Positions 1 through 64,000 of a stretch of 64,000 nt of DNA are shown here, one piece after another (positions within the stretch are counted from its first letter, which is position 1; every line of letters starts with the position of its first letter). A program made the position numbers and the translations under genes. The notes beneath the pieces were generated by a model. It was given only the letters and a program-made list of their open reading frames with translations. It did not search any database and had not been told where the DNA came from. Source of the DNA: an uncultured Gammaproteobacteria bacterium (lineage in GTDB: Bacteria; Patescibacteriota; Patescibacteriia; UBA1558; 2-01-FULL-52-15). The DNA lies in NCBI GenBank assembly GCA_964540995.1, contig CAZIOU010000001.1, positions 6,742 through 70,741 on the forward strand, in the 5' to 3' direction.

Positions 1-3
1 AGA

Positions 4-2991
4 TTGGCCAAAGAATCATTACCGTTATTTACTGCTTCAGCTGATTTCACCACCAGCCCCAGCTTCACCAATGCCAAAGTAACAACCTATGACGCTCAAG
101 GCAGACCATTGACCGAAACGACTCCGACCGGCACTACTAGCTATTCTTATGATGGTTTGGTGACAACCATTACCGATCCTCGTACCAAGGTCAAGAAATT
201 GACCAATGATGCTTTCGGCAATCTGGTCAAAGTAGAGGAGTCAAATAGTGGAGCCACCTATACCACCAACTATGAATATAGTCTGACCAATAAGCTCAAG
301 AAGATTACTGACGCTCTGGGCAATATCCGTACTTTCACTTATGACGCTCTGGATAATCTCACCCAGCAAGATATGGTACACACTGCTGGCACGAGCAATC
401 CAGGACATTGGACCTATACCTATGATAAGAACGGTAATGTCTTGAGCAAAGTCGATCTCAAATCCCAAACAAGCAATTACAGTTACGATGCGTTGAACCG
501 TCTCTTGACGGAGAATTTCACGGGCAAGACCGGTACCGAATACACCATGACCTATGATCAAGGTACCAAGCAGCTCGGACGCTTGACTCGCGTGGTTGGT
601 AATGATGGTCTCACGACAGTCTATACCTACGATCCACAAGGCAAACCTCTGACAGTTGTGAGAACGATCGATGGTACTAGTTATACCTTAAGCTACGCCT
701 ATGATTGGAATGGCAACGTTACCTCTATTACCTATCCTGAAGGTGAACGTATCGATTATCTCTACAATGCGGTTGGTCAGATCAATCAGGTGAATAAAGT
801 GAAGAATGGCACGACTACAGTATTAGCTTCTGGTGTCACGTACACGCCGATGGGACAGATCGCTCATCTGCAGCGTGGTAATAATGTCACCACGGATTAT
901 ACCTACGATGCCAATCAGAATTATCGGCTGACTCGTATCCGTACTGTCAGTGGTTCGGTCGTGCTGCAAGATATTGCTTATACCTACGATGCTAATGGTA
1001 ATATCCTGACGATCGTCGATAGTTCACAGACAGCTTTGGCTAAGAACGTCGCTTATGGTTATGATGATTTGAATCGTTTGATTTCAGCCACTGTCACCAA
1101 CTCTGGTTCCGGTGCCAATTATAGTCATACTTATAGCTATGACGCTATTGGTAATATTCTCTCCAGTACACCAGTGGGTAGCTATACCTATACCTTGAGT
1201 AATCCTCATCAAGCTCGTACCGCTGGCTCGACTACCTTGACCTACGATAACAATGGCAATGTAGTCTATATCAATCAAGATCATCAGAGTTACGATTGGC
1301 GCGATCGCATGACCTATAGTGCTGTCGCTGGATCGGCCGATCATACTGAATATGTCTATGATCATGCTAACCAACGAGTCAAGAAACACACGGTAGTCTA
1401 TACTTCGGGTGGCGGAGGAGTCGATTGTGAGAATCATCCAGACCAATGCCCCGATCCAATCTTCGGTATCCCCAGAGAATTACCGCCGGTAGTGACACCA
1501 CCGCCTGGGAAGCTGCCTTTGCCGATTGAAGTGATTGTGCCGACGACGGATGGAGAGGGGCAAGATTCAATAATCAATAATCAAGACTCAAACAATATTC
1601 AAGTTCCAAGTTTCAATAATCAAACAGGAGAGGTGACTGCGCAGACGGTGGAAACAGAAAGTACTTCGACTGCTCCTATATTGACTGTGGAGCCAGTAGA
1701 ACCATTACCAATAGGTATTTTCGAGGCGCCAACTACTACCCCTCAGCCAGAGGCTGATATTGACCCTGTAGTCATACCAGAGCCAGTAGTGATAGAACCA
1801 CTGCCTTCAATGGAAGATGTGGCGACTACGACCGACCAATCAGCCTTATCTCTTGAAAATCCCACCCCAGACGCAGCTCCTGCAGCCCAAGACATTGCTA
1901 CCTATTATATTGATAAATACTACGAGAAAGAGTGGAATGGTGTCGCTCGAAATCACTATTTCTTAGGTAATATCAACCTAGCAGTAGAGCCTTTATCTGG
2001 CCCAAATAGTGGTATATACTATGTCTTGACTGACCACCTTGGTTCAAGTTCTTTGACTACCAATAGTTACGGCAATATGATAGACCGTACGGAGTACACT
2101 CCTTATGGTGCTATCGTAGCTACTGCCACCACCCAAGATATTGGCAATAAGTATAAGTTTACTGGTAAGGAGCTTGATGGAGAGACTAACCTGAGTTACT
2201 TCGGAGCGAGGTACTACAACCAGGCGGTGGGACGGTTTATGGCGGTCGATCCGGCGCTGCAGTTTTTGACAGATCCAGAGAAATTGAAGGGTATTACTAA
2301 CGGTGATCAACGAAAAATTCTTTCAGATCCACAAAATCTAAATGAATATTCGTACGCCAGAAATAATCCCGTTCTACTTGCAGATCCGGATGGTCAGTTT
2401 GTATTCCTAGTCCCCTTTATTGCAATGTATGCTGTACCTATTGCTATAACTACCGTAGCTATGATTGGGTCTATGTATGCCACTGCTGAGTTTAGTCAAG
2501 CCGTTGGTTATACTATGGAAAATGATTATAAAAGCTCACAACAACATATTGATAATGGTATGGTTACTCTGGCAATGACAGGATCGGGCGTAGGCGCAAT
2601 ATATGAAATGGGCAATTACAATCAAAATCTAAGAGATGAGAATGCACGAGCTGAGGCGAAAGCAAATGGAATGCCATACGAACATATAAAAAATGTTCAG
2701 CCTGATACATATATTAAGAGTCAGCTCGATAAAGCAAGTGGTAAAATAGTTAACGGAAATATTGTTGTACCGGAGGAGTATAGTGTTAGACCATCCAACC
2801 TTGGTATGGGTACGAGATATGTTAGTACTTCGAACACGAGTTATAGCTTACGACTCTCCCCTGGCAATAGTACTACTCCATACCCATATATAAGAGTACA
2901 TACCCCACAAGGTTATGTTAATATATATGGAGAACCTACCGGATATAGAGCCGAGGAGAGTCATATGAGAATCTTTTCAATAACTAAATAG
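4..2991 (+). CDS. RHS/YD-repeat polymorphic toxin (5' end cut by window edge); YD-repeat shell, Pro/Thr/Glu-rich linker, RHS core, then a ~200-aa unassigned C-terminal toxin tip
   Basis: Many YD repeats (YTYDALDNL, YSYDALNRL, YTYDANGNIL...). RHS-core signature YYVLTDHLGSSSL...YTPYGAI...FTGKELDGETNLSYFGARYYNQAVGRFMAVDPA...LLADPDGQF, followed by an unrelated C-terminal tail. The frame is open to nt 1. Confidence 0.85.
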   Translation: MAKESLPLFTASADFTTSPSFTNAKVTTYDAQGRPLTETTPTGTTSYSYDGLVTTITDPRTKVKKLTNDAFGNLVKVEESNSGATYTTNYEYSLTNKLKKITDALGNIRTFTYDALDNLTQQDMVHTAGTSNPGHWTYTYDKNGNVLSKVDLKSQTSNYSYDALNRLLTENFTGKTGTEYTMTYDQGTKQLGRLTRVVGNDGLTTVYTYDPQGKPLTVVRTIDGTSYTLSYAYDWNGNVTSITYPEGERIDYLYNAVGQINQVNKVKNGTTTVLASGVTYTPMGQIAHLQRGNNVTTDYTYDANQNYRLTRIRTVSGSVVLQDIAYTYDANGNILTIVDSSQTALAKNVAYGYDDLNRLISATVTNSGSGANYSHTYSYDAIGNILSSTPVGSYTYTLSNPHQARTAGSTTLTYDNNGNVVYINQDHQSYDWRDRMTYSAVAGSADHTEYVYDHANQRVKKHTVVYTSGGGGVDCENHPDQCPDPIFGIPRELPPVVTPPPGKLPLPIEVIVPTTDGEGQDSIINNQDSNNIQVPSFNNQTGEVTAQTVETESTSTAPILTVEPVEPLPIGIFEAPTTTPQPEADIDPVVIPEPVVIEPLPSMEDVATTTDQSALSLENPTPDAAPAAQDIATYYIDKYYEKEWNGVARNHYFLGNINLAVEPLSGPNSGIYYVLTDHLGSSSLTTNSYGNMIDRTEYTPYGAIVATATTQDIGNKYKFTGKELDGETNLSYFGARYYNQAVGRFMAVDPALQFLTDPEKLKGITNGDQRKILSDPQNLNEYSYARNNPVLLADPDGQFVFLVPFIAMYAVPIAITTVAMIGSMYATAEFSQAVGYTMENDYKSSQQHIDNGMVTLAMTGSGVGAIYEMGNYNQNLRDENARAEAKANGMPYEHIKNVQPDTYIKSQLDKASGKIVNGNIVVPEEYSVRPSNLGMGTRYVSTSNTSYSLRLSPGNSTTPYPYIRVHTPQGYVNIYGEPTGYRAEESHMRIFSITK

Positions 2992-2993
2992 AT

Positions 2994-3362
2994 ATGAATA
3001 TTAACGATTCTTCAAAAAAATTAATCAAGGAGGTTATTGAAACCTTTGCGTCTGAGGAAATTCAAAATCGAGCCTGGTTAAAGAAAGATCCTAAAATTCT
3101 TCTGGATCCTGAGGATTTTTTCGAGTGGTTCGGGGATATAGGTATCACAAAGAATGCAAAACCTGATTATTTGACGCAAGAGGAATGGGAATTAATAAAT
3201 AATTTCTTGAATGACCAAGAGAAATTTATTAATGATTATGGTGATTATGTATTTAATAATATAGGTCGCCATCTAGAACGGATGTTGACATTTGACCCAT
3301 GGATCGATTTTCGTGGCAAAGCTCAGAAAGTATTATTCGAGTTAGAGAAGTTGGGTTGGTAG
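2994..3362 (+). CDS. putative cognate immunity protein for the RHS C-terminal toxin
   Basis: 122-aa acidic ORF starting 3 nt after the RHS stop, AT-rich like the toxin tip. The position is typical of RHS immunity genes. No recognisable family. Confidence 0.45.
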   Translation: MNINDSSKKLIKEVIETFASEEIQNRAWLKKDPKILLDPEDFFEWFGDIGITKNAKPDYLTQEEWELINNFLNDQEKFINDYGDYVFNNIGRHLERMLTFDPWIDFRGKAQKVLFELEKLGW

Positions 3363-3381
3363 AATTTTAATCTACTATCCT

Positions 3382-3410
3382 ATGTATTGATTGATCACCT
3401 TGGCTCTAGT
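3382..3410 (+). pseudogene. short remnant resembling the start of an RHS core (YVLIDHLGSS), possible relic of a displaced RHS C-terminal cassette
   Basis: tatgtattgattgatcaccttggctctagt translates to YVLIDHLGSS, versus YVLTDHLGSSS in the intact RHS core at ~2020-2050. It stops after 5 more codons. Confidence 0.3.
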
Positions 3411-3722
3411 TTTTGGTTCAAAACATAATTTGTGATTCCTATCAAAAAACCCTCAAATCCCCAGAATTCCTCCCCCTAGGAATTCTTGTGGTTGTCGGCC
3501 TTATCTTACGCTTCTGGAATCTCGCTATCACCGAAGTAGCCTTCGATAATGCTACCAATACTTTTCGTGCGGTGGGATGGTCTGGGATCCAGGCTAGTTT
3601 CGAGGCGCAAGGTATAACGCCGAAACAAATTATCCCTGACAGTCTGGGCGCCGAAGCCTTCCGAGTATATTTCGTCGCACTGCGCTAGTCAGAGCGAAGC
3701 AAACTTGGTATAATAACCAAGT

Positions 3723-4172
3723 ATGAGCCCTGTCAAAGACAAGAAAAATATTATTCCTGCCAACGTTGCCTCTGCTCACAGAGTTCGACGTTTTTTTGTT
3801 GCTATTATTCACCAACAGTCATTCACCTTTCTCTTGTTAATACTAGTTATCGTTGGATTAGCTAGTTATTTCTATCCGGCCAGTCTCAAGCCATCGCAGC
3901 AAGCGCATATTGGAGATACGTTGGGTTGTAGCACTGCCAAAGCTAGTGATCGTCTGAAACAAACCCAGCTAAGAGCCAGCGATCAGCTCAAAGTACTGAT
4001 TAGTTTCCGTCAACAACCAAGTGCAGAGCAGATTCAGGGCTATGCATCACAAGGTATTACCTTATACCCTGATTCTTGGCTGTTTGATTATCTGATGGGC
4101 GAGACTTCCTATAGCCATCTATGCAATCTGTTATCTGATAACGCTATTACGTACGTTGATCTCGTAAACTAA
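3723..4172 (+). CDS. hypothetical membrane-anchored protein
   Basis: 149-aa ORF with one hydrophobic segment. A TATAAT box 12 nt upstream of the ATG (possible leaderless transcript). Its stop overlaps the pgk start (TAATG). Confidence 0.3.
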   Translation: MSPVKDKKNIIPANVASAHRVRRFFVAIIHQQSFTFLLLILVIVGLASYFYPASLKPSQQAHIGDTLGCSTAKASDRLKQTQLRASDQLKVLISFRQQPSAEQIQGYASQGITLYPDSWLFDYLMGETSYSHLCNLLSDNAITYVDLVN

Positions 4173-5332
4173 TGAAATTACGCACTCTCAAAGATATCAA
4201 GTCAGTCCGCGGACAGCGCGTATTGATCCGTCTCGATCTCAATGCGCCAGTTATCGGTGGTCACCTCGAATCGTCGGATTTGTGGAAATTACGAGCCTCG
4301 ATTCACACGGTAGAACATTTGGCCGAGCACGGTGCCAAGGTGATCATTGTGTCACATTTTGGTCGTCCGGACGGCAAGAAGGTTGTTGCTACCAGCTTAC
4401 GACCCATTATTCGTAAGTTTAGTCAGATGGTGGGGCGACCGATTGCACTCTGGTCAGATCATCCATCCAAGCTGGAAGCGAGAAGTAAGAAGCTAGAAGA
4501 AGGTCAGATAGTTGCCTTGGAGAATATTCGCTGGTATCCAGGGGAAGAGAAGAACGATCCTACGTTTGCCAAGACTCTAGCAGCGTTAGCAGACATCTAT
4601 GTTAATGATGCTTTCGGTGTTATTCAGCGCACGCACGCTTCGACTGTCGGCGTAGCCAAACTAGTGCCTTCGTATGCTGGATTTTTGCTTGAATATGAAG
4701 TCAAAGCGCTGTATAATGTAGTATCCCGTAGTAAACGGCCTATTGTTGTAGTTCTGGGAGGATCCAAGATTAGTACCAAGCTAGGACTGCTCAAAGTACT
4801 CCTAACCAAAGCTGATTTCATCCTTCTCGGTGGCGCTCTTGCCAACAATGTCTTGCAGGCGCGAGATGTCGAAGTCGGTAAGTCGCTGATCGATAAGGAC
4901 GCCAAGCTGTTACGGCAGTATATTTATAGCAATAAGCTCAAAGTCCCGATTGATGTCCGCGTAGCTACTTCACGTACGTCCAAGAGTCGGCTGACAGCGG
5001 TGTCACAAGTACGCAGTAACGAGATAATTTATGACATCGGCCCAGATACAGTCGAGTGGTATGCCAAAGTATTGCGTCATGCCAAGACCGTGATCTGGAA
5101 TGGCCCGTTAGGCTTATTCGAAGATCCGCGTTATGGTGCGAGTACACGGGAGCTGATCAAGATTTTGGCGCTGTCACAGGCCAAGGCCTACGTCGGCGGA
5201 GGAGAGACAGTCAAAGCTGTTTTGCAGTCGCGCTTGGAAGATAGTTTGCACTTTGTCTCGACCGGTGGAGGCGCGATGTTGGCCCTGCTAGAGAAGAATG
5301 ATTGGTCAGCGTTGAAAGTGTTGAAGAAGTAG
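4172..5332 (+). CDS. pgk: phosphoglycerate kinase
   Basis: 386 aa, typical PGK N-terminus (RVLIRLDLNAPV...) and overall length and motifs. Confidence 0.95.
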   Translation: MKLRTLKDIKSVRGQRVLIRLDLNAPVIGGHLESSDLWKLRASIHTVEHLAEHGAKVIIVSHFGRPDGKKVVATSLRPIIRKFSQMVGRPIALWSDHPSKLEARSKKLEEGQIVALENIRWYPGEEKNDPTFAKTLAALADIYVNDAFGVIQRTHASTVGVAKLVPSYAGFLLEYEVKALYNVVSRSKRPIVVVLGGSKISTKLGLLKVLLTKADFILLGGALANNVLQARDVEVGKSLIDKDAKLLRQYIYSNKLKVPIDVRVATSRTSKSRLTAVSQVRSNEIIYDIGPDTVEWYAKVLRHAKTVIWNGPLGLFEDPRYGASTRELIKILALSQAKAYVGGGETVKAVLQSRLEDSLHFVSTGGGAMLALLEKNDWSALKVLKK

Positions 5333-5337
5333 ATCGT

Positions 5338-5450
5338 TATTCGTTATTCGTTATTAGTTATTAGGGAGAACTCTCTTCCCGAATAACTAGTAACTAATGA
5401 CTAATCACATTCCCCAAATAACAAATAACTAATAACTAATAACTAATTCT
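5338..5450. repeat. AT-rich intergenic spacer built from inverted/direct copies of the TAACTAATAAC (GTTATTAGTTA) motif; probable terminator hairpin for pgk
   Basis: gttattcgttattcgttattagttattaggg...cccgaataactagtaactaa, then aaataacaaataactaataactaataactaat. The same motif recurs at 16163, 41241, 46923 and 46978. Confidence 0.5.
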
Positions 5451-6203
5451 ATGAACCAACTGACAGCCTGGCAGAAAACGTTACTTATCGTTACTGCCGC
5501 CTTCTTCCTACTCATGGGAGGATTCGTCAAATTACGCGAACTTAATTTTGTCGGTAAATCGCCTGATTTCCAGCCTACTATTTACGTCAGTGGCGAAGGT
5601 AAGGTGCAAGCCGTGCCTGATGTGGCCAAGATTAGCTTCGGTTACACAGTAACCAAGCCAACAACTGCCGAAGCCCAGAAAGATAATACCGACAAAATGA
5701 ATGCCTTCATCGCTGCCGTCAAGAAGGAAGGTGTCAATGATAAAGATATTAAGACTGCCAATTTCAATATCTATCCTGAATATAACTATGTTGATGGTCG
5801 ACAAGTACCTCGTGGTTATACCGTTAATCAGAATGTCGACGTGACCTTACGCGACACTTCCAAAGCGCAACGTCTGATCCAGCTGGCTGGTGAACAGAGT
5901 TTGAATCAAGTCGGTGGACTCAATTTCGTCGTCGATAACCAACAGAAATATTTAGACGAAGCGCGCGCTATTGCTCTTAAGCAAGCCAAAGCCAATGCCG
6001 AATCGATCGCCAAGAATGCCGGCTTCCGCTTGGGTCGTCTGATGAACTATTCCGAAAATACCCAACCCTATCCACAGCCAATGTACGCTGATAAAGGTGC
6101 TATGGGTATGGGTGGTGCCGCTTCGGTCCCAGCTCCAACCATCGCCGTTGGTAGTAACGAAATCTACGTTCAAGTCAGTCTAAATTACGAAATCAAGCAG
6201 TAA
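5451..6203 (+). CDS. SIMPL/DUF541-family secreted protein (26-kDa periplasmic immunogenic protein-like)
   Basis: N-terminal signal/TM segment, then VSGEGKVQAVPDVAKISFGYTV. Architecture is typical of PF04402. Confidence 0.6.
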   Translation: MNQLTAWQKTLLIVTAAFFLLMGGFVKLRELNFVGKSPDFQPTIYVSGEGKVQAVPDVAKISFGYTVTKPTTAEAQKDNTDKMNAFIAAVKKEGVNDKDIKTANFNIYPEYNYVDGRQVPRGYTVNQNVDVTLRDTSKAQRLIQLAGEQSLNQVGGLNFVVDNQQKYLDEARAIALKQAKANAESIAKNAGFRLGRLMNYSENTQPYPQPMYADKGAMGMGGAASVPAPTIAVGSNEIYVQVSLNYEIKQ

Positions 6204-6210
6204 AACCGGC

Positions 6211-7488
6211 ATGCCGGATACTATCAAGCGCGTCACAGCCAGTGAGATTCTCGATTCGCGCGGCAACCCTACAATTGAAGTCACAGTAGAATTGCAAAGC
6301 GGTATCGGAGCTAAGGCTTCGGTACCGTCTGGTGCGTCTACGGGTGCAGCGGAAGCCTTGGAATTGCGCGATAATGATCCTAAGCGTTATGGTGGCCAAG
6401 GAGTGCTTCGAGCTTGTCATAATGTGGAGACAGAAATCAATCAGGCGCTACAAGGTGTGCGTGTCACCGAACAGAAGAAGATCGATGATTTGATGCGTCA
6501 GCTTGATGGTACGCCCAATAAGTCTCGTCTCGGCGCCAATGCTATCCTCGGCGTCTCGCTGGCTTGCGCTCGCACTGCCAGTAAATCGTTAGCTGTACCT
6601 TTGTATCGTTATATCGGTGATTTGATCGGCAACAAACATTTCGTCTTACCGATCCCACTGATGAATGTGATAAATGGAGGACTGCACGCCAGCACCAATC
6701 TCAATATTCAAGAGTTCTGGGTCATCCCCAAGCAGCAGACTAGTTTCCATGATCGACTGCGTTGCGGTAGTGAGATTTTCCAGCATCTTGGTACGATCTT
6801 ACGTCAGGCTGGCCGTGATACTGACCTGGGCAACGAAGGCGGCTATGCGCCTGATCTGGATAGTCATAAGCAGGCTTTTGAGTATTTACTGCAAGCGATT
6901 GAAAGTTCCGGCTATCAGGCTGGTCGGGATTGTTACTTAGGTATGGATGCGGGTGCTTCGGTATTTTATAACGTTGATAAAGCAACCTACAGTTTGAAAT
7001 TAGAAGATAGTGAATTTACTCGTGATGAATGGATTGAGTATGTCATGAATCTGTTACACACCTATCCTATGGCCGCTATCGAAGATCCGCTAGCCGAAGA
7101 AGATTGGACCAGCTGGCAACTACTGACTCAGCAAGTGAAAGAGAAGTTTCCGCAGCTACAACTCATTGGCGATGATCTATTTACGACCAATGTTACGCGA
7201 CTACAGAAAGGTATAGATATGGGTGTTGCTAACGCCATATTGATCAAACCCAATCAAATCGGCACCTTGAGTGAGACCTTAGACTGTATTACACTAGCCA
7301 AGAAGCAGGGTTATCAGACAGCAGTATCGCATCGTAGCGGTGAGACAATTGATAGCTTCATTGCTGATCTCGCGGTCGGCGTAGCGTCAGAGTTTATCAA
7401 GACAGGTTCAGTAGCTCGCGGTGAGCGTTCCGCCAAATATAATCGACTGTTAGCGATCGAACAAGAACTCTATGGCATCCAACGATAA
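6211..7488 (+). CDS. eno: enolase
   Basis: MPDTIKRVTASEILDSRGNPTIEVTV..., 425 aa, canonical enolase. Confidence 0.95.
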   Translation: MPDTIKRVTASEILDSRGNPTIEVTVELQSGIGAKASVPSGASTGAAEALELRDNDPKRYGGQGVLRACHNVETEINQALQGVRVTEQKKIDDLMRQLDGTPNKSRLGANAILGVSLACARTASKSLAVPLYRYIGDLIGNKHFVLPIPLMNVINGGLHASTNLNIQEFWVIPKQQTSFHDRLRCGSEIFQHLGTILRQAGRDTDLGNEGGYAPDLDSHKQAFEYLLQAIESSGYQAGRDCYLGMDAGASVFYNVDKATYSLKLEDSEFTRDEWIEYVMNLLHTYPMAAIEDPLAEEDWTSWQLLTQQVKEKFPQLQLIGDDLFTTNVTRLQKGIDMGVANAILIKPNQIGTLSETLDCITLAKKQGYQTAVSHRSGETIDSFIADLAVGVASEFIKTGSVARGERSAKYNRLLAIEQELYGIQR

Positions 7489-9031
7489 AAAATTATGTGT
7501 CTTGGTAATTGTTGACGGGTGGGGTATCGGCCCGGCCGCCAAAGGTAATGCTATTACCACTGCCAAGTTGCCGCACTACCATCAATTGGTGAAGAAATAT
7601 TCCTATACCACCTTGAAAGCTGCCTCCAAATCAGTTGGTTTACCAATGGGACAAGAAGGTAATTCTGAAGCGGGTCATATGAATATTGGCGCTGGTCGCG
7701 TGGTGGAGCAGGATGCGGTAGTTATTTCCAAAAGTATCAATAATGGCACTTTTTTCCGCAACCCGGCCTTCATGGGAGCTTTGGCTCATGTCCAGAAATA
7801 TAATTCTGATGTTCATCTGGTTGGTATGATTACCGGCAATCAGAGTGCGCATTCTGACCCGGATCATTTGATTTCGCTCATAACCCTTTTCAATCGCAAG
7901 AAAGTACGTAATGTCTATCTGCACTTATTTACTGATGGACGCGATGCTCCGCCGTACTATGCTCAGAAACTTTTCCAATCCTTTCACGGTGTTTTCAATT
8001 CGTATGCTACAGTGGCGACGGTCATGGGACGCTTCTATGGTATGGATCGCAAGAAAGAATGGTCCCGCACCCAATTGGCGTTCGACGCCATGGTGTCTGG
8101 CAAGGGGCTCAAAGAAACAACTCCTGAAGACGCGGTACTTCATGCCTATGCTCGCGGTGAGAGCGATGAGTTTATCAAACCAACGATTATTGTCGATGAG
8201 GCGGGTAAGCCCAAGGGGCTGATCAAGAATAATGACGCCGTAGTATTTTTCAACTTACGATCTGATCGTGCTCGGCAAATGTGTAAGCCGTTTGCCCAGA
8301 CCGATTTCTACCAAGCCAACAAAGGATCGTTCAAACCAACGGCCAAACCCAAGAATCTGTTCCTCGTGGCCATGACTGATTTCGGTCCTGACATGCCCAA
8401 ATTGATGACTGCCTATCCCAGCCGTGAGATTGTCGAGACGTTACCGATGTCACTGCCGGGATACAGGCAGCTAGCGATCGCTGAAAGTGAGAAGTTTGCT
8501 CACGTGACCTATTTCTTCAACGGCGGCTATGACCATATCGTGGCTGGTGAAGCGCGCGAGATGATACCATCACCCAACCTGAAACATTACGAAGATGAAC
8601 CTTTGATGAGTCTGGATAAGACGACAGCTCGAGTGGTAACGGCTATTCAGAAGCGAGAGTTTGATTTCATCGTCATGAACATTGCCAACGCCGATATGAT
8701 AGCTCACAGCGGTAAATTCTGGGCCACGGTCAAAGCTTGCGAATATACTGATGCTGCTCTGGGGAAAATTACCAAAGCAGTTCTGGCCAAAGACGGCATC
8801 TGTATCATCACCGCCGATCATGGTAATGCCGAGATGGTGATCGATCCCAAGACCGGCGAGCCCGAGACTGAGCATTCAACCAATCCAGTGCCTTTCATCG
8901 TGGTCAAATCAGGTCCTAAACTCAAATTACGCAAGAACGGTATCTTGGGTGATATTGCTCCAACAATTTTGGAATTGCTGCAGCTGGAGAAACCGCATGA
9001 TATGACCGGCAAAACTTTGATCACACACTAA
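7472..9031 (+). CDS. gpmI: 2,3-bisphosphoglycerate-independent phosphoglycerate mutase (copy 1)
   Basis: LVIVDGWGIGP, GNSEAGHMNIGAGR (catalytic Ser), DGRD, AHVTYFFNGG, ADHGNAE; 519 aa. Confidence 0.9.
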   Translation: MASNDKKLCVLVIVDGWGIGPAAKGNAITTAKLPHYHQLVKKYSYTTLKAASKSVGLPMGQEGNSEAGHMNIGAGRVVEQDAVVISKSINNGTFFRNPAFMGALAHVQKYNSDVHLVGMITGNQSAHSDPDHLISLITLFNRKKVRNVYLHLFTDGRDAPPYYAQKLFQSFHGVFNSYATVATVMGRFYGMDRKKEWSRTQLAFDAMVSGKGLKETTPEDAVLHAYARGESDEFIKPTIIVDEAGKPKGLIKNNDAVVFFNLRSDRARQMCKPFAQTDFYQANKGSFKPTAKPKNLFLVAMTDFGPDMPKLMTAYPSREIVETLPMSLPGYRQLAIAESEKFAHVTYFFNGGYDHIVAGEAREMIPSPNLKHYEDEPLMSLDKTTARVVTAIQKREFDFIVMNIANADMIAHSGKFWATVKACEYTDAALGKITKAVLAKDGICIITADHGNAEMVIDPKTGEPETEHSTNPVPFIVVKSGPKLKLRKNGILGDIAPTILELLQLEKPHDMTGKTLITH

Positions 9032-9032
9032 T

Positions 9033-10616
9033 ATGGAAGCCACACCACGACCCAAACCATTGGTACTCATTATTTTGGATGGATGGGGGATTGCACCTCC
9101 GTCTCGTGCCAATGCTATCTCGCTAGCCAAGACACCCAACATGGATGCTTATATGAACAAGTATCCGACGATGTCACTGCAAGCCGGAGGAGAATCAGTC
9201 GGACTGGCGTGGGGTGAGATGGGTAATTCGGAAGTTGGTCACTTGAGTATTGGTTCTGGACGCATCCTGTACCAGAGTTTACCGCGTATTACCCGTGCTA
9301 TCTATGATCGTAGCTTTTTCACCAATCCAGCCTTCTCGGCTGCTTGTGAACAGGTCAAGAAGAATAAGAAGAAATTGCATCTGATAGGTTTGGTTAGTTC
9401 TGGTGGTGTGCATAGCTTCAACGAACATTTATATGCCTTGTTAGAATTAGCGGCCGAGCAGAAGATTGATCAAGTCTATATTCATGCCTTCCTTGATGGA
9501 CGCGATACTCCTTATAATAGCGGCAGTAATTTCATCGCCAAATTGAAAGATAAAATCAAACAAATCGGTGTCGGCAAGATCGCTACTTTGTCCGGACGTT
9601 TCTATGCTATGGATCGTGACAATCATTGGGAGCGTGTGGAGCAAGCTTATAAAGCGATGGTCAATGGTGAGTCAGCTATTCAAGCCGAGGATCCACTGGC
9701 AGCGATTGAAGCTTCTTATGCTAAGCAAATCTATGACGAGCAGTTAGAGCCGACGGTCATGACTGAGAAAGGTGTCCCCGTGGCCAAAATTGAAGCTGGC
9801 GATGCTATCATATGTTTTAATTTCCGCGCTGATCGGGTACGACAGATTACTAAGGCCTTTGTCCTGCCGGGATTTGATAAATTTCCTCGCACCTACATGC
9901 GGGACCTGGTCTATATCACCATGACCGAGTACGAGAAAGATTTGCCAGTGCAGGTAGCTTTCCCGCCGGAGAAGGTAGAGACGCCAGTAGCCAAAGTTGT
10001 CAGCGAAGCGGGCTTGAAGCAAATGCATATTGCCGAGACAGAGAAGTATGCTCACGTGACCTATTTCTTTAACGGCGGACAGGAGAAGACCTTCCCCGGA
10101 GAAGATCATGTCTTGATACCGTCGCTCAAGGTTTCTTCCTATGATCAGAAGCCGGCCATGAGTGCGCGGGAGATAACCAACCGAGTGATACAGGAGATTC
10201 GCGAAGTCAAATACGATTTCATTGTTATCAATTTTGCTAACCCTGACATGGTAGCGCATACCGGCAACTTACAAGCCACGATCGAAGCTTGTGAAATTAC
10301 TGATGATTGTATTGGTAAGATTACCGATGTCGTCTTATCGTATGATGGTGCCGTTATCGTTACGGCTGATCACGGTAATGCCGAAGGATTGTTTAATTTA
10401 CAAACCGGTGAGATCGATAAAGAGCATAGCAATACACCGGTGCCTTGTATCTTCATCGGTCGCCAATGGGAAGGTAAGAACGTGGCTGGCGGTGTGACTG
10501 GTACCGATCTTTCTAGTATGGTTTCTTCGGGGGTCTTATCAGATGTCGGCCCGACCGTCGTCAAAATATTAGGCCTCAAGAAGCCGACGGAGATGACGGG
10601 AGTCCCGCTAATATGA
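9033..10616 (+). CDS. gpmI: 2,3-bisphosphoglycerate-independent phosphoglycerate mutase (copy 2, tandem paralog)
   Basis: LVLIILDGWGIAPP, GNSEVGHLSIGSGR, DGRD, AHVTYFFNGG, ADHGNAE. All catalytic motifs retained. Confidence 0.9.
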   Translation: MEATPRPKPLVLIILDGWGIAPPSRANAISLAKTPNMDAYMNKYPTMSLQAGGESVGLAWGEMGNSEVGHLSIGSGRILYQSLPRITRAIYDRSFFTNPAFSAACEQVKKNKKKLHLIGLVSSGGVHSFNEHLYALLELAAEQKIDQVYIHAFLDGRDTPYNSGSNFIAKLKDKIKQIGVGKIATLSGRFYAMDRDNHWERVEQAYKAMVNGESAIQAEDPLAAIEASYAKQIYDEQLEPTVMTEKGVPVAKIEAGDAIICFNFRADRVRQITKAFVLPGFDKFPRTYMRDLVYITMTEYEKDLPVQVAFPPEKVETPVAKVVSEAGLKQMHIAETEKYAHVTYFFNGGQEKTFPGEDHVLIPSLKVSSYDQKPAMSAREITNRVIQEIREVKYDFIVINFANPDMVAHTGNLQATIEACEITDDCIGKITDVVLSYDGAVIVTADHGNAEGLFNLQTGEIDKEHSNTPVPCIFIGRQWEGKNVAGGVTGTDLSSMVSSGVLSDVGPTVVKILGLKKPTEMTGVPLI

Positions 10617-10747
10617 TTAGCGAAGTTTCAATACCCAATATCCAATTTCCAAACAATATTCAAGTATCAATATTTAAACGTTGATTATTTTTTTAATTAA
10701 ATATTGTTTGGCACTTGTAGCTTGAATATTGATTATTTCCTCACACT

Positions 10748-11602
10748 ATGCCCGAATTACCTGAAGTAGAAACTATTCGCCGTGGTCTCCAGACGATCTG
10801 CCACAAGCGGATCGATACCGTCCAAGTCTTGGTGCCAAGTATTGTCAAACCCAAAGGTTTGGCTTCTTTACTTGTGGGTCATTCGGCCAGTTCGCTTGAG
10901 CGACGAGGTAAATTATTAATTGCGCATCTTTCCAATCATACTGTTCTGTTGATCCACCTCAAGATGACAGGACAATTGGTCTATCGTCCCGAGAAAGGTA
11001 AGTTGATCGTGGGAGGTCATCCGATCGATAACGTCACCGAAGTTCCTAATCGGTTCACCCATATCATCGTTCATTTCGTCGATGGTTCTTCTTTGTATTT
11101 CAATGACGTGCGGCGGTTTGGCTATTGGCGTTTGATACAGCCAGAAGATTTACCGACCATTATTGCCGATTATGGACCGGAGCCGTTAGAACGATCGCTG
11201 ACCAATACCTTGTGGCTGGATTTACTCCGTCATCGGGAGAAATGGCTAATCAAGAAATTCCTACTCGATCAGACGGTGATCGCTGGCATTGGTAATATTT
11301 ACGCTGATGAAGCTTGTTTCCTGACGGGCATCAGGCCGGACAGGACGATCAAGAGCTTGAAGCCGAAGGAACGGTTAGCCTTATTAGCTAGTATTCGCCT
11401 AGTTCTGCGTAAGTCGATCAAGCACGGTGGTACCAGCTTCAATAATTACGTTCAAGTGCAGGGCGTCCCAGGAAATTTCAGTAAATTGCTCATGGTGTAT
11501 GGTCGCAAGGGAGAGTTGTGTAGAAAATGCCAAAAAGAACGAATCACGAAGATTCGTCTTGTTGGTCGGGGGACACATTTTTGTCCGGGATGTCAGAAGT
11601 AG
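10748..11602 (+). CDS. mutM: formamidopyrimidine-DNA glycosylase
   Basis: MPELPEVETIRRGL N-terminus (catalytic Pro2/Glu3) and a C-terminal zinc finger CRKCQ...CPGCQK. Confidence 0.9.
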   Translation: MPELPEVETIRRGLQTICHKRIDTVQVLVPSIVKPKGLASLLVGHSASSLERRGKLLIAHLSNHTVLLIHLKMTGQLVYRPEKGKLIVGGHPIDNVTEVPNRFTHIIVHFVDGSSLYFNDVRRFGYWRLIQPEDLPTIIADYGPEPLERSLTNTLWLDLLRHREKWLIKKFLLDQTVIAGIGNIYADEACFLTGIRPDRTIKSLKPKERLALLASIRLVLRKSIKHGGTSFNNYVQVQGVPGNFSKLLMVYGRKGELCRKCQKERITKIRLVGRGTHFCPGCQK

Positions 11603-11607
11603 GGAAG

Positions 11608-11692
11608 GGGAGCTATCCGCGATCCGGACTCCGAGTTCCGGATACCGATTTCCGAGCACCAAGTGACGAGCTCCGAGTACCGGCTATATCCA
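11608..11692. repeat. GC-rich imperfectly palindromic intergenic element (family copy 1)
   Basis: ccggactccgagttccggataccgatttccgagcaccaagtgacgagctccgagtacc. Near-identical to the reverse complement of the copy at 18998-19114. Confidence 0.7.
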
Positions 11693-12115
11693 CGGCAAGA
11701 AATACACCACTGAATAGGTCAACGCTATCCCAGCAACGGTCCCTACAATCACCTGCGCCGGTGTATGACCCAAACGCTCTGTCAGCACCGGATATTTATA
11801 TTCTTCAGCGTCTGGTAACTCTTTGACTAAGCGGTTAATCATGCGAGCGTGCACTCCGAGCTGACGGCGGAAACCACTGGCGTCACGGATGATCACGATG
11901 AAGAGGACAAAAGCTACGGCCAGCGCAGCATCACCTAATCCTTGATCAAGGTAGAGGAGTGTGACTAATGAAGAGGCCAAGGCAGAATGAGCCGAAGGCA
12001 TGCCACCGTATTCATTCAAATGTTCCCAAGAGAAATTACCACGGAAGAACTCCAGCAGCAGTTTGGCTAGCTGGACGACGACCATGATCCCGAAAGGTAA
12101 TAGTAATAGACGCAT
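11684..12115 (-). CDS. divergent PAP2-family (DUF212/PF02681-like) membrane phosphatase
   Basis: GGMPSAHSA motif, characteristic of the divergent PAP2 / acid phosphatase-vanadium haloperoxidase-related family; 143-aa membrane protein. Confidence 0.55.
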   Translation of the reverse strand: MRLLLLPFGIMVVVQLAKLLLEFFRGNFSWEHLNEYGGMPSAHSALASSLVTLLYLDQGLGDAALAVAFVLFIVIIRDASGFRRQLGVHARMINRLVKELPDAEEYKYPVLTERLGHTPAQVIVGTVAGIALTYSVVYFLPWI

Positions 12116-12165
12116 AGGTTAAGGTTAGGTATAATTGGTAAGCCTGTTAATTATAACATATTTAC

Positions 12166-12921
12166 ATGAATTCATTTTTTCAATATGCGATTCTAGGCAT
12201 AGTTCAGGGTATAACTGAATGGTTGCCTATATCGAGTGATGGACATCTGGTCTTGGCCCATGCTTGGCTGGGAGTGCCGACCAATCTGGCTTTCGACGTT
12301 TTCTTGCATCTGGGAAGTCTAATTGTTATTTTGATTTATTTCCGTACTGATATTGTGCGTCTGATACGAGCTTTGGGTCGGCCGAGTGAAGTGGCTGATC
12401 GCAATCTCATCGGACGTATTATCGTGGCTACCTTTTTCACCGTTGCGATCGCACTCCTGATCAATCCTTATATGGAGCAACTGCAGACGGTACGCGTAGC
12501 AGCTATATTCTTTATCGTTACCGGTATATTCGTCGGTATGCACAAATTTATCCGCGCTAAGGCTAGCTCCCTGACCTGGGGCAAAACTATTTTCCTCGGT
12601 CTGGCGCAAGGACTGGCGGTATTACCTGGGTTGTCACGGAGCGGCTCCATGCTGGGCTGGGGACTGGCCTTGGGTCTGAAGAAAGAAGAAGCCTTTCGTT
12701 TTACTTTCCTAGCAGCTATCCCGGCTATTGCGGGCGCTTTTTTATTTGAGATACGTCACTTACAAATTCAACCTATTTATTGGGTAGGATTTATTGTCAC
12801 GATTATCGTTGGTTATCTATCGTTGATGGCTCTGGAATTGGTGTTGAAACGTGATCGCCTGTGGATATTCTCCTTGTACACAATAATTTTGGGCGTTGTG
12901 TTGCTATGCTTCGCGCGATAA
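12166..12921 (+). CDS. uppP: undecaprenyl-diphosphate phosphatase
   Basis: GITEWLPISSDGHL motif, polytopic, 251 aa. Confidence 0.9.
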   Translation: MNSFFQYAILGIVQGITEWLPISSDGHLVLAHAWLGVPTNLAFDVFLHLGSLIVILIYFRTDIVRLIRALGRPSEVADRNLIGRIIVATFFTVAIALLINPYMEQLQTVRVAAIFFIVTGIFVGMHKFIRAKASSLTWGKTIFLGLAQGLAVLPGLSRSGSMLGWGLALGLKKEEAFRFTFLAAIPAIAGAFLFEIRHLQIQPIYWVGFIVTIIVGYLSLMALELVLKRDRLWIFSLYTIILGVVLLCFAR

Positions 12922-13913
12922 AAACATTGGCGATCGTCATATTGCTTCTGCTGATAGCAGGAGTGATTTGGTTTGGTTGGGAGTTAGTACGTCCGGCCGC
13001 TTCACCAGCACGAGATATTGGCTTCACGGTCGAGTCAGGTCAGGGAGTGAATCTCATTAGTGCCAATTTACGACGAGCAGGACTTATTCACAGTTCATTC
13101 GTTTTTGAGACCTATATCTGGGCTATCAAGTCGGAGAACAAAGTGATTGCTGGCCGCTATAAGCTATCGAGTGGTATGAATATTCCGCAAGTCACTGCTG
13201 CTCTGATCCGTGGTAGTGTGGCGCAGAATGACAAAGTAACTTTTATCGAAGGTTGGAATCGTAATGATAATGCTGATTATCTGCAGCGTCAGGGTTTCAG
13301 TAGTAAAGAGTATTTGCAACTGACCGCTTCGTCTGTCACCTGGCGCGATGATTATCCCTTGACGCAGGCGATCCCCGATAATGGTAGCTTGGAAGGATTT
13401 CTTTTCCCTGATACCTACGCAGTGACACAAGACACCAAGGTTACCAGTATTATTGATAAACAGTTACAAAATTTTGAATCCAAGCTGACGCCGACGATGA
13501 TCGAGGATATCAGGCATTCTGGTCACACGTTATTCCAAATAGTTACCATGGCTTCAATTTTGGAAAAGGAAGTACCCCAACACGCTGATAAGAAGATGAT
13601 CGCCGATATATTTTGGAAACGGATCAAAGCCAACATTGGTTTGCAGTCTGATGCCACGATTAATTTCATCACCGGTAAGGGCACCACACGTCCCAGCTTA
13701 AATGATCTCAAGATTGATTCACCGTATAATACCTATAAATACAAAGGATTGACCCCTGGGCCTATTAGTAATCCCGGTATTGAAAGTATCCAAGCGGCGC
13801 TATATCCCACAGCCAATCCTTACTACTACTTCCTGACTGATCCGGAGGGAGGAGTGCATTATGCCAAGGATTTGGAAGGGCATAAGCAGAATCGGGCGAA
13901 GTATCTTGAATAA
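12906..13913 (+). CDS. mltG: endolytic murein transglycosylase MltG (YceG-like)
   Basis: N-terminal TM, then a YceG core: LQSDATINFITGKG, SPYNTYKYKGLTPGPISNPG. The tabulated ORF begins at 12861 and overlaps uppP; the Met at 12906 is the more likely start. Confidence 0.8.
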   Translation: MLRAIKTLAIVILLLLIAGVIWFGWELVRPAASPARDIGFTVESGQGVNLISANLRRAGLIHSSFVFETYIWAIKSENKVIAGRYKLSSGMNIPQVTAALIRGSVAQNDKVTFIEGWNRNDNADYLQRQGFSSKEYLQLTASSVTWRDDYPLTQAIPDNGSLEGFLFPDTYAVTQDTKVTSIIDKQLQNFESKLTPTMIEDIRHSGHTLFQIVTMASILEKEVPQHADKKMIADIFWKRIKANIGLQSDATINFITGKGTTRPSLNDLKIDSPYNTYKYKGLTPGPISNPGIESIQAALYPTANPYYYFLTDPEGGVHYAKDLEGHKQNRAKYLE

Positions 13914-14085
13914 GGGTGCTCGGGGCTCGCCTGCCCGACTCGACGCGTCTTCGCGGTCGGGCGGGCGACTCGGTACTCTCGGCCAGAGGCCGATCGGCCT
14001 CTGGCCGAGTTATTAGGGAAGAGGAGAGAGAGCGGGATCCGGAGTCCGGAACCCGGATAGCGGGTAGCGTCCGATTGAGTGTTTC
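13914..14085. repeat. GC-rich palindromic intergenic element (family copy 2; its reverse complement recurs at 23318-23436)
   Basis: ggtgctcggggctcgcctgcccgactcgacgcgtcttcgcggtcgggcgggcgactcggtactctcggccagaggccgatcggcctctggccgag...ggatccggagtccggaacccggatagcgggtagcg. Confidence 0.7.
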
Positions 14086-14121
14086 TGCGCGAGGCGGGGT
14101 CAAAAAATTAAAAAAAAGAAA

Positions 14122-14169
14122 GCGACCATCACGCTTCTTGTCCGCCTTTGGCGGAAGCGTGATGGCCGC
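14122..14169. terminator. bidirectional hairpin terminator between convergent mltG and the FHA gene
   Basis: gcgaccatcacgcttc...ccgcctttggcgg...gaagcgtgatggccgc, a nested hairpin after a poly-A/T tract. Confidence 0.55.
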
Positions 14170-14179
14170 TTGATATTTG

Positions 14180-14488
14180 TCAGGTCTGCACCTGCAACCA
14201 CAGTGTGTACGGCCCCATCTGGACGATGTCATTGGAATAGACGAAGCGGTGCTGGACTCGTTCATCGTTGACGATAACTTCCTCATCACCATTATCTGTG
14301 ACGATGGTGCAGAAACCACTTAGGCCGAAGCGAAACCTGGCTCTTTGGTGAGGAGTTAACTGCTCCAAGTAGATATCGGCCTGAGGAGCTGCACCTACAG
14401 TAACTGTGTCTTGAAGGAAGGTGTAGTCATTGAGCGGAACACCATCAAGCGATATACGAACAGTTAATTTCCTGATATCGTCAGTCAT
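14180..14488 (-). CDS. small FHA-domain protein
   Basis: VTVGAAPQADIYLEQLTPHQRARFRF...TDNGDEEVIVNDERV...NDIVQMGPYTLWL fits the FHA pattern (GR..CDI.L.D..VSR.HA.I...NGT.VNG..V....L..GD.I.IG). Confidence 0.45.
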   Translation of the reverse strand: MTDDIRKLTVRISLDGVPLNDYTFLQDTVTVGAAPQADIYLEQLTPHQRARFRFGLSGFCTIVTDNGDEEVIVNDERVQHRFVYSNDIVQMGPYTLWLQVQT

Positions 14489-14574
14489 GTGGCCTCCTTG
14501 GTAAGGTACGATCTGATTGATTCAGACTAGTATAACACTATAATTCTAGTAATTGTCTAAGTCAAGATCGTGAT

Positions 14575-15033
14575 TTGAGCTTCAATTTGATGGGTGCTAT
14601 AATTGCCACTATGATTGAGTTTAAGAAATATCAGGCACAGTCAGCTGATGGCAGTTCAATGACAGTTACTATTGCCAGTGGCCCAGTAATTATCGAGGAT
14701 GGCAAAGTACTACTCGATCAGCATGGTGACCCTGATATGTGGAAATTTCCAGGCGGCCGGATTCGTGATGATGAGTCGTTGCAACAGACAGCAATGCGTG
14801 AAGTCAAAGAAGAGCTGGGAATTGCTATTGAGATCATATCGGAACCATTTGTTATCACTATCCAGAAAGACCAAGAAACTATTATCTTAGCTCATTATTT
14901 GGCTAAACGCGTGGGAGATATTGTGCCCGGGCGAGATGTGGTTACATGGGCTTGGCATGATGTCGATAATTTGCCAGCTAATTGCGCTCCCAATATCCTG
15001 CCGGTGGTTACTCACTTTAGTAACGAAAAATAA
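14575..15033 (+). CDS. NUDIX hydrolase
   Basis: Nudix box GGRIRDDESLQQTAMREVKEELGI (GX5EX7REVXEEXGI). Confidence 0.75.
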   Translation: MSFNLMGAIIATMIEFKKYQAQSADGSSMTVTIASGPVIIEDGKVLLDQHGDPDMWKFPGGRIRDDESLQQTAMREVKEELGIAIEIISEPFVITIQKDQETIILAHYLAKRVGDIVPGRDVVTWAWHDVDNLPANCAPNILPVVTHFSNEK

Positions 15034-15042
15034 AAAAAGGAC

Positions 15043-15077
15043 CCCGCTATCGAGCATAGCTCAATAGCGGGGTTATT
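15043..15077 (+). terminator. Rho-independent terminator after the NUDIX gene
   Basis: ccccgctat-cgagcatagctca-atagcgggg followed by ttatt. Confidence 0.65.
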
Positions 15078-15970
15078 ATGGACAAACGTATTCCGAAGTC
15101 CGCATTCGGCATTTTCTACGGATGCCGCAAACCGTTGGGCATCGATGCCTTGAGATGTCTCACCGCCCTCGCGATGGCAGTGATTGTCATCTAGGGCAAG
15201 GCTTCGACCGCTCCAAAGGACAACATGCGTTACGGCGGGTGCTGCGAGATCATGGTGTGATCTCCTCCTTCAGCATCATCGTCCGAGTTAGTGCAAATGG
15301 GCCATGGGTGGCACGATTTTGCTCTATCCTGTTGTCATTCGCCCGGGATTTTAGGGAGTCCGGTTCTCCTATGTAGAATTTTTCAAAAGTGCGTAACCTC
15401 TGTCTTCCTTAGACCCTCGAGGTTGAGAAGGGTCGATTACTTTTTTGGCGGTCTTCATATGAAGCTAGAAGACCTTCATGAATCGCACCTCCCTTCGTTT
15501 GTTTCGGTTATGCAAGCCGTTGAGGCTTGCGGTGAGCTTTTCTCTCTTCCATGTGCTCATGCCCAGAGAGTGGAGGCATCGCGCTCCTCTACGCGCGGAT
15601 TTCGTCGGACACTCGAGACCTCCTTTCGGTGGATACCGTTGAGGCTAAATATCAGTCGTCAGTGTGCTAGCAGTAAGCTTTAGTGGCATGGACTCCTGTC
15701 TGAGCCGTGTCGGCTGGTCGGAAAAAGTCTGCACTACTATCGCTTTCTGCTACATGCTTCTAGCTATTCGCCTGAAGCAATATCGGCACCATATCAGATA
15801 TCCTATTTCTTGTCAAGGCTTAGATGACTATTATTGTCAATATTTGGCTAAAGTTAGCCCCTGTATGTCATTGCGAGTCTGTCTCAGACGAAGCAATCTG
15901 TTAATAATGACGGATTGCTTCATCGGATAGCTTCTCGCAAGCGAGTCTCCTACCCTTCGGGGTGGTGCTG

Positions 15971-15998
15971 TTGACTATTAACAACATTGTGGTATACT
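15971..15998 (+). promoter_or_regulatory. sigma70-type promoter for rplJL (TTGACT-16 nt-TGgTATACT, extended -10)
   Basis: ttgactattaacaacattgtggtatact, ~200 nt upstream of the rplJ start; leaves a ~190-nt leader. Confidence 0.5.
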
Positions 15999-16197
15999 CC
16001 TGATACAAATTGAATATTTGCCACAGACAGTGGGTGTCGAGCTCAGCTCGACTCAATATCCTACCGAGGCCAAATCCAGTGATTTCATTGGAAACCTTGC
16101 ATGTCTGCGGCTAAACCGCAGATTTATCGTTATCTGGGGATTGCTACAGAATACTGACTTCCCTAATAACTAATAACCAATAACTAACAATATTCGC

Positions 16198-16719
16198 ATG
16201 CCAAAAAGTAGATCCCAAAAACAAGAAGATTTACAGCTGATCCAGAGTAAGATTGCTGCCAGCCAAGGAGTGGTTTTTACTTCGGACGAAGGTTTGACTG
16301 TCAAAGAAAGCGAAGATTTGCGTAAGAAGTTACGTAGCGAGCAGGCTGGTTATCAAGGTGTCAAGAAGACCTTATTGATGAAAGCTCTGTCCGAAGCTAA
16401 GATCGACGCTGTATTAGAAACCAAAGGTACTGTGGCTGTAGCTTACTCCGAGAATGATGCTGTAGCACCGGCCCGTTTGGTCCGTGCCGCTTCCAAATCC
16501 AACGAAAAGTTAGTTATCCTCGGCGGTATCCTCGAAGGAAGCTTTATTTCCAAAGAAAAAGTTATTGCCTTAGCTGCTCTGCCAAGTCGTCTGGAACTTC
16601 TGGCCAAGACTGTCGGTACCTTGCAAGCGCCGATTTCCGGCTTCGTCAATGTATTGGCTGGTAATGTCCGAGGTTTGGTCAACGTGCTGAACGCAGTCAA
16701 AGACAAAAAGACAGCCTAA
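16198..16719 (+). CDS. rplJ: 50S ribosomal protein L10
   Basis: 173 aa, L10 family (…VVFTSDEGLTVKESEDLRKKLR…). Confidence 0.9.
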   Translation: MPKSRSQKQEDLQLIQSKIAASQGVVFTSDEGLTVKESEDLRKKLRSEQAGYQGVKKTLLMKALSEAKIDAVLETKGTVAVAYSENDAVAPARLVRAASKSNEKLVILGGILEGSFISKEKVIALAALPSRLELLAKTVGTLQAPISGFVNVLAGNVRGLVNVLNAVKDKKTA

Positions 16720-16788
16720 GTCAATTAGTCATTGAATCAATTAATCTATTAGTCAATTAATCAATTAGCCAATTAATCTATTAATATT

Positions 16789-17193
16789 ATGTCCGAAGAA
16801 AAAGTCATTGAAGTCCCGGCTAAGTTTCAATCCATCGTTAGCGAGATTGAAAAGATGTCGGTCCTAGACCTTTCTGAATTAGTGAAAGTTCTAGAAGAGA
16901 AGTTTGGTGTTTCAGCTGCTGCTCCTATGATGATGGGTGCTATGCCAGCTGCTGGTGGTGCTGCCGAAGCTGTTGAAGAGAAATCTTCATTCACGATCGA
17001 GTTAACCGCCGCTGGTGACAACAAGATCGGTGTCATCAAAGCCGTCCGTGAAGCTACTCAACTTGGTTTGAAGGAAGCTAAGGATTTGGTTGATGGTGCT
17101 CCTAAGGTTATCAAGGAAGGTGTCGCTAAGGCTGATGCCGAAGCCATGAAAAAGACTTTGGAAGCTGCCGGTGCTACCGTTACCCTCAAATAA
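16789..17193 (+). CDS. rplL: 50S ribosomal protein L7/L12
   Basis: Ala-rich hinge and a C-terminal [56 protein letters not shown]. Confidence 0.95.
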
Positions 17194-17216
17194 GGTTCTA
17201 GTTCAATTAATCAAAA

Positions 17217-17248
17217 TACTCTGCCAGTAATGGTGGAGTATTTTTTTG
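17217..17248 (+). terminator. Rho-independent terminator after rplL
   Basis: tactctgccagtaatggtggagta + ttttttt. Confidence 0.7.
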
Positions 17249-17357
17249 TTTGTAGTAAATAGAGAGGCTTTTTCTAGACAGTTGACAGTTATATAGAAAT
17301 ATAGTATAAGAAAAAAGCTTTTTGTACCTAGGTCGTTCCCGAACGAGGAGGTTTGGC

Positions 17358-17699
17358 ATGCACTTTCAGATTTTTTGTATCATGGTAAGTGGGGCGGCAC
17401 TCGATGATAGCGTTCGGAGCTTTCTGTTCTGGCAGGGGCGGAAATTGCTTTTGAGCGGAGATCGTCGACTTACTTTCAAGCATCCCAAATGTGAAGGCGA
17501 GATTCGTTCGGATTACACCCCCGCTTGCATGGGAGCAGTCAGTGGTTTGGTTCTACAGGCAAGTGTCGACTGTGCTAACGGTGTCTCCACTAAGGTGGAA
17601 TACCTCATCAGGGAGCGCGACATCGAAGATCTGGATGAAAGTCGGGGAGGTTACTGGCTTTCATTGAATCAGCAACCTGACAATCCGGAATTTAACTAG
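17358..17699 (+). CDS. hypothetical protein (GC-rich, likely acquired)
   Basis: ATG 7 nt after gaggagg. Followed by the hairpin terminator gccctcgaaac..gtttcgggggc + T-run (17711-17750). The tabulated ORF starts earlier, at 17322. Confidence 0.4.
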   Translation: MHFQIFCIMVSGAALDDSVRSFLFWQGRKLLLSGDRRLTFKHPKCEGEIRSDYTPACMGAVSGLVLQASVDCANGVSTKVEYLIRERDIEDLDESRGGYWLSLNQQPDNPEFN

Positions 17700-18039
17700 T
17701 TGAGCATTGAGCCCTCGAAACATAGTTTCGGGGGCTTTCATTATTTTTTGTTATTGACATTTATCGCCCATCATGATTTAATACTTTTCTCGTTCTTTGG
17801 AACTTGATGACCCATTCATCATACAGTTTGAGCGATCTAACCGATCGCACCTGGCCACGAGGTTCGTGGTAACTTTTGCTACAGGGCGGATATGTCAGCA
17901 TTCAAGGAAGGACACGAAGCAGTAACCCTGATCTACAGTGGTGGTCTGCCTCACGAAGAGGAGTTCGCCACAGTAACCGTTCCTGCGAATCACCACTCGC
18001 AGGAAAACCCTCAACCCGAATTGACGGAGGGACAGGACG

Positions 18040-18390
18040 TTGACTGAAGCCGCTTGGCAGAAATTGCTCAAGGACATCACACCTGCGTGGTCTGTCAATG
18101 ACGCGCCTGCACATCAAGTCAACCTCGAAGCCGCCTTCTCTGCGTTGACGCGTCGCGAACAGCAGGTCGTTCTGCACTGGTATCTCCACTTTTCCATGAG
18201 TGGGCAGCGGGACGATCGTCAGATCAACAAGGCAATTGTGCCGCTTCTTCTGACGCCCATGGATCATCGTGATCCGATCGTGATCAATGAACGTCAGGTC
18301 CACGCTTACCGCATGAAGGCGCTGGCCAAGCTCAAACGGCCGGATGTCCAGCGCGTCTTGCGTCGGCAGCCCGACACAGTCGCGGCCTGA
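18040..18390 (+). CDS. small sigma-70 region-4-like HTH protein (TTG start)
   Basis: LTRREQQVVLHWY...RQVHAYRMKALAKLKR resembles the sigma70_r4 helix-turn-helix. RBS ggaggg 8 nt upstream. An overlapping 50-aa upstream ORF (17892-18044) may be translationally coupled. GC ~58%. Confidence 0.4.
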   Translation: MTEAAWQKLLKDITPAWSVNDAPAHQVNLEAAFSALTRREQQVVLHWYLHFSMSGQRDDRQINKAIVPLLLTPMDHRDPIVINERQVHAYRMKALAKLKRPDVQRVLRRQPDTVAA

Positions 18391-18456
18391 CAAGGTTTCA
18401 CCTCCTCGGTATCTACGGGTACCGGGGAGTTTTATTTTTGTGTTACAATTAACTAT

Positions 18457-18996
18457 ATGTTTCTCACTGTGCATGCTACCTTCGGAGCGCTCGTCGCTAC
18501 CCAGACTCCAGGATTAGGAATGGCCTTTGTTGGTGGTTTCCTATCACATTTTCTTCTCGATTTCATCCCTCATGGAGATGAGAAAGTAGGGCAGTGGATC
18601 CTATCTCATAAGAAGAAGTTTATCCTCTTGGCTGGCGCTGATATAACTATTACGGCTTTTATGACGATTGTCATCGCTTCGATAGCCCTAAGCCGTGGTG
18701 ATAACGTGATGAATATACTTTTTGGTATGTTTGGTGCGGTGTTGCCGGACTTTTTGTCTATGGCCTTTCCAGAATTACACCAATTATTCCGTCGCAATAT
18801 TATTATCGACAGCTCATATAAGTTATTACGAGCTTTATCAGTGGCGCAGCTGGTAGCAGTTATCAACGGAATCCATCACCGCATTCACGGTTTCTTCTTG
18901 CGTCGCTATGGTTTCAAATTTTCATTACAAAACGGCTTGCTGTTGCAATCCGTATTCTTGGGGGTGGTGATGTATGTGTTGTTAGGCAGATTGTAG
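18457..18996 (+). CDS. membrane protein, possibly YdjM/DUF457-like membrane-bound metal-dependent hydrolase
   Basis: Polytopic membrane protein; a GGFLSHFLLDFIPHGDEK His/Asp cluster near the N-terminus, as in DUF457. Confidence 0.4.
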   Translation: MFLTVHATFGALVATQTPGLGMAFVGGFLSHFLLDFIPHGDEKVGQWILSHKKKFILLAGADITITAFMTIVIASIALSRGDNVMNILFGMFGAVLPDFLSMAFPELHQLFRRNIIIDSSYKLLRALSVAQLVAVINGIHHRIHGFFLRRYGFKFSLQNGLLLQSVFLGVVMYVLLGRL

Positions 18997-18997
18997 C

Positions 18998-19114
18998 AGC
19001 GGTGCTCGGGGCTCGTCACTTGGTGCTCGGAAGTCGGTGTCCGGATTCCGGGTAGCGGATCCCTGACCCCTCTTTCTTCTCCTCCCAAGTACCTAGTAAC
19101 GAGTTCCGAGTACC
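18998..19114. repeat. GC-rich palindromic intergenic element (family copy 3)
   Basis: ggtgctcggggctcgtcacttggtgctcggaagtcggtgtccggattccgggtagcggatccc...gagttccgagtacc. Confidence 0.7.
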
Positions 19115-21210
19115 TATCTTTTTATTGCCAACTGATACACTTGTGACCCGTTGAGTAAGTAGACGATCTTTTCTTCGCTATCAATGGCGAAGCTTTTCAA
19201 ATTATCAAATTTAGGTGAGGTGAATTGGTCTTTGATATTGCCATTCTTATCCATGATGGCGACGCGTTTATTGGCTGGGTCAAGAATATAGAGCAAATCC
19301 GAATTCTTAGTCGTCATGATCTGGCTGCCAGCACCGAAGGTGGGGAGAGGACGTTGATAGTCGAAGGGCTGTCTCTGGCCTTTGAATAGCTTCACAATAG
19401 TACCTTGATCATCGATCAGCCAGATATTGCCATCGATAGTGATGCTTTGGGTCTTGGCAACCAGCGATTGATCTTGTAGCCAGACTGTTCCGTTACCAAA
19501 TTTACTGCCACTGGTGTCACCACTATTTTTGTAAATAGCACCGCTGATGTGATCGACAACATAGAGATTATCGCCATAGAGCAGTGCTTGATCAATGGCT
19601 TGCATACCGGCATTCCACGTAATAGTAGAAGGAGCAACAGTGGCGCCATTGATAGTCTGGATTTGTCGGTCATTGAGTAATACGAGTGTGCCGTTGCTGG
19701 TATTGAAGAGATAGCCGGTGGTTAGCGGTTGAGTCAGGATTTGTTTGGCCGGTTCGTCAAGTTTGTAGACACCTTGAGCTCCAGAGACATAAGCAGCGCT
19801 ACCGATAAGGGCGAGATGCTTAAATTCTTGGTTGAGACTGGTCAGATCGCGATAGAGTAGTGGTGACTCGACCACATTGATATGGCGTACTTCATTGAGT
19901 TGTCGACCGATCTTCTCGCGTAAATCATTGAGTTGTTTCTGTTGATTACCATCAGCCGGTGACAATTGGTTTAATTTGGTAATCATATCGACGAGGATGC
20001 TTTCGGCTTTCTTGTCGTCTTTGTAGACACGACTGGAGTCTACATCGGATTGCATGGTTCCTAGCTCGGCCAACGTCTCACTGTAGGCTCGGTATTGTTT
20101 GTTAACCTGTAGATCTTGGCCGCGATAGATAATGACATTGAGGATTATCAAGAGGAATATGAAGCAGGCGGTGATCAGCCAACGATGGGTCCAATGTTTC
20201 TCCTTGAAGCTACTATGGAGTGTATCGACGTGAGATTCGAGGCGATTCCATTGGCGATGACTCGCTTCGTTACGATAGCTAGGTTTGGTAGCGAAGTGGA
20301 AGGATTGGATAGCAGTACGAAACACTCCCACGAAGAAGGCGCCAACAAGTTGGAGATAGATCCAAGCATGGACGAAGAAGAAACGGAGTGCCCAACCCAT
20401 ACCTTGGAGTACGGAGTTGGAGATTGGTACTCGGTCCGGACGCCTTGCAGGGATGCGTTGAGTCGGACGATTGGCTTGTTTAGCAGCCGGATTAGTGTTT
20501 CGTGCTGCTACTCGCTGCGTCGTGGCGATGCGCGGGGCCTCTGGTAAGGATTCTTCCTCTTGTCCCTTGAGTACGACCGCTCCGAAGCTGACGAAGCGAG
20601 GTACTTGCTCAAGTAGAAGCTCGAATTTTTCAATTGCTTCAGTAGTAGAGCCAGAAGCGACTATTTGACGTATTTTGATCTCCGAAACATAGTCAGTCAG
20701 CGATGGGGTAGTGAAGAGTAACGTGTCGTCTTCATCCAGATCACCGCTGGTGCAGCTGGAGAAAAGTTTCAAAGGATTTATAACTTTACTGGGTGGGGAG
20801 ACCAAGGTGAAGGCATTGTCATGGAGGATCCAAGCAGCCATCTGGCCGAGGTGTGCGAAGTGTGTCTCACGATCAGCAATGATCGCCACCATGAGATTGA
20901 GCTGTTCGAGCCAACGAGTGTTTTTCTTGGGAGTGATGTGCGGCAACAAGTAGTTGAGTTGCTCTAGAATTTTCTCCAAAGACTGTTCGGGTGGGAGGTT
21001 GGTCGTTTTCAGAAACCACTCATTACATTCTTGACTGATGGCGTCGACTAGATATGACTGATCGAAGCGTGGCAAACGGGCGAAATCAGCAATAACCACC
21101 AAGCGACGTAAGTGGCGGGGGTCGCTCTGAAAGATGCTAATATCACAATGACTCCGGCTGGCGCTGGGGTCATGGATATATAATTTGGCAAGAGAAATGG
21201 GTACAGTCAT
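19114..21210 (-). CDS. large hypothetical membrane protein with a C-terminal beta-propeller-like repeat domain
   Basis: 698 aa. Central TM helices (WALRFFFVHAWIYLQLVGAFFVGVF; WLITACFIFLLIILNVIIY). C-terminal repeats of the type LYVVDHISGAIYK, IWLIDDQGTIVKL, LYILDPANKRVAIMD, IVYLLNGSQVYQL. Confidence 0.55.
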   Translation of the reverse strand: MTVPISLAKLYIHDPSASRSHCDISIFQSDPRHLRRLVVIADFARLPRFDQSYLVDAISQECNEWFLKTTNLPPEQSLEKILEQLNYLLPHITPKKNTRWLEQLNLMVAIIADRETHFAHLGQMAAWILHDNAFTLVSPPSKVINPLKLFSSCTSGDLDEDDTLLFTTPSLTDYVSEIKIRQIVASGSTTEAIEKFELLLEQVPRFVSFGAVVLKGQEEESLPEAPRIATTQRVAARNTNPAAKQANRPTQRIPARRPDRVPISNSVLQGMGWALRFFFVHAWIYLQLVGAFFVGVFRTAIQSFHFATKPSYRNEASHRQWNRLESHVDTLHSSFKEKHWTHRWLITACFIFLLIILNVIIYRGQDLQVNKQYRAYSETLAELGTMQSDVDSSRVYKDDKKAESILVDMITKLNQLSPADGNQQKQLNDLREKIGRQLNEVRHINVVESPLLYRDLTSLNQEFKHLALIGSAAYVSGAQGVYKLDEPAKQILTQPLTTGYLFNTSNGTLVLLNDRQIQTINGATVAPSTITWNAGMQAIDQALLYGDNLYVVDHISGAIYKNSGDTSGSKFGNGTVWLQDQSLVAKTQSITIDGNIWLIDDQGTIVKLFKGQRQPFDYQRPLPTFGAGSQIMTTKNSDLLYILDPANKRVAIMDKNGNIKDQFTSPKFDNLKSFAIDSEEKIVYLLNGSQVYQLAIKR

Positions 21211-21296
21211 AACGACACTATTTTAGCATTTTTTTCCTTTTTGGCCTAGTAATTCCTAGTAGCCAAGAGCAGAAAGTGGTACAATAATCCCGTTCT

Positions 21297-21854
21297 ATGT
21301 TGAAATTACTTTTTGGCTCGACTTTGCGAGCGGGATTGGTACAATTTTTTATTCAAGAGAACCCCGGACCAGTGACGGTTGAGATTTTGGCTCGTCGTTT
21401 GCGCTGCACGACGCGCAAAGTCATGCCTGAATTAGTCTCACTCGAGACAATGGGCTTCGTGATCAAAGTGACAGCCGAAGGTAAGAAAGCTTGGGCTTTG
21501 AATCGGGACTTTCCGTTGTTACCAGAATTCAAATCTCTGATCTATAAGTCATTGATGTTGATGGAGAAAAATCTGGCTTCGTCCCTGGCCACGGTCAAAG
21601 GCGTACAGCTGCTGGTACTGACCGGTATTTTCAATGGCACCGATGTACCAACAGATATTTTCGTCGTTGGGACCGTGGATAAATCGTCCATCCAGCGAGC
21701 TATCAATAAGATTGCTGGAGAATTTCAAGACAGTTTACGCTTTACAGTTTTTAGCAAATCAGAATTTGCCTATCGTCGCAGTATGACTGATAAATTTGTC
21801 TATCAGGTGATGAATCTCAACCCAATCGTGGTAGTCAATAAATTGAACAAATAA
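21297..21854 (+). CDS. hypothetical protein
   Basis: 185-aa ORF, tightly followed (2 nt) by the next gene. Confidence 0.45.
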   Translation: MLKLLFGSTLRAGLVQFFIQENPGPVTVEILARRLRCTTRKVMPELVSLETMGFVIKVTAEGKKAWALNRDFPLLPEFKSLIYKSLMLMEKNLASSLATVKGVQLLVLTGIFNGTDVPTDIFVVGTVDKSSIQRAINKIAGEFQDSLRFTVFSKSEFAYRRSMTDKFVYQVMNLNPIVVVNKLNK

Positions 21855-21855
21855 G

Positions 21856-22263
21856 ATGAAGTCAGCCGTACTCATTATTAGACCGACCAGCGATAATCTA
21901 CTCTACGTCTATACCTTGCGACAGAACGCTCTAAGAAGTGTCTGTGTCTCGGCACCCAAATTGGACTTAGCGCTCCTGCCCTTGGTAGACAAAGTACTGA
22001 AACAGTCTCAGCTCAAATCATCTCATATTACAGCTATTGGCCTGGTGCAGTCGCCCATGAGTCTAGCCTCGCAGCGTCTGGCGGTTTCGGTGGTTAATTC
22101 CTTAGCTTGGGCTTGGGGCATCAAAGTATTTGCTCATCATGGCGATGTCACTGCTGCCGCCATTACCAAGAGCTTGAAGAAAGCTAAGAAAGGCTTTTTA
22201 CAGGGGGAATATAGTTCGGAGCCGAGGATTGGAGCTGATCTATCTAAATTGAAGTCGAACTAA
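21856..22263 (+). CDS. short, degenerate TsaB(YeaZ)-like protein
   Basis: LLPLVDKVLKQSQLKSSHITAIGLVQSPMSLASQRLAVSVVNSLAWAWGIKVFA aligns with E. coli TsaB [54 protein letters not shown], but the GPGSFTG motif is degenerate. Confidence 0.45.
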   Translation: MKSAVLIIRPTSDNLLYVYTLRQNALRSVCVSAPKLDLALLPLVDKVLKQSQLKSSHITAIGLVQSPMSLASQRLAVSVVNSLAWAWGIKVFAHHGDVTAAAITKSLKKAKKGFLQGEYSSEPRIGADLSKLKSN

Positions 22264-22284
22264 AGAAGGTAAAATAAGTTTTTT

Positions 22285-23229
22285 ATGGAGCTAAATTCAA
22301 CCTACGGTATCTATCTGAGCTTGTTAATAGTGATCCTAGTTATTGTAGCTGTAACCGGCGTACTTAGAACGAAAAAACGAATGTCATCTAAAGAAGTAGC
22401 TCTGCATCTGGTCAAAGATTTTTTTGACCTACTATTTGCGGTTGCATCGCCTATCGTTATCACTTTTGCTTACCTTGCTCCCTATACATCATCTGAAGTC
22501 GGAATGGGAATTTTAGTTTATGTCTCTCAATGTGTAATTGCAATTTTTGTATTATTGCTGGCAACCCCTTTTACCATAGATCGTTTTTTAAAAAAGGCAA
22601 AAACACTAAGTAATTTAGCTATAAGGATAGCAATTTTAGTATTATTAGTTATTATCATTGCCTGCTTTGCTTATTACCAAGCCAGCACCAAGAAAGCCCA
22701 ATATGATAATTTTGTGCAGCAGCAAAATGCTGCCTATGAGCTAAAGAGCAAAAACGAATTAAATGTGCTTAATCAAGCCCAGGTAGTAGCTGATTGCCAA
22801 TCACTTTCCTCGGATTATTACTGGCGCGAATGTATTACTAAGACAGTAAAGACAGATACTGATTTTAAGACTTGTAAAAGTCAAAAAATGAGTAGCACAT
22901 ATTTTTGTGCAGCCGCTTTGGCGAAGAAAACGCATGACATTAGCATATGTGACAACCAACTAGATATTAAAACTCGATATATGTGCGTACTCCATTCTTA
23001 TATTTGGAGTTCGTACGAATCTAATCAGATTCTTGAATGTGAGGGGATGCGGAGCTCAGATCAACAATATAGTCAGTGTTTAGTTAGTATTACCAAAGAT
23101 CCTCAAATCGCTAATCAGGGGCTGGGTTTCCAGTCCAAAGTATGTTTGGATTTTCTAGAAGTGAAAACGTTAGATGCAAATTCTCAGAAGGTATTTCACA
23201 GGTACTGTGACACCTTCCAACCTTTGTAA
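22285..23229 (+). CDS. hypothetical membrane protein with a Cys-rich C-terminal domain
   Basis: 314 aa; 4 hydrophobic helices, then a domain with ~16 Cys. Confidence 0.5.
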   Translation: MELNSTYGIYLSLLIVILVIVAVTGVLRTKKRMSSKEVALHLVKDFFDLLFAVASPIVITFAYLAPYTSSEVGMGILVYVSQCVIAIFVLLLATPFTIDRFLKKAKTLSNLAIRIAILVLLVIIIACFAYYQASTKKAQYDNFVQQQNAAYELKSKNELNVLNQAQVVADCQSLSSDYYWRECITKTVKTDTDFKTCKSQKMSSTYFCAAALAKKTHDISICDNQLDIKTRYMCVLHSYIWSSYESNQILECEGMRSSDQQYSQCLVSITKDPQIANQGLGFQSKVCLDFLEVKTLDANSQKVFHRYCDTFQPL

Positions 23230-23317
23230 GTTTTTAAATTTAAGAAGCTGGGTTGCTCCTAAATACAGTGCTGCGCCGAGGATTGGGTAGAAGAGGGGAG
23301 AGATTGCAAATTTAATT

Positions 23318-23436
23318 GGCCTCTGGCCGAGAAATTAGGTATCCGCGATCCGGACCCCGGATAGCGGATACCGACTTCCGAGCACCGAGTCGCCCGCCCG
23401 ACCGCGAAGACGCGTCGAGTCGGGCAGGCGAGTCCC
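23318..23436. repeat. GC-rich palindromic element (family copy 4; inverted copy of the 13914-14085 element)
   Basis: ggcctctggccgag...atccgcgatccggaccccggatagcggataccgacttccgagcaccgagtcgcccgcccgaccgcgaagacgcgtcgagtcgggcaggcgagtccc is the reverse complement of 13921-14060. Confidence 0.75.
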
Positions 23437-23533
23437 AAGTACCCTCTGCCAACATTGACATAGTCCCCAAACTATGTTATTTTAATTTATTCCAAATTTT
23501 TTTGGCTGTTCTCTCACAAATAAAGGAGTATAT

Positions 23534-24046
23534 GTGAATAAGGTTTATGTTATCCTTCGCGGTCTGCCGGGAGCCGGCAAGACTACCTTGGCCGAACTTT
23601 TGGCCAAGCATCTGAACGCTATGGTCGCCAGCGCCAACCATTTCTTCGAACAGAGCGGAACGTTTATCTTTGACCGTACCAAATTGGGTGCGGCGCATGC
23701 CTTCTGTTTCGCGGAATTCAAAAGCGCTTTGGATCAGGGCCAGTCTGTTATCGTTGATAACACCAATTCGACTAAGGCCGAGTATCTGCCGTACATGGCG
23801 TGTGCCGCATTGGCAGGTTATAAGGTTGTCATTTTCGAGATCAACGCAGCCGAAAGGCATTTGCCTCATTTGTTCTTCACTCGCGGCACCCATAATGTGC
23901 CGCTGATCACTTTTGACAACATGTGGTGTCGCTGGGAAAAGGATTCGGGGGCCGTGATGATCAACTGGGATGATTTCCATCCCGATCATCCGCTGCCGGA
24001 AAAGATTCTGAACGCACTCAATAAGGGAGGTGACGATGCTTCGTAA
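23534..24046 (+). CDS. P-loop kinase resembling the kinase domain of polynucleotide 5'-kinase (AAA_33-like), stand-alone
   Basis: Walker A ILRGLPGAGKTT; VIVDNTNSTKAEYLPYMACAALAGYKVV and FFTRGTHNVPLITFDNMW resemble T4 Pnk VIISDTNLNPERR... and [20 protein letters not shown]. GC-rich. Confidence 0.55.
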   Translation: MNKVYVILRGLPGAGKTTLAELLAKHLNAMVASANHFFEQSGTFIFDRTKLGAAHAFCFAEFKSALDQGQSVIVDNTNSTKAEYLPYMACAALAGYKVVIFEINAAERHLPHLFFTRGTHNVPLITFDNMWCRWEKDSGAVMINWDDFHPDHPLPEKILNALNKGGDDAS

Positions 24047-24593
24047 TATCGTACTGCTTTTGATCACCGCTCTGTTCTCTGGTTGCGGTCAGGATTGTCC
24101 GACAGTCACCAAACCGTCGGAACCGCAGCTCGTCTTCCGCAACATGGAGGAGAGTCTGACTTTCATGGGGCAGCCCACGCTGACGCTGGTCGACGGTCGT
24201 ACCGCTTCCGCCGTCAGTTACTGGCAGGAGTTCTACAGTCCTGATGACCATCACATTGGTGGCAAGATCTATTGTGTCATCATCTGGGATGATCATGGTC
24301 AGCGTCTGGCTGAATCCTACGGCATCTACTGCGGTGGATTCGAGCTGAAGCCAGATCTGGGTGAAGTGGACTTCAACGCTTTGATTCACGACTTCGGGAA
24401 TGAGATGAGTCGTATGAGTAAGGTCGAGGTTTTTCTCCAGGCTCATATGCCTGATTTCCAGATTTCCGATCAGCCCCATTTCTACGTCAGGTATCATGCG
24501 GTACTATTCAATACCCTGCCCAACGATTTTCTGGTCGGTTGTGCCCTTCGCAGCGGCGATACCAATAATCCTGCTGCTGGTTGCGGTCCGTAG
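24036..24593 (+). CDS. hypothetical lipoprotein
   Basis: RBS ggaggtg; signal peptide with lipobox LFSGC. Overlaps the stop of the kinase gene. Confidence 0.5.
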   Translation: MLRNIVLLLITALFSGCGQDCPTVTKPSEPQLVFRNMEESLTFMGQPTLTLVDGRTASAVSYWQEFYSPDDHHIGGKIYCVIIWDDHGQRLAESYGIYCGGFELKPDLGEVDFNALIHDFGNEMSRMSKVEVFLQAHMPDFQISDQPHFYVRYHAVLFNTLPNDFLVGCALRSGDTNNPAAGCGP

Positions 24594-24618
24594 GTACTCA
24601 AACCGAAGGAGCTAAGTC

Positions 24619-25113
24619 ATGGGTCTGATCGAGTTGGTAAAAATGCCAGTCGCCATCACCATGTTGACCGATGCACTGGAGTGGGTTTTCCCCAAACTTC
24701 AGCACCTGCGTGATCTTGAGTCTGGAGCTTATGGAGGCTATTTCAGCGTTCGGGATCACTTCACGGGTGAGATGATCTTCGTCAGCGGTGTCGGGTGTGT
24801 CTTGGCGGAGAAGGCCGAGGAGGATTTTCGTCTTTCTTTGGAAAATTCGGCACGTCTGTTCCAGAACCCTGACCATGCTAGTAGCTCGCAAAGCCGGCAG
24901 CCGGATCAGAAACAGTGTGCCGGTGCCGTCAGGACGGTAGGTGGTCTCATTTCCTTCGCTGGGTTATCCGGAGATGATCAGAACGAGGTTTTGGTCCTGG
25001 CGGTAGGTCACAAATCAGGACTGCTCCGTCTGCCTGACGCGCGATACATCGCGAGTCTCTCGGGCAATCAGCTGTTCGAAGCTGCCTTCGACTATTTACA
25101 CCTGAACGGCTGA
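24619..25113 (+). CDS. hypothetical protein
   Basis: RBS aaggag 8 nt upstream; 164 aa; followed by a perfect terminator. Confidence 0.5.
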   Translation: MGLIELVKMPVAITMLTDALEWVFPKLQHLRDLESGAYGGYFSVRDHFTGEMIFVSGVGCVLAEKAEEDFRLSLENSARLFQNPDHASSSQSRQPDQKQCAGAVRTVGGLISFAGLSGDDQNEVLVLAVGHKSGLLRLPDARYIASLSGNQLFEAAFDYLHLNG

Positions 25114-25126
25114 TCAAGTTAGCACA

Positions 25127-25167
25127 CCCCCGTCATCGAGCTGAGCTCGATGACGGGGGATTTTTTT
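25127..25167 (+). terminator. Rho-independent terminator (contains the recurrent 19-mer catcgagctgagctcgatg)
   Basis: cccccgtcatcgagc tga gctcgatgacggggg a ttttttt. Confidence 0.8.
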
Positions 25168-25186
25168 AAATTGCAATTAGTTACTT

Positions 25187-25287
25187 GATGCTCGGAAATC
25201 GCTATCCGATATCTAGGGTTTGCGATCCGGATACCGGGTAGCTGATAGCGTTCTTTAACGAGCCCCAAGTTGCGAGTACCAAGTACC
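25187..25287. repeat. GC-rich palindromic intergenic element (family copy 5)
   Basis: gatgctcggaaatcgctatccgatatctagggtttgcgatccggataccgggtagctgatagcg...gagccccaagttgcgagtaccaagtacc. Confidence 0.65.
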
Positions 25288-25344
25288 ACCCTTATTAATT
25301 GACAATAATGTCAAAAGTAATCCTAGCAATGTGGATCACCGTGG

Positions 25345-25373
25345 TTGAAAAATAGAACCAAGTGGTATATAAT
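25345..25373 (+). promoter_or_regulatory. sigma70-type promoter of the dcw operon (TTGAAA-17 nt-TATAAT)
   Basis: ttgaaaaatagaaccaagtggtatataat; the near-consensus hexamers are 17 nt apart. Confidence 0.6.
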
Positions 25374-25400
25374 GGTACCAAGTGGGAGAAAGTGGGGATA
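25358..25400 (+). promoter_or_regulatory. candidate MraZ operator: direct repeats of (A)AGTGG(G) at ~10-bp phasing overlapping/downstream of the -10
   Basis: ccaagtgg...ccaagtggg agaa agtgggg. MraZ is known to bind direct GTGG-type repeats in its own promoter (E. coli TGGGN, Mollicutes AAAGTGK). Confidence 0.4.
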
Positions 25401-25429
25401 AGTATACGCTTATGTGTATAACTTTGACC

Positions 25430-25464
25430 CTCCTAACTCCTAACTCCTAACTCCTAACTCCTAA
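25430..25464 (+). repeat. perfect heptamer tandem repeat (CTCCTAA)x5 in the mraZ 5' leader
   Basis: ctcctaactcctaactcctaactcctaactcctaa, ending 11 nt before the mraZ GTG. Confidence 0.9.
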
Positions 25465-25475
25465 CTTCACTTCCT

Positions 25476-25907
25476 GTGTTTATTGGCGAGTATCAGTATA
25501 ATCTTGATGATAAGAATCGCTTAATGGTGCCAGCGAAATTTCGAGCGAAACTTGGCAAAGGAGCAGTAGTGACCAGAGGCTTGGATAATTGTTTATTTAT
25601 CTATCCGCAAGCAGAGTGGCTGAAGTTATCAGGTAAAATTTCTGATCTACCTATCGGACAAGCTAAGTCTCGCGCTTTCGCCCGTTTGATGTTATCGGGA
25701 GCGATGGAAGTAGAATTTGATGGCCAAGGACGTATTACCTTACCAGAGTATTTGAAGAAGTTCGCAGGACTCAAGAAAGCTGTCGTAATGGCGGGATTGA
25801 TGAACCGATTGGAAATCTGGGATGAAGCCAAGTGGCGTAAGTATCAGACAGAGACGGAGCGAGATAGTACCGATATTGCCGAAAATCTGGGAAGTCTAGG
25901 AGTCTAA
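25476..25907 (+). CDS. mraZ: transcriptional regulator MraZ (GTG start)
   Basis: MFIGEYQYNLDDKNRLMVPAKFR... duplicated MraZ fold; 143 aa. Confidence 0.9.
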   Translation: MFIGEYQYNLDDKNRLMVPAKFRAKLGKGAVVTRGLDNCLFIYPQAEWLKLSGKISDLPIGQAKSRAFARLMLSGAMEVEFDGQGRITLPEYLKKFAGLKKAVVMAGLMNRLEIWDEAKWRKYQTETERDSTDIAENLGSLGV

Positions 25908-26845
25908 TGGACGAGTATCAGCACATTTCAGTTATGGTGCCCGAAGTCCTGCACTATCTGCAGGTCGGACCGGACAAGAATTATATTGATGGAACGGTCG
26001 GAGGTGGAGGGCACGCAGCTGCAATTTTAGAATCAACTGGACCGCAAGGAAAAGTGTTAGGGTTAGATCTTGACCCTCGAGCCATTGCCGCGGCTTCGAG
26101 TCGGTTACAGCCGTTTGGCGCGCGAGCGATAGTGCGCCGTGAAAATTACAAACAAATAACAAAACTATCAGATGCTATCAGCGCAATTACTCCAATTAGC
26201 GGTTTTCTACTTGACCTTGGTGTTTCCTCGGCTCAATTAGATTCCGCTAATCGGGGTTTTTCCTTTTCTGATCAGGGCCCATTGGATATGCGCTTCGATC
26301 CAGAAGCAGGAGAGACAGCCGCTCAGCTCATGGCCAGAGTTTCGGAAGCAGAGTTAGGAGAGATTATCCGAGATTATGGTGATGAACGGCAGTGGCGCCG
26401 AATTGCTCGATCTTTGAAACAAGCTAGTGATCAGTATGGTGAAGCGTTAGACGCTCCACAGATCGTGGCAGCTGTCAGTAAAGTTATCCCGACCCGTATC
26501 ACCAAGTTGCATCCTGCTACCAAGACGTTCCAGGCTTTACGCATCGCTACCAATAGAGAATTACAGAATATTACGGAAGCCTTACCAACCATAGTTGAGT
26601 TATTGCCTTCCGGTGCGCGCTTGGTAGTGATCGCCTTTCATTCAGCCGAGGATCGGATTGTCAAACACTGGTTCCGACGTGAGTCACGCGATTGTGTCTG
26701 TCCTTCGAGTCAGCCGCGCTGCACCTGTGATCATAAGGCCTCACTTAAAGTTATTACCAAGAAAGCTGTCCTGCCGACAGCAGCCGAAATTAAAATCAAT
26801 CATCGTAGCCGCAGTGCTGTGCTACGAGCAGTAGAAAAAATTTAA
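25907..26845 (+). CDS. rsmH: 16S rRNA (cytosine1402-N4)-methyltransferase RsmH
   Basis: HISVMVPEVL...DGTVGGGGHA; SAM-dependent MraW family; 312 aa. Confidence 0.95.
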   Translation: MDEYQHISVMVPEVLHYLQVGPDKNYIDGTVGGGGHAAAILESTGPQGKVLGLDLDPRAIAAASSRLQPFGARAIVRRENYKQITKLSDAISAITPISGFLLDLGVSSAQLDSANRGFSFSDQGPLDMRFDPEAGETAAQLMARVSEAELGEIIRDYGDERQWRRIARSLKQASDQYGEALDAPQIVAAVSKVIPTRITKLHPATKTFQALRIATNRELQNITEALPTIVELLPSGARLVVIAFHSAEDRIVKHWFRRESRDCVCPSSQPRCTCDHKASLKVITKKAVLPTAAEIKINHRSRSAVLRAVEKI

Positions 26846-26851
26846 ACAACG

Positions 26852-27157
26852 ATGAATACAAAAACAAAAATGTCAGTCCCAGTGGTCCGTCTCAATGTCG
26901 CCGTGGTGGCCTTGGTCGTGGCCTCCTTCTTATTGCGCTTGATCTTTGCCAATATGGCAGCGGCGCAAACCAATGATATCGCTGATCAACAGGATCAAGT
27001 CAAAGATTTGCAGCTAGCCAATGAGCAATTGCAATTAAGCGTAGCCGAATTACGTTCCGTCGAACGCTTGAATCAGGTCAGTAGTGAATTGGCTTTGGTT
27101 CACAGCGATCACGTCATTTACCTCCAGCCACGAGGTTCCGTGGCTTATAACCGCTAG
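26852..27157 (+). CDS. ftsL: cell-division protein FtsL-like (single TM + coiled coil)
   Basis: 101 aa, N-terminal TM helix, then a Leu/Gln-rich coiled coil; positioned between rsmH and ftsI. Confidence 0.55.
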   Translation: MNTKTKMSVPVVRLNVAVVALVVASFLLRLIFANMAAAQTNDIADQQDQVKDLQLANEQLQLSVAELRSVERLNQVSSELALVHSDHVIYLQPRGSVAYNR

Positions 27158-27162
27158 ATCCC

Positions 27163-28893
27163 ATGTTACGGAGTTCGGAAGTGGCCGATTCCGGTCGTAT
27201 CAATAAACGAATAACGATACTTAGTATCGTTATTTTGGTATTCTTTTTAGCTATTGTGACACGTCTTTTCTGGCTCCAAGTCTTGAATTACGAACATTAC
27301 GCTGACCAAGCGACACGTCAACAGCGCAAGATAGCCACTGTGGAAGCTACACGTGGGCAGATCTATGCTCGTGATCACACCAACGTTGGTGGTAGCGATC
27401 TCTATCCACTAGCGGCCAATAAAATATTTTATGAAATTTTCGCTGATCCGACCAAGGTGACCAGACCTGATAATGCCGCCGAAAGCTTAGCGACATTGCT
27501 CGATTTTAAAAAAGAAGACCTAATCGATCGTTTGAAGAAGACTGACGATCAGTATGAATTGATTAAGCACAAAGTTCCGATCGATATCAAAGCTAAGATC
27601 GAAGCTTTGAAACTGCCCGGTATCTATAGCCGTGAAGAAGTGTGGCGTTATTATCCAGACAAAGAAATTGGCGCCCAATTGCTGGGATTTTATGGCTATC
27701 TCAATGATGATAAAACTGGTACCTACGGTCTGGAAGGCTACTGGGACAAACAATTGGCCGGCACCAGCTGGACTGGCAGCTGGTTCAAGTCACCCAATGG
27801 TTCGGCTATCGGAGGACAGAATAACGACAAGGCCATCAACGGTGCCAACCTGATCTTGACGATTGATCGGACGATCCAATATCAAGCTTGCAAAGCTCTC
27901 GACAAAGCTGTCCAAGACCTCGGTGCTTCTGATGGCACTGTTATTATCGAAGAAACAACCACCGGTAGGATCTTAGCTTTGTGCAATAGCCCTAGCTTTG
28001 ATCCCAATAGTTATAACGAAGTCGAGGACGCTAGCCGTTTCAATAATAATATTGTCTATGACGCTTATGAGCCTGGTTCCGTTTTCAAAGTTTTGGCAAT
28101 GGCTGTGGCTATCGACAGCGGCAAAGTTAGTCCAGCTACTACATACGATGATACTGGAATGGTCAAATTGGCTGGATTTGAGATTCATAATTCCGATCGC
28201 AAAGCTCACGGCGTCGTCACCATGACGCAAGTACTGGAGAAGTCACTTAATACCGGTATGATCTTCGCCACTGGAGACGTACCCAATGCCCAGTTCAAGA
28301 AGTATATGAGTAATTTTGGTTTTGGCCAGCGCTATAATATTGAAATCGATCAAGAAGTGGCGGGTGATATCAGCTCCTTATCCAAACAAGGTCAAATCCA
28401 CAAAGCTACCGCTTCCTACGGCCAAGGCATCACGGTCACTGGTTTGCAATTGGTTAATGCAGTTAACGCTATTGCTAATCACGGTAAGCTAATGCAGCCC
28501 TACATCGTAGAAGAAGTGAAGCGTGAGGGAGTGGCGGTGGAGAAGCACGAGCCCAAAGTAATCCGTCAGGTTATCACGCCAGCAACCGCCAGCAAAGTCT
28601 CGGCTATGATGGTCAGTGTGGTGGAAAATGGCTATGGTAAGAAAGCCGGTGTGCCGGGCTACTTCATCGCTGGTAAGACTGGTACGGCTCAAGTAGCCGA
28701 GAACGGTAAGTATGGGGACAAGACGATCCAGACCTTCGTCGGTTTCGGACCAGTCAGCAATCCACGCTTCACCATGGTGACGAAGCTAACTAATCCCAAA
28801 GGTGCCGACTGGGCGGAAGCTAGTGCCACGCCATTATTTGGAGAAATTGCTAAATTTTTGATGAATTACTATCAGATTCCGCCGGAACGATAG
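27163..28893 (+). CDS. ftsI: peptidoglycan D,D-transpeptidase FtsI (class B PBP)
   Basis: SVFK (SxxK), HNSDRK (SxN-like), KTGTA; N-terminal TM + dimerisation domain; 576 aa. Confidence 0.9.
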   Translation: MLRSSEVADSGRINKRITILSIVILVFFLAIVTRLFWLQVLNYEHYADQATRQQRKIATVEATRGQIYARDHTNVGGSDLYPLAANKIFYEIFADPTKVTRPDNAAESLATLLDFKKEDLIDRLKKTDDQYELIKHKVPIDIKAKIEALKLPGIYSREEVWRYYPDKEIGAQLLGFYGYLNDDKTGTYGLEGYWDKQLAGTSWTGSWFKSPNGSAIGGQNNDKAINGANLILTIDRTIQYQACKALDKAVQDLGASDGTVIIEETTTGRILALCNSPSFDPNSYNEVEDASRFNNNIVYDAYEPGSVFKVLAMAVAIDSGKVSPATTYDDTGMVKLAGFEIHNSDRKAHGVVTMTQVLEKSLNTGMIFATGDVPNAQFKKYMSNFGFGQRYNIEIDQEVAGDISSLSKQGQIHKATASYGQGITVTGLQLVNAVNAIANHGKLMQPYIVEEVKREGVAVEKHEPKVIRQVITPATASKVSAMMVSVVENGYGKKAGVPGYFIAGKTGTAQVAENGKYGDKTIQTFVGFGPVSNPRFTMVTKLTNPKGADWAEASATPLFGEIAKFLMNYYQIPPER

Positions 28894-28895
28894 TA

Positions 28896-30188
28896 GTGTA
28901 TAATAGCTATATGAGACCCATTATCACCAAAGTAATAAGCTTTTTAGCTCATCGGATCATCAGTGTCCAGAAGCCTTTTATCATTGGCATTACCGGCAGT
29001 GTGGGTAAGACTTCGACCAAAGAAGCAATTGCTACCGTGCTTAAGGCTCGTTATAGACTGCGAGCTTCGGCCAAGAGTTTTAATAATGAACTGGGGTTGC
29101 CCTTCACCATCATCGGTGTCGATGCTCCAGGCAAAGACCTCGGGGCTTGGTGGAGTATATTCAAGCAGGCTTTCGGCTTGCTACAGAAACGATCTGATTA
29201 TCCAGAATTGTTGGTGTTAGAAATGGGCGCTGACCGCGTGGGCAATATAACTGCCTTGACCAATCTAGCCCCGCTCAATATCGGTGTGCTGACAACCATT
29301 GGTCCTTCGCATTTAGAATTTTTTAAGACTATTGATAACGTTACCAAAGAAAAAAGTGTTATTTTTAAATCATTACCCAAAGACGGTTTAGCGGTGCTCA
29401 ATATTGACGATCCGATTATTGCCACGTTGACAGGTAAGGTTAGTGCTAAATTATTGACGTATGGTTTCCATCCCGAGGCCGATGTCCGTGCCAGCGATGA
29501 TACCTTGAGCCATCAGAATAACGCTTGGGGACTAGCGTTCAAATTGAACTATCGTGGCAACACAGTGCCGGTCTTTCTACCGCAGTCTGTGACTCGCGCC
29601 AATATTTTGGCAGCGTTGGCAGCGGCAGCTATTGGCTTGCATCAGGGGATGAATCTGGTGGAAGTGGCGCAAGCGTTGCAGCAATTCCAGCCCACAGCTG
29701 GCAGAGGCAGGTTAATTGAAGGACGCAATGGTTTATTGATTCTAGATGATACCTATAATGCCTCACCGCAATCGACCAAAGTTGCTCTGGCTAGTTTGCA
29801 GCGTTTGGCTGGTGAAATTAACGCTACTACGGCTGCTGTCCTAGGTGAGATGTTGGAGTTAGGCGATTATACTGTTCATGCGCATGAGGAGATTGGTCGG
29901 GCAGCGGCTGAAGCCAAAGTAGGACTATTGCTGGCAGTTGGTGAGCATGCTGAAGCTATCAGTCGGGGCGCTCAAGCTGCTGGTATGTCTCTGACTTCAA
30001 TAGTTACCCTAGCCACGTCTATCGCTGCTTTGGAATATCTGCAGAAACGTGACCTAGCTGGCACACTGCTTCTGGTCAAAGGTTCTCAAGGCACTCGCAC
30101 CGAACGCATTGTGCGTGGTCTGATGGCTGATCCGTCGCGGGCCGAAGAATTATTAGTTCGTCAGTCAGCCGCATGGTTACAGAAATAA
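28896..30188 (+). CDS. murF: UDP-N-acetylmuramoyl-tripeptide--D-alanyl-D-alanine ligase
   Basis: Mur-ligase P-loop GITGSVGKTSTKE, NIGPSHLEFF; 430 aa; dcw position after ftsI. Confidence 0.75.
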   Translation: MYNSYMRPIITKVISFLAHRIISVQKPFIIGITGSVGKTSTKEAIATVLKARYRLRASAKSFNNELGLPFTIIGVDAPGKDLGAWWSIFKQAFGLLQKRSDYPELLVLEMGADRVGNITALTNLAPLNIGVLTTIGPSHLEFFKTIDNVTKEKSVIFKSLPKDGLAVLNIDDPIIATLTGKVSAKLLTYGFHPEADVRASDDTLSHQNNAWGLAFKLNYRGNTVPVFLPQSVTRANILAALAAAAIGLHQGMNLVEVAQALQQFQPTAGRGRLIEGRNGLLILDDTYNASPQSTKVALASLQRLAGEINATTAAVLGEMLELGDYTVHAHEEIGRAAAEAKVGLLLAVGEHAEAISRGAQAAGMSLTSIVTLATSIAALEYLQKRDLAGTLLLVKGSQGTRTERIVRGLMADPSRAEELLVRQSAAWLQK

Positions 30189-31879
30189 TACAGGCCAGTG
30201 TTTATATAGTTATTCATCTAGCCCTAGGCTATGGTTGGTTTAGCTTCTGGCAGGGGAGAGGTAAATCAGCCATCGACAGTGTCTTGGCGAGTTTGCTTAC
30301 CGTACTGGCGCAGACTATTGCCGGCGTATTTTTGCTAGGATTGTTGGGACTATTCTCAACGCTTACTATCTGGCTGTGGCAAATTATTGTTATCGTTGGA
30401 GTTTATTGGATCAGCCGTAAGCAATTACTAGTATCATGGCGGCTTATCTTGAGACGATCATGGTATGACTATCTGTTCTTGGTTTTGCTTACAACGGTAT
30501 CTCTGGCAACGTTAATCTTATCCTTCCGTTCGGCTGATGTTTCCTTTGATAGTTTAAATTATCACTTACCGTGGGCAGCCTATCTGTTACAAGAGGGTCG
30601 TCTTGATTATTTCCAGACGCTGATCCCGTGGATCAATGTCTATCCCAAAGCGATCGAAGCTTGGCAAGCTTGGCATCTGGCTTTGTGGCACAACCAGTCT
30701 TTGTTGCAAGTTACTAACTTAATTTTCTGGCTCTTGGGATTTGGTTCGGTCTATGCCTTAGCGCGGGAGTTTGGTATTTCTCGTTTCATTTCGTTTGTGG
30801 CAGCTATTACCTATGCAGTTACGCCATTAACTATCTTGCAGCTGCGCACCAACTATATTGATTTGGCTTTGTCGTCATTGGTTTTGCTCTTACTCTATTG
30901 GTCAGTCAAGAAATTTGATGAGTCATGGTGGCTGTGGTCCATCACCGCCGGTATCCTGATCGGTAGCAAAGCCACGATGGTTATCTTGGTGGCGCTGGCT
31001 CTCGTAGTCAAAGTCGTCAGCGGTTGGACCAAGCCCTACAAATGGCCGTGGTATGTGCTAACGATTGCCGGCTTCGGCAGCTATTTCTACGCTCGCAATT
31101 GGTGGGCCAGTGGTACGCCGATCTATCCTATCGGGCCGAAGTTAATTTCTCTCGATCAATTATTATCCGGTTCACAAGCAGCGATTCTCAAAGGCAAGCC
31201 TATGTGGGAGCAGTTGTGGATTAATTTTACTACTGTCTACGGTAATTACAGTTATCAGATGAATCCGGGCGGATTTGGTTGGTTGTGGTTACTGATCTTA
31301 TTACCAGCTTTAATTATCTTTTTATTCTGGGGATGGAGACAGCGACAGTTCCGATTGATGACTGTGGTGCTAGCCCTTGTCATCGGATTTCTGCTTATGC
31401 CGGCTAATTGGTGGTTGCGCTATGGCTTATTTGTTGTCGCAGCTGGGAGCCTATCTCTGGCTTATATACTGGCTACATTGCCACATCATTGGCGTTGGGT
31501 GGGTTGTGGCATTGTTGTGTTATTTATTATCCATAGTTGCCTGATCACTGGTTTTAGTTGGCAACGAACAGAGTTGACGCGGTATTATCCGGAATTTGGA
31601 AGTTTAGCTGCTGTCCAACAAGCGGGTAGTGTCATTGCTTACGATAGTCGGTTACAGTTACCGTTTGTCTTGTGGAATCATGATCTATCCAACCGTGTAG
31701 TCTTCGTCTCGTCAGCTGATAAATCCTACGATCAATGGATGGCAGGTCTACGCGCTTCGAAAGTACAATATATCGTCACCAAATATCCCTCGTTGGAATT
31801 GCAGCAGATCGATAGTCATAAGGCTAATTTTGAGCTGCTGGCTAGTCAGGGGGATGTGAAGGTTTGGGCGGTGAAGTAG
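30173..31879 (+). CDS. polytopic membrane protein, possible GT-C-fold glycosyltransferase (family unassigned), occupying the position where mraY is usually found
   Basis: 568 aa, about 12 TM helices plus a C-terminal soluble domain. No MraY motifs (no NxxNxxDGIDGL or HHH). Terminator hairpin at 31905-31928. Confidence 0.5.
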   Translation: MVTEIIQASVYIVIHLALGYGWFSFWQGRGKSAIDSVLASLLTVLAQTIAGVFLLGLLGLFSTLTIWLWQIIVIVGVYWISRKQLLVSWRLILRRSWYDYLFLVLLTTVSLATLILSFRSADVSFDSLNYHLPWAAYLLQEGRLDYFQTLIPWINVYPKAIEAWQAWHLALWHNQSLLQVTNLIFWLLGFGSVYALAREFGISRFISFVAAITYAVTPLTILQLRTNYIDLALSSLVLLLLYWSVKKFDESWWLWSITAGILIGSKATMVILVALALVVKVVSGWTKPYKWPWYVLTIAGFGSYFYARNWWASGTPIYPIGPKLISLDQLLSGSQAAILKGKPMWEQLWINFTTVYGNYSYQMNPGGFGWLWLLILLPALIIFLFWGWRQRQFRLMTVVLALVIGFLLMPANWWLRYGLFVVAAGSLSLAYILATLPHHWRWVGCGIVVLFIIHSCLITGFSWQRTELTRYYPEFGSLAAVQQAGSVIAYDSRLQLPFVLWNHDLSNRVVFVSSADKSYDQWMAGLRASKVQYIVTKYPSLELQQIDSHKANFELLASQGDVKVWAVK

Positions 31880-31964
31880 GGGAAGGTTAAAATACTTAAT
31901 TAAAAACAAGCCTTTGTAGGCTTTTTTTAAATTTGTCCCTTATGGCTCTCTATCGTGGAAGATG

Positions 31965-32228
31965 TTAGAACTGCGGTATTGGAGCCTGTATATTGAAGTA
32001 ATGAAGAAGCCATCCGACAATGATTAGAAAAGCTATAGTCCCAACCAAAAAAACTAACCTACGATAGACATAACTTGCAACATCCATCAGGAACCGTTGA
32101 ATAAGCTTGATAAGAAGCCAAGCATAATACAGTGGAGGCACTACAACCAAATTGACGACGGTCATTAGAATATCAGTTTTTGAACGATAACTATTGCGCA
32201 TGTTTTTAAAATGTGGATTAACGGTCAA
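31965..32228 (-). CDS. small two-TM hypothetical protein downstream of the nucleotidyltransferase operon
   Basis: 87 aa with two hydrophobic helices; 67 nt after the nucleotidyltransferase gene on the same strand. Confidence 0.25.
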   Translation of the reverse strand: MTVNPHFKNMRNSYRSKTDILMTVVNLVVVPPLYYAWLLIKLIQRFLMDVASYVYRRLVFLVGTIAFLIIVGWLLHYFNIQAPIPQF

Positions 32229-32295
32229 GCTTATACCTTAAGAACTATTTGTCAAGTAACCGGGATGAATTCCGATAGGTATGACACTTGCTTTT

Positions 32296-33624
32296 CTATA
32301 AATAGCGCTTAAGAACTACATATTGTCTGGCTTTAGCAATACAGATTCCATTTTTGATAGCATAACATTCAACAAAATGCATGCCATTAAATTTGGTATG
32401 CTCAGGCATGTTACGCGTGTGATGATCTGTAATCTCTCCGCGCGGCTCTGGAGAATTATCATCATTTTTTACTTTCCATTTATATAAAATCAAATTCCCA
32501 GTGTTGTCTGTGATGGAAAAGTTGATTCTTCTATCTACTTCAATTTGCCCATTTTTATCTAAGACGATCTCTCTGAACCCACCCTGACGAGGGAGAACTC
32601 TCGCGGTGATATTAAGTGAAAGGCTATTATCTGTAAATGTTGGAATATGTTGATCGAATAGATACTCTTCAGTTTTGCTGACACGCTTATACCGTCTACT
32701 CTTAAGTAAATCGGATACACTTATTTGTCCAATGTCTTCCAAACCAATTAAAAAAGCATCACGTGAATAGATTATTGCGTCTCTCTCAATCTGTGATAAA
32801 TGAGCAATATAATCATCAATAAATTTATTTTGGTCAGCTCTATCGGGTATCTGTGGCCTGGAGATTAAATTAGGTAACCTAAAAAAGAATTCAAAAATAG
32901 CATCAGCTGCTGTGATAGTTTTATCCTCCATAAAAATCCTATAGATCGCCTGCTCAATATGGAAAGACTTTAACTTGAACCCTTGATCTGCCTCTTTACA
33001 GTTGTGTCTCCACCTTTTAACAAATTTCACTGCCTTTCTAAAATCCGAGTTCGTTTTATTCAGGTCAGTTGCGTCTTTTATGTATCCTTTAGGATCAGAT
33101 TTTAACCACCACTCATTCTCACTTCCATAGACTCTTGAAAGTTCATCATACCGTAAACTCCTTTTTTTCTTACTTACTTGAATAATCTCTGGTACCCAAT
33201 AAATATCATCGCCATAATCATTGCTATAGCCAGAAGTAAATGCTGGGACAATATCTACAGAAAACTTTTCTTCACCCCCATTCATAAAGGAAATGGTTAT
33301 TGAGTGAGATTGCTTTGCAAATTTTATTTGATAGCTGGTAGGATTTTCAAAATTATTTGATAGCTGGCTTTCTAACTTTGAAAGTATTGATCCGGGATCC
33401 AGATTTTCGGGATCAAATTTGCCGTTTATGTATAGTACATCAATGTCGTGAAGTGGTTTTGATGCTGTGAATCGGGCATACGAACCAATTAAAATACAGT
33501 TCACTCCCAAGGCAAGTTTTAAAGCAGCGTATACACTTGTCGCAAATACTTGTTCCCCATTAGACGGGGAGAGATTTGATTTGACGTAGTCACGGAGTTG
33601 GGAATTTAAACTATCTTTTGTCAT
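32296..33624 (-). CDS. cGAS/DncV-like nucleotidyltransferase (CD-NTase/OAS-like Pol-beta superfamily NTase) with a ~130-aa C-terminal extension
   Basis: G47-S48...D60-I-D62 (ILIGSYARFTASKPLHDIDVLYI), third acidic residue in SVDIVPA (D124, ~62 aa later, as in DncV D131/D133/D193). KFVKRWR helix motif typical of the OAS/cGAS/CD-NTase helical domain. AT-rich gene in an island. Confidence 0.55.
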   Translation of the reverse strand: MTKDSLNSQLRDYVKSNLSPSNGEQVFATSVYAALKLALGVNCILIGSYARFTASKPLHDIDVLYINGKFDPENLDPGSILSKLESQLSNNFENPTSYQIKFAKQSHSITISFMNGGEEKFSVDIVPAFTSGYSNDYGDDIYWVPEIIQVSKKKRSLRYDELSRVYGSENEWWLKSDPKGYIKDATDLNKTNSDFRKAVKFVKRWRHNCKEADQGFKLKSFHIEQAIYRIFMEDKTITAADAIFEFFFRLPNLISRPQIPDRADQNKFIDDYIAHLSQIERDAIIYSRDAFLIGLEDIGQISVSDLLKSRRYKRVSKTEEYLFDQHIPTFTDNSLSLNITARVLPRQGGFREIVLDKNGQIEVDRRINFSITDNTGNLILYKWKVKNDDNSPEPRGEITDHHTRNMPEHTKFNGMHFVECYAIKNGICIAKARQYVVLKRYL

Positions 33625-34138
33625 AGGGCGATACGAGTGCCAGATTAAGAAGAAGCGTTAAGAGACGTGCAGAGGAATTACACATTTCAAAATAGATATG
33701 TTGCTGAAACTTACTCATATGTTCGCTTGAGATTCTATTTTCTGGTTTCGCAAGGATTATCAACGGTATCTTTTTTACTTTTGCTGTCGCAACCAAGTCT
33801 GGGTAAAATTCGTATGAACCAGAGTATTCAGCCACGTAAATCGCAAAATCCTCGAATGTCTGTAATTGATCAAGTCCCGCTGAGATATCATAAACTCGCT
33901 CTACCTTTGAGAAAAGACCGTTCTTATTTAACATCTCCATTTCTGTTTCAAGCGCATCTTGATTTGTTTTTAGAAGATAAACTTTTCGCTTTAAATTTCT
34001 GAACATACGAATTTCTTTCTTAAAGAAAAAACGTAAAAAGACAAAACACGTGATTGTACCGATACTAAAATAGAATAAAAAAGTAAAGAGCGCATAAATA
34101 TCGAGTGCGGTCGTTATATTCTCCCAAGAGAAGCTCAT
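33611..34138 (-). CDS. small N-terminally membrane-anchored protein, translationally coupled to the nucleotidyltransferase (candidate effector or partner)
   Basis: 175 aa; a ~30-residue hydrophobic N-terminus (1-2 TM), then a ~135-aa alpha/beta-looking domain. Its stop overlaps the nucleotidyltransferase start by 14 nt. Confidence 0.5.
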   Translation of the reverse strand: MSFSWENITTALDIYALFTFLFYFSIGTITCFVFLRFFFKKEIRMFRNLKRKVYLLKTNQDALETEMEMLNKNGLFSKVERVYDISAGLDQLQTFEDFAIYVAEYSGSYEFYPDLVATAKVKKIPLIILAKPENRISSEHMSKFQQHIYFEMCNSSARLLTLLLNLALVSPYDKR

Positions 34139-34209
34139 ATTCGCGGTGTTAATAAATTAATTTTTCTCACAAGGGGGAGATATTTACACGATACCTCCCC
34201 CATTTATAC

Positions 34210-35421
34210 TTACTCAATCAGAGCTAACTTAAGACCCTCATAGCAGCCGCGCCACAAGGAAATCTCCTTACCTAATTTATTGGGATTTCTATGTTCAAGC
34301 GCTCTCTCGCAAACTCGCAGTGCCAATAAGGTTCCATGTTTCTCAAATACATCGAAAGGATTGTGTGACCATTCGTATCGATCGCCACGATCTTTAATAA
34401 GAGCTCGAAAAGCTGCAAGTATAGGATAGATAAAACCACTTGGAATCCCATAGTTAGAAGATTCGTCGATGAAGTAGAGATCATAACTGGCTTTCTTTTT
34501 GTAAGTAACACCAGTGAAACGACCAAATCTGCCGCCGCTCTTAAGCTCGGCCACATCCTTATTTGAATCGAGCTGATTAACACTCTTATTATAGAGTTTT
34601 GGCAGACCTTCATAGATCATATCCCTCAAACGCAAGATATCCTTAAGTAAAGGATACAATTTATTCATCTCTTTGTGGTTCTCACTGAAGTGATTTAACG
34701 CAGCAGCCTTTGAAACGTAGGCAACGGATGGTTGCCTATCCTGTCCAAAATTCTTTGCGTCAAAACAAATCAAATAGGAAATGATATCGCGGATATCAAT
34801 CGGTTTTTTTGCATCGTCAGAATACAATTCATTCTCTTTGAATGCTATAAGATCAAAATACGACTCTCCTCGCAAGGCATCTTTGAGTGGATTAAAATCA
34901 CCCTGTAAATTCATCAATGATTGGTCTTTGACCTGAGTAGATGTATTACGCGCGTCCACAATATCGACTATATCTTCGACCTCGCTGAAGCCTTCCATGA
35001 TTTCCAGCTTAAGGTATAGGCTATCTCTTTTTTCTGGCGGTAGATCATTCAACTCGTCGATTAAGATTTTACAGGTGTGACCACCATCAAGTAACCCATG
35101 CTTACTCTTATCAGTCATGGTGAGAGTTAAAACACCACGCTGATTATCAAATTCTATTTTGTCAGCCATCACTACAAGTCCGCGATTCTTAAACATAAAC
35201 ATGTCGGGGCTGTGTTCTGCTGATTCTGCAATTTTCTTTGCTACCCGAGATGTAGTCTTTGGATCTCGAGGGTTAATACCTCGCCAATCATAGAGGTCTT
35301 TAAGGAACAAATCGGCTTTTGCTATTGCCGAATAAAAACGCACACCTTGTTGGTCAAGGGGTGTTTCAAGTCTCCTTACGGAGAATGTATCTATGTTGAG
35401 ATTCATATAATTATGACTCAA
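34210..35421 (-). CDS. hypothetical 403-aa protein with a ParB/DGQHR-like motif (GLLDGGHTCKILI); first gene of the nucleotidyltransferase operon
   Basis: hhDGxH[RT]xxhh resembles the DndB/ParB-Srx DGQHR motif. No other family recognised. AT-rich. Confidence 0.45.
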   Translation of the reverse strand: MSHNYMNLNIDTFSVRRLETPLDQQGVRFYSAIAKADLFLKDLYDWRGINPRDPKTTSRVAKKIAESAEHSPDMFMFKNRGLVVMADKIEFDNQRGVLTLTMTDKSKHGLLDGGHTCKILIDELNDLPPEKRDSLYLKLEIMEGFSEVEDIVDIVDARNTSTQVKDQSLMNLQGDFNPLKDALRGESYFDLIAFKENELYSDDAKKPIDIRDIISYLICFDAKNFGQDRQPSVAYVSKAAALNHFSENHKEMNKLYPLLKDILRLRDMIYEGLPKLYNKSVNQLDSNKDVAELKSGGRFGRFTGVTYKKKASYDLYFIDESSNYGIPSGFIYPILAAFRALIKDRGDRYEWSHNPFDVFEKHGTLLALRVCERALEHRNPNKLGKEISLWRGCYEGLKLALIE

Positions 35422-35588
35422 GTTATTTAATTAATAACTGTGACCCCGACTTAAGGTTACCCTGTAAGCCGATTTAAGAGTCTAAGGGTTGCCCCTGTAG
35501 ACAATTGAGTTTTTAACGATCACTTGGAATTTAGTATCTACCTTTTGTAGAATTTGTCAAGGGTCAGGCTTTATGTTAGCCTGCGTCT

Positions 35589-35843
35589 ATGCCTCAAGAT
35601 CCAACATTCAAAGAAGATGGTAAGCGTCGTATATTCTGTGCCGCTTGCAGGCGTCACATCACTGATAGCTACCTGGGAGAAAAGAATACACGAAATATCC
35701 GCTGTAAAGGCTGCAAGTCAGTAAACATTGTATTCCCTCCCAGAAAAGGTGATATAGATGGCCAGAAGGTAATTTTGTTTGGTCCAGGCCAATCCATATT
35801 TACTGCTGATTTGACAGAATCCGAAATAGAAGATAGTCTGTAA
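35589..35843 (+). CDS. Com-like zinc-ribbon protein (Mu Com translational-regulator family)
   Basis: IFCAACRRH...NIRCKGCKSVNIVF matches the Com pattern (RCPHCNKLL...IKCPRCKALNHV). Divergent from the defence-like operon. Terminator hairpin at 35893-35943. Confidence 0.45.
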   Translation: MPQDPTFKEDGKRRIFCAACRRHITDSYLGEKNTRNIRCKGCKSVNIVFPPRKGDIDGQKVILFGPGQSIFTADLTESEIEDSL

Positions 35844-36815
35844 TTGACTTTAAAAACCGAACAGGGTTATAAAGGGTCGAAAGACCAAAGAGAACCCGCA
35901 AAGCATATACCTTCTCGCAAGGCATAGCTTTGCGGGTTTTTTGTTTGTCATGGGGATTTAGAAATGCTGATTTATCCCCATGAGTCAGCATTTTTTAGTT
36001 CAGTAATGTTACTCAATGTTACCAGTAGAAGCTATAGAAGAATTCAAGATTATCTACTCAAAAATACTTGGGGTTGCGTTGGATACCCCTGAAGCGCTGA
36101 AAAAGGCCGAAAATCTTTATAATCTGATTAAAGTCGTTTATCAAAAACCCATAGATCCCCAAAGAAAAACAGGGGTATAGGGACTACAAAGATGATTTGC
36201 AGAAACCAAAATTGTTCAAAAAAATAGCCAAACAAAGTCAAACAAAAATCGTCGCGGATACGGCCCGCCCGACGTTAAATAGGCTGGACTGCACACTGGG
36301 GAGCGGACTACCTTACATCAGATAAAAACTGATGCCTAACAATTCCGCACGTCACTTTTTTTAAGCAGGTGACGGAGGGAAATAGTTAACTTATGAGTAT
36401 CTATGAAAAATCTAAAAGAAAATCAAGGTTTAGCGATCTTGTTAGGATTGATCCTAAGCAAAAGCTATTTCTCCGTAAGCATAAGGACTGTCGGACTATG
36501 GCGGGGTTCTTGGATAAGATCATTAACCGCTATAAACGGGACATGCGTAGCGCTACAAAAGATTACAAAAACCGACAAAACCGGAGTGTTGATTTCAAGT
36601 CTTAATAACCCCACTTTTAGGGCCAATTATAGAGAAAGAGACTCTGAAAAAGTGTTGGTTGATTTAACCACTTTTGTAGTTTATAATGTTGATACAATTA
36701 AATATCGCACGCTAATGCATTCAGAAGCCCTCATCAGGCCTTGCATTAGCGTGCGGAACGATAGCAATATCGTTAAAACTGGTGGGGGCCTTTTAGTTCC
36801 CACGGAAAGGAAAAT

Positions 36816-37322
36816 ATGAACGAACAAAATCAAGCGAAATCAGGCAAGAAGTGGTATCAAAAATGGTGGGTTATAGCCCTTCTGCTGATGTTTTTCTATG
36901 GGCTCGGTAAAATGGCTCTGGAGCTGCCAAAGACCTCTACAGAGGCGTCACAATCGGCCACAGAGGCTCCCCAAAAAGTTGCCTATGAGGTAACAAAAGA
37001 ATGGGCAATACCTAATGGCGGTAAAGGGATGGTAATAGTGCTTTCGCCGGATAAGGTTAATCTCTCTGACATGGAACGATTGGGAGAGCAATTACGTGAG
37101 GCGGCTAAGTCCGACAGGGTTGGAAATGTGGTAATTTTTTCCGATAAGGCCACTGCTCAACAATATGATAATTCATTGAATTTAATTGAAGAGGAAAAAG
37201 TCAATTACCTCAAGCACTTAGTTGGGGTTTATAACAAAAACGTGAATACTGGTAGTCATGAATTTAGTATTTACTTGGATGGAATTGATGGAGCTGTAAC
37301 AAAAAAGATTCAATACGAATAA
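36816..37322 (+). CDS. hypothetical membrane-anchored/secreted protein
   Basis: 168 aa; RBS ggaaaggaaaat; N-terminal TM (WWVIALLLMFFYGLG); 6 nt before the recombinase gene. Confidence 0.5.
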   Translation: MNEQNQAKSGKKWYQKWWVIALLLMFFYGLGKMALELPKTSTEASQSATEAPQKVAYEVTKEWAIPNGGKGMVIVLSPDKVNLSDMERLGEQLREAAKSDRVGNVVIFSDKATAQQYDNSLNLIEEEKVNYLKHLVGVYNKNVNTGSHEFSIYLDGIDGAVTKKIQYE

Positions 37323-37328
37323 TGTAAA

Positions 37329-38987
37329 ATGTCATCTAAGTATTTTATCTACGCGCGCAAATCCTCCGAAGCTGAAGATCGGCAGGTTTTATCTATTGAG
37401 TCTCAAATCGATGATTTAACTGCTTTAGCAAACAAGCAGGGTTATCAGATTGCTGACATTTTGACTGAGGCAATGTCTGCGAAAGCTCAGGGTAGGCCTA
37501 TCTTCACATCTATGATAGAGAGAATTACAGCTGGTGAGGTAAGGGGTATTATTTGTTGGAAAGTTGATCGGCTGGCGCGAAATATGATAGATGGCGGTTG
37601 GGTTATGGATAGTCTTCAAAATGGTGTTATAGAGCATATAGTGACCCCTGAGCGCGAATATAGGCCCAAAGATAATGTACTACTAATGTCTGTCGAATTC
37701 GGAATGGCTAATCAGTTTATTCGTGATCTAAGCTCAAATGTGAAACGTGGCATACGAAAGAAAATAGAAAAAGGTCAGCTCCCTGGCGTCGCACCTTTGG
37801 GGTATATGAATCAAAAGAATCGAGAGACGGCCGAGAACCAGATTATGCCTGACCCTGATCGTTTTCAGATGATGCGGATGCTTTTTGATGAATTCTTAAA
37901 GGGTACTCACACAATTCGTACCCTGCAGGGGTTGGCACATGATTGGGGTTTCCGTAGTCCACAGAAAAGAAAAGTCGGAGGAAACTTTATGGGATCAAGT
38001 ACTGTCCACAGAATACTCACTAACCCCTTCTATTGTGGTTTTCTAAGATTTAATGGAGACATTCATAAAGGCTCACATCAGCCCATGATTACTGTAGACG
38101 AGTTTGATCGTATTCAGTTAATACTTGGGAGAAAAGGGAAGCCTCGGCCACAAAAGCATAAATTCCCATTTACAGGGATTATGGAGTGTGGCGAATGCGG
38201 AGGCAGTGTGACGGCAGAGATAAAGAAAAAGAGCTTAAAGTCAGGCGAAGTAAAATTCTACACTTACTATCATTGTACAAAGCGACTTAATCCTATGTGC
38301 ACTCAAGCATGTATTGAAACAGCCGAATTAGAGAAACAGATTGAGAGCTACTTAGAATCCATCACTATTCCTGAAGAGTTTAAAGACTGGGCTATTAGAT
38401 GGCTCAATAAGCTTAACGATCAAGAGATCAACCACAGGTCAACAATTTATATAAACCAGCAAGATACGAGAAATAAAATTCAGAACGATGTTGATGAATT
38501 AACAAAGATGAGGTTTAGAAATCTCATCAACGATGAAGAGTATATAAAACAAAAAAACCTACTTCTTAAAGAGTTGAGAAGTATGGACGAAAGACTACGA
38601 GATACTGAAGATCGTGCGTCTAAGTGGCTGGAGCTATCTGAAAAGACTTTCGATTTAGCTTGCTATGCAAAGTCATGGTTTCAAATTGGCGATATAGAGC
38701 AACGTCGCATGATTTTGACCTCACTTGGTTCGCACCAAGTGTTATTTAACAAGAAACTTACAATTACCTTGGATAAACCATTGTCAATCATCAGTGATAC
38801 GGCTGAAGAGATACGCGCAGATTGCACTCGGTTAGAACCAGAGAAAATACTGTCAGGACAAACAAAAAACAGAGCTTCAGACTCCATTTCTTCTCGATGG
38901 CTCCCCACACGGGACGGAGTTCGAACCTTTTCTAATTCAACCATGAAGCCTGAATCTCGTCTAGGCAGGCAGAAAAGAAAGGTATGA
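37329..38987 (+). CDS. large serine recombinase (phage-integrase type, resolvase/invertase catalytic domain + recombinase + zinc-ribbon + coiled-coil)
   Basis: FIYARKSSEAEDRQ...IICWKVDRLARN (catalytic Ser domain); CGECGG...YYHCTK zinc ribbon; coiled-coil C-terminus; 552 aa. Confidence 0.85.
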   Translation: MSSKYFIYARKSSEAEDRQVLSIESQIDDLTALANKQGYQIADILTEAMSAKAQGRPIFTSMIERITAGEVRGIICWKVDRLARNMIDGGWVMDSLQNGVIEHIVTPEREYRPKDNVLLMSVEFGMANQFIRDLSSNVKRGIRKKIEKGQLPGVAPLGYMNQKNRETAENQIMPDPDRFQMMRMLFDEFLKGTHTIRTLQGLAHDWGFRSPQKRKVGGNFMGSSTVHRILTNPFYCGFLRFNGDIHKGSHQPMITVDEFDRIQLILGRKGKPRPQKHKFPFTGIMECGECGGSVTAEIKKKSLKSGEVKFYTYYHCTKRLNPMCTQACIETAELEKQIESYLESITIPEEFKDWAIRWLNKLNDQEINHRSTIYINQQDTRNKIQNDVDELTKMRFRNLINDEEYIKQKNLLLKELRSMDERLRDTEDRASKWLELSEKTFDLACYAKSWFQIGDIEQRRMILTSLGSHQVLFNKKLTITLDKPLSIISDTAEEIRADCTRLEPEKILSGQTKNRASDSISSRWLPTRDGVRTFSNSTMKPESRLGRQKRKV

Positions 38988-39157
38988 ATCTGTCAAAGGA
39001 GGACCTTGACGAACTCAAGGAAATTTATTTTAAGGAGACTAGAAAGAGGCTTACGGATGACGAAGCTCTAGCTATGGCACGTCAGCTGTTTCGAGTCTAT
39101 AGGGTTTTATATAGTAGAAAGCCAAACCAGCCAGCTGACCCCATTCTAGACAAATAA
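38984..39157 (+). CDS. small ORF (57 aa) translationally coupled (ATGA) to the serine recombinase; possible accessory/directionality factor
   Basis: MNLSKEDLDELKEIYFKETRKRLTDDEALAMARQLFRVYRVLYSRKPNQPADPILDK. Below the 60-aa cutoff of the ORF track. Confidence 0.25.
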   Translation: MNLSKEDLDELKEIYFKETRKRLTDDEALAMARQLFRVYRVLYSRKPNQPADPILDK

Positions 39158-39245
39158 CCCAATCTCTGGTATTGCTACTTTGTTGTTAATTCTCTCCAGC
39201 CTTCTGCCTACGCATGGTGCGCAGTCAGCATTTCTGGAGGGAATT

Positions 39246-39644
39246 GTGAAACGCTTTGCTCTTCTGTCCTTTAGCTTACTCTGCCTAGCTTTCACGGCTC
39301 TGGTCGGATTCCACATCGGACAAGGAACTGCCACGGCCCAGAGCGGACTGATGTCGACCTCGGCAGTCGTGACCGTCGGCTTTCAAAAAGCTCTCCTGGT
39401 CAATGGCGAAATCTGGAAACTCGAAATCGGCGCAGGCTGGTTAAATACCGGCCAGTCTTCACCAGTCCCGGTCACAGACGTTGTCTTTCTCTTCGAAACA
39501 GATGGCTCCGACCCGGCCATTATCGATCGAAGTGGAAACGGATGGGGTTATCGCAATAATCACTGGACAAACTACGGACCGCCACCCGTTGCTGTGACAA
39601 CACAGCCGACCACCTGGAGCGCCATCAAGGCGCAGCACAGGTAA
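39246..39644 (+). CDS. GC-rich secreted hypothetical protein (GTG start)
   Basis: RBS ggaggg; signal peptide KRFALLSFSLLCLAFTALVG; perfect hairpin terminator cggccagcttcgc gat gcgaagctggccg at 39652-39680. Confidence 0.4.
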   Translation: MKRFALLSFSLLCLAFTALVGFHIGQGTATAQSGLMSTSAVVTVGFQKALLVNGEIWKLEIGAGWLNTGQSSPVPVTDVVFLFETDGSDPAIIDRSGNGWGYRNNHWTNYGPPPVAVTTQPTTWSAIKAQHR

Positions 39645-39822
39645 AACCAAGCGGCCAGCTTCGCGATGCGAAGCTGGCCGTTGAACATTTTAAATACAGT
39701 TAGGTAGGATGCTCTTGAAGAGCTTAAGAAGATTCATCTCGAGGAAACCGTGAAGATACTGGCTGAGAATCAGGCGCTGACTATTGCAAGGAATTTGTTT
39801 GCTCTGGTTAAAGCTCTTGGCT

Positions 39823-40818
39823 CTAGGCGCGACCCTGACGCCTAGCGTCAGACCATGGCTTCTCATATTTCTCGTAATACTCTCTTTCAAGTAATCCGGG
39901 GTGGAGACTTCCATCAAGCATTTTCTGCATAACTTCTCTGTTACTACCATAAGCAAACTCAATAGCATGGGACGCAATCAGAATGTTGAACAACCTCACG
40001 ACCTTATCTTGCGCGGAAAATAGTGCCTCTCTCTTGATCTTCGTTGAACCCATCGGATATGTCAATTGAATTAGAATCTCTGGCGTGAGTGCGAAGTATT
40101 TATTTCTATCTAAAAAAGTTGGACCATAAAAAGTCTTTGGTGGCAGCCACCACTCCACGATTGGAGAGTCAGAAGTGATGAATTGCTCATTGCCCTTAGC
40201 AATATATATTTTCCATTTCATTCCATAGAACATATTCGCGAAGCCCGGACCACCAAACCCTAAGTGTGTGGTCATAAATTTGAGATGTTGCGCGTTACTG
40301 ACACGCAAATCCCAGTTATCACTTCTCATAAACTCTAAGAGGTCATCTTTTTCCTTCTCTGTCATGACTTTCCCGGTATCCTTCAGATATTTGTTAATGG
40401 TCTCACGATCAAACCAGTTAATCATAACTTTCGCTGCCTGCTTTTCATAAGATTGGATTTGCTCTCTCATGGCTGGTGAACGTAGCCACATCAAACTCAT
40501 AAAGACTGAAAGAATGTATTTGTCCGTGTCGTCTAAATATTGATAGTCAACAATCTTCTTAATGATTACTGGAAGTTCCTTGGCGATCGCATCCTCAAAT
40601 TGATTTAGCCAGGATTCAACTTGCTGTGACACCTCATCTGGCTCACCTGTTCTTCCGGCATAATAGTAGTGTTTATAACCAATGCCTGACGTCGGTTTCG
40701 GATTGCTTAGACGTTTATTCTTTAGGTCTAGCGGATGCAGCTTACCATCTTCATCAGTAAACCTTCTCAGATAGAACTGAGGCACATAATGTTGTTTTTT
40801 TGTTTCCGTGTCCGCCAT
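39823..40818 (-). CDS. DUF4238-family protein
   Basis: N-terminus KQHYVPQFYLRRF, typical of DUF4238; 331 aa. Confidence 0.55.
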   Translation of the reverse strand: MADTETKKQHYVPQFYLRRFTDEDGKLHPLDLKNKRLSNPKPTSGIGYKHYYYAGRTGEPDEVSQQVESWLNQFEDAIAKELPVIIKKIVDYQYLDDTDKYILSVFMSLMWLRSPAMREQIQSYEKQAAKVMINWFDRETINKYLKDTGKVMTEKEKDDLLEFMRSDNWDLRVSNAQHLKFMTTHLGFGGPGFANMFYGMKWKIYIAKGNEQFITSDSPIVEWWLPPKTFYGPTFLDRNKYFALTPEILIQLTYPMGSTKIKREALFSAQDKVVRLFNILIASHAIEFAYGSNREVMQKMLDGSLHPGLLEREYYEKYEKPWSDARRQGRA

Positions 40819-40961
40819 AGAGTCGTAATAGCAAGTTATTACGGCAGGGTCAACCTAATAGGTTGAGATCTCTATCGCCCTTTTTTGGTTATCCACACCT
40901 CCCCGTACACATTCTACTTTAACCCATCTAGACGGACATAAAAAAACAGCCTTTTCAGACT

Positions 40962-40990
40962 TGGCTCACCATTAGGGATTCGAACCCCTA
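40962..40990 (-). pseudogene. orphan tRNA 3' fragment (T-arm + acceptor 3' strand + CCA), possible integration-site remnant
   Basis: Reverse complement TTAGGGGTTCGAATCCCTAATGGTGAGCCA; no complementary 5' acceptor strand or D/anticodon arms could be found upstream. Confidence 0.35.
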
Positions 40991-41048
40991 ATTATGAATT
41001 GCGTATTCCCAATTACGCCTTACGCTTTACGTATTACGATCTATAAAC

Positions 41049-41123
41049 TGGTGACCCTACCGGGAATCGAACCCGGATTGCAAGGTTGAGAACCTTGTGT
41101 CCTAACCGTTAGACGATAAGGCC
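41049..41123 (-). tRNA. tRNA-Glu (anticodon CUC), CCA encoded
   Basis: Hand fold: acceptor GGCCUUA/UAGGGUC, D-stem GUCU/GGAC, anticodon stem CAAGG/CCUUG with loop UUCUCAA, T-arm CCGGG-UUCGAUU-CCCGG, A73, CCA. Confidence 0.85.
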
Positions 41124-41130
41124 GTATTTG

Positions 41131-41244
41131 CGGTGCTTGGTACTAGCTGCTTGGTGCTCGGAAATCGTTACCGGATCGTGAATACCGAATTCCTCTCTTC
41201 CCAGTCCCGAGTAACGAGTACCTAGTACCTAGTACCTAGTACCG
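41131..41244. repeat. GC-rich palindromic intergenic element (family copy 6), with (CCTAGTAC)x3 tandem and a TAACTAATAAC tail
   Basis: ggtgcttggtactagctgcttggtgctcggaaatcgttaccggatcg...cccgagtaacgagtacctagtacctagtacctagtacc. Confidence 0.65.
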
Positions 41245-41337
41245 AACTAACTAATAACAAATAACACTTTCTTCAATTCTTTTCAAGTCCCAAATAAAAC
41301 CCGCCTAAGTTGTTTAGGCGGGGATAGGTTCGGCTCG

Positions 41338-41730
41338 TCAGCTGAAGCCTTTCTTGGCTGGTATCAGCCACAGCGGTTGACGCAGGATGACCGACAGTGA
41401 GTCACCGAAATAGAAGTAGGGATCGCTCGTCAGACCGATAGTACGACCATACTGACGCAGTGCCTTTGCTTCTGTCGGCCCATGCGCCATTTCGATCTGA
41501 TAAATGACGGCCTGGAAGGCGATAATGGCCTGCTTGCGCTGGACTCGGAGGCTGTCAACTTGTGTTTGCAGTGACTGCACACGATGCCGATACTGTTCGG
41601 TCTGCGCAACGGCTGCGAGGCCAGTGAGACCGAGGACGTACCCGATGATTATAACCATGTTGCGACGCACGGCTTGGCTCCTTCGGATAGGTAGAGTAGT
41701 AAGGAACGATACACTGAAATCGTAGTCCAA
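41338..41730 (-). CDS. hypothetical small membrane-anchored protein (GC-rich)
   Basis: ORF with an internal Met followed by a TM segment, MVIIIGYVLGLTGLAAV. Confidence 0.3.
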   Translation of the reverse strand: MDYDFSVSFLTTLPIRRSQAVRRNMVIIIGYVLGLTGLAAVAQTEQYRHRVQSLQTQVDSLRVQRKQAIIAFQAVIYQIEMAHGPTEAKALRQYGRTIGLTSDPYFYFGDSLSVILRQPLWLIPAKKGFS

Positions 41731-41797
41731 CAGGCTACTTTGTCAATGCTGGATTAAAAAAAAGGGACTCGATTACTCAAGTCCCTTGCGTCATAGG

Positions 41798-42022
41798 CTA
41801 GCCTCCTGGATCGTTGCAGTTGCAGGGTCCGGATGGAAATCGGCGTTGATTACATGTGGAGCAGATAGCGTAACTACAGCGGCCGTTCGGCAAACTTCTC
41901 CAAGCAGAGAAATAATATTCTGCACCGCAGGAGCTACAAACAAAAGTTGATTCCCAGTCGTTGGTATTTGTCTGTCGATCTGCTTCACATTTGGTTACAT
42001 ATCCGGTGCATTGATAGCTCAT
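41798..42022 (-). CDS. hypothetical Cys-rich small protein (10 Cys in 74 aa)
   Basis: CTGYVTKC...CSSC...C..C..C...CNC pattern. Confidence 0.3.
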   Translation of the reverse strand: MSYQCTGYVTKCEADRQTNTNDWESTFVCSSCGAEYYFSAWRSLPNGRCSYAICSTCNQRRFPSGPCNCNDPGG

Positions 42023-42103
42023 ATGACACTCCTTGGAGCAAAGAAAGCGGGACAGCTGTCGCTGTCCCGCCCAAGTGTACTACTCCAACTAGTTTGTCGG
42101 AGA

Positions 42104-42466
42104 TTACAGGTCATCATCGAGGTCGAGCTCGAAGACATCGTCTCGCAGTTTTCGTTTTGAACCAGGGATTTGATTCAGATCGTCATCAAGATCGAAACGT
42201 GTCTTTGTTGCTCCGAATGCTTGAGGATGGCTGTCACTAGAGTGCCGATGAAGTCGATCAAATCGATCCTCGAAACGATCGCCATCGACGTCGAAAGTGA
42301 CTCGTTCAACAATGGGCAGATCGAGAGGTTCTGGGTCGATGGGCTCGATTGGTTTCACCAAGTCATCCTTGAATTTCCGGCTGCGCTGACCGTAGGGGTC
42401 GGTTGCATCAACTGGATTCAGTTCGTGGGTGACGTGTGGTCTCATGTCTCTCATCGGGAAGGGCAT
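42104..42466 (-). CDS. hypothetical acidic, low-complexity protein
   Basis: 120 aa, Asp/Glu-rich (DLDDDL repeats); GC-rich. Confidence 0.3.
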   Translation of the reverse strand: MPFPMRDMRPHVTHELNPVDATDPYGQRSRKFKDDLVKPIEPIDPEPLDLPIVERVTFDVDGDRFEDRFDRLHRHSSDSHPQAFGATKTRFDLDDDLNQIPGSKRKLRDDVFELDLDDDL

Positions 42467-42698
42467 GGTGAACTCGCTTTGCTGATATTGACCGGTATCA
42501 TCTACTCAGACATTTGCCGAGTAGAAAAATTGTTAAAAGATCTAATAATTATATTATGGTATATATGCTTTAATCCGTCAATGTTATTGTCAAGAGCTAT
42601 TTTACTAGCAAAAATCACTAGTTTTGACCGATGAATTTGGTGGTGCAAATAGACTGTAAATTGATTTTTGCCAGCGTACTTGATAATATCAAATAACT

Positions 42699-43388
42699 AT
42701 GTCTGAAATTATTAGCGTACCTCGACACATCGGCATCATCCCCGACGGTAATCGTCGCTGGGCCAAGGCCAAGGGCTTACCAAGCCTCAAAGGCCACGAG
42801 GCTGGCTTCAAAGTATTGCCATCAGTGGCTGAAGCGGCCTTTGATGCTGGAGTGGAGGTGTTCTCAGCTTGGGGCTTCTCGACTGAGAATTGGAATCGTA
42901 CTGCTGAAGAAGTGTCCTATCTGATGGATCTTTTTATTCATTACTTAGGTCAAGAAGCCAACGAATTGCATCAGAAAAATATCAAATTATTAGTGAGCGG
43001 TTCACGAGCAGAGTTGAGCGACAAGCTGGTGCAGGCTATCGAGCAGGCAGAGCAACTGACAGGTAATAATAGTAGAGGAGTGATCAACGTTTGTCTGAAT
43101 TATGGTGGTCGACAGGAATTGGTAGATGCGGTCAATGGATTAATCAAAGAAGGCAAGACGGCAGTTACGGCCGACGATCTTACACGCCATTTGTATCATC
43201 AATTACCTGACTTAGACCTGATTATCCGCACAGCAGGGGAGCGGCGGTTGTCTGGCTTCATGCCGTGGCAGGGAATCTACAGTGAACTGTATTTTAGCGA
43301 CAAGCTATGGCCAGATTTCTCACCTGATGACTTGCACGCGGCGCTGCAAGATTTCGCCAATCGTAAACGCACCTTTGGTGGAAATTGA
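42699..43388 (+). CDS. uppS: ditrans,polycis-undecaprenyl-diphosphate synthase
   Basis: IPRHIGIIPDGNRRWAKAKGL... cis-prenyltransferase signature; 229 aa. Confidence 0.9.
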   Translation: MSEIISVPRHIGIIPDGNRRWAKAKGLPSLKGHEAGFKVLPSVAEAAFDAGVEVFSAWGFSTENWNRTAEEVSYLMDLFIHYLGQEANELHQKNIKLLVSGSRAELSDKLVQAIEQAEQLTGNNSRGVINVCLNYGGRQELVDAVNGLIKEGKTAVTADDLTRHLYHQLPDLDLIIRTAGERRLSGFMPWQGIYSELYFSDKLWPDFSPDDLHAALQDFANRKRTFGGN

Positions 43389-43508
43389 ATTAGAACCAAG
43401 TATAAAGTAGAAAGTATAAGGTATAAAGTATGTGGCCTAAGGTAGGAACAGAACGTAACAATACATTATACATTCTACCTAATACCTAATACTTTTTAAT
43501 AATATTTT

Positions 43509-43832
43509 ATGACGCCAGAACGCTGGGAACAAGTCAAACGATTACTTCAAGACCAGTTTGAGATCGCTGATGAGTACGATGAGCAGCTCGATCCGGGTTC
43601 GGCCCACTGTCTCGAATGCATCTCGCCGCTCGGTACATTAAAAATTTGTTTTGTTACGCAACCGAAACTTCTGGACAAAAAAACCAATTATTCTCATCGT
43701 GCTGGCGGTGAAACTTCTGTTTCGTATGAATATGACTCAAATGAGCAATCTTCGCACTTAGAGATTTCTCGTTGGGATGAAGCGTCGGGCAGCTGGCAAG
43801 AAATGTCGCCCGACACGCTACCGCTGACTTGA
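43509..43832 (+). CDS. hypothetical protein
   Basis: 107-aa acidic ORF. Confidence 0.35.
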   Translation: MTPERWEQVKRLLQDQFEIADEYDEQLDPGSAHCLECISPLGTLKICFVTQPKLLDKKTNYSHRAGGETSVSYEYDSNEQSSHLEISRWDEASGSWQEMSPDTLPLT

Positions 43833-43874
43833 CTAAGTGTGGTATAATTTCTGATGTTGAAAGGAGGTGACATT

Positions 43875-44291
43875 GTGAAATTATCAGAACAATTAAAACT
43901 TTTAGAAATTACCATTGCCTTCACGGCCATATTGTATGTGGCTTCGATTGTGATGACGTATTATTTGAGTCCTCTTTATAGCTCCTTTGATACTACGATT
44001 TGGTTCGAACCATCGACCAATTGGAAACTCGGCAGCTATTTTGTGCAATCCTTACTGTTTGTCCTTGGTTATTCCTTGTTATATAACGGTATTCCGGGCA
44101 AAGGTATTCAGAAAGGCGTTCAATACGGTTTCTGGTTATGGATGATCGGTACGTTACCGACTTTATTCCTCTGCTTATCAGCTTTGGCTTTGCCTCTCGA
44201 ATTAACCATATCCTGGATGGTGACCTGGTTAGCTGCTAATGTATTATTTGGTCTCCTGATCGGTTGGATGTATCAGCCTCATAAGAAATAA
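43875..44291 (+). CDS. hypothetical membrane protein (GTG start after aggaggtg)
   Basis: Strong RBS aggaggtgacatt GTG; 4 predicted TM helices. Confidence 0.45.
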   Translation: MKLSEQLKLLEITIAFTAILYVASIVMTYYLSPLYSSFDTTIWFEPSTNWKLGSYFVQSLLFVLGYSLLYNGIPGKGIQKGVQYGFWLWMIGTLPTLFLCLSALALPLELTISWMVTWLAANVLFGLLIGWMYQPHKK

Positions 44292-44294
44292 TCA

Positions 44295-44726
44295 ATGTTT
44301 CATCGGATTAGAGTAATAGCTTTTATTATCGTGTTGGTCGCTATCGGCGGCGCGGTGGCTTGGTATCTTCAAGTCAATCACACTGGCACCGCTTCGCAAG
44401 CTTCGGGTGATCAGGCTACCCGACCAATCTTATCGGCTGGCGATTATCAGCAACGTGTGACGACCGTTTTGTCACGAGTATCAGCTGCGCCCGCTGATTC
44501 GCTTCCGGCAGCCATTACAGCGGCCCAGACAGAGCTCCAGACGCTGGTAGTCAATGATGATGTCAAATACGACCATCTGGCTCTATTTATGGCCTTTGAT
44601 CTCTGGGCACGTAAGACTCCTAATTATGACGAATTGGTCAGGAGTAAATTGGCGGCCTTTGCCCAACATCAGACCTGGTCAGCTGCTTCAGTGCAGGCCG
44701 TGATCTCCAAGCTTCCTACTTCCTAA
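44295..44726 (+). CDS. hypothetical membrane-anchored/secreted protein
   Basis: N-terminal TM/signal IRVIAFIIVLVAIGGAVAW; 143 aa. Confidence 0.45.
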   Translation: MFHRIRVIAFIIVLVAIGGAVAWYLQVNHTGTASQASGDQATRPILSAGDYQQRVTTVLSRVSAAPADSLPAAITAAQTELQTLVVNDDVKYDHLALFMAFDLWARKTPNYDELVRSKLAAFAQHQTWSAASVQAVISKLPTS

Positions 44727-44727
44727 T

Positions 44728-45486
44728 ATGACGCGTCGTCTCTTGTATTACAGCTCATTGCTTTGGGTTTTTCTTGGCTTCTTCGCTGCTGTTACCTGGT
44801 GGCACTGGCTGCTCTATATCATGGCGGCTATTTTTATTATCACGGTATTGGGTTTTCGTAGTTTTAGTCGTAAGCCGTTCCGCACCGATGGTTGGCTGTG
44901 GGTCTCCTATGCTTTCTTAGTAACCTTCGCCTATCCGCAGTTTCTCCAATTTGCCGATACCGAATCGCCAGTCTTGTCTTGGTTGTATGCCTTATTAATC
45001 TTATTTCTTTGGTGGTGGCTGCTTTTTTCTGTTAGTCAATATTATAGCTCCAGCAAGATCTTCTCTTCCCAACAATACATTGAGGTCAATCAATTTATCC
45101 AGCTGCTGACCTTCTGGCAGATAAGTAACCTAACCTATTTTTCTTTAGTTAACTTGAATTTTCCCTTCTGGTTGGCGGTCTTGATCATAGCGGCCGTGAC
45201 GTTCTTATTCACTTGGCAAATGATCCGGGTGCATGGGCAGAAGAAAGGTTCTCTCTGGCTGATCCTGACTGCTTGCACGGCAACTACGGTAGAGCTATTT
45301 ATCGCTATCAACCTATTACCGATGAGTTATTATATGCAGTCGGTATTTGTCAGCTTGTGGTTCTTCTTCGTCACCTATCTGACGGTGGCTGGGCAGGATG
45401 TCTCTAGTAGGCGTAAACTCTTCTTCCGAAGCTTGATTTTTATCCTTCTGGCTGTTATGGTCTTAGTCCTAACACGACTGTACTAA
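44728..45486 (+). CDS. hypothetical polytopic membrane protein
   Basis: 252 aa, about 7 hydrophobic helices; tightly packed with its neighbours. Confidence 0.5.
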   Translation: MTRRLLYYSSLLWVFLGFFAAVTWWHWLLYIMAAIFIITVLGFRSFSRKPFRTDGWLWVSYAFLVTFAYPQFLQFADTESPVLSWLYALLILFLWWWLLFSVSQYYSSSKIFSSQQYIEVNQFIQLLTFWQISNLTYFSLVNLNFPFWLAVLIIAAVTFLFTWQMIRVHGQKKGSLWLILTACTATTVELFIAINLLPMSYYMQSVFVSLWFFFVTYLTVAGQDVSSRRKLFFRSLIFILLAVMVLVLTRLY

Positions 45487-46562
45487 TGGCTAATTTCAAA
45501 CATTTTATCCGCCCCACATCAGAGAAACCACCATCATTGGTAAGTGTTACTATTGTTAGTGCTTTGGTTGGTTTGGCTACAGGAGCAGCTGGATTTAGCC
45601 TACTACGAGCGCTCTACCCCAGTGAAACCATCATTACAGGCACTACCGGTGATCTGAGTTCGCTCAAAGTTACTTTTGACGAACCTTTGACTGCTGTAGC
45701 AGCGCAGCTTGATGATCATATAGTACCTGTGTATAACCACATAGAAACCTCAACTACCAATTTATATACTGACCGTGATTACGTGGCTACTGCTTTGATT
45801 GTTACCTCCGATGGTTGGCTGATGGTACCGTCCACCGTGTCAGTACCGGCGCAACCAGATGTCATCGTTAATAACAAAGTCTATCGTGTCACCGAACAGC
45901 ATCTTGATACGGTGGCGCAAGTTCGTTTCTTGAAAATAGATGCCAATAATCTCTCACCGATTCGCTTCACCAAAGATGACGAAGTCAAGCAAGGTGCGCT
46001 CTTGGTCTATGAGCAGGCGCGGATTGCTGGCGGATCACTCTTTAACCGCTCATTAGTTCGGCAGATAGATACCATTGATATGACTAGTCGTATGACGCAG
46101 ATTCACGGTGCTAGCTTGGTGGATCAGACTATTGCTATCGATCAAAATGCTTCTGAGTCGGTTTTTTACTTTACAGCCGGAGGAGCGGTGGCAGGAGTCG
46201 GGCAGGGCGGACAGCTAGTCCCCGCCTACTATATTCGCACGGCTGTGGATAAGTTATTAGCCAAAACTTCCTATGTATCGTTAGGGATTTCCTATGTCGA
46301 TCTCTATCGTCTTCCCGGGCATCAGGATGACGAAGGTGTCTTGATTACTTCCGGTTTACGCGCTGCTATTATCCCAGGATCTCCCGCCGCCAAAGCCGGC
46401 CTCAAGCTCAATGATCATATCGTAGCAGTCGCTGGTACTCCGATCGGCTACACCAACAATAATAGCCTCGGCAAACTGATGCTGGGCTATAAGACTGGCG
46501 ACAGCGTTGTTCTTGATATTGTCCGTGACGGTAAGAAGCAGCAGGTGACAGTACAGTTCTAA
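45486..46562 (+). CDS. membrane-anchored protein with a C-terminal PDZ domain (HtrA-like but without an obvious Ser-protease GNSGG motif)
   Basis: N-terminal TM. C-terminal GVLITSGLRAAIIPGSPAAKAGLKLNDHIVAVAGTPI...GDSVVLDIVRDGKKQQVTVQF = PDZ. Confidence 0.55.
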   Translation: MANFKHFIRPTSEKPPSLVSVTIVSALVGLATGAAGFSLLRALYPSETIITGTTGDLSSLKVTFDEPLTAVAAQLDDHIVPVYNHIETSTTNLYTDRDYVATALIVTSDGWLMVPSTVSVPAQPDVIVNNKVYRVTEQHLDTVAQVRFLKIDANNLSPIRFTKDDEVKQGALLVYEQARIAGGSLFNRSLVRQIDTIDMTSRMTQIHGASLVDQTIAIDQNASESVFYFTAGGAVAGVGQGGQLVPAYYIRTAVDKLLAKTSYVSLGISYVDLYRLPGHQDDEGVLITSGLRAAIIPGSPAAKAGLKLNDHIVAVAGTPIGYTNNNSLGKLMLGYKTGDSVVLDIVRDGKKQQVTVQF

Positions 46563-46900
46563 TCAAGGTCATCGACGGGCGTATCGGGCAGAGGAATATA
46601 GTGAGGAGCCGCTAAGGGCTTCTTTTTGTTTGGTTGCTCGTTGATAACGGGAGGATGAGGGGAATACTTGGGATTAGAGATTTTCCACTTATCAACATAT
46701 TGACCCAAGCCTTGGCTCGCCAGAAGGTTACGGCGGCGCGTACTGACCTGACTCCACTTCACCAGACTATTGAAGTTGATCTTGTAACGTCCTTTGACGA
46801 TGATATAGCGAAGCTGACCAGCATAGATCGCTTGCCTTATAGTTTTGGTCGAAACACCAAATAATCTGGTAGCTTCAGAGATTGAGACTCGAATATCCAT
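46559..46900 (-). CDS. helix-turn-helix DNA-binding protein (excisionase/MerR-like HTH_17)
   Basis: SISEATRLFGVSTKTIRQAIYAGQLRY. Confidence 0.5.
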   Translation of the reverse strand: MDIRVSISEATRLFGVSTKTIRQAIYAGQLRYIIVKGRYKINFNSLVKWSQVSTRRRNLLASQGLGQYVDKWKISNPKYSPHPPVINEQPNKKKPLAAPHYIPLPDTPVDDLD

Positions 46901-47037
46901 GGGAGGTAGGTATTAGTTACTTGTTATCCGTTATTAGGGAAGATAAGATGATATCTCATTTTTATGTATTTCTACCCTAATAACAAATAACTAATTACAT
47001 TTAACTATTATAGTATACACTATTCTATACTTTAATG

Positions 47038-47260
47038 GGTGCTAGGGGCTCGTCACTCGGTACTCGGAAGAGGAGGGGAAGAAACTAGAAACTTGGAACT
47101 GGAAACTAGGAAGAGGGTATCCGCTACCCGCTATCCGGGCGGATTCCGGGTAGCGGACTCCGGACCCCTATTTCAAGTTCCTAATTTCTAGCTTTTAGGC
47201 CCTAGTCCCTACTTCCTACGTCCTAAGGCATACTGCCTTATCCCTAGTACCCAGCACCAT
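47038..47260. repeat. GC-rich palindromic intergenic element (family copy 7, longest)
   Basis: gggtgctaggggctcgtcactcggtactcggaag...gggtatccgctacccgctatccgggcggattccgggtagcggactccggacccc...ccctagtacccagcacc. Confidence 0.7.
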
Positions 47261-47427
47261 TTCTTCCTATCCTTGTCAAGTTTACAAAAATGCCTTATTT
47301 TGTTACTATTTTGTCAATCTGACAGTGAAGGCGTCAGAGTACATTGTGAAAAGGGCCTGTATTTAGGCTTTTTTTCGCTATTTGTGCCGTTAACTGTAAT
47401 ATTTAAACCAATAATCCGACTACTTAA

Positions 47428-47991
47428 GTGAAGGGAGTTCGTAAAAGCTTAAAGGAGAGAATCGCGTATTTACGGCTATTAGCAGGCGATACCGATGCTT
47501 TTGGCTATTTCTACGATCAGTACGCTCCCAAGATTTATAGCTATATCTATTTCCGCACCTCGGACCAGGAAGCGGCTCAAGATATCATGCATGACGTCTT
47601 CCTCCGAGCTTGGCAGTATATAGTAGATAAGAAGAAGGTAGATAATTTCCGCGCGCTGCTCTATCAGATAGCTCGCAACAAAATCGTTGATTTCTACCGC
47701 GCCAAGGAAATCGCCCCCACCTTATTAGATGAGACGGTGGCGGTCATCGTACAAGATCAAGGCGGTGTAGCTCTCGATATCGACATTCTCCGCCAGCGCA
47801 TCGTTTCACTTAAAGACGAATATCAGGAAGTCATCACCTTACGTCATTTAGAAGGATTAAGTATTGATGAGATAAGTGTAGTGCTCGGTAAGGATAAGAA
47901 TAATGTCCGCGTCACCTTACATCGAGCTTTGACTAAATTAAAAGAATTATACCAAGCCCCTCCACATGATTCATCTGATCAGCAAAATTAA
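47428..47991 (+). CDS. ECF-type RNA polymerase sigma-70 factor
   Basis: Region 2 (AQDIMHDVFLRAWQY) and region 4 (EVITLRHLEGLSIDEISVVLGKDKNNVRVTLHRALTKLK). Confidence 0.85.
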   Translation: MKGVRKSLKERIAYLRLLAGDTDAFGYFYDQYAPKIYSYIYFRTSDQEAAQDIMHDVFLRAWQYIVDKKKVDNFRALLYQIARNKIVDFYRAKEIAPTLLDETVAVIVQDQGGVALDIDILRQRIVSLKDEYQEVITLRHLEGLSIDEISVVLGKDKNNVRVTLHRALTKLKELYQAPPHDSSDQQN

Positions 47992-49228
47992 GCAGCAACC
48001 CGACCTTGTCCCTGACAAGCAGTGGTTACGTCTTCAGAAGGCGGCTCTTTTGTCTGAAATTTCTGTCATGCAGAAGGAACGACAGGCTCAACGTTTGTCC
48101 TTGGGGCAGAGAGCGGAGTTGATTTCTTTGCGTATTACCAGACGCTTCGTACCGTCTACTATGAATGTAGCGGTTTTTGCCGTTTTATTACTCATTGTTT
48201 CTTCCGCTGGTTTCATGGCTCAAGCTGCAGTACCAGGTGACATCCTCTATACGGTCAAGATTTCCTTAGAGAAGGCCGAGTTAACCTTAGCCAACGATCC
48301 AGTATCCGAAGCCGAGATCTCTATGAAACACGCCGATGTCCGTTTACGAGAATTGGCCGTTATTTCTTCCAACGATAATATCGATACCCAGACCAAAGAC
48401 CAAGCCATGGCTGAAGTGGTTCGTCGTCTGGAGAAGAATATCGTCGCCGCCGACAGTAGCTTGAAGATTGCTCGTTCGAGTGGTGATAGCGATCGTATTT
48501 CCAAGACGCTCATCCTAGCCCGCGATCTGTCGCGCCGCGCCGAGACTACTGCCAAGACACTAGAGAAACAAGTCAAAGATATTGCTGGTGTAGTGGTCGT
48601 CGATGGACGAGTGATCGCTAGTAACCAGAAGATTTATAAACAAGTAGCAGTCAATCCTTGGAGCGGTATCAATCCTCAGAACGAAGCTGTCCGCGGCAAA
48701 GATGTAGTCACCGCTCTGACGGAAGCTATCAAGCTCCATGAAGGTGTCTCTACCAACGCTGCTAATACCGTATTAGAAATCAAGGATCAAGAACATAACT
48801 CGGTAGCTCAAGAAGAAGTTAATGATGTACTGACCAATCGTATCGCTACGCAGCAAGCTAAGCTGGATAACGTCAAGAAAGTTATGGCTAGCATTGATGA
48901 GCAATCCGTCCGTAAATTAATTCTGGAAGATCCCACTAAGTCTGTTATTTACTCCCAATACATTCGCCTCGACGTCCAAGTCAAAGAAGCGGAGACCAAT
49001 CTGGCAGCTGCTGCCAAGCTCTTGACCGAGAAGAAAGAGGACGAAGCGAATGTGAAGTTAGAAGCCAGTAGGCAGGTTATCGATGCGATAGCGGGAGTGC
49101 TGGCCAAAGTAAATATCATTGGTACTAAGCAAGATGAGAAAGATGCAAGTGCCGGTGGTACGACGGGAACCGTGAAGATTGAGACTGTTACCAAAGGGGC
49201 AACTACGACTGATCCGTTAACCCGTTAG
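47966..49228 (+). CDS. membrane-anchored anti-sigma factor-like protein (DUF5667-type)
   Basis: Overlaps the sigma gene by 26 nt; single TM (VAVFAVLLLIVSSAGFMAQAAVPG), then DILYTVKISLEKAEL and a long helical domain. Confidence 0.55.
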   Translation: MIHLISKIKQQPDLVPDKQWLRLQKAALLSEISVMQKERQAQRLSLGQRAELISLRITRRFVPSTMNVAVFAVLLLIVSSAGFMAQAAVPGDILYTVKISLEKAELTLANDPVSEAEISMKHADVRLRELAVISSNDNIDTQTKDQAMAEVVRRLEKNIVAADSSLKIARSSGDSDRISKTLILARDLSRRAETTAKTLEKQVKDIAGVVVVDGRVIASNQKIYKQVAVNPWSGINPQNEAVRGKDVVTALTEAIKLHEGVSTNAANTVLEIKDQEHNSVAQEEVNDVLTNRIATQQAKLDNVKKVMASIDEQSVRKLILEDPTKSVIYSQYIRLDVQVKEAETNLAAAAKLLTEKKEDEANVKLEASRQVIDAIAGVLAKVNIIGTKQDEKDASAGGTTGTVKIETVTKGATTTDPLTR

Positions 49229-49907
49229 TTCATTTCACTGTCTGGTTGGTATAGTTAAATTCCCTATTCCATAGTGTCGTTAAACTTATGGTCAGGCGTT
49301 ACTGGCCAAGGATAGCGAAAATTCGCCTATGTCCTTATACGACTAGGGCGAAACGCAGTTGTTTATTAACAAATTCATCGAGCTGAGCTCGATGCAAACG
49401 TTCTACCGTAATCATGCGCAATAGACACGATTACGTCATGGGGTCCCCTGTTAACACTCGGGACTGCGGACGTCTTCGCCGTCCTTGGTTAAGGTTCTAG
49501 TCTCTACACGGTGCTTTGTCACGGTTGGGGGCTAGGTCCCTTAACTAATCAGCCTGTAAAACGTGCAGGTTGGTGGCCTTGAAATACCGAGCGGAGTTCC
49601 ATTTATGGAATGAAGCGAGGTATCTAAGGGTGTGCTTATTGCGCGCGCATTAAGGGAACGTTTGTACTCACTCGTATCTTATGATCGAGTGGGCCGTTAT
49701 GTCACTAGGCCTCTGGCCCAAGAACATAACTCTAATAACTCGTTCTAATACTGTTCCGCTTTTGATAAATTATCGCAGTACTCCATGATGGCTTCCGACC
49801 AGCAAGGTCGACTCATCCGAAAGGGTGATCGGGGAGGAGTCCAACGTGATACAGGGTGCCGAGATAATGAAAGCGCTGGTACTAGAACGTAAGGAGATAG
49901 ATTCTAA

Positions 49908-52900
49908 ATGTCTAATTTAGCTAAGAAGTTCTTCGTCGTCTCTTTGGTTTTTGCCACTGTGATGTTGAACGTAGCATCGGTACTCGTACCGTCTGCTCAC
50001 GCTTTGGCAGCTGGTGACTTGATCAAAGGTCCTAACTCCGATGCAGTTTACTACATCGGTGCGGACATGAAGAAATACGTTTTTCCTGATGGCAAAACAT
50101 ATTTCACTTGGTACAAGAATTTCAATGGTGTTAAGAAGGTAACCGTCAATGATTTGGATATGTATCCAAATGGCGGTGCCGTTACTTACCGTCCTGGAAC
50201 AAAATTGGTAAAGACTGTTGATTCCAACAAAGTCTATGCCGTTGAACCAGGTGGTACGCTTCGCTGGATCAAGGATGAAGCGACAGCTATTGCCCTTTGG
50301 GGTAGTAACTGGGCCAAGAATGTAAATGATGTAATCCCAGGTTATTTCTCAGCCACTTATAAGGTTGGTGCTGACCTCGGATCCATGTACCCAACTGGTC
50401 AATTGATCCAAAAGAATGGTGATTCTACTATCTACTTCGTAGATGGTTCCACTATTCGTCCGTTTGCCTCTGGTGACGCCTTCACTGTAAACGGTTTCGA
50501 CTATGCCTTCATCGTGAAGGTTGCCAATACCACTGGTTACACCACTGGTAGCTCGATCACCGGTCAAGAGAGTGCTTTGAGTTCAATCAACGCTTCCTCT
50601 TCTGTCCCAGCTGTTGCTGGTGCTTTGACCGTTTCATTGGCCGCTGATACGCCAGCTTCTGGTGTCGTAGTGTCCAATGTTTCTCGAGTTCCGTTCACTA
50701 AGGTCAATCTGACCACTGGTAACAACCCTGTTACCATCGATACGATCGTCGTCAAACGCGGTGGTATTGGTCAGGATGGTGCATTTGCTTCCGTCGACAT
50801 TTTAGACGGTAAGACCATGTTGCCATTTGATCCGAATTCCAAGAGTTTCAATTCCAATCACGAAGCTAATTTCACCAAGGATATTACCATCCCTGCTAAC
50901 ACTACTTGGCCAATTTACTTGGCTGGTAATATTGGTGCGGTTGGTAATACCTACGCAGGTGAATTCCCAGCTTTGGGTATTTCAGCTATTACATTGACAG
51001 CTGGTTCATCCTTGAGTGGCTCTTTGCCAATCATGGGTAACACACAGACCTTGAATGGTACGATTAACGTCGGAACGGTTGCCGTCTCTCGAGGTGCATA
51101 TGCAAATGCGACATCAACTCAAGAGGTGGGCAAGACCAACTATACCTTCTTTTCGTTTGCAGTCGCTGCTAATACAGAAGACATGAATATTACTAATGTC
51201 TCTGTATATCAAAGAGGCAATGCGACTCTTGGAACTGATTTGGTTAACGCCAAATTGTTGAAGGATGGTACTAAGATTGCTGATGGAACGTACTCTGACA
51301 AATATATCAACTTCACTTTGGCTACGCCATTGAAGATTGATAAGGGTCAGACGGCTCAGTTGCAGGTACAGGCTGATATAGCAGGCGGATCTACCCGCAC
51401 CGTTCAGTTAGCTTTTTATAGAGCTACTGATTTGGTATCAAAGGGTATGACTTATGGCTATAATGTAACACCAACCTTCTCGGGTACAGGTTACAAAGGT
51501 TCGGTAACGGCTACTCCGATATTCACCGCCGAGACCACTACAATCTCTAAAGGAAGTTTAGTTATTGAGAGAAGTAATACAGTTGGCTCTAACAACATCG
51601 GTATCGGTAATGATCAGGTATTAGGCGCGTTTAAGTTTACAGTAAAGGGCGAACCAATTGATGTTTCGGCTCTCACTGTATATATTGCATCTTCTACCTC
51701 AGCTATTACTGACGCTTCTGCTGCTTTACAGAATGTAAAGTTGATAGATTCTAACGGTGTAACTGTAGCCGGTCCTTCTGACTTTACTACTCACACTCTA
51801 AACATTGCTTTCACGGATACCTTTACGGCTCCGGTGGGAGAGAATGTTTACAAGATTGTTGCTAATGTAATGAGTAACGGTGGTTGGACTTCTAATGATA
51901 CGATTTGGGCTGGAATTAATACTCCGTCCAATAAGATCACAACACGCGGTCAGGTAACTGGTGAGTCAATCACAGCCACCCCCGGTAGCGACATCTCAAC
52001 TAACACCCAGACAATTAGAGGTGCTAAGTTGACTGTAACCCGCAACACCTTGCCGTCTACTGGCACTGTCGTGAAGGGCAGTCAAGATGTGCTCCTGGGT
52101 TCTTGGACCTTCGATGCTGCGTCTGCTGGTGAGGATATCCGCATCACTTCATTACTCTTCGCTGCTTCTTCCTCCAATGCAACTAACTTGACCGTCTATG
52201 ATGGCAAGTACGGTTCTGGCGGTGTAGCTAAGAGTCCTGTCAACGATGCTCCTTCTAGCGATGATGACAACGCTACTTCAACCTTTGCTTTTGACACACC
52301 TATCGTTATTACGAAGGGTACGACAAAGACAATTGAATTAGTTGGTGATATCAATACTGGTGCCAACACTGGTGACTCTGCTCAGTTTGGATTGACCGAT
52401 ACTGTTGCTGCTACTAACGCTTCAGTTGTTGCTTACGGTGTCCAGACAGGCAACCGCGCCAATATTACCTTAGTCGCTGATAACGGTGCTGTGCTCAGCT
52501 ATGCTGGTGCTGGTGCTGTAACTGTAAGTTCTTACAATAACCCAAGTAATGGATTGGTTCGCGCTGGCGCCACTGGTGTTACCTTTGGTTCCATCAAGTT
52601 TGACGCTTCATCTGCGGAAGATCTAGACTTGGATCAGTTGGTTATTGGTGTTGCTGATGGCGGTATCACTGGTACTGCTACTGGTAACTACCAGGATGTG
52701 ACTAAAGTTTACATCTATGATGGTTCTACCAAGTTAGGAGAAGCCACCATTCCGTCAACTGGTACCTATACTATTGACTTCAATAACGGTACTTTGACAG
52801 TTCCGAAGGGCGCTTCTAAAACCCTGACTATTAAGGTAGATGTAGGTACGATTGATACCTCTGCTGATGATAGCCCTGCTACACCAGCCGCAGATATCCT

Positions 52901-53681
52901 CTTCAAGTTAGACGGCGGCACTGCTGGCTTCAAGTTCACTGGTGTTTCCAGTAACGCGACAGCCACAGAAACCAACAATGGTTCCACTACTTCATCCATG
53001 GTCATACATAAGTCTCTTCCTTCTGTCACCTTCTCTCAGAGCGGTGCTACATTAGGAGCGGCTTCATCCTTGGCCAATGGCAGCAATGACCTGTACAAGT
53101 TTAAGGTTAGCGCTGATGCTGCTGGTGGCGATGTCTTGCTCTACCGAACGTCGTTTGAATTGACGACTGGAGGAGGCGCAGATACAACCCTAACCAATTG
53201 TTTCGTCAAGGATCAGAACGGATCGACTATCACTTCAGTTACCACCCCAACCTCACGCGGTGAAGCTGGTAACGGTAAGAATGTCGTATCTTTCGTCTTC
53301 GATAACCCATCTATCTCGGTAGGTGATACGAAAGAAGCTCTGTCAGTATCTCCTGGCGATTCAAAAACCTATACCTTGAATTGTACGGTTGCTAATGCCG
53401 GATCCGGTGACTTCGTCGCTGTATCTCTGCTTGGCGACACCGCTTCCAGTACTCCGGCTGCCTCTCATGGTACTCCGGCTGCTACTGGTCAGAACAAAGC
53501 TGATGCTTGGTCTGCATACCAACAAGGTAACTTCATCTGGTCAGATAACTTTAAGAACCTTGGACTCGCTACGAACGATGCTAATGCTACCGCCTATGGT
53601 CAGTGGTACAATGGTTACTTAGTCAGCGGTTTGGGACAGAATTCAACCACCACTGCTTACACAGTTGGTTGGTCATCCTAA
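49908..53681 (+). CDS. large secreted Thr/Ser/Gly/Ala-rich surface protein (S-layer/adhesin-like; candidate glycoprotein)
   Basis: RBS aaggagat; signal peptide MSNLAKKFFVVSLVFATVMLNVASVLVPSAHALAAG; 1257 aa of beta-rich Ig-like repeats; no TM anchor. Confidence 0.8.
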   Translation: MSNLAKKFFVVSLVFATVMLNVASVLVPSAHALAAGDLIKGPNSDAVYYIGADMKKYVFPDGKTYFTWYKNFNGVKKVTVNDLDMYPNGGAVTYRPGTKLVKTVDSNKVYAVEPGGTLRWIKDEATAIALWGSNWAKNVNDVIPGYFSATYKVGADLGSMYPTGQLIQKNGDSTIYFVDGSTIRPFASGDAFTVNGFDYAFIVKVANTTGYTTGSSITGQESALSSINASSSVPAVAGALTVSLAADTPASGVVVSNVSRVPFTKVNLTTGNNPVTIDTIVVKRGGIGQDGAFASVDILDGKTMLPFDPNSKSFNSNHEANFTKDITIPANTTWPIYLAGNIGAVGNTYAGEFPALGISAITLTAGSSLSGSLPIMGNTQTLNGTINVGTVAVSRGAYANATSTQEVGKTNYTFFSFAVAANTEDMNITNVSVYQRGNATLGTDLVNAKLLKDGTKIADGTYSDKYINFTLATPLKIDKGQTAQLQVQADIAGGSTRTVQLAFYRATDLVSKGMTYGYNVTPTFSGTGYKGSVTATPIFTAETTTISKGSLVIERSNTVGSNNIGIGNDQVLGAFKFTVKGEPIDVSALTVYIASSTSAITDASAALQNVKLIDSNGVTVAGPSDFTTHTLNIAFTDTFTAPVGENVYKIVANVMSNGGWTSNDTIWAGINTPSNKITTRGQVTGESITATPGSDISTNTQTIRGAKLTVTRNTLPSTGTVVKGSQDVLLGSWTFDAASAGEDIRITSLLFAASSSNATNLTVYDGKYGSGGVAKSPVNDAPSSDDDNATSTFAFDTPIVITKGTTKTIELVGDINTGANTGDSAQFGLTDTVAATNASVVAYGVQTGNRANITLVADNGAVLSYAGAGAVTVSSYNNPSNGLVRAGATGVTFGSIKFDASSAEDLDLDQLVIGVADGGITGTATGNYQDVTKVYIYDGSTKLGEATIPSTGTYTIDFNNGTLTVPKGASKTLTIKVDVGTIDTSADDSPATPAADILFKLDGGTAGFKFTGVSSNATATETNNGSTTSSMVIHKSLPSVTFSQSGATLGAASSLANGSNDLYKFKVSADAAGGDVLLYRTSFELTTGGGADTTLTNCFVKDQNGSTITSVTTPTSRGEAGNGKNVVSFVFDNPSISVGDTKEALSVSPGDSKTYTLNCTVANAGSGDFVAVSLLGDTASSTPAASHGTPAATGQNKADAWSAYQQGNFIWSDNFKNLGLATNDANATAYGQWYNGYLVSGLGQNSTTTAYTVGWSS

Positions 53682-53753
53682 TCTCTGATTCTCATTTCGG
53701 GTAATCCACCCGAAATAACAATAACTACCCTCGAGCGAAAGCTTGGGGGTAGC

Positions 53754-54470
53754 TTGTTTTTTGGCCAGAAATATACTATTCTTCAGGAACATATGATTAG
53801 AAATATAAAGAAACAATGGCTTATTATTGCCGTAACCGCGGTACTTGTGGTGGTCGCCGTTATGCTGTATACCAGCTCACGAATGTCACAACTTCTCAAT
53901 CGTCCATATGAACTCAAAGATTTTCCTCAGGTTCAAGGTACAGCAGAATATCAGATAGTCGTGGATGGGTTGAATAAGTCAAGAGAGAAGATACTGTCAA
54001 AACCAGAAGATCAAGTAGTACTCTATGATCTGTGGAATGATGTTGGCGTACGAAAGCTTGCGCTCAATGATTATTACGGCGCTGAAGCTGCCTGGAAGAA
54101 AGCCGAAAGTATCAATTCGAAGAATCCATTAGCTATCGCAAATCGGGCCAATCTGTATAAGGCTTTTTTACATCGTTTCTATGAATCTGAGAAATTATAT
54201 TTGCAAGCTATCGCTCTGAATAAGACAGCTGAACCATATTTTCCTGATTATGAAGGGTTAGCTGATCTGTACCAAAATTATTGGCAGGACAAGAAGTCCA
54301 AGGTTGAATCTCTGATGCTTTCAGCTATTGATAAAGCTTTTGATCCGCTTAATAAAGCGCGCTTTTATCTATTCTTGGCTAACTATATGAGATCTACTGA
54401 TCCCGCAAAGTTCGAAATGTATCGAGCTGAGACGATTAAATACGATCCATCATTATCAAGTCAATTTTAA
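53754..54470 (+). CDS. membrane-anchored TPR-like repeat protein
   Basis: N-terminal TM (WLIIAVTAVLVVVAVMLY), then helical repeats. Confidence 0.45.
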   Translation: MFFGQKYTILQEHMIRNIKKQWLIIAVTAVLVVVAVMLYTSSRMSQLLNRPYELKDFPQVQGTAEYQIVVDGLNKSREKILSKPEDQVVLYDLWNDVGVRKLALNDYYGAEAAWKKAESINSKNPLAIANRANLYKAFLHRFYESEKLYLQAIALNKTAEPYFPDYEGLADLYQNYWQDKKSKVESLMLSAIDKAFDPLNKARFYLFLANYMRSTDPAKFEMYRAETIKYDPSLSSQF

Positions 54471-54473
54471 ATT

Positions 54474-56771
54474 ATGAAATCTCTTCAATTGATCGGTCGT
54501 TCATTCGTTTGGACAGCAGTAGCGCTTATGCTTCTTGTTCCGATATATGTGAACAGTGACTTTTTCTTTCCGTTTATTTTTTCCAAGGCACTCGTCATCC
54601 GTATTGTTGTGGAGATTGGCTTGGCTGTATTATTGCTAAATGCTGCCTGGCTCATCAAAGATAAGATCAAGATTGATGTCGTGACAATTATTTTTGCCGT
54701 GTATTTATCTGTAATGTATGTGAGCTCCCTGCTGGGCGGAGATTTCTATCTTAGTTTCTGGAGCTATATCGAGCGTTCAGAGGGCTTACTATTGTGGACA
54801 CATCTTTTCTTATTGTATGTCATTATTCGTAATACAGTCACGTCGGAAAAGATGTGGATGATCATTTTTGATATTTTTTTTGCTGCAGCCCAAGTCGTGG
54901 CACTTGTGGGACTAGCTCAGTATCTTAACTGGGATTTCATCAATTCTCCTGGCATGGGAGAAGAACGTGTGGCATCTACCATTGGTAATGCTGCCTTTTT
55001 GGCTGGATACCTGCTATTTGCATTTTGGATCGGCATGTTCATGATCCTGAAACGATCGAAACGATGGTATGTCTACTATATCGCTGGCATGCTCGTGGAT
55101 ATATTCGTCATGTTTCAGACTGGTACACGCGGCGCCGTTCTTGGATTATTAGTAGGTATCGCCATCGCAGGCGTATATACGGTTGGTCGTTCATCAGTGA
55201 AAACAATTCGTCGTACAGGATTGATAGCGCTAACTATTATTATTGGATTTGTTGGGTTGGTATTTGCATTCAAAGATAGCTCAGTTGTGCAGTCAAATCT
55301 CGGTTTGCGTCGCTTAGCTAGCATTTCGGCTACCGATACCACAGCGCAAGCTCGTTTCCAGACTTGGGGTTCGGCTTGGCAGGGTTTCCAAGAGCGACCG
55401 CTATTAGGATATGGGCAAGAAAATTTCTATCTCGTATTTAATAAATATTTCAACCCATTGATTTATCGTCATGCGAATTCTCGTGTATGGTATGATCGTG
55501 CGCATAACATATTTATTGATCATTTGATTACGGGCGGTATCGTCGGTTTCATATTATATTCACTATTATTGGCGATTCCGCTGTGGTGGTTGGTACGCTA
55601 TCAGATACAAGAACGTCAGAAGCGGGGTGGTATTGATAAAGAACTATTACGTGAACAGATGATACTTATGGCACTTGTCGGGTTTATCGTACAAGGATTA
55701 TTTGTATTCGAGTCATTACCAGTGTATATTGGATTGTTATTATTGCTAGCGTATGTGAGCTGGCGCTATGGGCAAAAAACATGGCACATTCCGACTGTCA
55801 TTACACGTATAGCATCTATTGCTGTTATTATCGCCCTGATACCGGCTATGTATTTCTTCAATATTCGTGAAGCTCAAGCAAATCTGGCATCTATCGAGGG
55901 TATTACTGCTCAGTCGACAGATCCCGCTGCCGCCGTCGATGCTTATGATCGAGCAATTGAATATCAGTCATCGGGTACACAAGAATATCGTCGTCGATTG
56001 GCTGAATATGTAGCAGGGCTAGTTGCTAATCGATCATTATCTCCAGCGCAGTTAATCCCATTTGTGAGAAAAGTTGACACGGAATTGCAGCAGCGCGTTC
56101 AACAGAGTCCGCGTGATGTTTCGAATTATTTATTATACATGCGTTTCTTGAATACTACCTATGTTCTGGATCCGAATCGTTTATTATTAGTGCAAGCTCT
56201 TGCCGATAAAGCGCTGAATAATAGTCCAACACGTCCGCAGCTATACTATGAGTTAGGATATACTAACTTCTATCTTTATAAGTGGTATCTGCAAGAAGGA
56301 AAGATTGTAGAAGCGGCCGATGTTTATAAAAAAATGAAGATTAACTTTCAAAAATCGATTGATCTGAACCCCGGCGTAAAGGAGTCGTATGTAAATCTTG
56401 TAATGGTCCTTCTAGCCTCAAATAATAGTACTGAAGCTGATGAGTATTTGCATAGAATGGACGACCTTAAGATTACTTACACTGATAATGACACGATAAA
56501 TCGTGTTGTGAATGCTGCTATAGAGCAGAAGAATTACCTTTGGCTTAAGGATTTCTACCTGTTACTAAAGGCTCGATATCCTGAAGACCCAAACTACTAT
56601 ATTGGAGCGGCATTATCATATGCCAATCTTAGAGATTTTTCGAATGCTATTAAATACGCTACAGAAGCTAAACATTTTGGGGGTAATGTTGCAAAACAAT
56701 CAGAAATATTTATCAGTTGCGTCAATAATAAGACATATACATTTGAGCCTTCGTTTGCCTGTAAGCCATAA
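54474..56771 (+). CDS. O-antigen ligase (Wzy_C/WaaL)-like membrane protein with a C-terminal TPR-like domain; candidate O-oligosaccharyltransferase
   Basis: FQTGTRGAVLGLLVG and HNIFIDHLITGGIVGF match WaaL/PglL Wzy_C motifs (GSRGA..; H-N-x-x-L-x-x-x-x-E/G-G). Confidence 0.7.
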   Translation: MKSLQLIGRSFVWTAVALMLLVPIYVNSDFFFPFIFSKALVIRIVVEIGLAVLLLNAAWLIKDKIKIDVVTIIFAVYLSVMYVSSLLGGDFYLSFWSYIERSEGLLLWTHLFLLYVIIRNTVTSEKMWMIIFDIFFAAAQVVALVGLAQYLNWDFINSPGMGEERVASTIGNAAFLAGYLLFAFWIGMFMILKRSKRWYVYYIAGMLVDIFVMFQTGTRGAVLGLLVGIAIAGVYTVGRSSVKTIRRTGLIALTIIIGFVGLVFAFKDSSVVQSNLGLRRLASISATDTTAQARFQTWGSAWQGFQERPLLGYGQENFYLVFNKYFNPLIYRHANSRVWYDRAHNIFIDHLITGGIVGFILYSLLLAIPLWWLVRYQIQERQKRGGIDKELLREQMILMALVGFIVQGLFVFESLPVYIGLLLLLAYVSWRYGQKTWHIPTVITRIASIAVIIALIPAMYFFNIREAQANLASIEGITAQSTDPAAAVDAYDRAIEYQSSGTQEYRRRLAEYVAGLVANRSLSPAQLIPFVRKVDTELQQRVQQSPRDVSNYLLYMRFLNTTYVLDPNRLLLVQALADKALNNSPTRPQLYYELGYTNFYLYKWYLQEGKIVEAADVYKKMKINFQKSIDLNPGVKESYVNLVMVLLASNNSTEADEYLHRMDDLKITYTDNDTINRVVNAAIEQKNYLWLKDFYLLLKARYPEDPNYYIGAALSYANLRDFSNAIKYATEAKHFGGNVAKQSEIFISCVNNKTYTFEPSFACKP

Positions 56772-56779
56772 CGAATTGT

Positions 56780-58480
56780 ATGCCGGCATGGTTTCGAGCT
56801 CAACGATCAAGTTTGATAATATTCGGCATTGTAGCTATTGCGTCTCTCCTGCGGTTCTATGATTTAGGTCGGGCCGATCTGATTACTGATGAAGCCTCGA
56901 TAAATTGGCGGGCGATCGGCTACTTAGATTTCCTCGGAACTCCCTATCAGACCACGCCAGTCGAATGGCTCCAGACGTGGCCTTGGTGGTTGTCTATTTC
57001 CTTCCATGATCTGCCGCCCTTATTTTTCTTGATCCAACATTGGATATTCTCTCTTTTTGGAGTATCAGTCACAGTCATGCGTCTATTGCCAGCACTGGCC
57101 GGTGTAGCTTCGGTAATTATGGTGCATGTCATCGGTCGCCGCTTGGTAGGACGGGCCTCTGGCTTGGTGGCCTCAGCCCTGATAGCTATCAATAGTTATC
57201 ACCTGTGGATATCTAGGATCGCGATGCAGGAGTCGTTGGTTATCTTGTGGATCTTGTTGGCGTTCTGGTGCGCTCTGCGAGTAAGAGAGGATAAACGTTG
57301 GTGGTATGCCTTTGGTGTGATTACTGGACTGGCCATCATGACCAAGATACACGGTATCATCATTATCCCTATCGTCTTGACCTATTATCTGTGGCAGCAG
57401 CGATCAGTCTGGCGGACCAAAGAGCTGTATCTATCATGGTTAATTATTGCCATCATTGTAAGTCCCTACATTGTCTATAACATCATGATGTATCGGACGT
57501 TTGGACATTTTGATTATCAGTTTTCTTATCTCTTTCATCAGTCAGTCGATGCCTGGAAAGTTCGACCGGGGAGAGAAGAGTTTTCCACTTTAGCAGCCTC
57601 ATTTCAGTATTTTTTCGTCAATCTACGAGAATCCTTTACCCCACTATTTTCAGTTGTTCTCTTGCTAGCTGTGGTATATCCTCTGCTCCGCTGGCGCGAC
57701 TTGAGTGATCAGCGACGTCAGGCTATTGGCTGGCTAGGAGTAGCGATGCTATGGACCTTTGTGCTGTTGATGGTTATTGGTTCGAGTCGTCGGTTTCTGA
57801 CCTTGATGTTGCCGTGGGTCTTCTTGTGGCTCGGTGTGGTGTTGAGTTCTATTCGTTTTCGACGATTCCGTTGGCTATTTTACAGTCTGGGAGTTGTTTG
57901 GGTGGTTTACGAGCTTGTATTTGCTATCAATACCAGTGTGGCCGATCTGAAATGGGGCTCTGAAGGGTGGGGCTATTCTTGTCTACGTTATCAAGTGATG
58001 CCCTATGGCTACCGTCAGCTGGAAGCGTCTGTTGATAATATCTTAGCTGGCAAGAAGCCGGCAGTTACCTTGCCAATCGCTAATGCTAATTTGCGTCACG
58101 TGACTGAGCAAAGATATGCCAGTTTAACTGGGCAACCCGAGCCGGCAATGATCATTTATGATCCACGAATGTACGGCGAAGAAGTATTCTGGACTTTGAC
58201 ACGACGCCTCATCTATCAAGGTTGGCCAGTATTGTCCTATGGAGTCTATCAAGAAGCGCAGGCGGGGAATGGACCAGACTTTTTCCGTAAGTTGGGAATC
58301 ACTGACTACTATTTTATCGATGCACATCAAGCAACGTTGCAGTCACCGTCATTTGACGAGTCTGTCGCTGCGGCTGATGCCTTTATCCAACAACTACAGT
58401 CCAAAGCAGAAGTTGTTCAGGAGATTAAGGACACCAGCGGCCGAGTAGTATTTACTATCTATCATTGGCAAACACTATGA
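56780..58480 (+). CDS. GT-C glycosyltransferase of the GT39/GT83 PMT_2 family (ArnT / protein-O-mannosyltransferase-like)
   Basis: DE motif in the first extracytoplasmic loop (LITDEASINW); 12-13 TM helices; C-terminal soluble domain. Confidence 0.75.
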   Translation: MPAWFRAQRSSLIIFGIVAIASLLRFYDLGRADLITDEASINWRAIGYLDFLGTPYQTTPVEWLQTWPWWLSISFHDLPPLFFLIQHWIFSLFGVSVTVMRLLPALAGVASVIMVHVIGRRLVGRASGLVASALIAINSYHLWISRIAMQESLVILWILLAFWCALRVREDKRWWYAFGVITGLAIMTKIHGIIIIPIVLTYYLWQQRSVWRTKELYLSWLIIAIIVSPYIVYNIMMYRTFGHFDYQFSYLFHQSVDAWKVRPGREEFSTLAASFQYFFVNLRESFTPLFSVVLLLAVVYPLLRWRDLSDQRRQAIGWLGVAMLWTFVLLMVIGSSRRFLTLMLPWVFLWLGVVLSSIRFRRFRWLFYSLGVVWVVYELVFAINTSVADLKWGSEGWGYSCLRYQVMPYGYRQLEASVDNILAGKKPAVTLPIANANLRHVTEQRYASLTGQPEPAMIIYDPRMYGEEVFWTLTRRLIYQGWPVLSYGVYQEAQAGNGPDFFRKLGITDYYFIDAHQATLQSPSFDESVAAADAFIQQLQSKAEVVQEIKDTSGRVVFTIYHWQTL

Positions 58481-60906
58481 AGCAGCTTGATTGGATGCGT
58501 TCGGTATTGGCAGAGCGACCTGACTGGTATGAGTCGGTGTTGCTGACGTGCTTTCGTGTTTGTGTTGGGTTGAGCTTATTGGTGCCGCTAATTTATTCAA
58601 CACAATTGATGTATGGAGTATCAACGGCGAAGCACTTTTTCTTTCGCACGATTGTCTCCTTGATGGCGTTATTCTACGCGCTCTTGGCGAGTCACAATCG
58701 CAAATACCTGCCACGACCGTCGCTGATAACCTTTAGTCTCTTAGGCATATTTCTAGCCTATACCATCTCGAGCGTTGTGGCTGGTACAGCTATCAGCAGC
58801 TTCTGGGGTAACTATCTGCGGATGGACGGACTCCTCGGGTGGGGCTATCTCTTGGTCTATTATCTGACATTGACTCATGTCTTGGTTGATAATGATTGGT
58901 GGCGGTTATTGGTAGTGGTTATTACTGTTGGCTATTGGGTTTCGCTGGTAGCTGTCAGTCAGTATCTGGGAGCTTCTATAATCTTGGTGTCGACTGGTGG
59001 CGTGCGATCAACGGCCACCTTTGGGAATGCGGCTTATTATGGCTGGTACCAAATGATAGTGGTCTTCTTATTGCTCTTACTCTGGGTGCAGAAGCAACGT
59101 AAATTGTATTCTGCTTACGTGTATAGCTTCCTGCTAGCCGATATTATAATCGTATCCTATGTGGCGTGGTCGCATTTTGTTCGTCATCAGCCCAATGATT
59201 TTGACTATCTATTCCGCAATATATTTCTTTTATCTGTAACGATTTGGATTCAATGGCTGGCCTGGCGCTATTGGCGGAGCCGCAGAGAGATTTATCGATC
59301 GGCGTTATTAGTGTCATTAATCATCGTTGGTTGTTTTGGTATGTATGCCAGCCAAAGCAAGGCGGCGCTGGTGGCAACGACCGTTGGCTTGGTTACTGCG
59401 GGCGTAGTGACGTTGGTCGGTCGTAGGCAGCTGACTCGACGTAGCTATGGCTGGCTCGGTCTGGTTATCCTAGCCATGGTAGTAGTACTAGCTTCGAGTG
59501 CGAGTAGGCCAGTATCGTCTGTGATGTCCTCGGTAGTACAGTCCAAATCTTTCCACGATCGAGCGCTGGTCTGGGGTGCTGCTACACAAGCATTCCTAGC
59601 CAAGCCATTGCTCGGGTGGGGTATGGACAATTTCCCGGTCGCTTTTGATCGTTATTACCCGAGCGATCTCTACGATTCTGCTAATGCTCCGATCTGGTAT
59701 GACAAAGCGCATAGCATTTATGGTCAATATGCTGTCGAGGGTGGAGTGTTGGTAGTACTGGGATATCTGGTGCTGCTATACGCGTTGGTACGAGCGGTCC
59801 GTCGATGGACCACAGGATCTCGGGCTATAAAATATGTCTTAATAGGATTTGGCCTAGCCTATCTCTGTATCGGGTTGGTCTACTTTGATACTGTTGCCAA
59901 TGCACCGCTGCTATTCTTGCTACTAGCCATGATTCGTCAGCAAGCGCGACCCGATCGAGTTGTAGCCCTGCAGTCACCCTTAGAACTCCTGATACCGCGA
60001 GCCGCCACCGGTGTGCTGATAGTCTTGGGCTCGCTGCTCTTCTGGTACAATTTCACCGCTCGTCAGCTCATTACTAATGCCAATTATATGAAGCAAGTGG
60101 CCTCAGTTCAGGCTGCTATTCAGACAGACTCTCCCGTCGCCTTGGATTTGCTCCATGCGGTCGTTACCAACTCACCTACAATGGGGAAGACAGACCTACG
60201 TTCGCAATTTGGCACTATTATGGGTGATCTGATGGTCGCCAAGCCTGATGATCCAGAAGTTCGTCGTTATGTGCCGATCGGGCTGACTGATTTGCAGAAG
60301 AATTCTGGTAAGCGTACCAATCTGGTTCTACCTGTGGTAGAGATTGCCAATTATACGATTATCGCTGGCCGATTGGACCCGCAGTACTGGTCTTACGGTC
60401 AAGAGGTGGTAGATCGTCTGCTCGTAGCTGCTCCGTCTCGTATTCAGCTCTATTATTTGGCTGGCAGACTGCATATCCTCCGAGGTCAAACAGCTGAAGG
60501 TTTGGCTTACTTTCAGCGAGCGATTGATCAGAAACCAATGTTTGATACCTATTTTAATTATTATAAGCAAATGGTGACCTTGGTGCCGGAGCAGGAGAGC
60601 GAAGTTTTCTTACATGATCATTTGCAAGCATATTCGCTTGGTGAGCGTTTTCAAATTATTAACTTTGATCTATCGCTCAATCAGCCTCAGCGAGCTCTAA
60701 CGCATTTGATGGCTATGGCTAGCGATGTCAATCAGGATCGTACCAATCAGACGCAGCAAGTTGCCCATTGGCAACGATTGGCGGCGATCGCTTACTCGCA
60801 ACTAGGTGATAATGAAAAAGCTCTGACGGCTGCCCGTCAAAGCTACATGCTTGATCCTATTACTAATGCTGATCTGCCTCACTATTTTCCGCAGCTAACT
60901 CAATAA
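58465..60906 (+). CDS. second O-antigen ligase (Wzy_C/WaaL)-like membrane protein with a C-terminal TPR-like domain
   Basis: ASQSKAALVATTVGLV and HSIYGQYAVEGGVLVV motifs; paralog of 54474-56771. Confidence 0.7.
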   Translation: MANTMKQLDWMRSVLAERPDWYESVLLTCFRVCVGLSLLVPLIYSTQLMYGVSTAKHFFFRTIVSLMALFYALLASHNRKYLPRPSLITFSLLGIFLAYTISSVVAGTAISSFWGNYLRMDGLLGWGYLLVYYLTLTHVLVDNDWWRLLVVVITVGYWVSLVAVSQYLGASIILVSTGGVRSTATFGNAAYYGWYQMIVVFLLLLLWVQKQRKLYSAYVYSFLLADIIIVSYVAWSHFVRHQPNDFDYLFRNIFLLSVTIWIQWLAWRYWRSRREIYRSALLVSLIIVGCFGMYASQSKAALVATTVGLVTAGVVTLVGRRQLTRRSYGWLGLVILAMVVVLASSASRPVSSVMSSVVQSKSFHDRALVWGAATQAFLAKPLLGWGMDNFPVAFDRYYPSDLYDSANAPIWYDKAHSIYGQYAVEGGVLVVLGYLVLLYALVRAVRRWTTGSRAIKYVLIGFGLAYLCIGLVYFDTVANAPLLFLLLAMIRQQARPDRVVALQSPLELLIPRAATGVLIVLGSLLFWYNFTARQLITNANYMKQVASVQAAIQTDSPVALDLLHAVVTNSPTMGKTDLRSQFGTIMGDLMVAKPDDPEVRRYVPIGLTDLQKNSGKRTNLVLPVVEIANYTIIAGRLDPQYWSYGQEVVDRLLVAAPSRIQLYYLAGRLHILRGQTAEGLAYFQRAIDQKPMFDTYFNYYKQMVTLVPEQESEVFLHDHLQAYSLGERFQIINFDLSLNQPQRALTHLMAMASDVNQDRTNQTQQVAHWQRLAAIAYSQLGDNEKALTAARQSYMLDPITNADLPHYFPQLTQ

Positions 60907-62106
60907 TTCTTCATAGACCTGACTGGTTTTGTCTATCATATGCTCGGCCGAGAACTCGCTACGAACGAATCGTTCGAGTGCAGCAGCACACTGACTGCGT
61001 TGGTCGCTGCCCGTCAGAGCTTGGCGGATCGTGTCGGCTAAAGCCTGACTATGAGCTGGTGGCACGAGCCAACCGGTTACTCCGTCTTCGATAATTTCGG
61101 GGATACCACCGACGCGAGTGGCGATGACTGGTAATGTGGCTAGTCCAGCCTCTAAGAGAGCGTAGGGATGACCTTCTTTGACCGAAGGCAGGACGAAGAG
61201 GTCAAAAGCTTTCAAATATTTCCACGCTTGCGGTTTCTCACCGAGGAGATGAAAACGTTCGGTCATCTTATGACTGTCGATTAAGAATTGCAAGCGAGCC
61301 TTCTGCGGGCCGTCACCGATTATAGCGAATTGCAGTTGTTGATCATCAATTTTGGTTGCGGCTTCGATTAGGTAGGTCAAACCTTTGGTAGGATAGTGGG
61401 AGGCGATGGAACCGACGATCGTAGCTTCTGGTGACAATCCGAGTTCTTGTCGGGCTTGTTCACGCGTCAGAAATATACTTGTGTCAGGCGTTAGACCATT
61501 ATGAATAGTAGTAAATGATTCCAATGGCGCGATACGATGCTTGATACCACTTACTTTGGATTGATCAGACACCGTGATGATGCGATCTTTCCAGCGTGCG
61601 CCGAGTCGTTCGACCCAGATATAGAGTTGTCTGACTAGTGCTGGCAATGGTTCATCGAAGACAAAGCCATGCGCTGTGTAGACGACGGCTATTTTCTTGG
61701 CGGCTGTTCGATTGTACCAATGAGCAGCCAGACTAGCGGTAAAACCAGCCATAGAGCTATTGATATGAATAATTTCTGGCTGGAGCTGACGGTAGAGGCG
61801 CTGTAACTCCCAGATGCTCTGCAGATTGCGGATAGGATTAATGCCTCGCTGCAAGTAGGTTAAGCGGTGCACAGTGATTTCGGGATGAAGGTCTAAGGGC
61901 TGGAAAAATTTGGGATCTTGGTCATTTAACTCTCCGACAGCGACACTGACCGAATTATGAGCAGCAAAAGCCGTCGCCAATTCCAAGACATACTTCTGAG
62001 CACCGCCAAACTTACTTTGGGTGATAATATAGAGAATTTTGTGACCGCTAATCATAGGCATATTCGTTGTATACTGTACCAAATAGGCTAGGCTTTGTAT
62101 AGACAA
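60895..62106 (-). CDS. GT4 family glycosyltransferase (GT-B)
   Basis: EGHPYALLEAGLATLPVIATRVGGIPEII (E-x7-E region). Confidence 0.85.
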   Translation of the reverse strand: MSIQSLAYLVQYTTNMPMISGHKILYIITQSKFGGAQKYVLELATAFAAHNSVSVAVGELNDQDPKFFQPLDLHPEITVHRLTYLQRGINPIRNLQSIWELQRLYRQLQPEIIHINSSMAGFTASLAAHWYNRTAAKKIAVVYTAHGFVFDEPLPALVRQLYIWVERLGARWKDRIITVSDQSKVSGIKHRIAPLESFTTIHNGLTPDTSIFLTREQARQELGLSPEATIVGSIASHYPTKGLTYLIEAATKIDDQQLQFAIIGDGPQKARLQFLIDSHKMTERFHLLGEKPQAWKYLKAFDLFVLPSVKEGHPYALLEAGLATLPVIATRVGGIPEIIEDGVTGWLVPPAHSQALADTIRQALTGSDQRSQCAAALERFVRSEFSAEHMIDKTSQVYEELLS

Positions 62107-62186
62107 AAGGGCTTGAAAAATGCTAGGAAATCTGGCATAGTCATACGGTATATTGGATAGCTTCTAAGCTCACTATTTGGCTAACT

Positions 62187-63335
62187 ATGGCGAAAAGACT
62201 GCTAATATTTTCTCTTACTTACTACCCTTTTGTCGGAGGAGCAGAGGTAGCGATCAAAGAAATTGTTGATCGTTTAACGGATTTTGATGCTGTTTTATTG
62301 ACGGCACGACTTCAAGCTGACCTGCCAGCAGAAGAAACTTTGGGACGTATTCAAGTGATTCGTCTCGGTCGGGGTAACCGTTGGGATAAATACTTCTTTG
62401 CCTTCCGCGCTGCTAGACGCGCTTACCAGCTGCACTCATTTCAGCGATTTGATCTCGCCTGGGCCATGATGGCCAATTATGCCGGCTTAGCTGCTTGGCT
62501 TTTTCGTTTACGATCACGTGTCCCGTATCTCTTAACTGAACAGAGCGGTGATTCAGCTTGGTTTATCTGGAAGCGAGTTTGGTTCTGGTTACCGATTTAT
62601 CGCTCGATGTATAAGAAAGCGGTGCGTATTCAAGCCATCAGTAAGAGCTTAGCTCGTCGGGCGCGTTTCTTCGGTCATAAGAAAGAAATAGCCATCATTC
62701 CTAACGGCGTTGATTTGGAAGTTTTTCACAATACGGTAAGTCCTGACCAACGACAAGCTTACCGCCATGAATTGGGTATTAGTGATGATGAATGGGTAGT
62801 GATCACTACCAGCCGATTGGTTTTTAAAAATGCCATCGATGATCTACTCAAAGCGATTAACGACGCTCGTTATAAGCTGGGAGTGCCTGCTCGGTTGCTG
62901 ATTGTCGGTGAAGGACCGGATCGGCGAGCCTTAGAATCTCTCGCAATTCAGAAGGGTGTGGCACAATACGTGTCTTTCTATGGTCACATTGATCATTTGG
63001 ATATGACCAAATATATGGCAGCCTCTGATGTCTTCTGCCGTCCGTCTTTGACTGAAGGATTGGGTAATTCATTTCTGGAAGCCATGGCTTACGGCTTACC
63101 AATTATCGCAACACCGGTTGGTGGTATTGTTGATTTCTTGACCGACGGTGAGACTGGTCTTTCTTGTCAGGTTCGTAAGCCGATGACTATCGCTCAAGCT
63201 ATCGAACGCTATTATCGCGATCGGGAATTGTATCGACATATCCAGTCTCGTGGTCAGGAGTTGATTCGTGAACGCTATGATTGGAATAAAGTGGCAGCCG
63301 AGATGAATAGTCTATTCATTAGTTGTATTCGGTAA
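62187..63335 (+). CDS. GT4 family glycosyltransferase (GT-B)
   Basis: EGLGNSFLEAMAYGLPIIATPVGGIVDFLTDGETG. Confidence 0.85.
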   Translation: MAKRLLIFSLTYYPFVGGAEVAIKEIVDRLTDFDAVLLTARLQADLPAEETLGRIQVIRLGRGNRWDKYFFAFRAARRAYQLHSFQRFDLAWAMMANYAGLAAWLFRLRSRVPYLLTEQSGDSAWFIWKRVWFWLPIYRSMYKKAVRIQAISKSLARRARFFGHKKEIAIIPNGVDLEVFHNTVSPDQRQAYRHELGISDDEWVVITTSRLVFKNAIDDLLKAINDARYKLGVPARLLIVGEGPDRRALESLAIQKGVAQYVSFYGHIDHLDMTKYMAASDVFCRPSLTEGLGNSFLEAMAYGLPIIATPVGGIVDFLTDGETGLSCQVRKPMTIAQAIERYYRDRELYRHIQSRGQELIRERYDWNKVAAEMNSLFISCIR

Positions 63336-63336
63336 T

Positions 63337-64000
63337 ATGAAATCAGCTTCAGATCTACGTATTCTCATGATTAGCCTCGACCCGGCTTTTTTGGGACAAG
63401 GCAGTGGAGATGTGTTGCAACGACACATCGATTATGCTGCCAGAGTTAAATCCTTGGATATAATCCTCATCGGAGGTAATCAGGCTGTTTCCAAGAAGAT
63501 AACCGACCAGCTCACTATTCATAGTACTGGAGGGCAGGGGTTATTTAAGGCCTTCAAAGCCTATGCCATCGGTCAGCGACTAGCTGCTCAAGGTATTGAT
63601 CTGATCGATACCCAAGATCCTCATATGACGGGACTTATCGGTTGGTTATTGAAACGCAAGTTTGGTCTGCCTTTGGAAGTTCACTGTCATGGTGACTTTA
63701 TTGCTAATCCCTACTGGCGGGCAGAATCTTGGAAAAATCGCTGGTATGAGCTGTTGCAAAATTTTATTTTTAAGCGTGCCGATGGTATTCGTGTGGTGTC
63801 ATCTTTGATCGCCGCCAAGATTGAACAAGCTCAATTGACCAAGGCTCCGGTGGTGACGATCAATACCCCGGTTAATATAGAAACATTCATACCAATACAG
63901 GGTCAACCAGAGGATAATCCCAAACGAATTGCATTTGTTGGGCGGTTGGTAGCAGCAAAGAATCTCTATTTATTGCTTCATGTTATTAGGGTGCTGCAAC
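63337..64000 (+). CDS. GT4 family glycosyltransferase, 3'-truncated by window edge
   Basis: ATG 1 nt after the previous stop. N-terminal Glyco_trans_4-like domain (MKSASDLRILMISLDPAFLGQG...; FVGRLVAAKNL start of the GT1 domain). Confidence 0.65.
   Translation, partial: MKSASDLRILMISLDPAFLGQGSGDVLQRHIDYAARVKSLDIILIGGNQAVSKKITDQLTIHSTGGQGLFKAFKAYAIGQRLAAQGIDLIDTQDPHMTGLIGWLLKRKFGLPLEVHCHGDFIANPYWRAESWKNRWYELLQNFIFKRADGIRVVSSLIAAKIEQAQLTKAPVVTINTPVNIETFIPIQGQPEDNPKRIAFVGRLVAAKNLYLLLHVIRVLQ

Follow-up and report, generated by a model that had tools for sequence, protein, structure and literature searches.

What this locus raises is the question of which weapon, if any, is encoded at the 3′ end of an RHS gene in a Komeilibacteria-like (CPR/Patescibacteria) bacterium, and how that end came to be assembled. 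A tiny genome and a presumed life attached to other bacteria characterize CPR organisms, and to our knowledge little has been established about their weapons against hosts or rivals. The stretch of DNA analyzed, here called the window, is 64,000 nt long, and its nt 1 to 3410 would correspond to the variable part, at the 3′ end, of an RHS polymorphic-toxin locus on the chromosome. That an RHS toxin/immunity cassette is present is very likely. The overall reading, an RHS polymorphic toxin with a PT7-like tip, an immunity gene and a history of cassette exchange, is held with reasonable confidence. As polymorphic toxin loci go, this one is real and fairly typical, and some of its parts are missing from curated libraries.

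Nucleotides 1 to 2991 are the 3′ part of an RHS polymorphic toxin gene. Frame 1 runs uninterrupted from nt 1 to the TAG at 2989 to 2991, giving 996 in-window codons with neither stop nor frameshift; the ORF at 4 to 2991 is merely a mechanical call, and the gene extends past the left edge of the window. The features are as follows.

1 to 1413, plus strand: YD-repeat shell, 3′ part, of a large RHS gene (Pfam RHS_repeat, TIGR01643 YD_repeat, colinearity with relatives).
1414 to 1884, plus strand: acidic Pro/Thr/Glu-rich low-complexity insert of 157 aa within the shell (composition, comparison with relatives).
1885 to 2397, plus strand: RHS-associated core, the plug or aspartyl-protease region (TIGR03696, DHLGS and boundary motifs).
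2398 to 2622, plus strand: conserved hydrophobic pre-toxin module (exhaustive phmmer, hydropathy).
2674 to 2991 including the stop codon, plus strand: toxin domain of ~100 aa, uncurated family (homologues, profile, AF2/Foldseek, hhalign).
2994 to 3362, plus strand: very probable cognate immunity gene, 122 aa, uncurated family (homologues downstream of toxin-domain homologues).
3381 to 3410, plus strand: non-coding RHS-core relic YVLIDHLGSS, frame 3, 30 nt (motif, DNA similarity).

All features listed in the earlier note could be located in the sequence, and its YD-repeat shell and RHS core were both borne out by profile matches. Pfam RHS_repeat (PF05593) matched the YD repeats in nine stretches (E 4.4e-36), and NCBIfam TIGR01643 (YD_repeat) also matched the shell (E 4.5e-21), which was colinear with RHS genes of 2073 to 2691 aa in the relatives L002-L007 and L041. 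TIGR03696 (Rhs_assc_core, NCBIfam) spanned residues 698 to 798 of the ORF (nt 2095 to 2397, E 1.6e-17), covering model positions 1 to 76 of 76 with 63.8 bits against a cutoff of 32.5. The core motif DHLGS lay at nt 2032 to 2046. DPDGQ was present at the core boundary as claimed (nt 2383 to 2397) and completes NPVLLADPDGQ, which ends at 2397 and is a variant of the PxxxxDPxG(L) boundary motif with Gln instead of Leu. The core holds two Asp-Pro motifs, AVDPAL and ADPDGQ; in the plug they are separated by 40 residues, where the canonical spacing is 17 (PMC8636562).

The insert was confirmed as a low-complexity stretch rich in Pro, Thr and Glu, at 157 aa rather than the ~170 aa first given. Pro accounts for 17.8% of its residues versus 3% across the remaining protein, only two Lys/Arg occur in it, and it begins with a conserved Cys-x6-Cys pair (nt 1426 to 1449). 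In L003, L004 and L005, its borders (RVKKHT ... ATYYIDKYYEKEW) are conserved and its content is variable, while it is missing from L006 and L007, RHS relatives that are more distant; in the sequences compared, it is restricted to this clade.

Downstream of the core boundary lies a tip of 197 aa (nt 2398 to 2988). The tip had been called AT rich, and so it proved, with a GC content of 0.396 and 0.377 in its two modules versus 0.453 in the shell; the values were 0.344 for the small ORF and 0.455 for the remainder of the window, and GC3 of the tip was 0.274. Searched as a single sequence, the tip had no match in Pfam (E up to 1), NCBIfam, PADLOC or PDB sequences. The proposal of one C-terminal domain of ~200 aa with a hydrophobic start was right as to length and start (Kyte-Doolittle mean of >2.0 over tip residues 1 to 23) but not as to a single domain, the tip being composed of a pre-toxin module and a toxin domain.

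The pre-toxin module consists of one membrane-grade helix, a GQAVGYTMEx5QQHxDN motif and another hydrophobic stretch, this one rich in Gly. It has no Pfam match. Exhaustive phmmer searching recovered it in P0017, P0019, P0021, P0022 and P0023 (E 2e-8 to 8e-6), each with a different C-terminal domain after it, so that in other RHS proteins the module is joined to at least five different toxin domains. The PT-TG pre-toxin domain (PF14449) gave no match between core and toxin domain at E up to 1. In contrast, P0028, which bears the same toxin domain, matched PT-TG in Pfam at E 2.1e-7, and the module in the window is therefore a different pre-toxin module at the same position. It might act in membrane translocation, by inserting into the target membrane or aiding its crossing, but this role is proposed with some hesitation.

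The toxin domain is in neither Pfam nor NCBIfam. A search among 1.84 billion representatives returned the homologues P0015, P0016, P0018, P0020, P0024, P0026 and P0028 with E values from 2e-13 to 7e-4, and the domain was found in RHS-core fragments, behind a PT-TG domain (P0028) and standing alone. In the family alignment (A1), G, N, P, G, R, PY and H are invariant, including R60, P71-Y72, H97 and N27. All invariant residues are kept in the window's copy, which deviates from the family consensus at W (to Y), DPxN (to STSN), DxNG (to NIYG) and HIPI (to HMRI). Judging from these substitutions, the divergent copy could be weakened or retargeted.

A single query with the toxin sequence retrieved nothing from the PDB sequences by phmmer, and the family profile gave one remote match, 8owu_B (E 0.031). 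The AF2 model of the domain (pLDDT 87.6) is laid out as one helix followed by an antiparallel sheet, and its best Foldseek match was again 8owu, with a probability of 1.00, a target-based TM score of 0.66 and an rmsd of 2.7 Å over 68 columns. All other PDB matches had E > 1, with no RNase or other enzyme fold among them. Comparison of the toxin family with the PT7 family by hhalign gave 82% probability and E 1e-5 over 87 columns with 13% identity, the Arg, the C-terminal His and the D-x-N-G aspartate being aligned. PT7 is the sole structural and profile relative found, with all three methods pointing to it, and it is likely that the toxin domain shares the PT7 fold and is remotely related to this DNase toxin. 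A structural, non-toxic domain, which would have spoken against a toxin, was not matched; the only relative is a validated polymorphic toxin. The earlier statement that the domain belongs to no recognizable family holds for curated libraries, but not in view of its remote relationship to the published PT7 DNase. For the same reason the toxin is less novel than the earlier note had suggested, and of the novel toxin/immunity pair proposed there it is the immunity family that looks new.

PT7(Bc) (PDB 8OWU) is toxic in E. coli and yeast, and purified PT7 point mutants exhibited a Mg-dependent non-specific endo-DNase activity that was abolished by EDTA (Nachmias et al., bioRxiv 10.1101/2021.10.19.465003). 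By analogy, the domain in the window may be a DNase specifically, but this can be put forward only tentatively. The essential D37 of PT7 pairs with a non-conserved M/S/V in the hhalign alignment and H47 with the invariant Tyr, pairings that are uncertain at 13% identity; both residues were placed via the wild-type sequence from B. mycoides, to which the chain is 100% identical after restoration of the D. With neither D37 nor H47 conserved in the toxin family, the chemistry may differ. A true toxin/immunity pair with a PT7-fold toxin that is not a DNase and has its active site around the invariant Arg/Tyr/His was accordingly weighed and appears rather unlikely; a metal-independent RNase and a phosphotransferase of another kind are examples of what such a toxin could be. 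Helix-then-antiparallel-sheet layouts are common among small RNase toxins, and the layout of the model agrees with this alternative, as do the lack of conservation of D37 and H47, the invariant R60, P71-Y72, H97 and N27 and an immunity family unrelated to PIM7. It is countered by the lack of any RNase or other enzyme fold among the Foldseek matches, by the three positions named above that do align with PT7, and by the uncertainty of the D37/H47 pairing itself.

The 122-aa ORF begins with an ATG 2 nt after the RHS stop codon. Its product is predicted to be all-helical, has no Pfam or PDB match and lacks a signal peptide, an absence that suggests a cytoplasmic target. Homologues (BLASTP 2e-15, 6e-11 and 2e-9) sharing the motifs FASEExQ..W and (E/D)PW were found directly downstream of toxin-domain homologues in four independent loci (L030, L031/L032, L033 and L034). 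Given this position directly 3′ of four distant toxin homologues, the ORF is very probably the immunity gene, in agreement with the role first suggested for it. A small ORF not conserved beside the toxin homologues, the second result named beforehand as refuting, was likewise not what the comparison gave. Next to P0019 (L035), the most divergent toxin homologue, no related immunity gene adjoins. A PIM7-type immunity protein was considered and rejected: hhalign of the immunity family against the PIM7 alignment gave 0.5% probability, and Foldseek with the immunity model missed 8owu.

The integrity of the gene upstream of the window was less straightforward. The annotated product of the source genome, P0013, is 1020 aa long and starts 24 codons upstream of the window at an internal start codon, the equivalent codon in L002 being Val, while its orthologues measure 2200 to 2700 aa; an interruption of the gene in this assembly is therefore possible. 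In the adjacent PMT_2 gene, 1.4 kb is deleted. A decaying locus, in which the gene is interrupted upstream, the toxin is inactive and an orphan immunity gene is kept against the toxins of neighbors, would accommodate the short product and its internal start, the off-consensus toxin positions and the PMT_2 deletion, together with the single residue by which the immunity protein differs between the two strains compared. This reading is nevertheless improbable, given the 996 open codons, the retention of every toxin-family invariant and the intact RHS genes of 2331 to 2399 aa in same-species strains. Breaks in repetitive genes are, moreover, common assembly artefacts in MAGs.

Cassette displacement had previously been hinted at from the downstream relic alone; comparison of related genomes showed it directly, and cassette switching at the RHS locus is highly probable. 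The insert and core of the window are found as a downstream orphan in one relative, L002. This orphan is 87% identical to window nt 1772 to 2174, which equals the genome background, versus only 74% for L002's own main core, and the crossover point relative to L002 falls within the insert, between nt 1533 and 1772. Colinearity of L041 with the window extends up to nt 2255 and gives way there to another tip; for L041, L042 and L044 alike, homology stops at nt 2253 to 2255, just past GRFMAVDP. In the same-species strains L042 and L044, the flanks are 95 to 98% identical but the insert and core only 79%, and both strains bear a tip and immunity gene different from those of the window. L004, labelled Candidatus Komeilibacteria, has 76% aa identity to the shell at the same PGK-flanked locus, which supports the lineage given here, and carries at least four orphans. 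Altogether, at least six different tips occur on orthologous shells.

The relic YVLIDHLGSS was present as described, its start being nt 3381 rather than 3382, and it begins 18 nt past the immunity stop codon. In an ungapped DNA comparison with the cassette region (nt ~2014 to 2050), its best score was 18, whereas 500 shuffles yielded no more than 12; the 30-nt relic is genuine and above chance. In L001, a 96%-identical strain, it has decayed to SYILIDHLSS, and it is absent from L041 and L042. It is very unlikely that the stretch is a chance match uninformative on cassette history. Such a view can point to a length of just 10 residues and to the weak protein-level match (tblastn E 1.5 across the 61-kb remainder of the window), but apart from the shuffle result and the drifted copy in L001, the relic lies where orphan cassettes start in relatives and copies the most conserved core motif, and cassette exchange was demonstrated independently of it.

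In the orthologues, Pfam detected SpvB, FG-GAP, Laminin_G_3 and RHS_repeat domains, and their N termini resemble signal peptides. Inside the window, no signal peptide or delivery domain is visible, the N-terminal part lying outside it. No TcA, T6SS or T7SS partner was found near orthologues, and the L002 and L003 flanks, which cover ~5-7 kb on the upstream side of the gene and 2-8 kb on the downstream side, contained no TcA-like translocator. Extrapolated from the orthologues, the full layout would be a Sec signal peptide, SpvB, an FG-GAP propeller, in some a lectin domain, and the YD shell, forming a fused TcB/TcC-type cocoon exported by Sec. From what is known of the RHS family, the aspartyl-protease plug of the core would cut after DPDGQ and free the 197-aa tip kept inside the shell. 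The pre-toxin module would then, as its most likely if tentative role, enter or help cross the target membrane, and the ~100-aa PT7-fold domain would attack its substrate, most likely nucleic acid, inside the target cytoplasm. The translationally coupled, putatively cytoplasmic 122-aa protein, whose gene is conserved alongside that of the toxin, would bind the toxin and so shield the producer. As the comparative data show, everything from the insert to the immunity gene is swapped as one unit with downstream orphan cassettes by homologous recombination, and the core relic is most probably a scar of such an event.

The locus documents the switching of orphan cassettes at a Sec-type RHS polymorphic toxin locus of a CPR (Komeilibacteria-like) lineage and leaves the general picture of polymorphic toxins unchanged. 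It adds three families new to curated libraries: a sister family of PT7, an immunity protein unrelated to PIM7, and the hydrophobic pre-toxin module, which is common to at least six different toxins. If membrane entry by the module proves true, it would help to explain how RHS toxins gain access to the cytoplasm without an injection machine. A bolder version, in which the toxin is a separate enzyme family with the PT7 fold and an Arg/Tyr/His site and the ~75-aa module, placed directly behind the RHS cleavage site, is a self-contained membrane-entry device, is unlikely. It would imply a substrate or chemistry different from that of PT7's Asp/His metal site, and Sec-secreted CPR RHS cocoons that, without T6SS, T7SS or TcA, bring exchangeable toxins into the cytoplasm of a host or competitor.

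Among known systems, Sec-exported RHS/YD toxins exist in Gram-positive bacteria, for example WapA of Streptococcus suis. The signal peptide, YD shell, core ending in DPxG, variable tip and downstream immunity gene are features in common with WapA-type toxins, as is the lack of T6SS association; unlike in that type, SpvB and FG-GAP (TcB-like) domains precede the shell in the orthologues, and the shell here carries the acidic Pro-rich insert. The arrangement of SpvB, FG-GAP and RHS shell around a hypervariable C-terminal region resembles the TcB-TcC cocoon, from which that region is autoproteolytically released (PMC8636562). In contrast to the Tc toxin, this is a single fused polypeptide with no TcA-like translocator in the L002/L003 flanks, and the immunity gene points to a bacterial target, not an insect. 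PT7(Bc)/PIM7(Bc) provides the likeness for the tip: both toxins are small C-terminal polymorphic-toxin domains of about 75 to 100 aa with a common fold, sharing the motifs IP..W, an Arg, D-x-N-G and a C-terminal H-I-P, and PT7 also occurs behind PT-TG domains, as P0028 does. They differ in sequence (13% identity), in D37 and H47, and in carrier, which here is an RHS protein of CPR and other uncultured bacteria and for PT7 an LXG or PT-TG protein of Bacillus/Listeria; the all-helical immunity protein is likewise unrelated to the FGDEV-motif PIM7 family. In Enterobacteria, Rhs loci reportedly contain arrays of orphan cassettes, with recombination between main and orphan copies. The present locus is similar in that downstream promoterless modules of core fragment, tip and immunity gene recombine with the main gene and the tips have lower GC, whereas here the repeated homology extends far upstream of the core, through the insert into the last YD repeats, with crossovers located both within the insert and where the core ends.

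The RHS cassette at window 1-3410 is a genuine RHS polymorphic toxin/immunity cassette. An RHS shell, core, and boundary motif are joined to a modular tip with a predicted fold like that of the published polymorphic toxin PT7(Bc), toxin and immunity genes are conserved together, and cassettes recombine between strains. A reading-frame scan found no stop in frame 1 from nt 1 until TAG at 2989-2991, and since the frame was already open at nt 1, the RHS gene extends past the left edge of the window. The YD-repeat shell and RHS core proposed in the earlier note were both present: Pfam identified 9 RHS repeats in the shell (E 4.4e-36), the NCBIfam RHS-associated core model TIGR03696 scored 63.8 bits (cutoff 32.5) over ORF residues 698-798, the core motif DHLGS began at nt 2032, and the boundary motif NPVLLADPDGQ, containing DPDGQ, ended at nt 2397. 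The shell and the remainder of the window had a GC content of 0.45, compared with 0.40-0.38 for the tip (GC3 0.27) and 0.34 for the following ORF, in agreement with the AT-rich tip described from the sequence. Overall, the earlier observations on the sequence were correct, with only small differences in coordinates.

Orthologues were sought by scanning species-representative genomes with the shell. Four (L002-L005) had amino acid identities of 94%, 79%, 76%, and 71%, and two (L006 and L007) were near 40%. The records label L004 as Candidatus Komeilibacteria and L007 as Saccharibacteria; the TPA records of L002, L003, L005, and L006 read "uncultured Gammaproteobacteria bacterium" despite a Komeilibacteria-type locus. 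The Gammaproteobacteria label of these relatives is probably a placeholder and looks like mislabeling. At full length, the orthologues were 2073-2691 aa. The annotated RHS product of the source genome (P0013) was only 1020 aa, with a start codon corresponding to a Val in L002, and this assembly may contain an upstream interruption of the gene. The orthologue N-termini were signal-peptide-like, and SpvB and FG-GAP domains preceded the YD shell, together with Laminin_G_3 in L002 and in a further related contig, L041. This architecture is that of a fused TcB/TcC-type cocoon. Laminin_G_3/ConA-like lectin and neurotoxin receptor-binding-like (Toxin_R_bind_N) domains, encoded within L002 5003-11767 (protein aa ~1000-1590) and in L041, followed the FG-GAP propeller and preceded the YD shell, and this region may be a target-binding module. 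No TcA, T6SS, or T7SS genes were found near the orthologous loci, and no specific literature on RHS toxins of CPR or Patescibacteria turned up in searches.

A chromosomal locus with the order RHS gene, PMT_2 glycosyltransferase, 149-aa ORF, PGK, SIMPL, and enolase was shared by L001 (a 96%-identical strain), L003, L004, and L041-L044. Window 3413-3688 was a remnant of the PMT_2 (ArnT-like) gene, from which ~1.43 kb was missing relative to the L001 copy (495-2180, 561 aa), with a 6-nt overlap at the junction (window 3576-3581). The gene was complete in L041 and L042-L044 as well; the gap in the window's copy may reflect either a true deletion or a fault of MAG assembly. After PGK, SIMPL, and enolase lay two adjacent cofactor-independent phosphoglycerate mutase paralogues (window 7472-9031 and 9033-10616), a pair kept in all close relatives. 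Elsewhere, the window encoded a large serine recombinase with Resolvase, Recombinase, and Zn-ribbon domains (37329-38987), which may mark an integrated mobile element, and, at 49908-60906, a 1257-aa ORF without a Pfam family, two Wzy_C (O-antigen-ligase-like) proteins, and a further PMT_2 glycosyltransferase, in that order.

The Pro/Thr/Glu-rich insert between shell and core (nt 1414-1884) was present as described, with a length of 157 rather than ~170 aa. It was acidic, with 17.8% Pro (versus 3% in the remaining protein) and only two Lys/Arg residues, and a tandem-repeat search gave nothing meaningful. Inserts occurred at the equal position in L003, L004, and L005, with conserved borders (RVKKHT ... 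ATYYIDKYYEKEW) and a variable low-complexity interior; in L006 and L007 the last repeat ran directly into the core. The insert is therefore a clade-specific loop, which is probably disordered. At its start, a Cys-x6-Cys pair, DCENHPDQCPDP (window 1426-1449), was conserved in L003, L004, and L005; these were the sole cysteines in this region of the RHS protein.

The insert doubles as a recombination substrate. In L002 (87% nucleotide identity), window 1-1533 was matched by the main gene, whose insert and core were only 74% identical to the window; this gene ended in a different tip followed by an 86-aa ORF. Downstream of it, an orphan fragment cut off by the contig end was 87% identical to window 1772-2174. 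Given 87% for the orphan against 74% for the main insert and core, the window's cassette sits as an orphan in the L002 genome, and the crossover falls inside the insert. The main RHS frame of L002 broke within the low-complexity insert (11734-11767), where an ORF ending at 11767 overlapped an other-frame ORF beginning at 11734, which may reflect a frameshift or a misassembly of the repetitive region. L041 was colinear with the window up to nt 2255, just past GRFMAVDP, and then carried another tip. In L042 and L044, flanking genes were 95-98% identical to the window and the insert and core only 79%; tip and immunity gene were different ones, and 6 kb of additional genes were present. This ~6-kb block (1869-7820 in the same-species strains L042-L044) lay between the RHS cassette and PMT_2 and was missing from the window and L001; it encoded 269-aa and 152-aa ORFs, Band_7, DUF2569, NfeD/S49, and a subtilisin-like S8 peptidase. 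In L004 the main gene was accompanied by at least four orphans, all of which began in the last YD repeats. Thus, cassettes recombine between strains, and the displacement of cassettes suspected earlier was borne out in these relatives. The metagenomic contig L030 (1-9215) held several RHS-fragment/immunity cassettes in tandem, one pairing a Ribonuclease domain with a SUKH immunity gene and another consisting of P0015 with an immunity homologue; a complete SpvB/FG-GAP/RHS gene of >2100 aa came after them. The earlier note suggested looking for orphan cassettes elsewhere in the genome; across the remaining window, a motif scan and tblastn found no further RHS core fragments.

The short stretch YVLIDHLGSS, which had been taken for a core relic, was encoded at window 3381-3410 in frame 3 (30 nt, 18 nt past the immunity stop). 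It copied the most conserved core motif at ~80% nucleotide identity, and its score of 18 exceeded the highest value reached in 500 shuffles (12); taken alone, the protein match over 10 residues (E 1.5) would not be significant. The relic was drifting in L001 and was absent at L041 and L042. Against the background of exchange in L002, L041, L042/L044, and L004, it is credible as the scar of a cassette exchange.

An exhaustive phmmer search of 1.84 billion representatives matched the tip to 16 proteins, of which three (P0014, P0025, and P0027) were dropped as repetitive or low-complexity false positives. A word-index homologue search with the tip gave no match, and PDB matches to PknD (E 0.019) and a cytochrome were rejected as spurious. 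The ~200-aa C-terminal domain of the earlier note was two modules rather than one, a pre-toxin module (residues 1-75) and a toxin domain (~93-197). Its hydrophobic start was borne out, residues 1-23 being hydrophobic enough for a membrane helix. The pre-toxin module (F-x-F-L-x-P ... GQAVGYTMEG ... AQQHFDN) had no Pfam model and was found right behind the core in P0017, P0019, P0021, P0022, and P0023 (a 2095-aa RHS protein), each with a different C-terminal domain. The core-tip boundary in these five proteins was DDDGNF, DADGNF, or DKQGNF and lacked the Pro that the canonical DPxG contains.

The 122-aa ORF started 2 nt past the RHS stop codon, directly behind it as noted earlier. Flanking DNA was readable for four toxin-domain homologues, and in all four the next same-strand ORF, 3-36 nt downstream, was homologous to it.

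Immunity gene homologues downstream of toxin-domain homologues
L030, 5219-5632, same strand as toxin: BLASTP E 2e-15 versus the window ORF
L033, 1049-1399, same strand as toxin: BLASTP E 6e-11 versus the window ORF
L034, 1569-1937, same strand as toxin: BLASTP E 2e-9 versus the window ORF
L031/L032, 4853-5200, same strand as toxin: 18-19% identity in the multiple alignment

Common motifs were FASEExQ..W towards the N-terminus and (E/D)PW towards the C-terminus. No related immunity gene adjoined P0019, the most divergent toxin homologue. The reading as a toxin/immunity pair holds, and the 122-aa ORF is very probably the immunity gene. Its product matched nothing in Pfam or PDB, matched only itself in the word-index search, and was unrelated to PIM7, the immunity protein of PT7 (hhalign 0.5%); its single-sequence model was all-helical with moderate confidence (pLDDT 69), and Foldseek found no significant PDB match. 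It appears to belong to a new family. Matches to PADLOC Csn2 (E 1e-3 to 5e-3) and, with the immunity profile, to TFIIH and choline kinase were rejected as spurious, as was Pfam Peptidase_M24_C (18 bits, below the cutoff of 28.9).

By family knowledge, the tip would be held within the shell, aspartyl autoproteolysis after DPDGQ would free it, and the immunity protein would neutralise the toxin by binding (PMC8636562). More speculatively, the hydrophobic pre-toxin module might take the toxin through the membrane of the target. The immunity protein had no signal peptide and would be cytoplasmic, so the target would be cytoplasmic too. Zhang et al. 2012 is reportedly a further source for the family knowledge on shell, release, and neutralisation.

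The toxin domain formed the C-terminus of the RHS-core fragments P0015, P0024, and P0026, followed a PT-TG pre-toxin domain in P0028, and occurred in the short standalone proteins P0016, P0018, and P0020 (phmmer E 2e-13 to 7e-4 versus the whole library). The N-terminus of P0016 (152 aa) resembled a signal peptide, so this protein would be exported without an RHS carrier. Across a nine-sequence alignment, G23, N27, P33, G46, R60, P71, Y72, and H97 were invariant; the window's copy deviated from its family consensus at several positions. The alignment retrieved only P0020 in the word-index search. The domain had been described as having no recognisable family, which was true of Pfam and NCBIfam, as no member matched any model, but a remote relative was found in PT7. 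The family profile had a single match among PDB sequences, 8owu_B (E 0.031). Foldseek of an AF2 model (pLDDT 87.6) found only 8owu in the PDB (probability 1.00, TM 0.66, rmsd 2.7 Å; next E > 1), and hhalign against a PT7 alignment of sequences from Bacillus and Listeria plasmids gave 82% probability (E 1e-5, 87 columns).

PDB 8OWU is PT7(Bc) D37A complexed with PIM7(Bc), and the PT7 fold was reported as new (Nachmias et al., bioRxiv 10.1101/2021.10.19.465003); a literature search by the code 8OWU found no paper mentioning it. PT7 poisons both E. coli and yeast, its toxicity is lost in D37A and in H47A, and purified point mutants are Mg-dependent non-specific endo-DNases that are abolished by EDTA and do not cut tRNA (bioRxiv 10.1101/2021.10.19.465003). 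With D37 and H47 placed in the 8OWU chain by matching the wild-type plasmid sequence, hhalign set D37 opposite a variable M/S/V and H47 opposite an invariant Tyr. Residues that did align between the families were an Arg, the C-terminal His, and the aspartate of D-x-N-G, which is Asn in the window's copy. The sequence and model comparisons therefore point to a PT7 fold and common ancestry, and the mismatch at D37 and H47 argues against strict PT7 membership. By analogy, DNase is the leading guess for the activity, a tentative one rather than a finding, and DNA as substrate would be speculative. The cassette is of interest for its CPR host, its shell insert, an uncurated pre-toxin module, and a putative new immunity family, and further for a toxin domain that would represent a sister family of PT7 without the conserved PT7 catalytic residues.

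Follow-up and report, generated by a model that had tools for sequence, protein, structure and literature searches.

A dispersed family of palindromic intergenic repeats on a heptamer lattice in a Candidatus Komeilibacteria-like genome

Described repeat systems and the family in the window

Heptamer repeats known as STRR were reportedly described from cyanobacteria by Mazel et al. in 1990, and the small dispersed repeats (SDR) of Nostoc, 21-27 nt in length, are said (by Elhai et al. in 2008, Genome Res 18:1484) to be hairpin-like modules that nest inside hairpins or heptamer arrays, end at exact borders, leave no target duplication and vary in occurrence between related genomes. TAACTGA-type heptamer repeats occur in Beggiatoaceae, cyanobacteria and Bacteroidetes, and the TAACTGA sets of BOGUAY are nearly all direct repeats, with 1 inverted repeat in 170 sets (PMC4679880). 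The same paper, citing earlier surveys, reports that in many bacteria no class of simple repeat is more abundant than heptanucleotide repeats (PMC4679880). Imperfect palindromes of the REP/BIME and REPIN type have been described from proteobacteria (PMC3333891, PMC3116915, PMC2817692), and mosaic repeats are represented by pneumococcal BOX and the neisserial NIME/Correia type (PMC3049150).

The 64-kb stretch of DNA analysed here (the window) comes from a clade of Candidatus Komeilibacteria-like genomes (CPR/Patescibacteria) and carries seven elements, designated A to G, which constitute a true dispersed family of palindromic intergenic repeats. Like REP/BIME and REPIN elements, they are extragenic, GC-rich, multi-copy imperfect palindromes in which variable linkers between inverted halves give mosaic variants; one-armed remnants occur beside doublets, target-site duplications are absent, and some copies are strain-variable and others retained. 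They differ in that their units are 115-225 nt long and made of degenerate 7-nt repeats, whereas REPs are 20-40 nt long with a defined GTAG head. Furthermore, their arms merge gradually into AT-rich heptamer arrays and can be of one type or the other at the same position, no RAYT gene was found in the scanned window ORFs, and the host is a CPR bacterium.

Shared with the STRR and TAACTGA repeats are tandem 7-nt units restricted to intergenic DNA, the mixing of several related units per array (TAATAAC and TAACTAA here resemble TAACTGA) and a frequent location directly 5' of start codons, seen here for the AT-rich arrays before SIMPL, L10 and mraZ. The window arrays, however, are typically paired in inverted orientation to form long palindromes, and the elements have a conserved core that is not a heptamer array (purine tract plus CCGG-rich hairpin) and make up a dispersed family, conserved in the order of its units, in a different host phylum. 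Two hairpin inserts that only some copies carry, m1 (36 nt) and m2 (37 nt), behave as nested modules with exact borders and can by description be likened to SDR, although they are 36-37 nt in length and m1 is found at only one kind of junction (five m1 copies). With BOX the elements share a modular build, conserved end modules, internal tandem units that vary in number, stem-loops predicted from the sequence and enrichment between convergent genes; about half of the BOX insertions are common to strains and the rest variable, a mix similar to that observed here (PMC3049150). BOX internal units, however, are 45 nt long as opposed to 7 nt here, and BOX and RUP have terminal inverted repeats, target duplications and matches to IS ends, a defining set that the present elements do not show. 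Our verdict is that the elements are REP/BIME/BOX-like mosaic repeats with an STRR-like heptamer structure.

Anatomy of the seven elements

An earlier note on this DNA had listed seven related copies, and all were found where it had placed them and to be mutually homologous, with shared motifs far in excess of chance. GGTRCTCGG occurs 10 times in the window against 0.45 expected, nine of these within elements; CCGGATWCCGGGTAGCGGA, with up to 3 mismatches, occurs six times, always in elements (0 expected), and GGCCTCTGGCC, with up to 1 mismatch, five times (0.6 expected). Both pairs of copies said to be reverse complements align as such, B with D (13913-13978 vs 23380-23445, 66 nt, 94%) and A with C (11616-11682 vs 19000-19066, 67 nt, 81%). 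An nhmmer profile of the common core recovered all seven loci, which follows by construction; the informative part is that no eighth match was found in the 64 kb. In relatives the same profile matched only L001, L008, L009, L010 and L011, which are close relatives, and a search of L002-L007 and L012 gave no GC-family match. As described in the note, the elements are GC-rich (48-69% GC vs 45.3% for the window) and all seven lie between ORFs. As the order of heptamers is conserved across aligned copies, they form a dispersed family and are not merely GC-rich low-complexity sequence.

All seven copies can be written in degenerate 7-nt units, a property absent from the earlier note. Period 7 is the sole strong periodicity in the window, with 301 sliding windows above 0.6 self-match, compared with 41 for period 8 and none for the remaining periods from 3 to 12. 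It is also present in AT-rich spacer arrays, and the flagged period-7 arrays all lie in spacers, save one inside an RHS ORF. The seven elements represent the GC-rich form of these heptamer arrays, which in this clade fill most of the spacers that lack a promoter or leader function. An AT-rich dyad of TCGTTAT / AATAACT units, outside the GC family, is located between PGK and the SIMPL gene (5311-5469), with the remaining AT-rich arrays at 10621-10740, 16139-16197, 25407-25475, 40980-41048, 43376-43508 and 46901-47010.

From the gene end, the modules are arranged as outer arm (degenerate heptamers such as GGTGCTC, GGGGCTC and GTCACTT), purine tract (GGGAAGAGGAG-like), CCGG-rich inner hairpin ((G)GTATCCGCnATCCGGnnnCCGGATnGCGGATACC), pyrimidine tract and complementary outer arm (GAGTACC type). 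The inner module contains an inverted G(G/A)TAGCGG, of which nine occur in the window (2.6 expected), six of them within elements. Up to 10 different units follow in the same order across copies, over 60-70 nt and at 75-94% identity. In the five m1 copies available, the insert always lies at one identical heptamer junction, and m1 cores at different loci are identical over 27 nt. Heptamer slippage is clearly active, as exemplified by (TAGTACC)x3 in F and (CTCCTAA)x5 at 25430-25466. Full palindromes are limited to C, E, F and G. The terminal inverted repeat GGTGCTCGG...CCGAGTACC, previously attributed to the family as a whole, holds only for C, F and G, is decayed in E and does not apply to the one-armed A, B and D. 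The boundaries proposed earlier shift slightly, D beginning near 23285, its purine tract coming first, and E near 25177.

Element A (11602-11683, minus strand; profile E=9.6e-22) comprises a purine tract (11602-11613), a CCGG-rich inner hairpin (11614-11647) and a GAGCACC/GAGTACC-type arm (11648-11683), and is located between the convergent fpg and DUF212 genes, abutting both stop codons. Element B (13914-14075, plus strand) lies directly 3' of the mltG stop codon. Its arm (13914-13928 and 13965-13978) is split by m1 in reverse orientation (13929-13964) and followed by m2 (13979-14015), which holds a 32-nt perfect palindrome, CTCGGCCAGAGGCCGATCGGCCTCTGGCCGAG, and then by a purine tract (14016-14033) and inner hairpin (14034-14069). 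The imperfect palindrome C (19001-19114, plus strand) consists of left arm (19001-19034), inner hairpin (19035-19063), pyrimidine tract (19064-19086) and right arm (19087-19114), between a convergent 179-aa ORF (plus) and 698-aa ORF (minus). Element D (23285-23445, minus strand), upstream of a conserved kinase promoter, TTGACATAG, contains a purine tract (23290-23303), half of m2 (23314-23338), an inner hairpin (23339-23372) and an arm (23373-23393 and 23430-23443) around m1 (23394-23429).

Element E (25177-25288, plus strand), whose left arm is the decayed one (25177-25199), continues with an inner hairpin (25200-25250) and right arm (25257-25287), and sits between an intrinsic terminator (25127-25159) and the mraZ promoter. 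Element F (41132-41245, plus strand) is placed between the 5' end of tRNA-Glu(CTC) (41049-41123, minus strand) and the terminator of the upstream minus-strand gene; left arm (41132-41165), inner hairpin (41166-41189) and pyrimidine tract (41190-41202) precede a right arm (41203-41243) that includes the (TAGTACC)x3 run, followed by AT-type units (41245-41266). The longest palindrome, G (47038-47260, plus strand, about 223 nt), lies between divergent HTH_17 and ECF-sigma genes and is made up of a left arm (47037-47065), purine tract (47066-47085), GGAAACT-type heptamers (47086-47115), inner hairpin (47116-47161) and right half (47162-47258).

Turnover and retention among relatives

The strain comparison proposed in the earlier note revealed gain, loss and replacement of elements and modules between relatives. 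Five related contigs (58-98% protein identity) were compared, covering about 42 kb of the 88% relative L011. Whole elements are present or absent between close relatives: F is present only in the window and absent from the orthologous spacer of L011. G is present in L010 and L011 and absent in L012, where other heptamer dyads occupy the position. The m1 insert is present in A of L001 and L008 and absent there in the window and L009; in B it is present in the window and L009 and absent in L001, whose B also lacks two heptamers. In a four-genome alignment of B, the window carries m2 as a clean insertion and L009 lacks exactly these 37 nt, and the B of L008 has AT-rich heptamers where the window has a GC arm. 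A 21-nt loop, GGAGTCCGGAACCCGGATAGC, flanked by 7-nt inverted repeats, is inverted between the window and L009 on one side and L001 and L008 on the other. No target-site duplication was found at any clean junction, and the m1 and m2 borders are exact. In the case of F and B the flanking bases also differ between genomes; these differences are therefore not simple insertions, and replacement and insertion are not always separable.

Array type also varies at a given position. Three spacers that are AT-type in the window (PGK|SIMPL, iPGM|fpg and L10 5'UTR) are GC-type in L001 and L008, where the first two hold GC-family hairpins; hairpins almost identical to the core of G are found at different positions in these two relatives. 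The arms of C, D and E, GC-type in the window, show the opposite pattern. In L008, position C has only the inner hairpin, tract and TAATAAC-type units, position D an AT-rich dyad with a shared central TTAATTGGC, and E a preserved left arm with a TAATAAC-type right arm. The more distant L007 has no GC-family sequence at positions C, D and E (unrelated sequence at C, CCTAAxx units at D), and its genes overlap at position A, with zero spacer.

Retained copies of A, B and G are 92-97% identical, compared with 53-80% at neighbouring third codon positions (91% for DUF212 against L009). Element A matches L001 at 74 of 78 positions (genes 81-87%, third codon positions 58-69%), and B without m2 matches L009 at 140 of 145 (third positions of mltG and uppP 78-80%, of DUF212 91%). 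Element G matches L010 at 218 of 222 positions, and its core matches L011 at 182 of 197 (92.4%; P=1.3e-6 with an identity of 0.80 as benchmark), with three flanking genes at 79-90% and their third positions at 53-78%. Orthologous copies thus evolve more slowly than synonymous sites, which points to probable use by the host; by analogy with REP/BIME, they probably serve as stable stem-loops or cruciforms at gene boundaries, in transcript-end protection or insulation. The high conservation could also reflect recombination between populations rather than selection on the element, or a general conservation of these regulatory spacers.

Origin and possible roles

With a probability of about 0.62, the elements are best explained as a single family, specific to this lineage, of intergenic repeats that are non-coding, mosaic and imperfectly palindromic and lie on a 7-nt lattice. 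Judging from the end states, arrays would grow and shrink through replication slippage in 7-nt register, and template switching across hairpins would keep arms complementary, invert loops and add or remove hairpin modules. Copying of blocks between loci would rely on microhomology offered by the shared heptamers or, possibly, on a HUH-type enzyme encoded at an unlinked site. Together, these processes would explain the dispersed family, its conserved unit order and the absence of MITE-style ends.

A tentative alternative is that the elements are functional cis-elements selected at each site, with dispersal secondary. They would act either as stem-loops, placed within 3' UTRs or separating transcription units (mRNA stabilisation, transcription pausing or termination), or as cruciform or protein-binding insulators. 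Conservation above synonymous sites would fit this, as would the stop codons within 0-3 nt of A, B and the GC-family hairpin after PGK in L001, and the finding that a given position holds some heptamer hairpin across relatives, whatever its sequence. Similar roles are reported for REP/BIME (PMC3333891), and those proposed there (mRNA stabilisation, insulation, protein binding) are plausible for the window elements too. However, no terminator-like tail (U-tract) was found on any of the seven elements, and separate canonical terminators adjoin B, E and F. Furthermore, the elements occur between convergent, tandem and divergent genes and upstream of a tRNA, they have no consistent orientation with respect to neighbouring transcription, F being antisense to both neighbours, and L007 is spacer-less at position A.

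It is rather unlikely that these are elements of the REPIN/BIME type that depend for their mobility on an enzyme supplied in trans from elsewhere in the genome, either a single-copy HUH tyrosine transposase (RAYT) or one of the IS200/IS605 kind, the hairpins being single-strand DNA substrates and m1 and m2 nested insertions at a preferred junction. Inverted hairpin doublets, intergenic location, absent target duplication and mosaic variants do fit REPINs and BIMEs (PMC3116915, PMC3333891), an unlinked RAYT or IS200-like enzyme would likewise leave no duplication, m1 is restricted to one heptamer junction, and the inverted G(G/A)TAGCGG recalls, as a lead only, the GTAG head conserved in REPs. 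However, a scan of approximately 46 of the 82 window ORFs of at least 90 aa revealed neither a transposase nor a RAYT, the only recombinase being the serine recombinase of the island, and a Y1 transposase domain was absent both from these ORFs and from the Pfam lists of L007, L008, L011 and L012. The elements are also far longer and more heterogeneous than REPs, their arms are heptamer arrays grading into AT-type arrays, and the switch of arm type at several loci is not predicted for an enzyme with one defined substrate.

Genes for small structured RNAs appear improbable. Compared with shuffles, the segments tested are more stable in B to G (z=-2.8 to -6.6; C -5.6, D -6.6, E -3.0, F -6.0) and not in A (z=-1.4), and G and A are highly conserved between relatives. 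Both strands, however, fold about equally well, as a DNA-level palindrome would predict. An Rfam search of the elements returned no family even at E<=1, promoter-plus-terminator framing was not found, and among 76 pairs of the G orthologs there were 1 compensatory and 6 one-sided changes against 9 broken pairs, the substitutions breaking as many pairs as they keep. The observed indels and inversions would, moreover, destroy a specific tertiary fold.

Independent local heptamer expansions, alike through mutational bias alone and without copying between loci, are very improbable. Although slippage is active in F and at 25430-25466, and heptanucleotide repeats are, as cited above, reported to be the leading simple repeats in many bacteria, this reading is already contradicted by the shared order of up to 10 units, and both the identical m1 cores and the near-copies of G's core in L001 and L008 argue against it.

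The earlier note's suggestion of MITE/REP-type mobile or recombinogenic elements holds as regards a dispersed palindromic intergenic family with turnover, and fails on the definition of a MITE. Classical MITEs, or composite-transposon ends carrying the kinase cassette between D and E, can practically be dismissed: terminal inverted repeats exist in C, F and G (4 of 7 copies with the decayed E), and D and E are oppositely oriented around the somewhat GC-richer 23534-25113, but no junction has a target-site duplication, the elements are rich in GC and not in AT, only a single arm is present in A, B and D, and the cassette is syntenic in L007, L004 and L008 without such GC-rich ends, which already contradicts this reading. 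The bracketing of the cassette by D and E, to which the note had drawn attention, is thus a coincidence, and the cassette is ancestral and not a composite transposon. In L004, an AT-rich heptamer array lies just 5' of the kinase gene.

Identity and heptamer architecture of the elements

The seven GC-rich loci singled out in the earlier note, referred to here as elements A (11602-11683), B (13914-14075), C (19001-19114), D (23285-23445), E (25177-25288), F (41132-41245) and G (47038-47260), were confirmed to be real and mutually related through motif counts and a shared-core profile, which recovered all seven loci and no eighth when searched across the window. GGTRCTCGG was observed 10 times against an expectation of 0.45, with nine of these occurrences inside elements, while CCGGATWCCGGGTAGCGGA was found six times at up to three mismatches (0 expected) and GGCCTCTGGCC five times at up to one mismatch (0.6 expected). 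The claimed reverse-complement relations among copies were borne out by two long inverted matches, one of 66 nt at 94% identity (13913-13978 versus 23380-23445) and one of 67 nt at 81% (11616-11682 versus 19000-19066). As also claimed, every element lies between ORFs (7/7) and is GC-rich relative to its surroundings (48-69% GC, compared with 45.3% for the window). Tested segments of B to G folded more stably than shuffled sequences (z of -2.8 to -6.6); the segment of element A did not. The interpretation offered in the earlier note was supported in part, as far as a mobile or recombinogenic repeat family is concerned, and such repeats also give rise to spurious ORFs.

All seven elements split into degenerate heptamers, a lattice that had previously been overlooked. 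Element C, for example, reads GGTGCTC GGGGCTC GTCACTT GGTGCTC GGAAGTC GGTGTCC GGATTCC GGGTAGC and, further on, AAGTACC TAGTAAC GAGTTCC GAGTACC. Period 7 is the sole strong periodicity of the window: of the periods from 3 to 12, it exceeded a self-match of 0.6 in 301 sliding windows and period 8 in 41, with none for any other. The period-7 arrays, detected by Tandem Repeats Finder and the self-match scan, are confined to spacers with a single exception and amount to about 1.7 kb of heptamer-array DNA in the 64-kb window. They include AT-rich arrays at 5311-5469, 10621-10740, 16139-16197, 25407-25475, 40980-41048, 43376-43508 and 46901-47010, several of which are dyads themselves. The GC-rich family thus represents a particular form of a feature that the spacers of this genome show in general. 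In qualitative terms, an xAxTAxC skeleton is common to the GC-type units (GAGTACC, GAGCACC, AAGTACC) and the AT-type units (TAATAAC, AAATAAC), with TAGTAAC, found in the right arm of C, being intermediate between the two. The one array outside spacers (1561-1616) lies in frame within the RHS repeat protein ORF at 4-2991, consists of CAATAAT and TCAAxxx units, shares 75% identity with the spacer array at 10623-10677 and is translated as a low-complexity linker, GQDSIINNQDSNNIQVPSFNNQ.

The grammar of the elements was derived from the copies aligned in a common orientation together with their exact coordinates. An outer arm (GGTGCTC GGGGCTC, the optional insert m1, then GTCACTT GGTGCTC GGAAATC) is followed by a GGGAAGAGGAG-like purine tract, present in six of the seven elements, a CCGG-rich inner hairpin, (G)GTATCCGCnATCCGGnnnCCGGATnGCGGATACC, whose heptamers pair in more than one register, a pyrimidine tract and a complementary outer arm of GAGTACC-type units. 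The result is a palindromic mosaic, complete in C, E, F and G (112-223 nt) and reduced to a single arm in A, B and D, in which the core of tract plus hairpin may take either orientation relative to the arms. Of the terminal inverted repeats ascribed to the family as a whole, those of C, F and G were found, those of E are decayed, and the one-armed A, B and D have none. Two small hairpin modules are nested in the arms, namely m1 (36 nt, CCGCCCGACCGCGAAGACGCGTCGAGTCGGGCAGGC), which is inserted in B (13929-13964, in reverse orientation) and D (23394-23429), and m2 (37 nt), which contains the perfect 32-nt palindrome CTCGGCCAGAGGCCGATCGGCCTCTGGCCGAG and is present in B (13979-14015) and as a half copy in D. 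The (GGN5)n arms and the purine tracts were also considered as possible G-quadruplex- or triplex-forming sequences, structures with which the hairpin competes.

Distribution, turnover and conservation among relatives

The window carries fpg, a DUF212 gene, uppP, mltG, mraZ, PGK, enolase and RHS genes, and a gene for an ECF sigma factor that is partnered by a DUF5667 protein; in many other ORFs no Pfam domain was found. These genes are syntenic with MAGs labelled Candidatus Komeilibacteria. The related loci used for comparison comprised L009 and L010 (ENA aquatic metagenome contigs with 96% and 98% protein identity to the window), L001 together with L008 and L011 (87-88%, the latter two being stretches of one 116.7-kb JGI contig), L005, L007 and L012 (60-73%, GCA_043801745.1) and L004 (about 58%). 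Core profile matches were limited to the window, L001 and L008 to L011, indicating that the GC family is confined to a sub-clade; AT-rich heptamer arrays were also found in L003, L004, L005, L007 and L012. Period-7 signals in the PGK genes of L004 and L005, initially taken as coding insertions, proved to be a conserved peptide, KLEVRSKKLEEG, that is heptamer-like by chance. Metagenome scans with the m1 core and the left-arm pattern GCTCGTCACTYGGTRCTCGGAA returned no match, yet an 88% relative is represented by a JGI contig; in the scanned collection the family is therefore rare or diverged. No match to the m1 core was obtained in viral contigs, and two matches to an 18-nt inner-hairpin word were attributed to chance, as they lay in coding-like sequence with no heptamer context; blastn searches of phages and plasmids with elements C and G were likewise negative. 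The MAG contig CAZPQR010000017.1 (L001 11054-11117) stops 67 nt past mltG, inside element B, and such repeats may therefore fragment short-read assemblies of these genomes.

The strain comparison envisaged in the earlier note revealed gain, loss and replacement of elements and modules at orthologous positions, with reciprocal presence and absence and exact borders. At position A, between fpg and the DUF212 gene, the window and L009 carry the element without m1, L001 and L008 have m1 inserted precisely at the AAGTGAC/GAGCTCC boundary (ambiguity of 1 nt or less, no duplication), and in L007 the two genes overlap and the spacer is absent. At position B, after mltG, the window has arm, m1, arm, m2 and core, L009 lacks exactly the 37-nt m2, L001 has the core and a short arm, and AT-type units replace the GC arm in L008. 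A 21-nt segment of B, GGAGTCCGGAACCCGGATAGC, flanked by GGGATCC and GGATCCC, runs one way in the window and L009 and the opposite way in L001 and L008; this loop inversion between 7-nt inverted repeats has two independent assemblies behind each orientation. The full GC palindrome at position C corresponds to only the inner hairpin, tract and TAATAAC units in L008 and to unrelated sequence in L007. Position D, a GC element with m1 in the window, is occupied by an AT-rich dyad with a common central TTAATTGGC in L008, by CCTAAxx units in L007 and by an AT-rich heptamer array in L004, all upstream of the kinase gene, whose promoter TTGACATAG was seen in the window, L008 and L007. At position E the type of arm has switched, the right arm being of GAGTACC type in the window and of TAATAAC type in L008, where the left arm is kept; L007 has no GC-family sequence there. 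Element F is present in the window and absent from L011. Conversely, the PGK/SIMPL and iPGM/fpg spacers and the L10 5'UTR, which are of AT type in the window, carry GC-family hairpins in L001 and L008, that of PGK/SIMPL closely resembling the core of G; the iPGM/fpg spacer of L007 is of AT type. Comparing copies that have or lack m1 in A, or m2 in B, and positions that have or lack element F, gave no sign of target-site duplication, and the ambiguity at these junctions did not exceed 1 nt.

Further hairpin modules, small and GC-rich, recur among the relatives. An m2-like sequence, GCGATCGGCCTGTGGCCGAG, lies on both sides of an HTH_17 gene in L012 (11111-11127 and 11532-11548), and a third module, CCCGCTTCG...CGAGGCGAG, is found inside heptamer arrays of L010 (3371-3423) and L011 (6325-6347) and in the C-position spacer of L007 (12311-12340).

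Where elements are held in common, they are more conserved than the silent sites of neighbouring genes. Element A is identical to its L001 counterpart at 74 of 78 positions (95%), compared with 81-87% for the genes and 58-69% for third codon positions. The core of G matches L011 at 182 of 197 positions (92.4%; P=1.3e-6 with a benchmark identity of 0.80), with long identical runs, and the three flanking genes show 79-90% identity and 53-78% at third positions; spacers around G are generally conserved. Element B without m2 matches L009 at 140 of 145 positions (96.6%); in the same comparison, third positions reach 78-80% in the neighbouring mltG and uppP genes and 91% in the DUF212 gene. This greater conservation of retained copies argues for constraint or homogenisation.

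Relation to known repeats and possible mode of spread

In the way they work the elements come closest to mosaics of the BIME/REPIN type (PMC3333891, PMC3116915) and to BOX elements with their modular build (PMC3049150). Like REP, BIME and REPIN sequences they are extragenic, repeated and imperfectly palindromic, with seven intergenic copies in 64 kb, and C, E, F and G form inverted doublets around a variable centre with mosaic variants. G(G/A)TAGCGG, which may be compared with the conserved 5' GTAG tetranucleotide that adjoins the hairpin foot in REPs, occurs nine times in the window (2.6 expected), six of them inside elements; the arms are heptamer arrays, so that a discrete REP unit of 20-40 nt cannot be delimited. 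In fabric the elements correspond to the heptamer repeats that occupy intergenic DNA of cyanobacteria, Beggiatoaceae and certain Bacteroidetes (PMC4679880). The arrays resemble such STRR- or TAACTGA-type repeats in being tandem 7-nt units in intergenic DNA (that in the RHS ORF excepted), but differ in unit sequence (GAGTACC and GGTGCTC, TATCCGG-type and TAATAAC, not TAACTGA or STRR1-3) and in host, which here is related to Ca. Komeilibacteria MAGs. The small dispersed repeats (SDR) of Nostoc (Elhai et al. 2008) are reportedly units of 21-27 nt that nest within heptamer arrays or hairpins and move between related genomes without duplicating their target; the nested m1 and m2 resemble them in behaviour but are longer (36-37 nt). 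None of the defining features of these families (a RAYT together with 20-40 nt REPs headed by GTAG, target duplication alongside terminal repeats, or the specific heptamer units) was established for the elements, which were therefore assigned to no named family. The general kind of repeat is already known, and the elements are a variant outside the named families; the searchable literature, itself incomplete, gave no account of repeats like these from CPR bacteria.

Several processes probably account for the observed states. Slippage in the 7-nt register would alter the number of units, as (TAGTACC)x3 in F and (CTCCTAA)x5 before mraZ suggest, and template switching across hairpins would lead to loop inversion, to clean gain or loss of modules and to arm-to-arm matching, F pairing GGTACTA with TAGTACC where C pairs GGGGCTC with GAGTTCC. 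Copying between arrays, primed by shared heptamers, would then give a dispersed family with conserved unit order and without MITE-like ends. The host would then keep many of the copies, which at the borders of genes probably form stem-loops or cruciforms that it uses, as has been reported for REP/BIME (PMC3333891).

The main rival to such copying is a RAYT-like enzyme acting in trans, from which similar end states would be expected. No RAYT (Y1 HUH transposase) was found in the 64-kb window or in about 42 kb of L008 and L011, and this alternative is considered unlikely; it retains its place as main rival because the inspected part of the two closest genomes amounts to only about 106 kb. The MITE reading put forward in the earlier note was abandoned, as the elements show no target-site duplication, are GC-rich and in three of seven cases lack one end, and MITE criteria include AT-richness relative to the genome (PMC3049150). 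Nor do two copies act as composite-transposon ends around the kinase cassette (about 23534-25113, between D and E), which is syntenic in L007, L004 and L008; among approximately 46 of the 82 window ORFs of at least 90 aa there was no transposase, and the large serine recombinase of a low-GC island was the only recombinase found. The elements belong to no known RNA family: Rfam gave no relevant match over them even at E<=1, its gathering score being reached in the window by tRNA-Glu and the L10 leader only. Nor are they evidently one-strand RNAs, since fold energy and G:U counts showed no consistent strand bias; among 76 pairs in the G orthologs, one showed a compensatory change, six a one-sided change and nine were broken. 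Canonical terminators were dismissed because no element ends in a T-tract; a terminator scan of 11000-26000 called none of the elements, and canonical terminators lie beside E (25127-25159), B (14119-14137, minus strand) and F (about 41295-41325).

A bolder proposal, to which a probability of roughly one in eight is given, is that the heptad-periodic hairpin cassettes are selected, protein-read gene-boundary marks in this CPR lineage, and that cassettes and nested 36-37 nt modules spread by an undescribed mechanism, which might be template switching from array to array that needs no transposase, or a novel enzyme specific for hairpins. Selected marks of this kind would explain both why positions keep some heptamer palindrome despite a changed sequence type and the slower change of retained copies compared with silent sites, and, if real, would constitute a system distinct from REP/RAYT, MITEs and STRRs. 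The genomes of CPR/Patescibacteria are small and streamlined, and mobile DNA is usually said to be scarce in them. Yet the window contains a palindromic family that is dispersed and modular and has clearly turned over among relatives, a repeat system both well resolved and unusually dynamic, and contigs at 98/96%, 88%, 60-73% and 58% protein identity form a natural time series of module gain and loss, loop inversion and AT-to-GC arm switching, by which the origin and spread of REP-like and STRR-like repeats become directly testable.

Neighbouring features

Heptamer arrays also precede several genes, at 5404-5447 (SIMPL, ATG at 5451), at 16145-16190 (L10, between its leader and the ATG at 16198) and at 25430-25466 (mraZ, GTG at 25476). 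These arrays are AT-rich or CU-rich and end a few bases upstream of starts that have no obvious Shine-Dalgarno sequence, in which they resemble the TAACTGA repeats located upstream of start codons in Beggiatoaceae (PMC4679880). Their positions are kept in relatives and their unit sequences differ, with (CTCCTAA)x5 in the window, CTTACTC-type units in L007 and GC-type units before L10 in L008.

Just upstream of D, a 314-aa ORF (22285-23229) lies in a low-GC stretch (38.9%, 22001-23000). L008 lacks a counterpart, tsaB leading straight into the spacer and the kinase gene there, and L004 offers no more than a weak and partial match; the ORF probably represents a lineage-specific insertion. The low-GC block at about 32000-41050 (36-41% GC), adjoining tRNA-Glu(CTC), looks like an integrated island. 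It encodes a SMODS/AGS_C nucleotidyltransferase (CBASS-like), an AIPR abortive-infection protein, a DUF4238 protein and the large serine recombinase (37329-38987), and has a partial duplicate of the tRNA 3' end at about 40975-40996. The island is absent from L012; L011 has different cargo, together with a related recombinase, and contains several repeated tRNA fragments, all of which have TTACGxx heptamers after them.

A non-coding stretch of 680 nt (49229-49907, plus strand; L010 5674-6361, L011 13806-14490, L012 13813-14429) lies between the DUF5667 gene and a 1257-aa ORF, contains no ORF of at least 90 aa and is kept in all three relatives that cover it, with a mean column identity of 88%. 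Its long invariant blocks persist even in the comparison with L012, where identity of the PDZ protein next to it is just 60%. RNAalifold predicted 229 pairs, 23 with two-sided compensatory changes, there was no Rfam match at E<=1, and the stretch is a candidate large structured ncRNA or leader, seemingly undescribed. Terminator-like hairpins at 25127-25159 (plus strand), 15041-15073 (minus strand) and 49376-49394 (plus strand) have a common GAGCTGAGCTC / GAGCTATGCTC apex, for example CCCCCGTCATCGAGCTGAGCTCGATGACGGGGG, which recurs in this conserved region and in L008.

Follow-up and report, generated by a model that had tools for sequence, protein, structure and literature searches.

The window analyzed here, a stretch of 64,000 nt, contains a block of about 9 kb between a gene at 30173-31879 and a tRNA-Glu gene, which raises the question of how this block was assembled and at which site. 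A sequence-only reading had taken it for a single island whose integration was targeted to tRNA-Glu. At the level of sequence comparison, the block was confirmed as a real strain-specific island, and its gain as accessory DNA via site-specific recombination is supported. Its outer limits had been placed nearly exactly, as homology to relatives is lost at 31970 and regained at ~40940-40962 (flank comparison); a terminator-like hairpin (31908-31923) does lie 3' of the 30173-31879 gene, and every gene previously named is present. The AT richness noted earlier was likewise found, with a GC content over 31949-38903 below that of all 7-kb windows outside this segment (0.436 to 0.481). The island appears to be composite, with two units (E1 and Eb) stacked in one tRNA-like attachment site, in agreement with the mosaic acquisition that had been suggested. 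We consider it probable that 31943-40990 as a whole represents a two-unit array occupying a single attachment site that is old, tRNA-like, and almost palindromic. The core TGGCTC is common to three co-oriented sites, S1 (31943), S2 (38898), and S3 (40962):

31921-31973, plus strand: S1, left junction, attL-type, core TGGCTC at 31943-31948
31949-38903: E1, recombinase-bearing integrative element, 6,955 bp, GC 0.391, with L001 and 10 L088-type contigs lacking it between the same flanks
38874-38928, plus strand: S2, junction within the recombinase 3' end, core TGGCTC at 38898-38903
38904-40961: Eb, recombinase-less unit, 2,058 bp, GC 0.453
40936-40990, plus strand: S3, right junction, core TGGCTC at 40962-40967

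Relatives without the recombinase block, with which the island was to be compared, were found. The comparators are metagenome assemblies or bins throughout, and their taxon labels are unreliable, as L001 is labeled Gammaproteobacteria and L002 Komeilibacteria. Eleven close-relative contigs (L001 and the ten L088-type contigs, L088-L097) have the same flanks and no recombinase block. The L001 flank protein is 91% identical to that of the window, while the flank of the L088-type contigs, which come from different samples, is 94.6% identical at the nucleotide level. The order in these contigs is the 568-aa gene, then S1, then a short unit, and the recombinase occurs in none of them. A 75% identical large serine recombinase (LSR) is present at the same S1 in L003 with other cargo (SNF2/HNH and a CHAT-like protein), and a 74% identical LSR lies between enolase and tRNA-Gln in L004, where the cargo is SNF2/HNH and a KAP NTPase. 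L004 and L001 share one assembly, in which an E1-type element is located at the tRNA-Gln CCA end and S1 is empty. In the window, L003, and L004, the left junction reads [local arm]-TGGCTC-TCTAT[CT]GTGGA[AG]GATGTTAGAA and the right junction [LSR 3' coding]-TGGCTC-[local arm]; the right local arm of L004 is an intact tRNA-Gln beginning exactly at the core. The flanks of the window and L003 are 84-85% identical at the nucleotide level and the LSR genes only 73%, a comparison given here in support of independent acquisition of the two elements.

At S1, a chromosomal arm (..AAATTTGTCCCTTA) is followed by the core and the element arm P'a (TCTATCGTGGAAGATGTTAGAAC), and homology to L001, L003, and L088 ends at 31970 on this side. 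P'a follows the same left arm in L003 and a different left arm in L004. Its score of 29.9 bits is circular, because the matrix was built from these same arms (background, 0 to 7 random matches of at least 12 bits per shuffled window). At S2, the core joins arm P1, which is recombinase coding sequence, to P'b (CCCACACGGGACGGAGTTCGAAC), whose sequence agrees with the right arm of the L001 S1, an empty site; recombinase homology between the window and L004 ends at the S2 core, where the tRNA-Gln of L004 starts. At S3, a terminator-like arm X precedes the core and B0' (ACCATTAGGGATTCGAACCCC), a 5'-truncated pseudo-tRNA that corresponds to the orphan tRNA fragment of the sequence-only reading. B0' is kept in L001, L003, and L088, with a different arm X in each, and arm X of S3 is nearly the same as the arm left of the L004 element (27/29 nt alike by eye). 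Positions 2 to 12 of B0' mirror the S1 left arm at 9/11 to 10/11 positions around the nonpalindromic TC. The old attachment site would have read B0-[TC]-B0' (..TCCCTTATGGC TC ACCATTAGGGATTCGAAC..); none of the relatives compared had a B0-B0' site that was truly empty.

The zinc-ribbon-domain motif of LSR sites lies at positions 16-24 in attP and 11-19 in attB (Rutherford et al. 2013, PMC3783163). Half-site positions 12-19 are ATTCGAAC in the tRNA-type right arms (L004 tRNA-Gln and S3), and positions 17-24 are GTTAGAAC or GTTCGAAC in the element-type arms (P'a and P'b). In element-type arms, the T-loop-like motif of the right arm is displaced outward by 5 bp, in line with the attP/attB rule for LSRs; no clear motif of this kind was seen in the left arms. 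In L088, the right arm of S1 equals the right arm of S3 plus a 5-nt insertion. Under the 5-bp rule, both arms of S2 are element-type and S1 of the empty relatives is attL-type. The apparent entry of E1 was therefore into a hybrid site, a combination not accepted by canonical serine integrases. Such an entry would call for either a more permissive enzyme or formation of the array via another route.

Under canonical LSR rules, attL can recombine with attR whereas attP cannot recombine with attL (PMC3783163), and this favors an alternative in which the whole 9-kb S1-S3 array is mobile and entered B0-B0' in one integration as a canonical attL/attR pair. S2 would then be an internal relic, and the differences between genomes would reflect internal cargo exchange. 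This reading, which resembles the originally proposed single island minus the role of tRNA-Glu, fits with the outer limits given for that island, with the mirrored outer arms (S1 left, S3 right), and with an attL-type S1 and a possibly attR-type S3 under the 5-bp rule. However, L001 and the L088-type contigs retain S1, Eb-type content, and S3 and lack exactly the S1-S2 segment. Furthermore, the E1-type unit of L004 is joined straight to tRNA-Gln with no Eb, and the E1 variants of the window and L003 diverge more than their flanks. We regard mobility of the whole array as rather unlikely.

Within the two-unit array, E1 is probably a small integrative element that carries a type I CBASS operon and an AIPR gene and is moved by its own LSR. 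It comprises the following features:

31965-32228, minus strand: 87-aa membrane-type ORF adjoining the P'a arm, 40% identical to the ORF beside the internal P'a copy in L004
32296-33624, minus strand: CBASS cyclase, a CD-NTase with a C-terminal AGS_C sensor domain (PADLOC PDLC00785, 1.2e-165)
33611-34138, minus strand: CBASS single-transmembrane effector, overlapping the cyclase start (PADLOC C3a59 (TM), 1.8e-14; Effector 1TM, 4.6e-7)
34210-35421, minus strand: AIPR (abortive-infection-type) protein (Pfam PF10592, 4.7e-30)
35589-35843, plus strand: 84-aa four-cysteine zinc-ribbon protein, conserved element core, with homologues (~32% identity) in the corresponding place in L003 and L004
36016-36180, plus strand: s54, 54-aa small helical protein, paralogue of the 57-aa ORF
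36393-36605, plus strand: 70-aa conserved core ORF, 55% identity over 49 aa to L004 9042-9305
36659-36813, plus strand: promoter-like site and three-hairpin leader, preceding the 168-aa ORF and the recombinase
36816-37322, plus strand: 168-aa protein with an N-terminal membrane helix, conserved core, N-terminal part 66-83% identical in L003 and L004
37329-38987, plus strand: LSR, 552 aa, full length, identified by Pfam domains

The genes described earlier as an NTase operon form a type I CBASS pair (PDLC00785 cyclase and 1-TM effector) followed by AIPR. The cyclase also matched Pfam AGS_C (3.3e-14) and SMODS (5.6e-5; at 23.9 bits slightly below the 26.5-bit cutoff), and a GS...DxD motif is seen in its translation. 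CBASS and AIPR are gene kinds annotated as abortive-infection anti-phage defense. The 84-aa ORF has the CxxC...CxxC pattern but no Pfam Com match (best only phrog_6417, "translational regulator," E = 0.058), and its former label as Com-like is therefore unsupported. Family searches gave no match for the 87-aa, 70-aa, and 168-aa ORFs. In at least 15 metagenomic loci, tblastn detected relatives of s54, a candidate directionality factor or regulator, at a distance of 100-300 nt upstream of the gene for the recombinase. The promoter scan returned TTGATT-17-TATAAT, and the leader (36706-36803; fold, -46.6 kcal/mol; z, -4.76) is almost invariant across L003 and L004, where a single stem change is compensatory; it was not found in more distant loci and had no Rfam match. 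No recognizable transfer or replication genes were found in the 7 kb of E1.

Cargo varies in every genome between conserved flanks, and a 2,863-bp SNF2/HNH module, 99.6% identical between L003 and L004, is flanked by two P'a copies that could provide homology. Both observations would suit a hypervariable defense hotspot reshuffled by homologous recombination between the flanks, with the recombinase as an inert passenger. However, the breakpoints coincide, with single-nucleotide precision, with a 6-nt core whose arms have LSR-type geometry, the same ends recur at an unrelated locus beside tRNA-Gln, and the LSR ORF is intact in the window, making such reshuffling improbable.

The earlier assignment of the 552-aa protein as a large serine recombinase holds, with Pfam matches to Resolvase (4.9e-20), Recombinase (4.5e-11), and Zn_ribbon_recom (8.6e-8); Y8, R10, and S12 of the catalytic motif are invariant in alignment A1. 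The final 28 codons lie past the S2 core. Homologues numbered 4,156 at E <= 1e-20. Where metagenomic loci had room after the LSR, a convergent tRNA followed in 42/68 and a codirectional tRNA in 0/68. Among LSRs 40-50% identical, 39 of the 74 complete ORFs end inside the convergent tRNA, 10-151 nt into it and with the frame fixed. TGG, the CCA complement, is an in-frame Trp codon in 21 of these ORFs, and the C-termini W-L-P-G-x-D-S-N represent a backward translation of the tRNA 3' end. The LSR belongs to a large, apparently undescribed group whose members integrate at tRNA gene 3' ends; a literature search found no prior description of tRNA-targeting LSRs.

As the right-hand site of the recombinase lies inside its own gene (38898), the 57-aa ORF, the GC-rich ORF, and DUF4238 would form a separate recombinase-less unit, and their former grouping into a single island does not stand:

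38984-39157, plus strand: s57, 57-aa ORF, first Eb gene, 4-nt overlap with the recombinase stop
39180-39644, plus strand: 154-aa GC-rich (0.54) membrane or secreted-type ORF
39823-40818, minus strand: DUF4238 protein (Pfam, 5e-40; PADLOC candidate "DUF4238-Pers," 2.3e-15)

The overlap agrees with the coupling to the recombinase previously ascribed to s57, which is 61% identical to a 56-aa ORF of L003 and akin to the 57-aa ORF of L088 and to s54. The 154-aa ORF had no family match and is followed by a 13-bp hairpin (39652-39680), in keeping with the terminator attributed to it; the DUF4238 call was also borne out. The Eb arms are kept in relatives and the cargo varies (193 aa in L001, 56 + 385 aa in L003, and 57 + 255 aa in L088).

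The tRNA gene beside the block had been correctly recognized, as had a tRNA-like 3' fragment at 40962-40990 (TGGCTCACCATTAGGGATTCGAACCCC):

41049-41123, minus strand: tRNA-Glu(CTC), intact neighbor (ARAGORN; Rfam, 61.7 bits)

In reverse complement, the fragment reads as a T-arm, acceptor strand, and CCA, and it was called a tRNA by neither ARAGORN nor Rfam. A classical tRNA-targeted island, inserted into tRNA-Glu with the fragment as its displaced 3' end, would be consistent with the position of the block within 60 nt of the tRNA-Glu 3' side and with the location of some same-clade LSRs at tRNA-Glu(CTC) in other metagenomes (L016 and L059). However, the tRNA-Glu 3' 25-mer has no second copy at <=3 mismatches, the tRNA is inverted in the relatives closest to the window (L088-type and L002) with the island borders S1 and S3 unmoved, and there is no tyrosine integrase. 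tRNA-Glu was thus rejected as the attachment site. The fragment was likewise rejected as a copy of its 3' end, as the acceptor and T-stem sequences differ. This reading is already contradicted and very improbable. The fragment was also not made by E1 insertion, and so is not the scar it had been taken for, because it is conserved in recombinase-less relatives; it represents the right half of the old attachment site, which has been conserved as a half-site. A prophage remnant or assembly chimera is hardly credible, for although LSRs are frequent phage integrases, no PHROG match had an E value below 0.008 or involved a structural protein, searches of viral contigs found neither the recombinase nor the P' arm, and the S1 junction and flank synteny recur in independent assemblies.

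In the two-unit array, the recombinase would cut the shared core at its central TC. The element-side site would straddle the final ~30 codons of the gene encoding the recombinase, so that in the integrated state the ORF would leave the element and stop in target-side DNA. In the wider clade, the natural target would be the tRNA gene 3' end (last acceptor bases, discriminator, and CCA), with the T-loop TTCGAAC probably being the motif read by the zinc-ribbon domain. In the window, the target would have been the left-hand junction of Eb, the resident unit, and not a live tRNA, with E1 presumably arriving second. The predicted E1 circle junction is ..TTCTTCTCGATGGCTCTCTATCGTGGAAGATG.., and E1 may still be active.

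E1 resembles phage and element LSR systems (A118/LI, Bxb1, phiC31, and SPbeta) in its three-domain recombinase, in short sites without long direct repeats and with a nonpalindromic central dinucleotide, and in the 5-bp shift of the outer motif between element-type and target-type half-sites. In contrast to these systems, the island targets tRNA 3' ends or tRNA-like relics and not protein-coding genes, and E1 is a 7-kb element with defense cargo and no phage genes. Its crossover would fall within the very sequence that encodes the recombinase, and the C-terminal tail would therefore vary with the integration state.

In SCCmec and other SCC elements, CcrAB serine recombinases act at the 3' end of rlmH. 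Several units can be stacked in one site, bounded by co-oriented site copies; some are recombinase-less (pseudo-SCC) and presumably moved in trans, and hybrid sites are tolerated. The island shares the stacked units, co-oriented site copies, recombinase-less unit, and apparent hybrid site, with homology considered at the LSR domains only, but has a tRNA-like target instead of rlmH, one recombinase instead of a Ccr pair, and another host lineage. SSV-type archaeal integrases share with E1 an element-side site within the integrase gene and a tRNA target. These are tyrosine recombinases whose gene is split on integration into the tRNA, whereas E1 would swap only the last ~30 codons and its enzyme would stay whole.

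Tycheposons of Prochlorococcus are cargo or defense elements in tRNA-adjacent arrays, and their element maps include partial tRNA genes (bioRxiv 10.1101/2020.12.28.424599, Fig. 2 legend); the island is similar in both respects. However, tycheposons overwhelmingly use tyrosine recombinases, with a large serine recombinase instead in 27/937 (bioRxiv 10.1101/2020.12.28.424599), and many carry replication genes, whereas the E1 clade is all serine-type and E1 has no recognizable replication gene.

Among the relatives of the window, the region from 31943 to 40990 is variable in content. These relatives were found by a genome scan with the 568-aa flank protein, which gave two contigs, and by cluster look-ups, which gave twelve more, of which ten were retrieved; exact-protein look-ups for the window flank protein, the window large serine recombinase (LSR) and the protein P0001 gave no match. 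In L001 (flank protein 91% identical), homology to the window extends until 31970 and resumes at 40962, and the approximately 1 kb between these breakpoints carries an unrelated 193-aa ORF. The closest relatives, ten L088-type contigs from several aquatic metagenomes (flank 94.6% identical at the nucleotide level, tRNA-Glu 100%), carry only a 57-aa and a 255-aa ORF in the island position, and L002 (labelled Ca. Komeilibacteria; flank protein 64% identical) has a different segment of approximately 1 kb there. L001, L002 and the window have no cargo in common in their variable segments. The sequence-only reading had proposed an integrative island, as opposed to a gene order conserved as core in all relatives. 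As the gene order is not core in all relatives, the island is real.

The left flank is a cell division and cell wall cluster (RsmH, PBP transpeptidase, Mur ligase and the 568-aa protein, which is of no known family), and the right flank starts with UppS. The best-named relatives of the flank and of the LSR are Patescibacteria/CPR bins, with one bin labelled Gammaproteobacteria, and the putative host assignment is drawn from these named relatives. The variable slot of L002 also includes a GC-rich, structured-looking segment (11780-12070) with no Rfam match at E<=0.1. Beyond the tRNA, what looks like a second variable segment lies between tRNA-Glu and UppS. These 1.57 kb of the window (41124-42699) are missing from L088-type contigs and matched only in part in L003 (41248-41750), and none of the ORFs that they contain (130, 120 and 154 aa) matches a family.

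The previously called ORFs were found in place. Island genes and their matches are as follows.

32296-33624, minus strand: CBASS cyclase (PADLOC, 1.2e-165; AGS_C, SMODS)
33611-34138, minus strand: single-TM effector (PADLOC TM models, 1.8e-14)
34210-35421, minus strand: AIPR (PF10592, 4.7e-30; 105.8 bits versus a cut-off of 25)
37329-38987, plus strand: LSR, 552 aa (Pfam PF00239, PF07508, PF13408)
39823-40818, minus strand: DUF4238 (PF14022, 5e-40, 138.1 bits versus a cut-off of 27; PADLOC DUF4238-Pers, 2.3e-15)

As in type I CBASS, a CD-NTase cyclase is accompanied by an adjacent effector, and neither Cap2/Cap3 nor HORMA/TRIP13 accessory genes were detected by Pfam or PADLOC among the ORFs neighbouring the pair. 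The AIPR ORF matched no PADLOC model. The recombinase-bearing unit, E1, supplies CBASS and AIPR; genes of both kinds are annotated as abortive-infection defence, which, judged by homology only, would be their function here. A homologue of the CBASS cyclase (tblastn, 48% identity over the first 64 aa) also occurs at a recombinase-clade locus in L087 (14451-16440). The 84-aa ORF at 35589-35843 had been read as Mu Com-like, a reading that was not borne out: no Pfam Com model matched at E<=5, the best lead was phrog_6417 (E=0.058), and a four-cysteine zinc-ribbon pattern is the sole feature in common with Com. Likewise, the small core ORFs had no significant match in Pfam, PHROGs or PADLOC. A prophage was rejected, as PHROGs gave no structural or packaging match for the seven island ORFs scanned, all of them small or unannotated, and the remaining island ORFs have no phage-type Pfam match. 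No recognisable transfer genes were found in the island.

The borders of E1 were located by comparison with close relatives of its recombinase. LSR homologues numbered 4,156 at E<=1e-20, including two close ones. The contigs that carry them derive from public runs, JGI 3300013121 for L003 and SRR8797212/13 for L004 to L006. P0002 (75% identical, in L003) shares both chromosomal locus and left border with the window, and its cargo differs (SNF2/HNH helicase, 315-aa protein, CHAT-like protein). P0003 (74% identical, frameshifted; L004 to L006) comes from the same assembly as L001 and lies between enolase and tRNA-Gln/pyrG with SNF2/HNH and KAP NTPase cargo. A pattern search gave two junctions at these loci.

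Left junction (window 31943, L003 2236, L004 2082): locus-specific arm, TGGCTC, conserved arm P'a (TCTAT[CT]GTGGA[AG]GATGTTAGAA)
Right junction (window 38898, L003 11573, L004 11581): last conserved LSR codons (arm P1), TGGCTC, locus-specific arm

The right locus-specific arm of L004 is an intact tRNA-Gln, the CCA end of which is the TGG of the core. L001 and L088 have a single site in which the window left arm is joined to an arm resembling the window right arm; it reads GTCC[CA]TTA TGGCTC GCCA....GGAC..AGTT[CA]GAAT. From this junction set, including the single-site contigs, E1 therefore spans 31949-38903 (6,955 bp). Its GC content is 0.391, compared with 0.436-0.481 in all 7-kb windows outside. 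In the window, three co-oriented sites with the core TGGCTC delimit two units: S1 (31943) and S2 (38898, in the 3' end of the LSR gene) bound E1, and S2 and S3 (40962) bound the recombinase-less unit Eb. A position matrix derived from the arms found strong copies in the 64-kb window at 31949 and 38904 only, scores that are circular because both arms were in the training set; nothing else in the window exceeded 15 bits, and shuffled windows gave 0-7 matches at a 12-bit threshold. A repeat search across 31000-42500 found no meaningful flanking direct or inverted repeats, as expected of a serine recombinase. Relatives of the LSR or of the P'a arm were not present in the viral contigs searched. 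The predicted P1-P'a junction of an E1 circle would read ..GACTCCATTTCTTCTCGATGGCTCTCTATCGTGGAAGATGTTAGAAC... Many metagenomic contigs (L012, L020, L025, L032, L057, L058 and others) stop less than about 100 nt past the recombinase gene, at or inside a tRNA, and such ends would fit assembly breaks at strain-variable junctions.

The island had been read as integrated next to the tRNA-Glu(CTC) at 41049-41123 (minus strand), and the orphan fragment at 40962-40990 as a scar of tRNA-targeted integration. This tRNA-Glu is the single tRNA placed by ARAGORN and by an Rfam scan of 30000-43000, and it is a neighbour, not the target. Its 3' 25-mer is unique within 3 mismatches, the acceptor and T-stem sequences of the orphan fragment differ from it, and in L088-type contigs and L002 it lies on the other strand beside UppS with S1/S3 unchanged. 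These opposite-strand copies (L088 13365-13439, 100% identical; L002 12851-12925) lie 88 nt from UppS; a simple inversion was rejected as their cause, the gene order being incompatible. L003 has an intact tRNA-Glu of the L002 sequence type (13589-13663). At 13374-13384 it also repeats 11 nt of the 3' end of the window-type tRNA-Glu (TGGTGACCCTA), fused to unrelated DNA, which points to another recombination scar, at tRNA-Glu itself. In textbooks, tRNA genes are the targets of tyrosine integrases; an island of that classical type was rejected here, as the island ORFs have no Phage_integrase match and a distal tRNA 3' repeat is absent. By eye, an anticodon-arm-like hairpin (GCGTA / TACGC, loop ATTGGGAA) occurs at 40991-41048 on the minus strand, and because of it the orphan fragment may be what is left of a decayed tRNA, namely its 3' two-thirds, without the 5' acceptor strand and D-arm. 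Homology of this pseudo-tRNA between L088 and the window stops directly past the T-loop.

Half-sites were numbered outward from the TC of TGGC[TC]. The left arm of S1 mirrors the right arm of S3 at 9 of 11 positions in the window and at 10 of 11 in L001, including positions that vary in other arms, and the two look like halves of one old palindromic site, B0-B0', with the orphan tRNA fragment as B0'. tRNA-type right arms (tRNA-Gln of L004, S3) carry ATTCGAAC at positions 12-19, and the element-type arms P'a and P'b carry GTTAGAAC or GTTCGAAC at positions 17-24. Indeed, the S1 right arm of L088 equals the S3 right arm plus five bases (GCCATTAGGGA-CGCAG-TTAGAAT versus GCCATTAGGGA-TTCGAAC). For the Listeria LI/A118 integrase, attP has its zinc-ribbon-domain motif at 16-24 and attB at 11-19 (PMC3783163). 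This 5-bp attB/attP offset was found in right arms only, and left arms showed no clear outer motif. Because the offset matches the LI/A118 rule, we infer that TC would be the crossover dinucleotide and the T-loop-like heptamer the zinc-ribbon-domain motif; S1 would be attL-type, S2 element-type in both arms, and S3 target-type in its right arm. The conserved GTTCGTGCAC of many P arms was rejected as a DNA motif, as it is coding sequence for a conserved peptide, VRAHW, and is wrongly spaced for such a motif.

Overlap with tRNA 3' ends recurs across the LSR clade. In an alignment of 24 homologues, Y8, R10 and S12 are invariant, and C-termini such as WLPGQDSN, WGGQRELNP and WHGRQDLNP are tRNA 3' ends translated in reverse complement (TGG is the complement of CCA, and GAT TCG AAC is the T-loop). 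Of 80 metagenomic loci fetched with this alignment, 68 extend far enough past the match; a convergent tRNA follows the LSR in 42 of these, and a co-directional one in none. More than half of the complete ORFs (39 of 74) end 10-151 nt within the tRNA, in a fixed frame. In 21 of these 39, the TGG complementary to CCA is read in frame as Trp; for the majority of the remaining tRNA-overlapping ORFs, the tRNA end placed by ARAGORN lacks CCA and falls in frame 2. The tRNAs concerned are those for Asn, His, Gln, Ser, Glu, Tyr, Asp, Trp and Ala. A further C-terminal type, W-x6-[VIAL]-R-T or a close variant, ends 30 of the best 120 homologues and is a translated element-type arm; the LSRs of the window (WLPTRDGVRT) and L003 belong to it. 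Cargo upstream of clade LSRs includes DNA methylases, Toprim/primase, Rep-O, BREX parts, DUF4238 and CHAT, a sample that certainly takes in some chromosomal genes.

Many clade loci encode a helical protein of about 55 aa at 100-300 nt 5' of the recombinase gene, and this family has relatives in L007, L010, L015, L018, L024, L027, L028, L047, L053, L065, L069, L071, L074 and L079. The window has two paralogues, s54 (36016-36180, in E1) and s57 (38984-39157, the first gene of Eb), and the family is a candidate directionality factor or regulator.

Directly 5' of a 168-aa ORF and the recombinase, a promoter-like TTGATT-17-TATAAT is followed by a three-hairpin leader (36659-36813) with a 14-bp perfect stem, a compensatory change in the second stem in L003 and a fold z-score of -4.76. 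The leader is nearly invariant in L003 and L004, whereas the recombinase genes are only 72-75% identical. The 3' half of the called 138-aa ORF that overlaps it (36403-36819) is probably not a gene. The leader had no Rfam match, and a clade-wide RNA was rejected, as the covariance model matched three close elements only.

The arms of Eb, which holds the 57-aa ORF, a 154-aa GC-rich ORF and DUF4238, are conserved among the window, L003, L001 and L088, and its cargo differs. Arm X, left of S3, is a terminator-like hairpin that differs between the window, L001 and L003, and in L088 it shows no obvious hairpin; B0' is conserved right up to the core in all four. An SNF2/HNH module of 2,863 bp, bounded by the P'a arm and a second P'a copy, is 99.6% identical between L003 (2236-5096) and L004 (2082-4944) at different loci, whereas the LSR genes of these contigs are only 72% identical. 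A terminator and CTGACCT, without the TGGCTC core, lie before the second P'a copy. From these comparisons of Eb, X and the SNF2/HNH module, units have therefore been moved or exchanged independently. Between the window and L003, the flanks are 84-85% identical, compared with 73% for the LSR genes; because the latter are more diverged, this argues that E1 variants entered S1 more than once. As in an SCC-like array, co-oriented site copies delimit units, some of them recombinase-less (S1-S3; Eb in L001 and L088; the SNF2 unit in L003 and L004).

On the favoured reading, the array arose stepwise. Eb or its ancestor would have occupied B0-B0', and E1-type elements would have entered the left junction of Eb afterwards. 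One weak point of this proposal is that canonical serine integrases, unlike the proposed E1 entry, do not insert into hybrid sites. An unoccupied B0-B0' site was not found among the relatives compared. Alternatively, the whole array possibly excises as S1 x S3, that is, attL x attR. Returning to stepwise stacking, we tentatively offer a broader scheme, which we consider rather improbable in its entirety. A large and widespread serine-integrase clade, mostly in uncultured lineages such as Patescibacteria, would be specialised on tRNA 3' ends, with the T-loop as zinc-ribbon-domain motif and the element-side site within the final codons of the integrase gene. In the window's lineage, the enzyme would also maintain an array comparable to an integron or SCC, in which recombinase-less defence cassettes, each with a P'-type and a terminator-type arm, would be added and swapped in trans at a palindromic site of tRNA origin, with s54/s57 as directionality factor.

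Of particular interest are the use of tRNA targets at clade level and the placing of the element-side site within the recombinase gene. A 2020 survey found t(m)RNA genes used by only 14 of 297 serine-integrase elements and called such use unreported (PMC7192596), and tRNA is absent from the main text of the large 2022 LSR discovery paper. Our literature search on tRNA-targeting serine integrases, including CPR/Patescibacteria, had incomplete coverage and found no description, an outcome that does not show that none exists. The end of the integrase ORF lies within the tRNA, so clade targets can be read from the sequence; the resulting natural series of integrase/target pairs, built on one conserved scaffold, is of use in studying serine integrases and in giving them new targets. 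The island also represents a route by which CBASS, AIPR and other defence genes may spread among small-genome uncultured bacteria, and the apparent use of hybrid sites in stacking units bears on how strict the directionality control of serine integrases is.

All sequence-level features of the LSR family that were tested are present, namely the domains, the short dyad sites and the 5-bp offset of the right arms. The core that the sites share is just TGGCTC, and the arms mirror around the non-palindromic TC. SCC elements use the rlmH 3' end and Ccr-type recombinases; this island instead occupies a tRNA-like site between the 568-aa gene and tRNA-Glu. Overall, it is not a tyrosine-type tRNA island, a prophage or an SCC element, and the systems closest to it in working are SCC composite islands and the tRNA-adjacent arrays of tycheposons.
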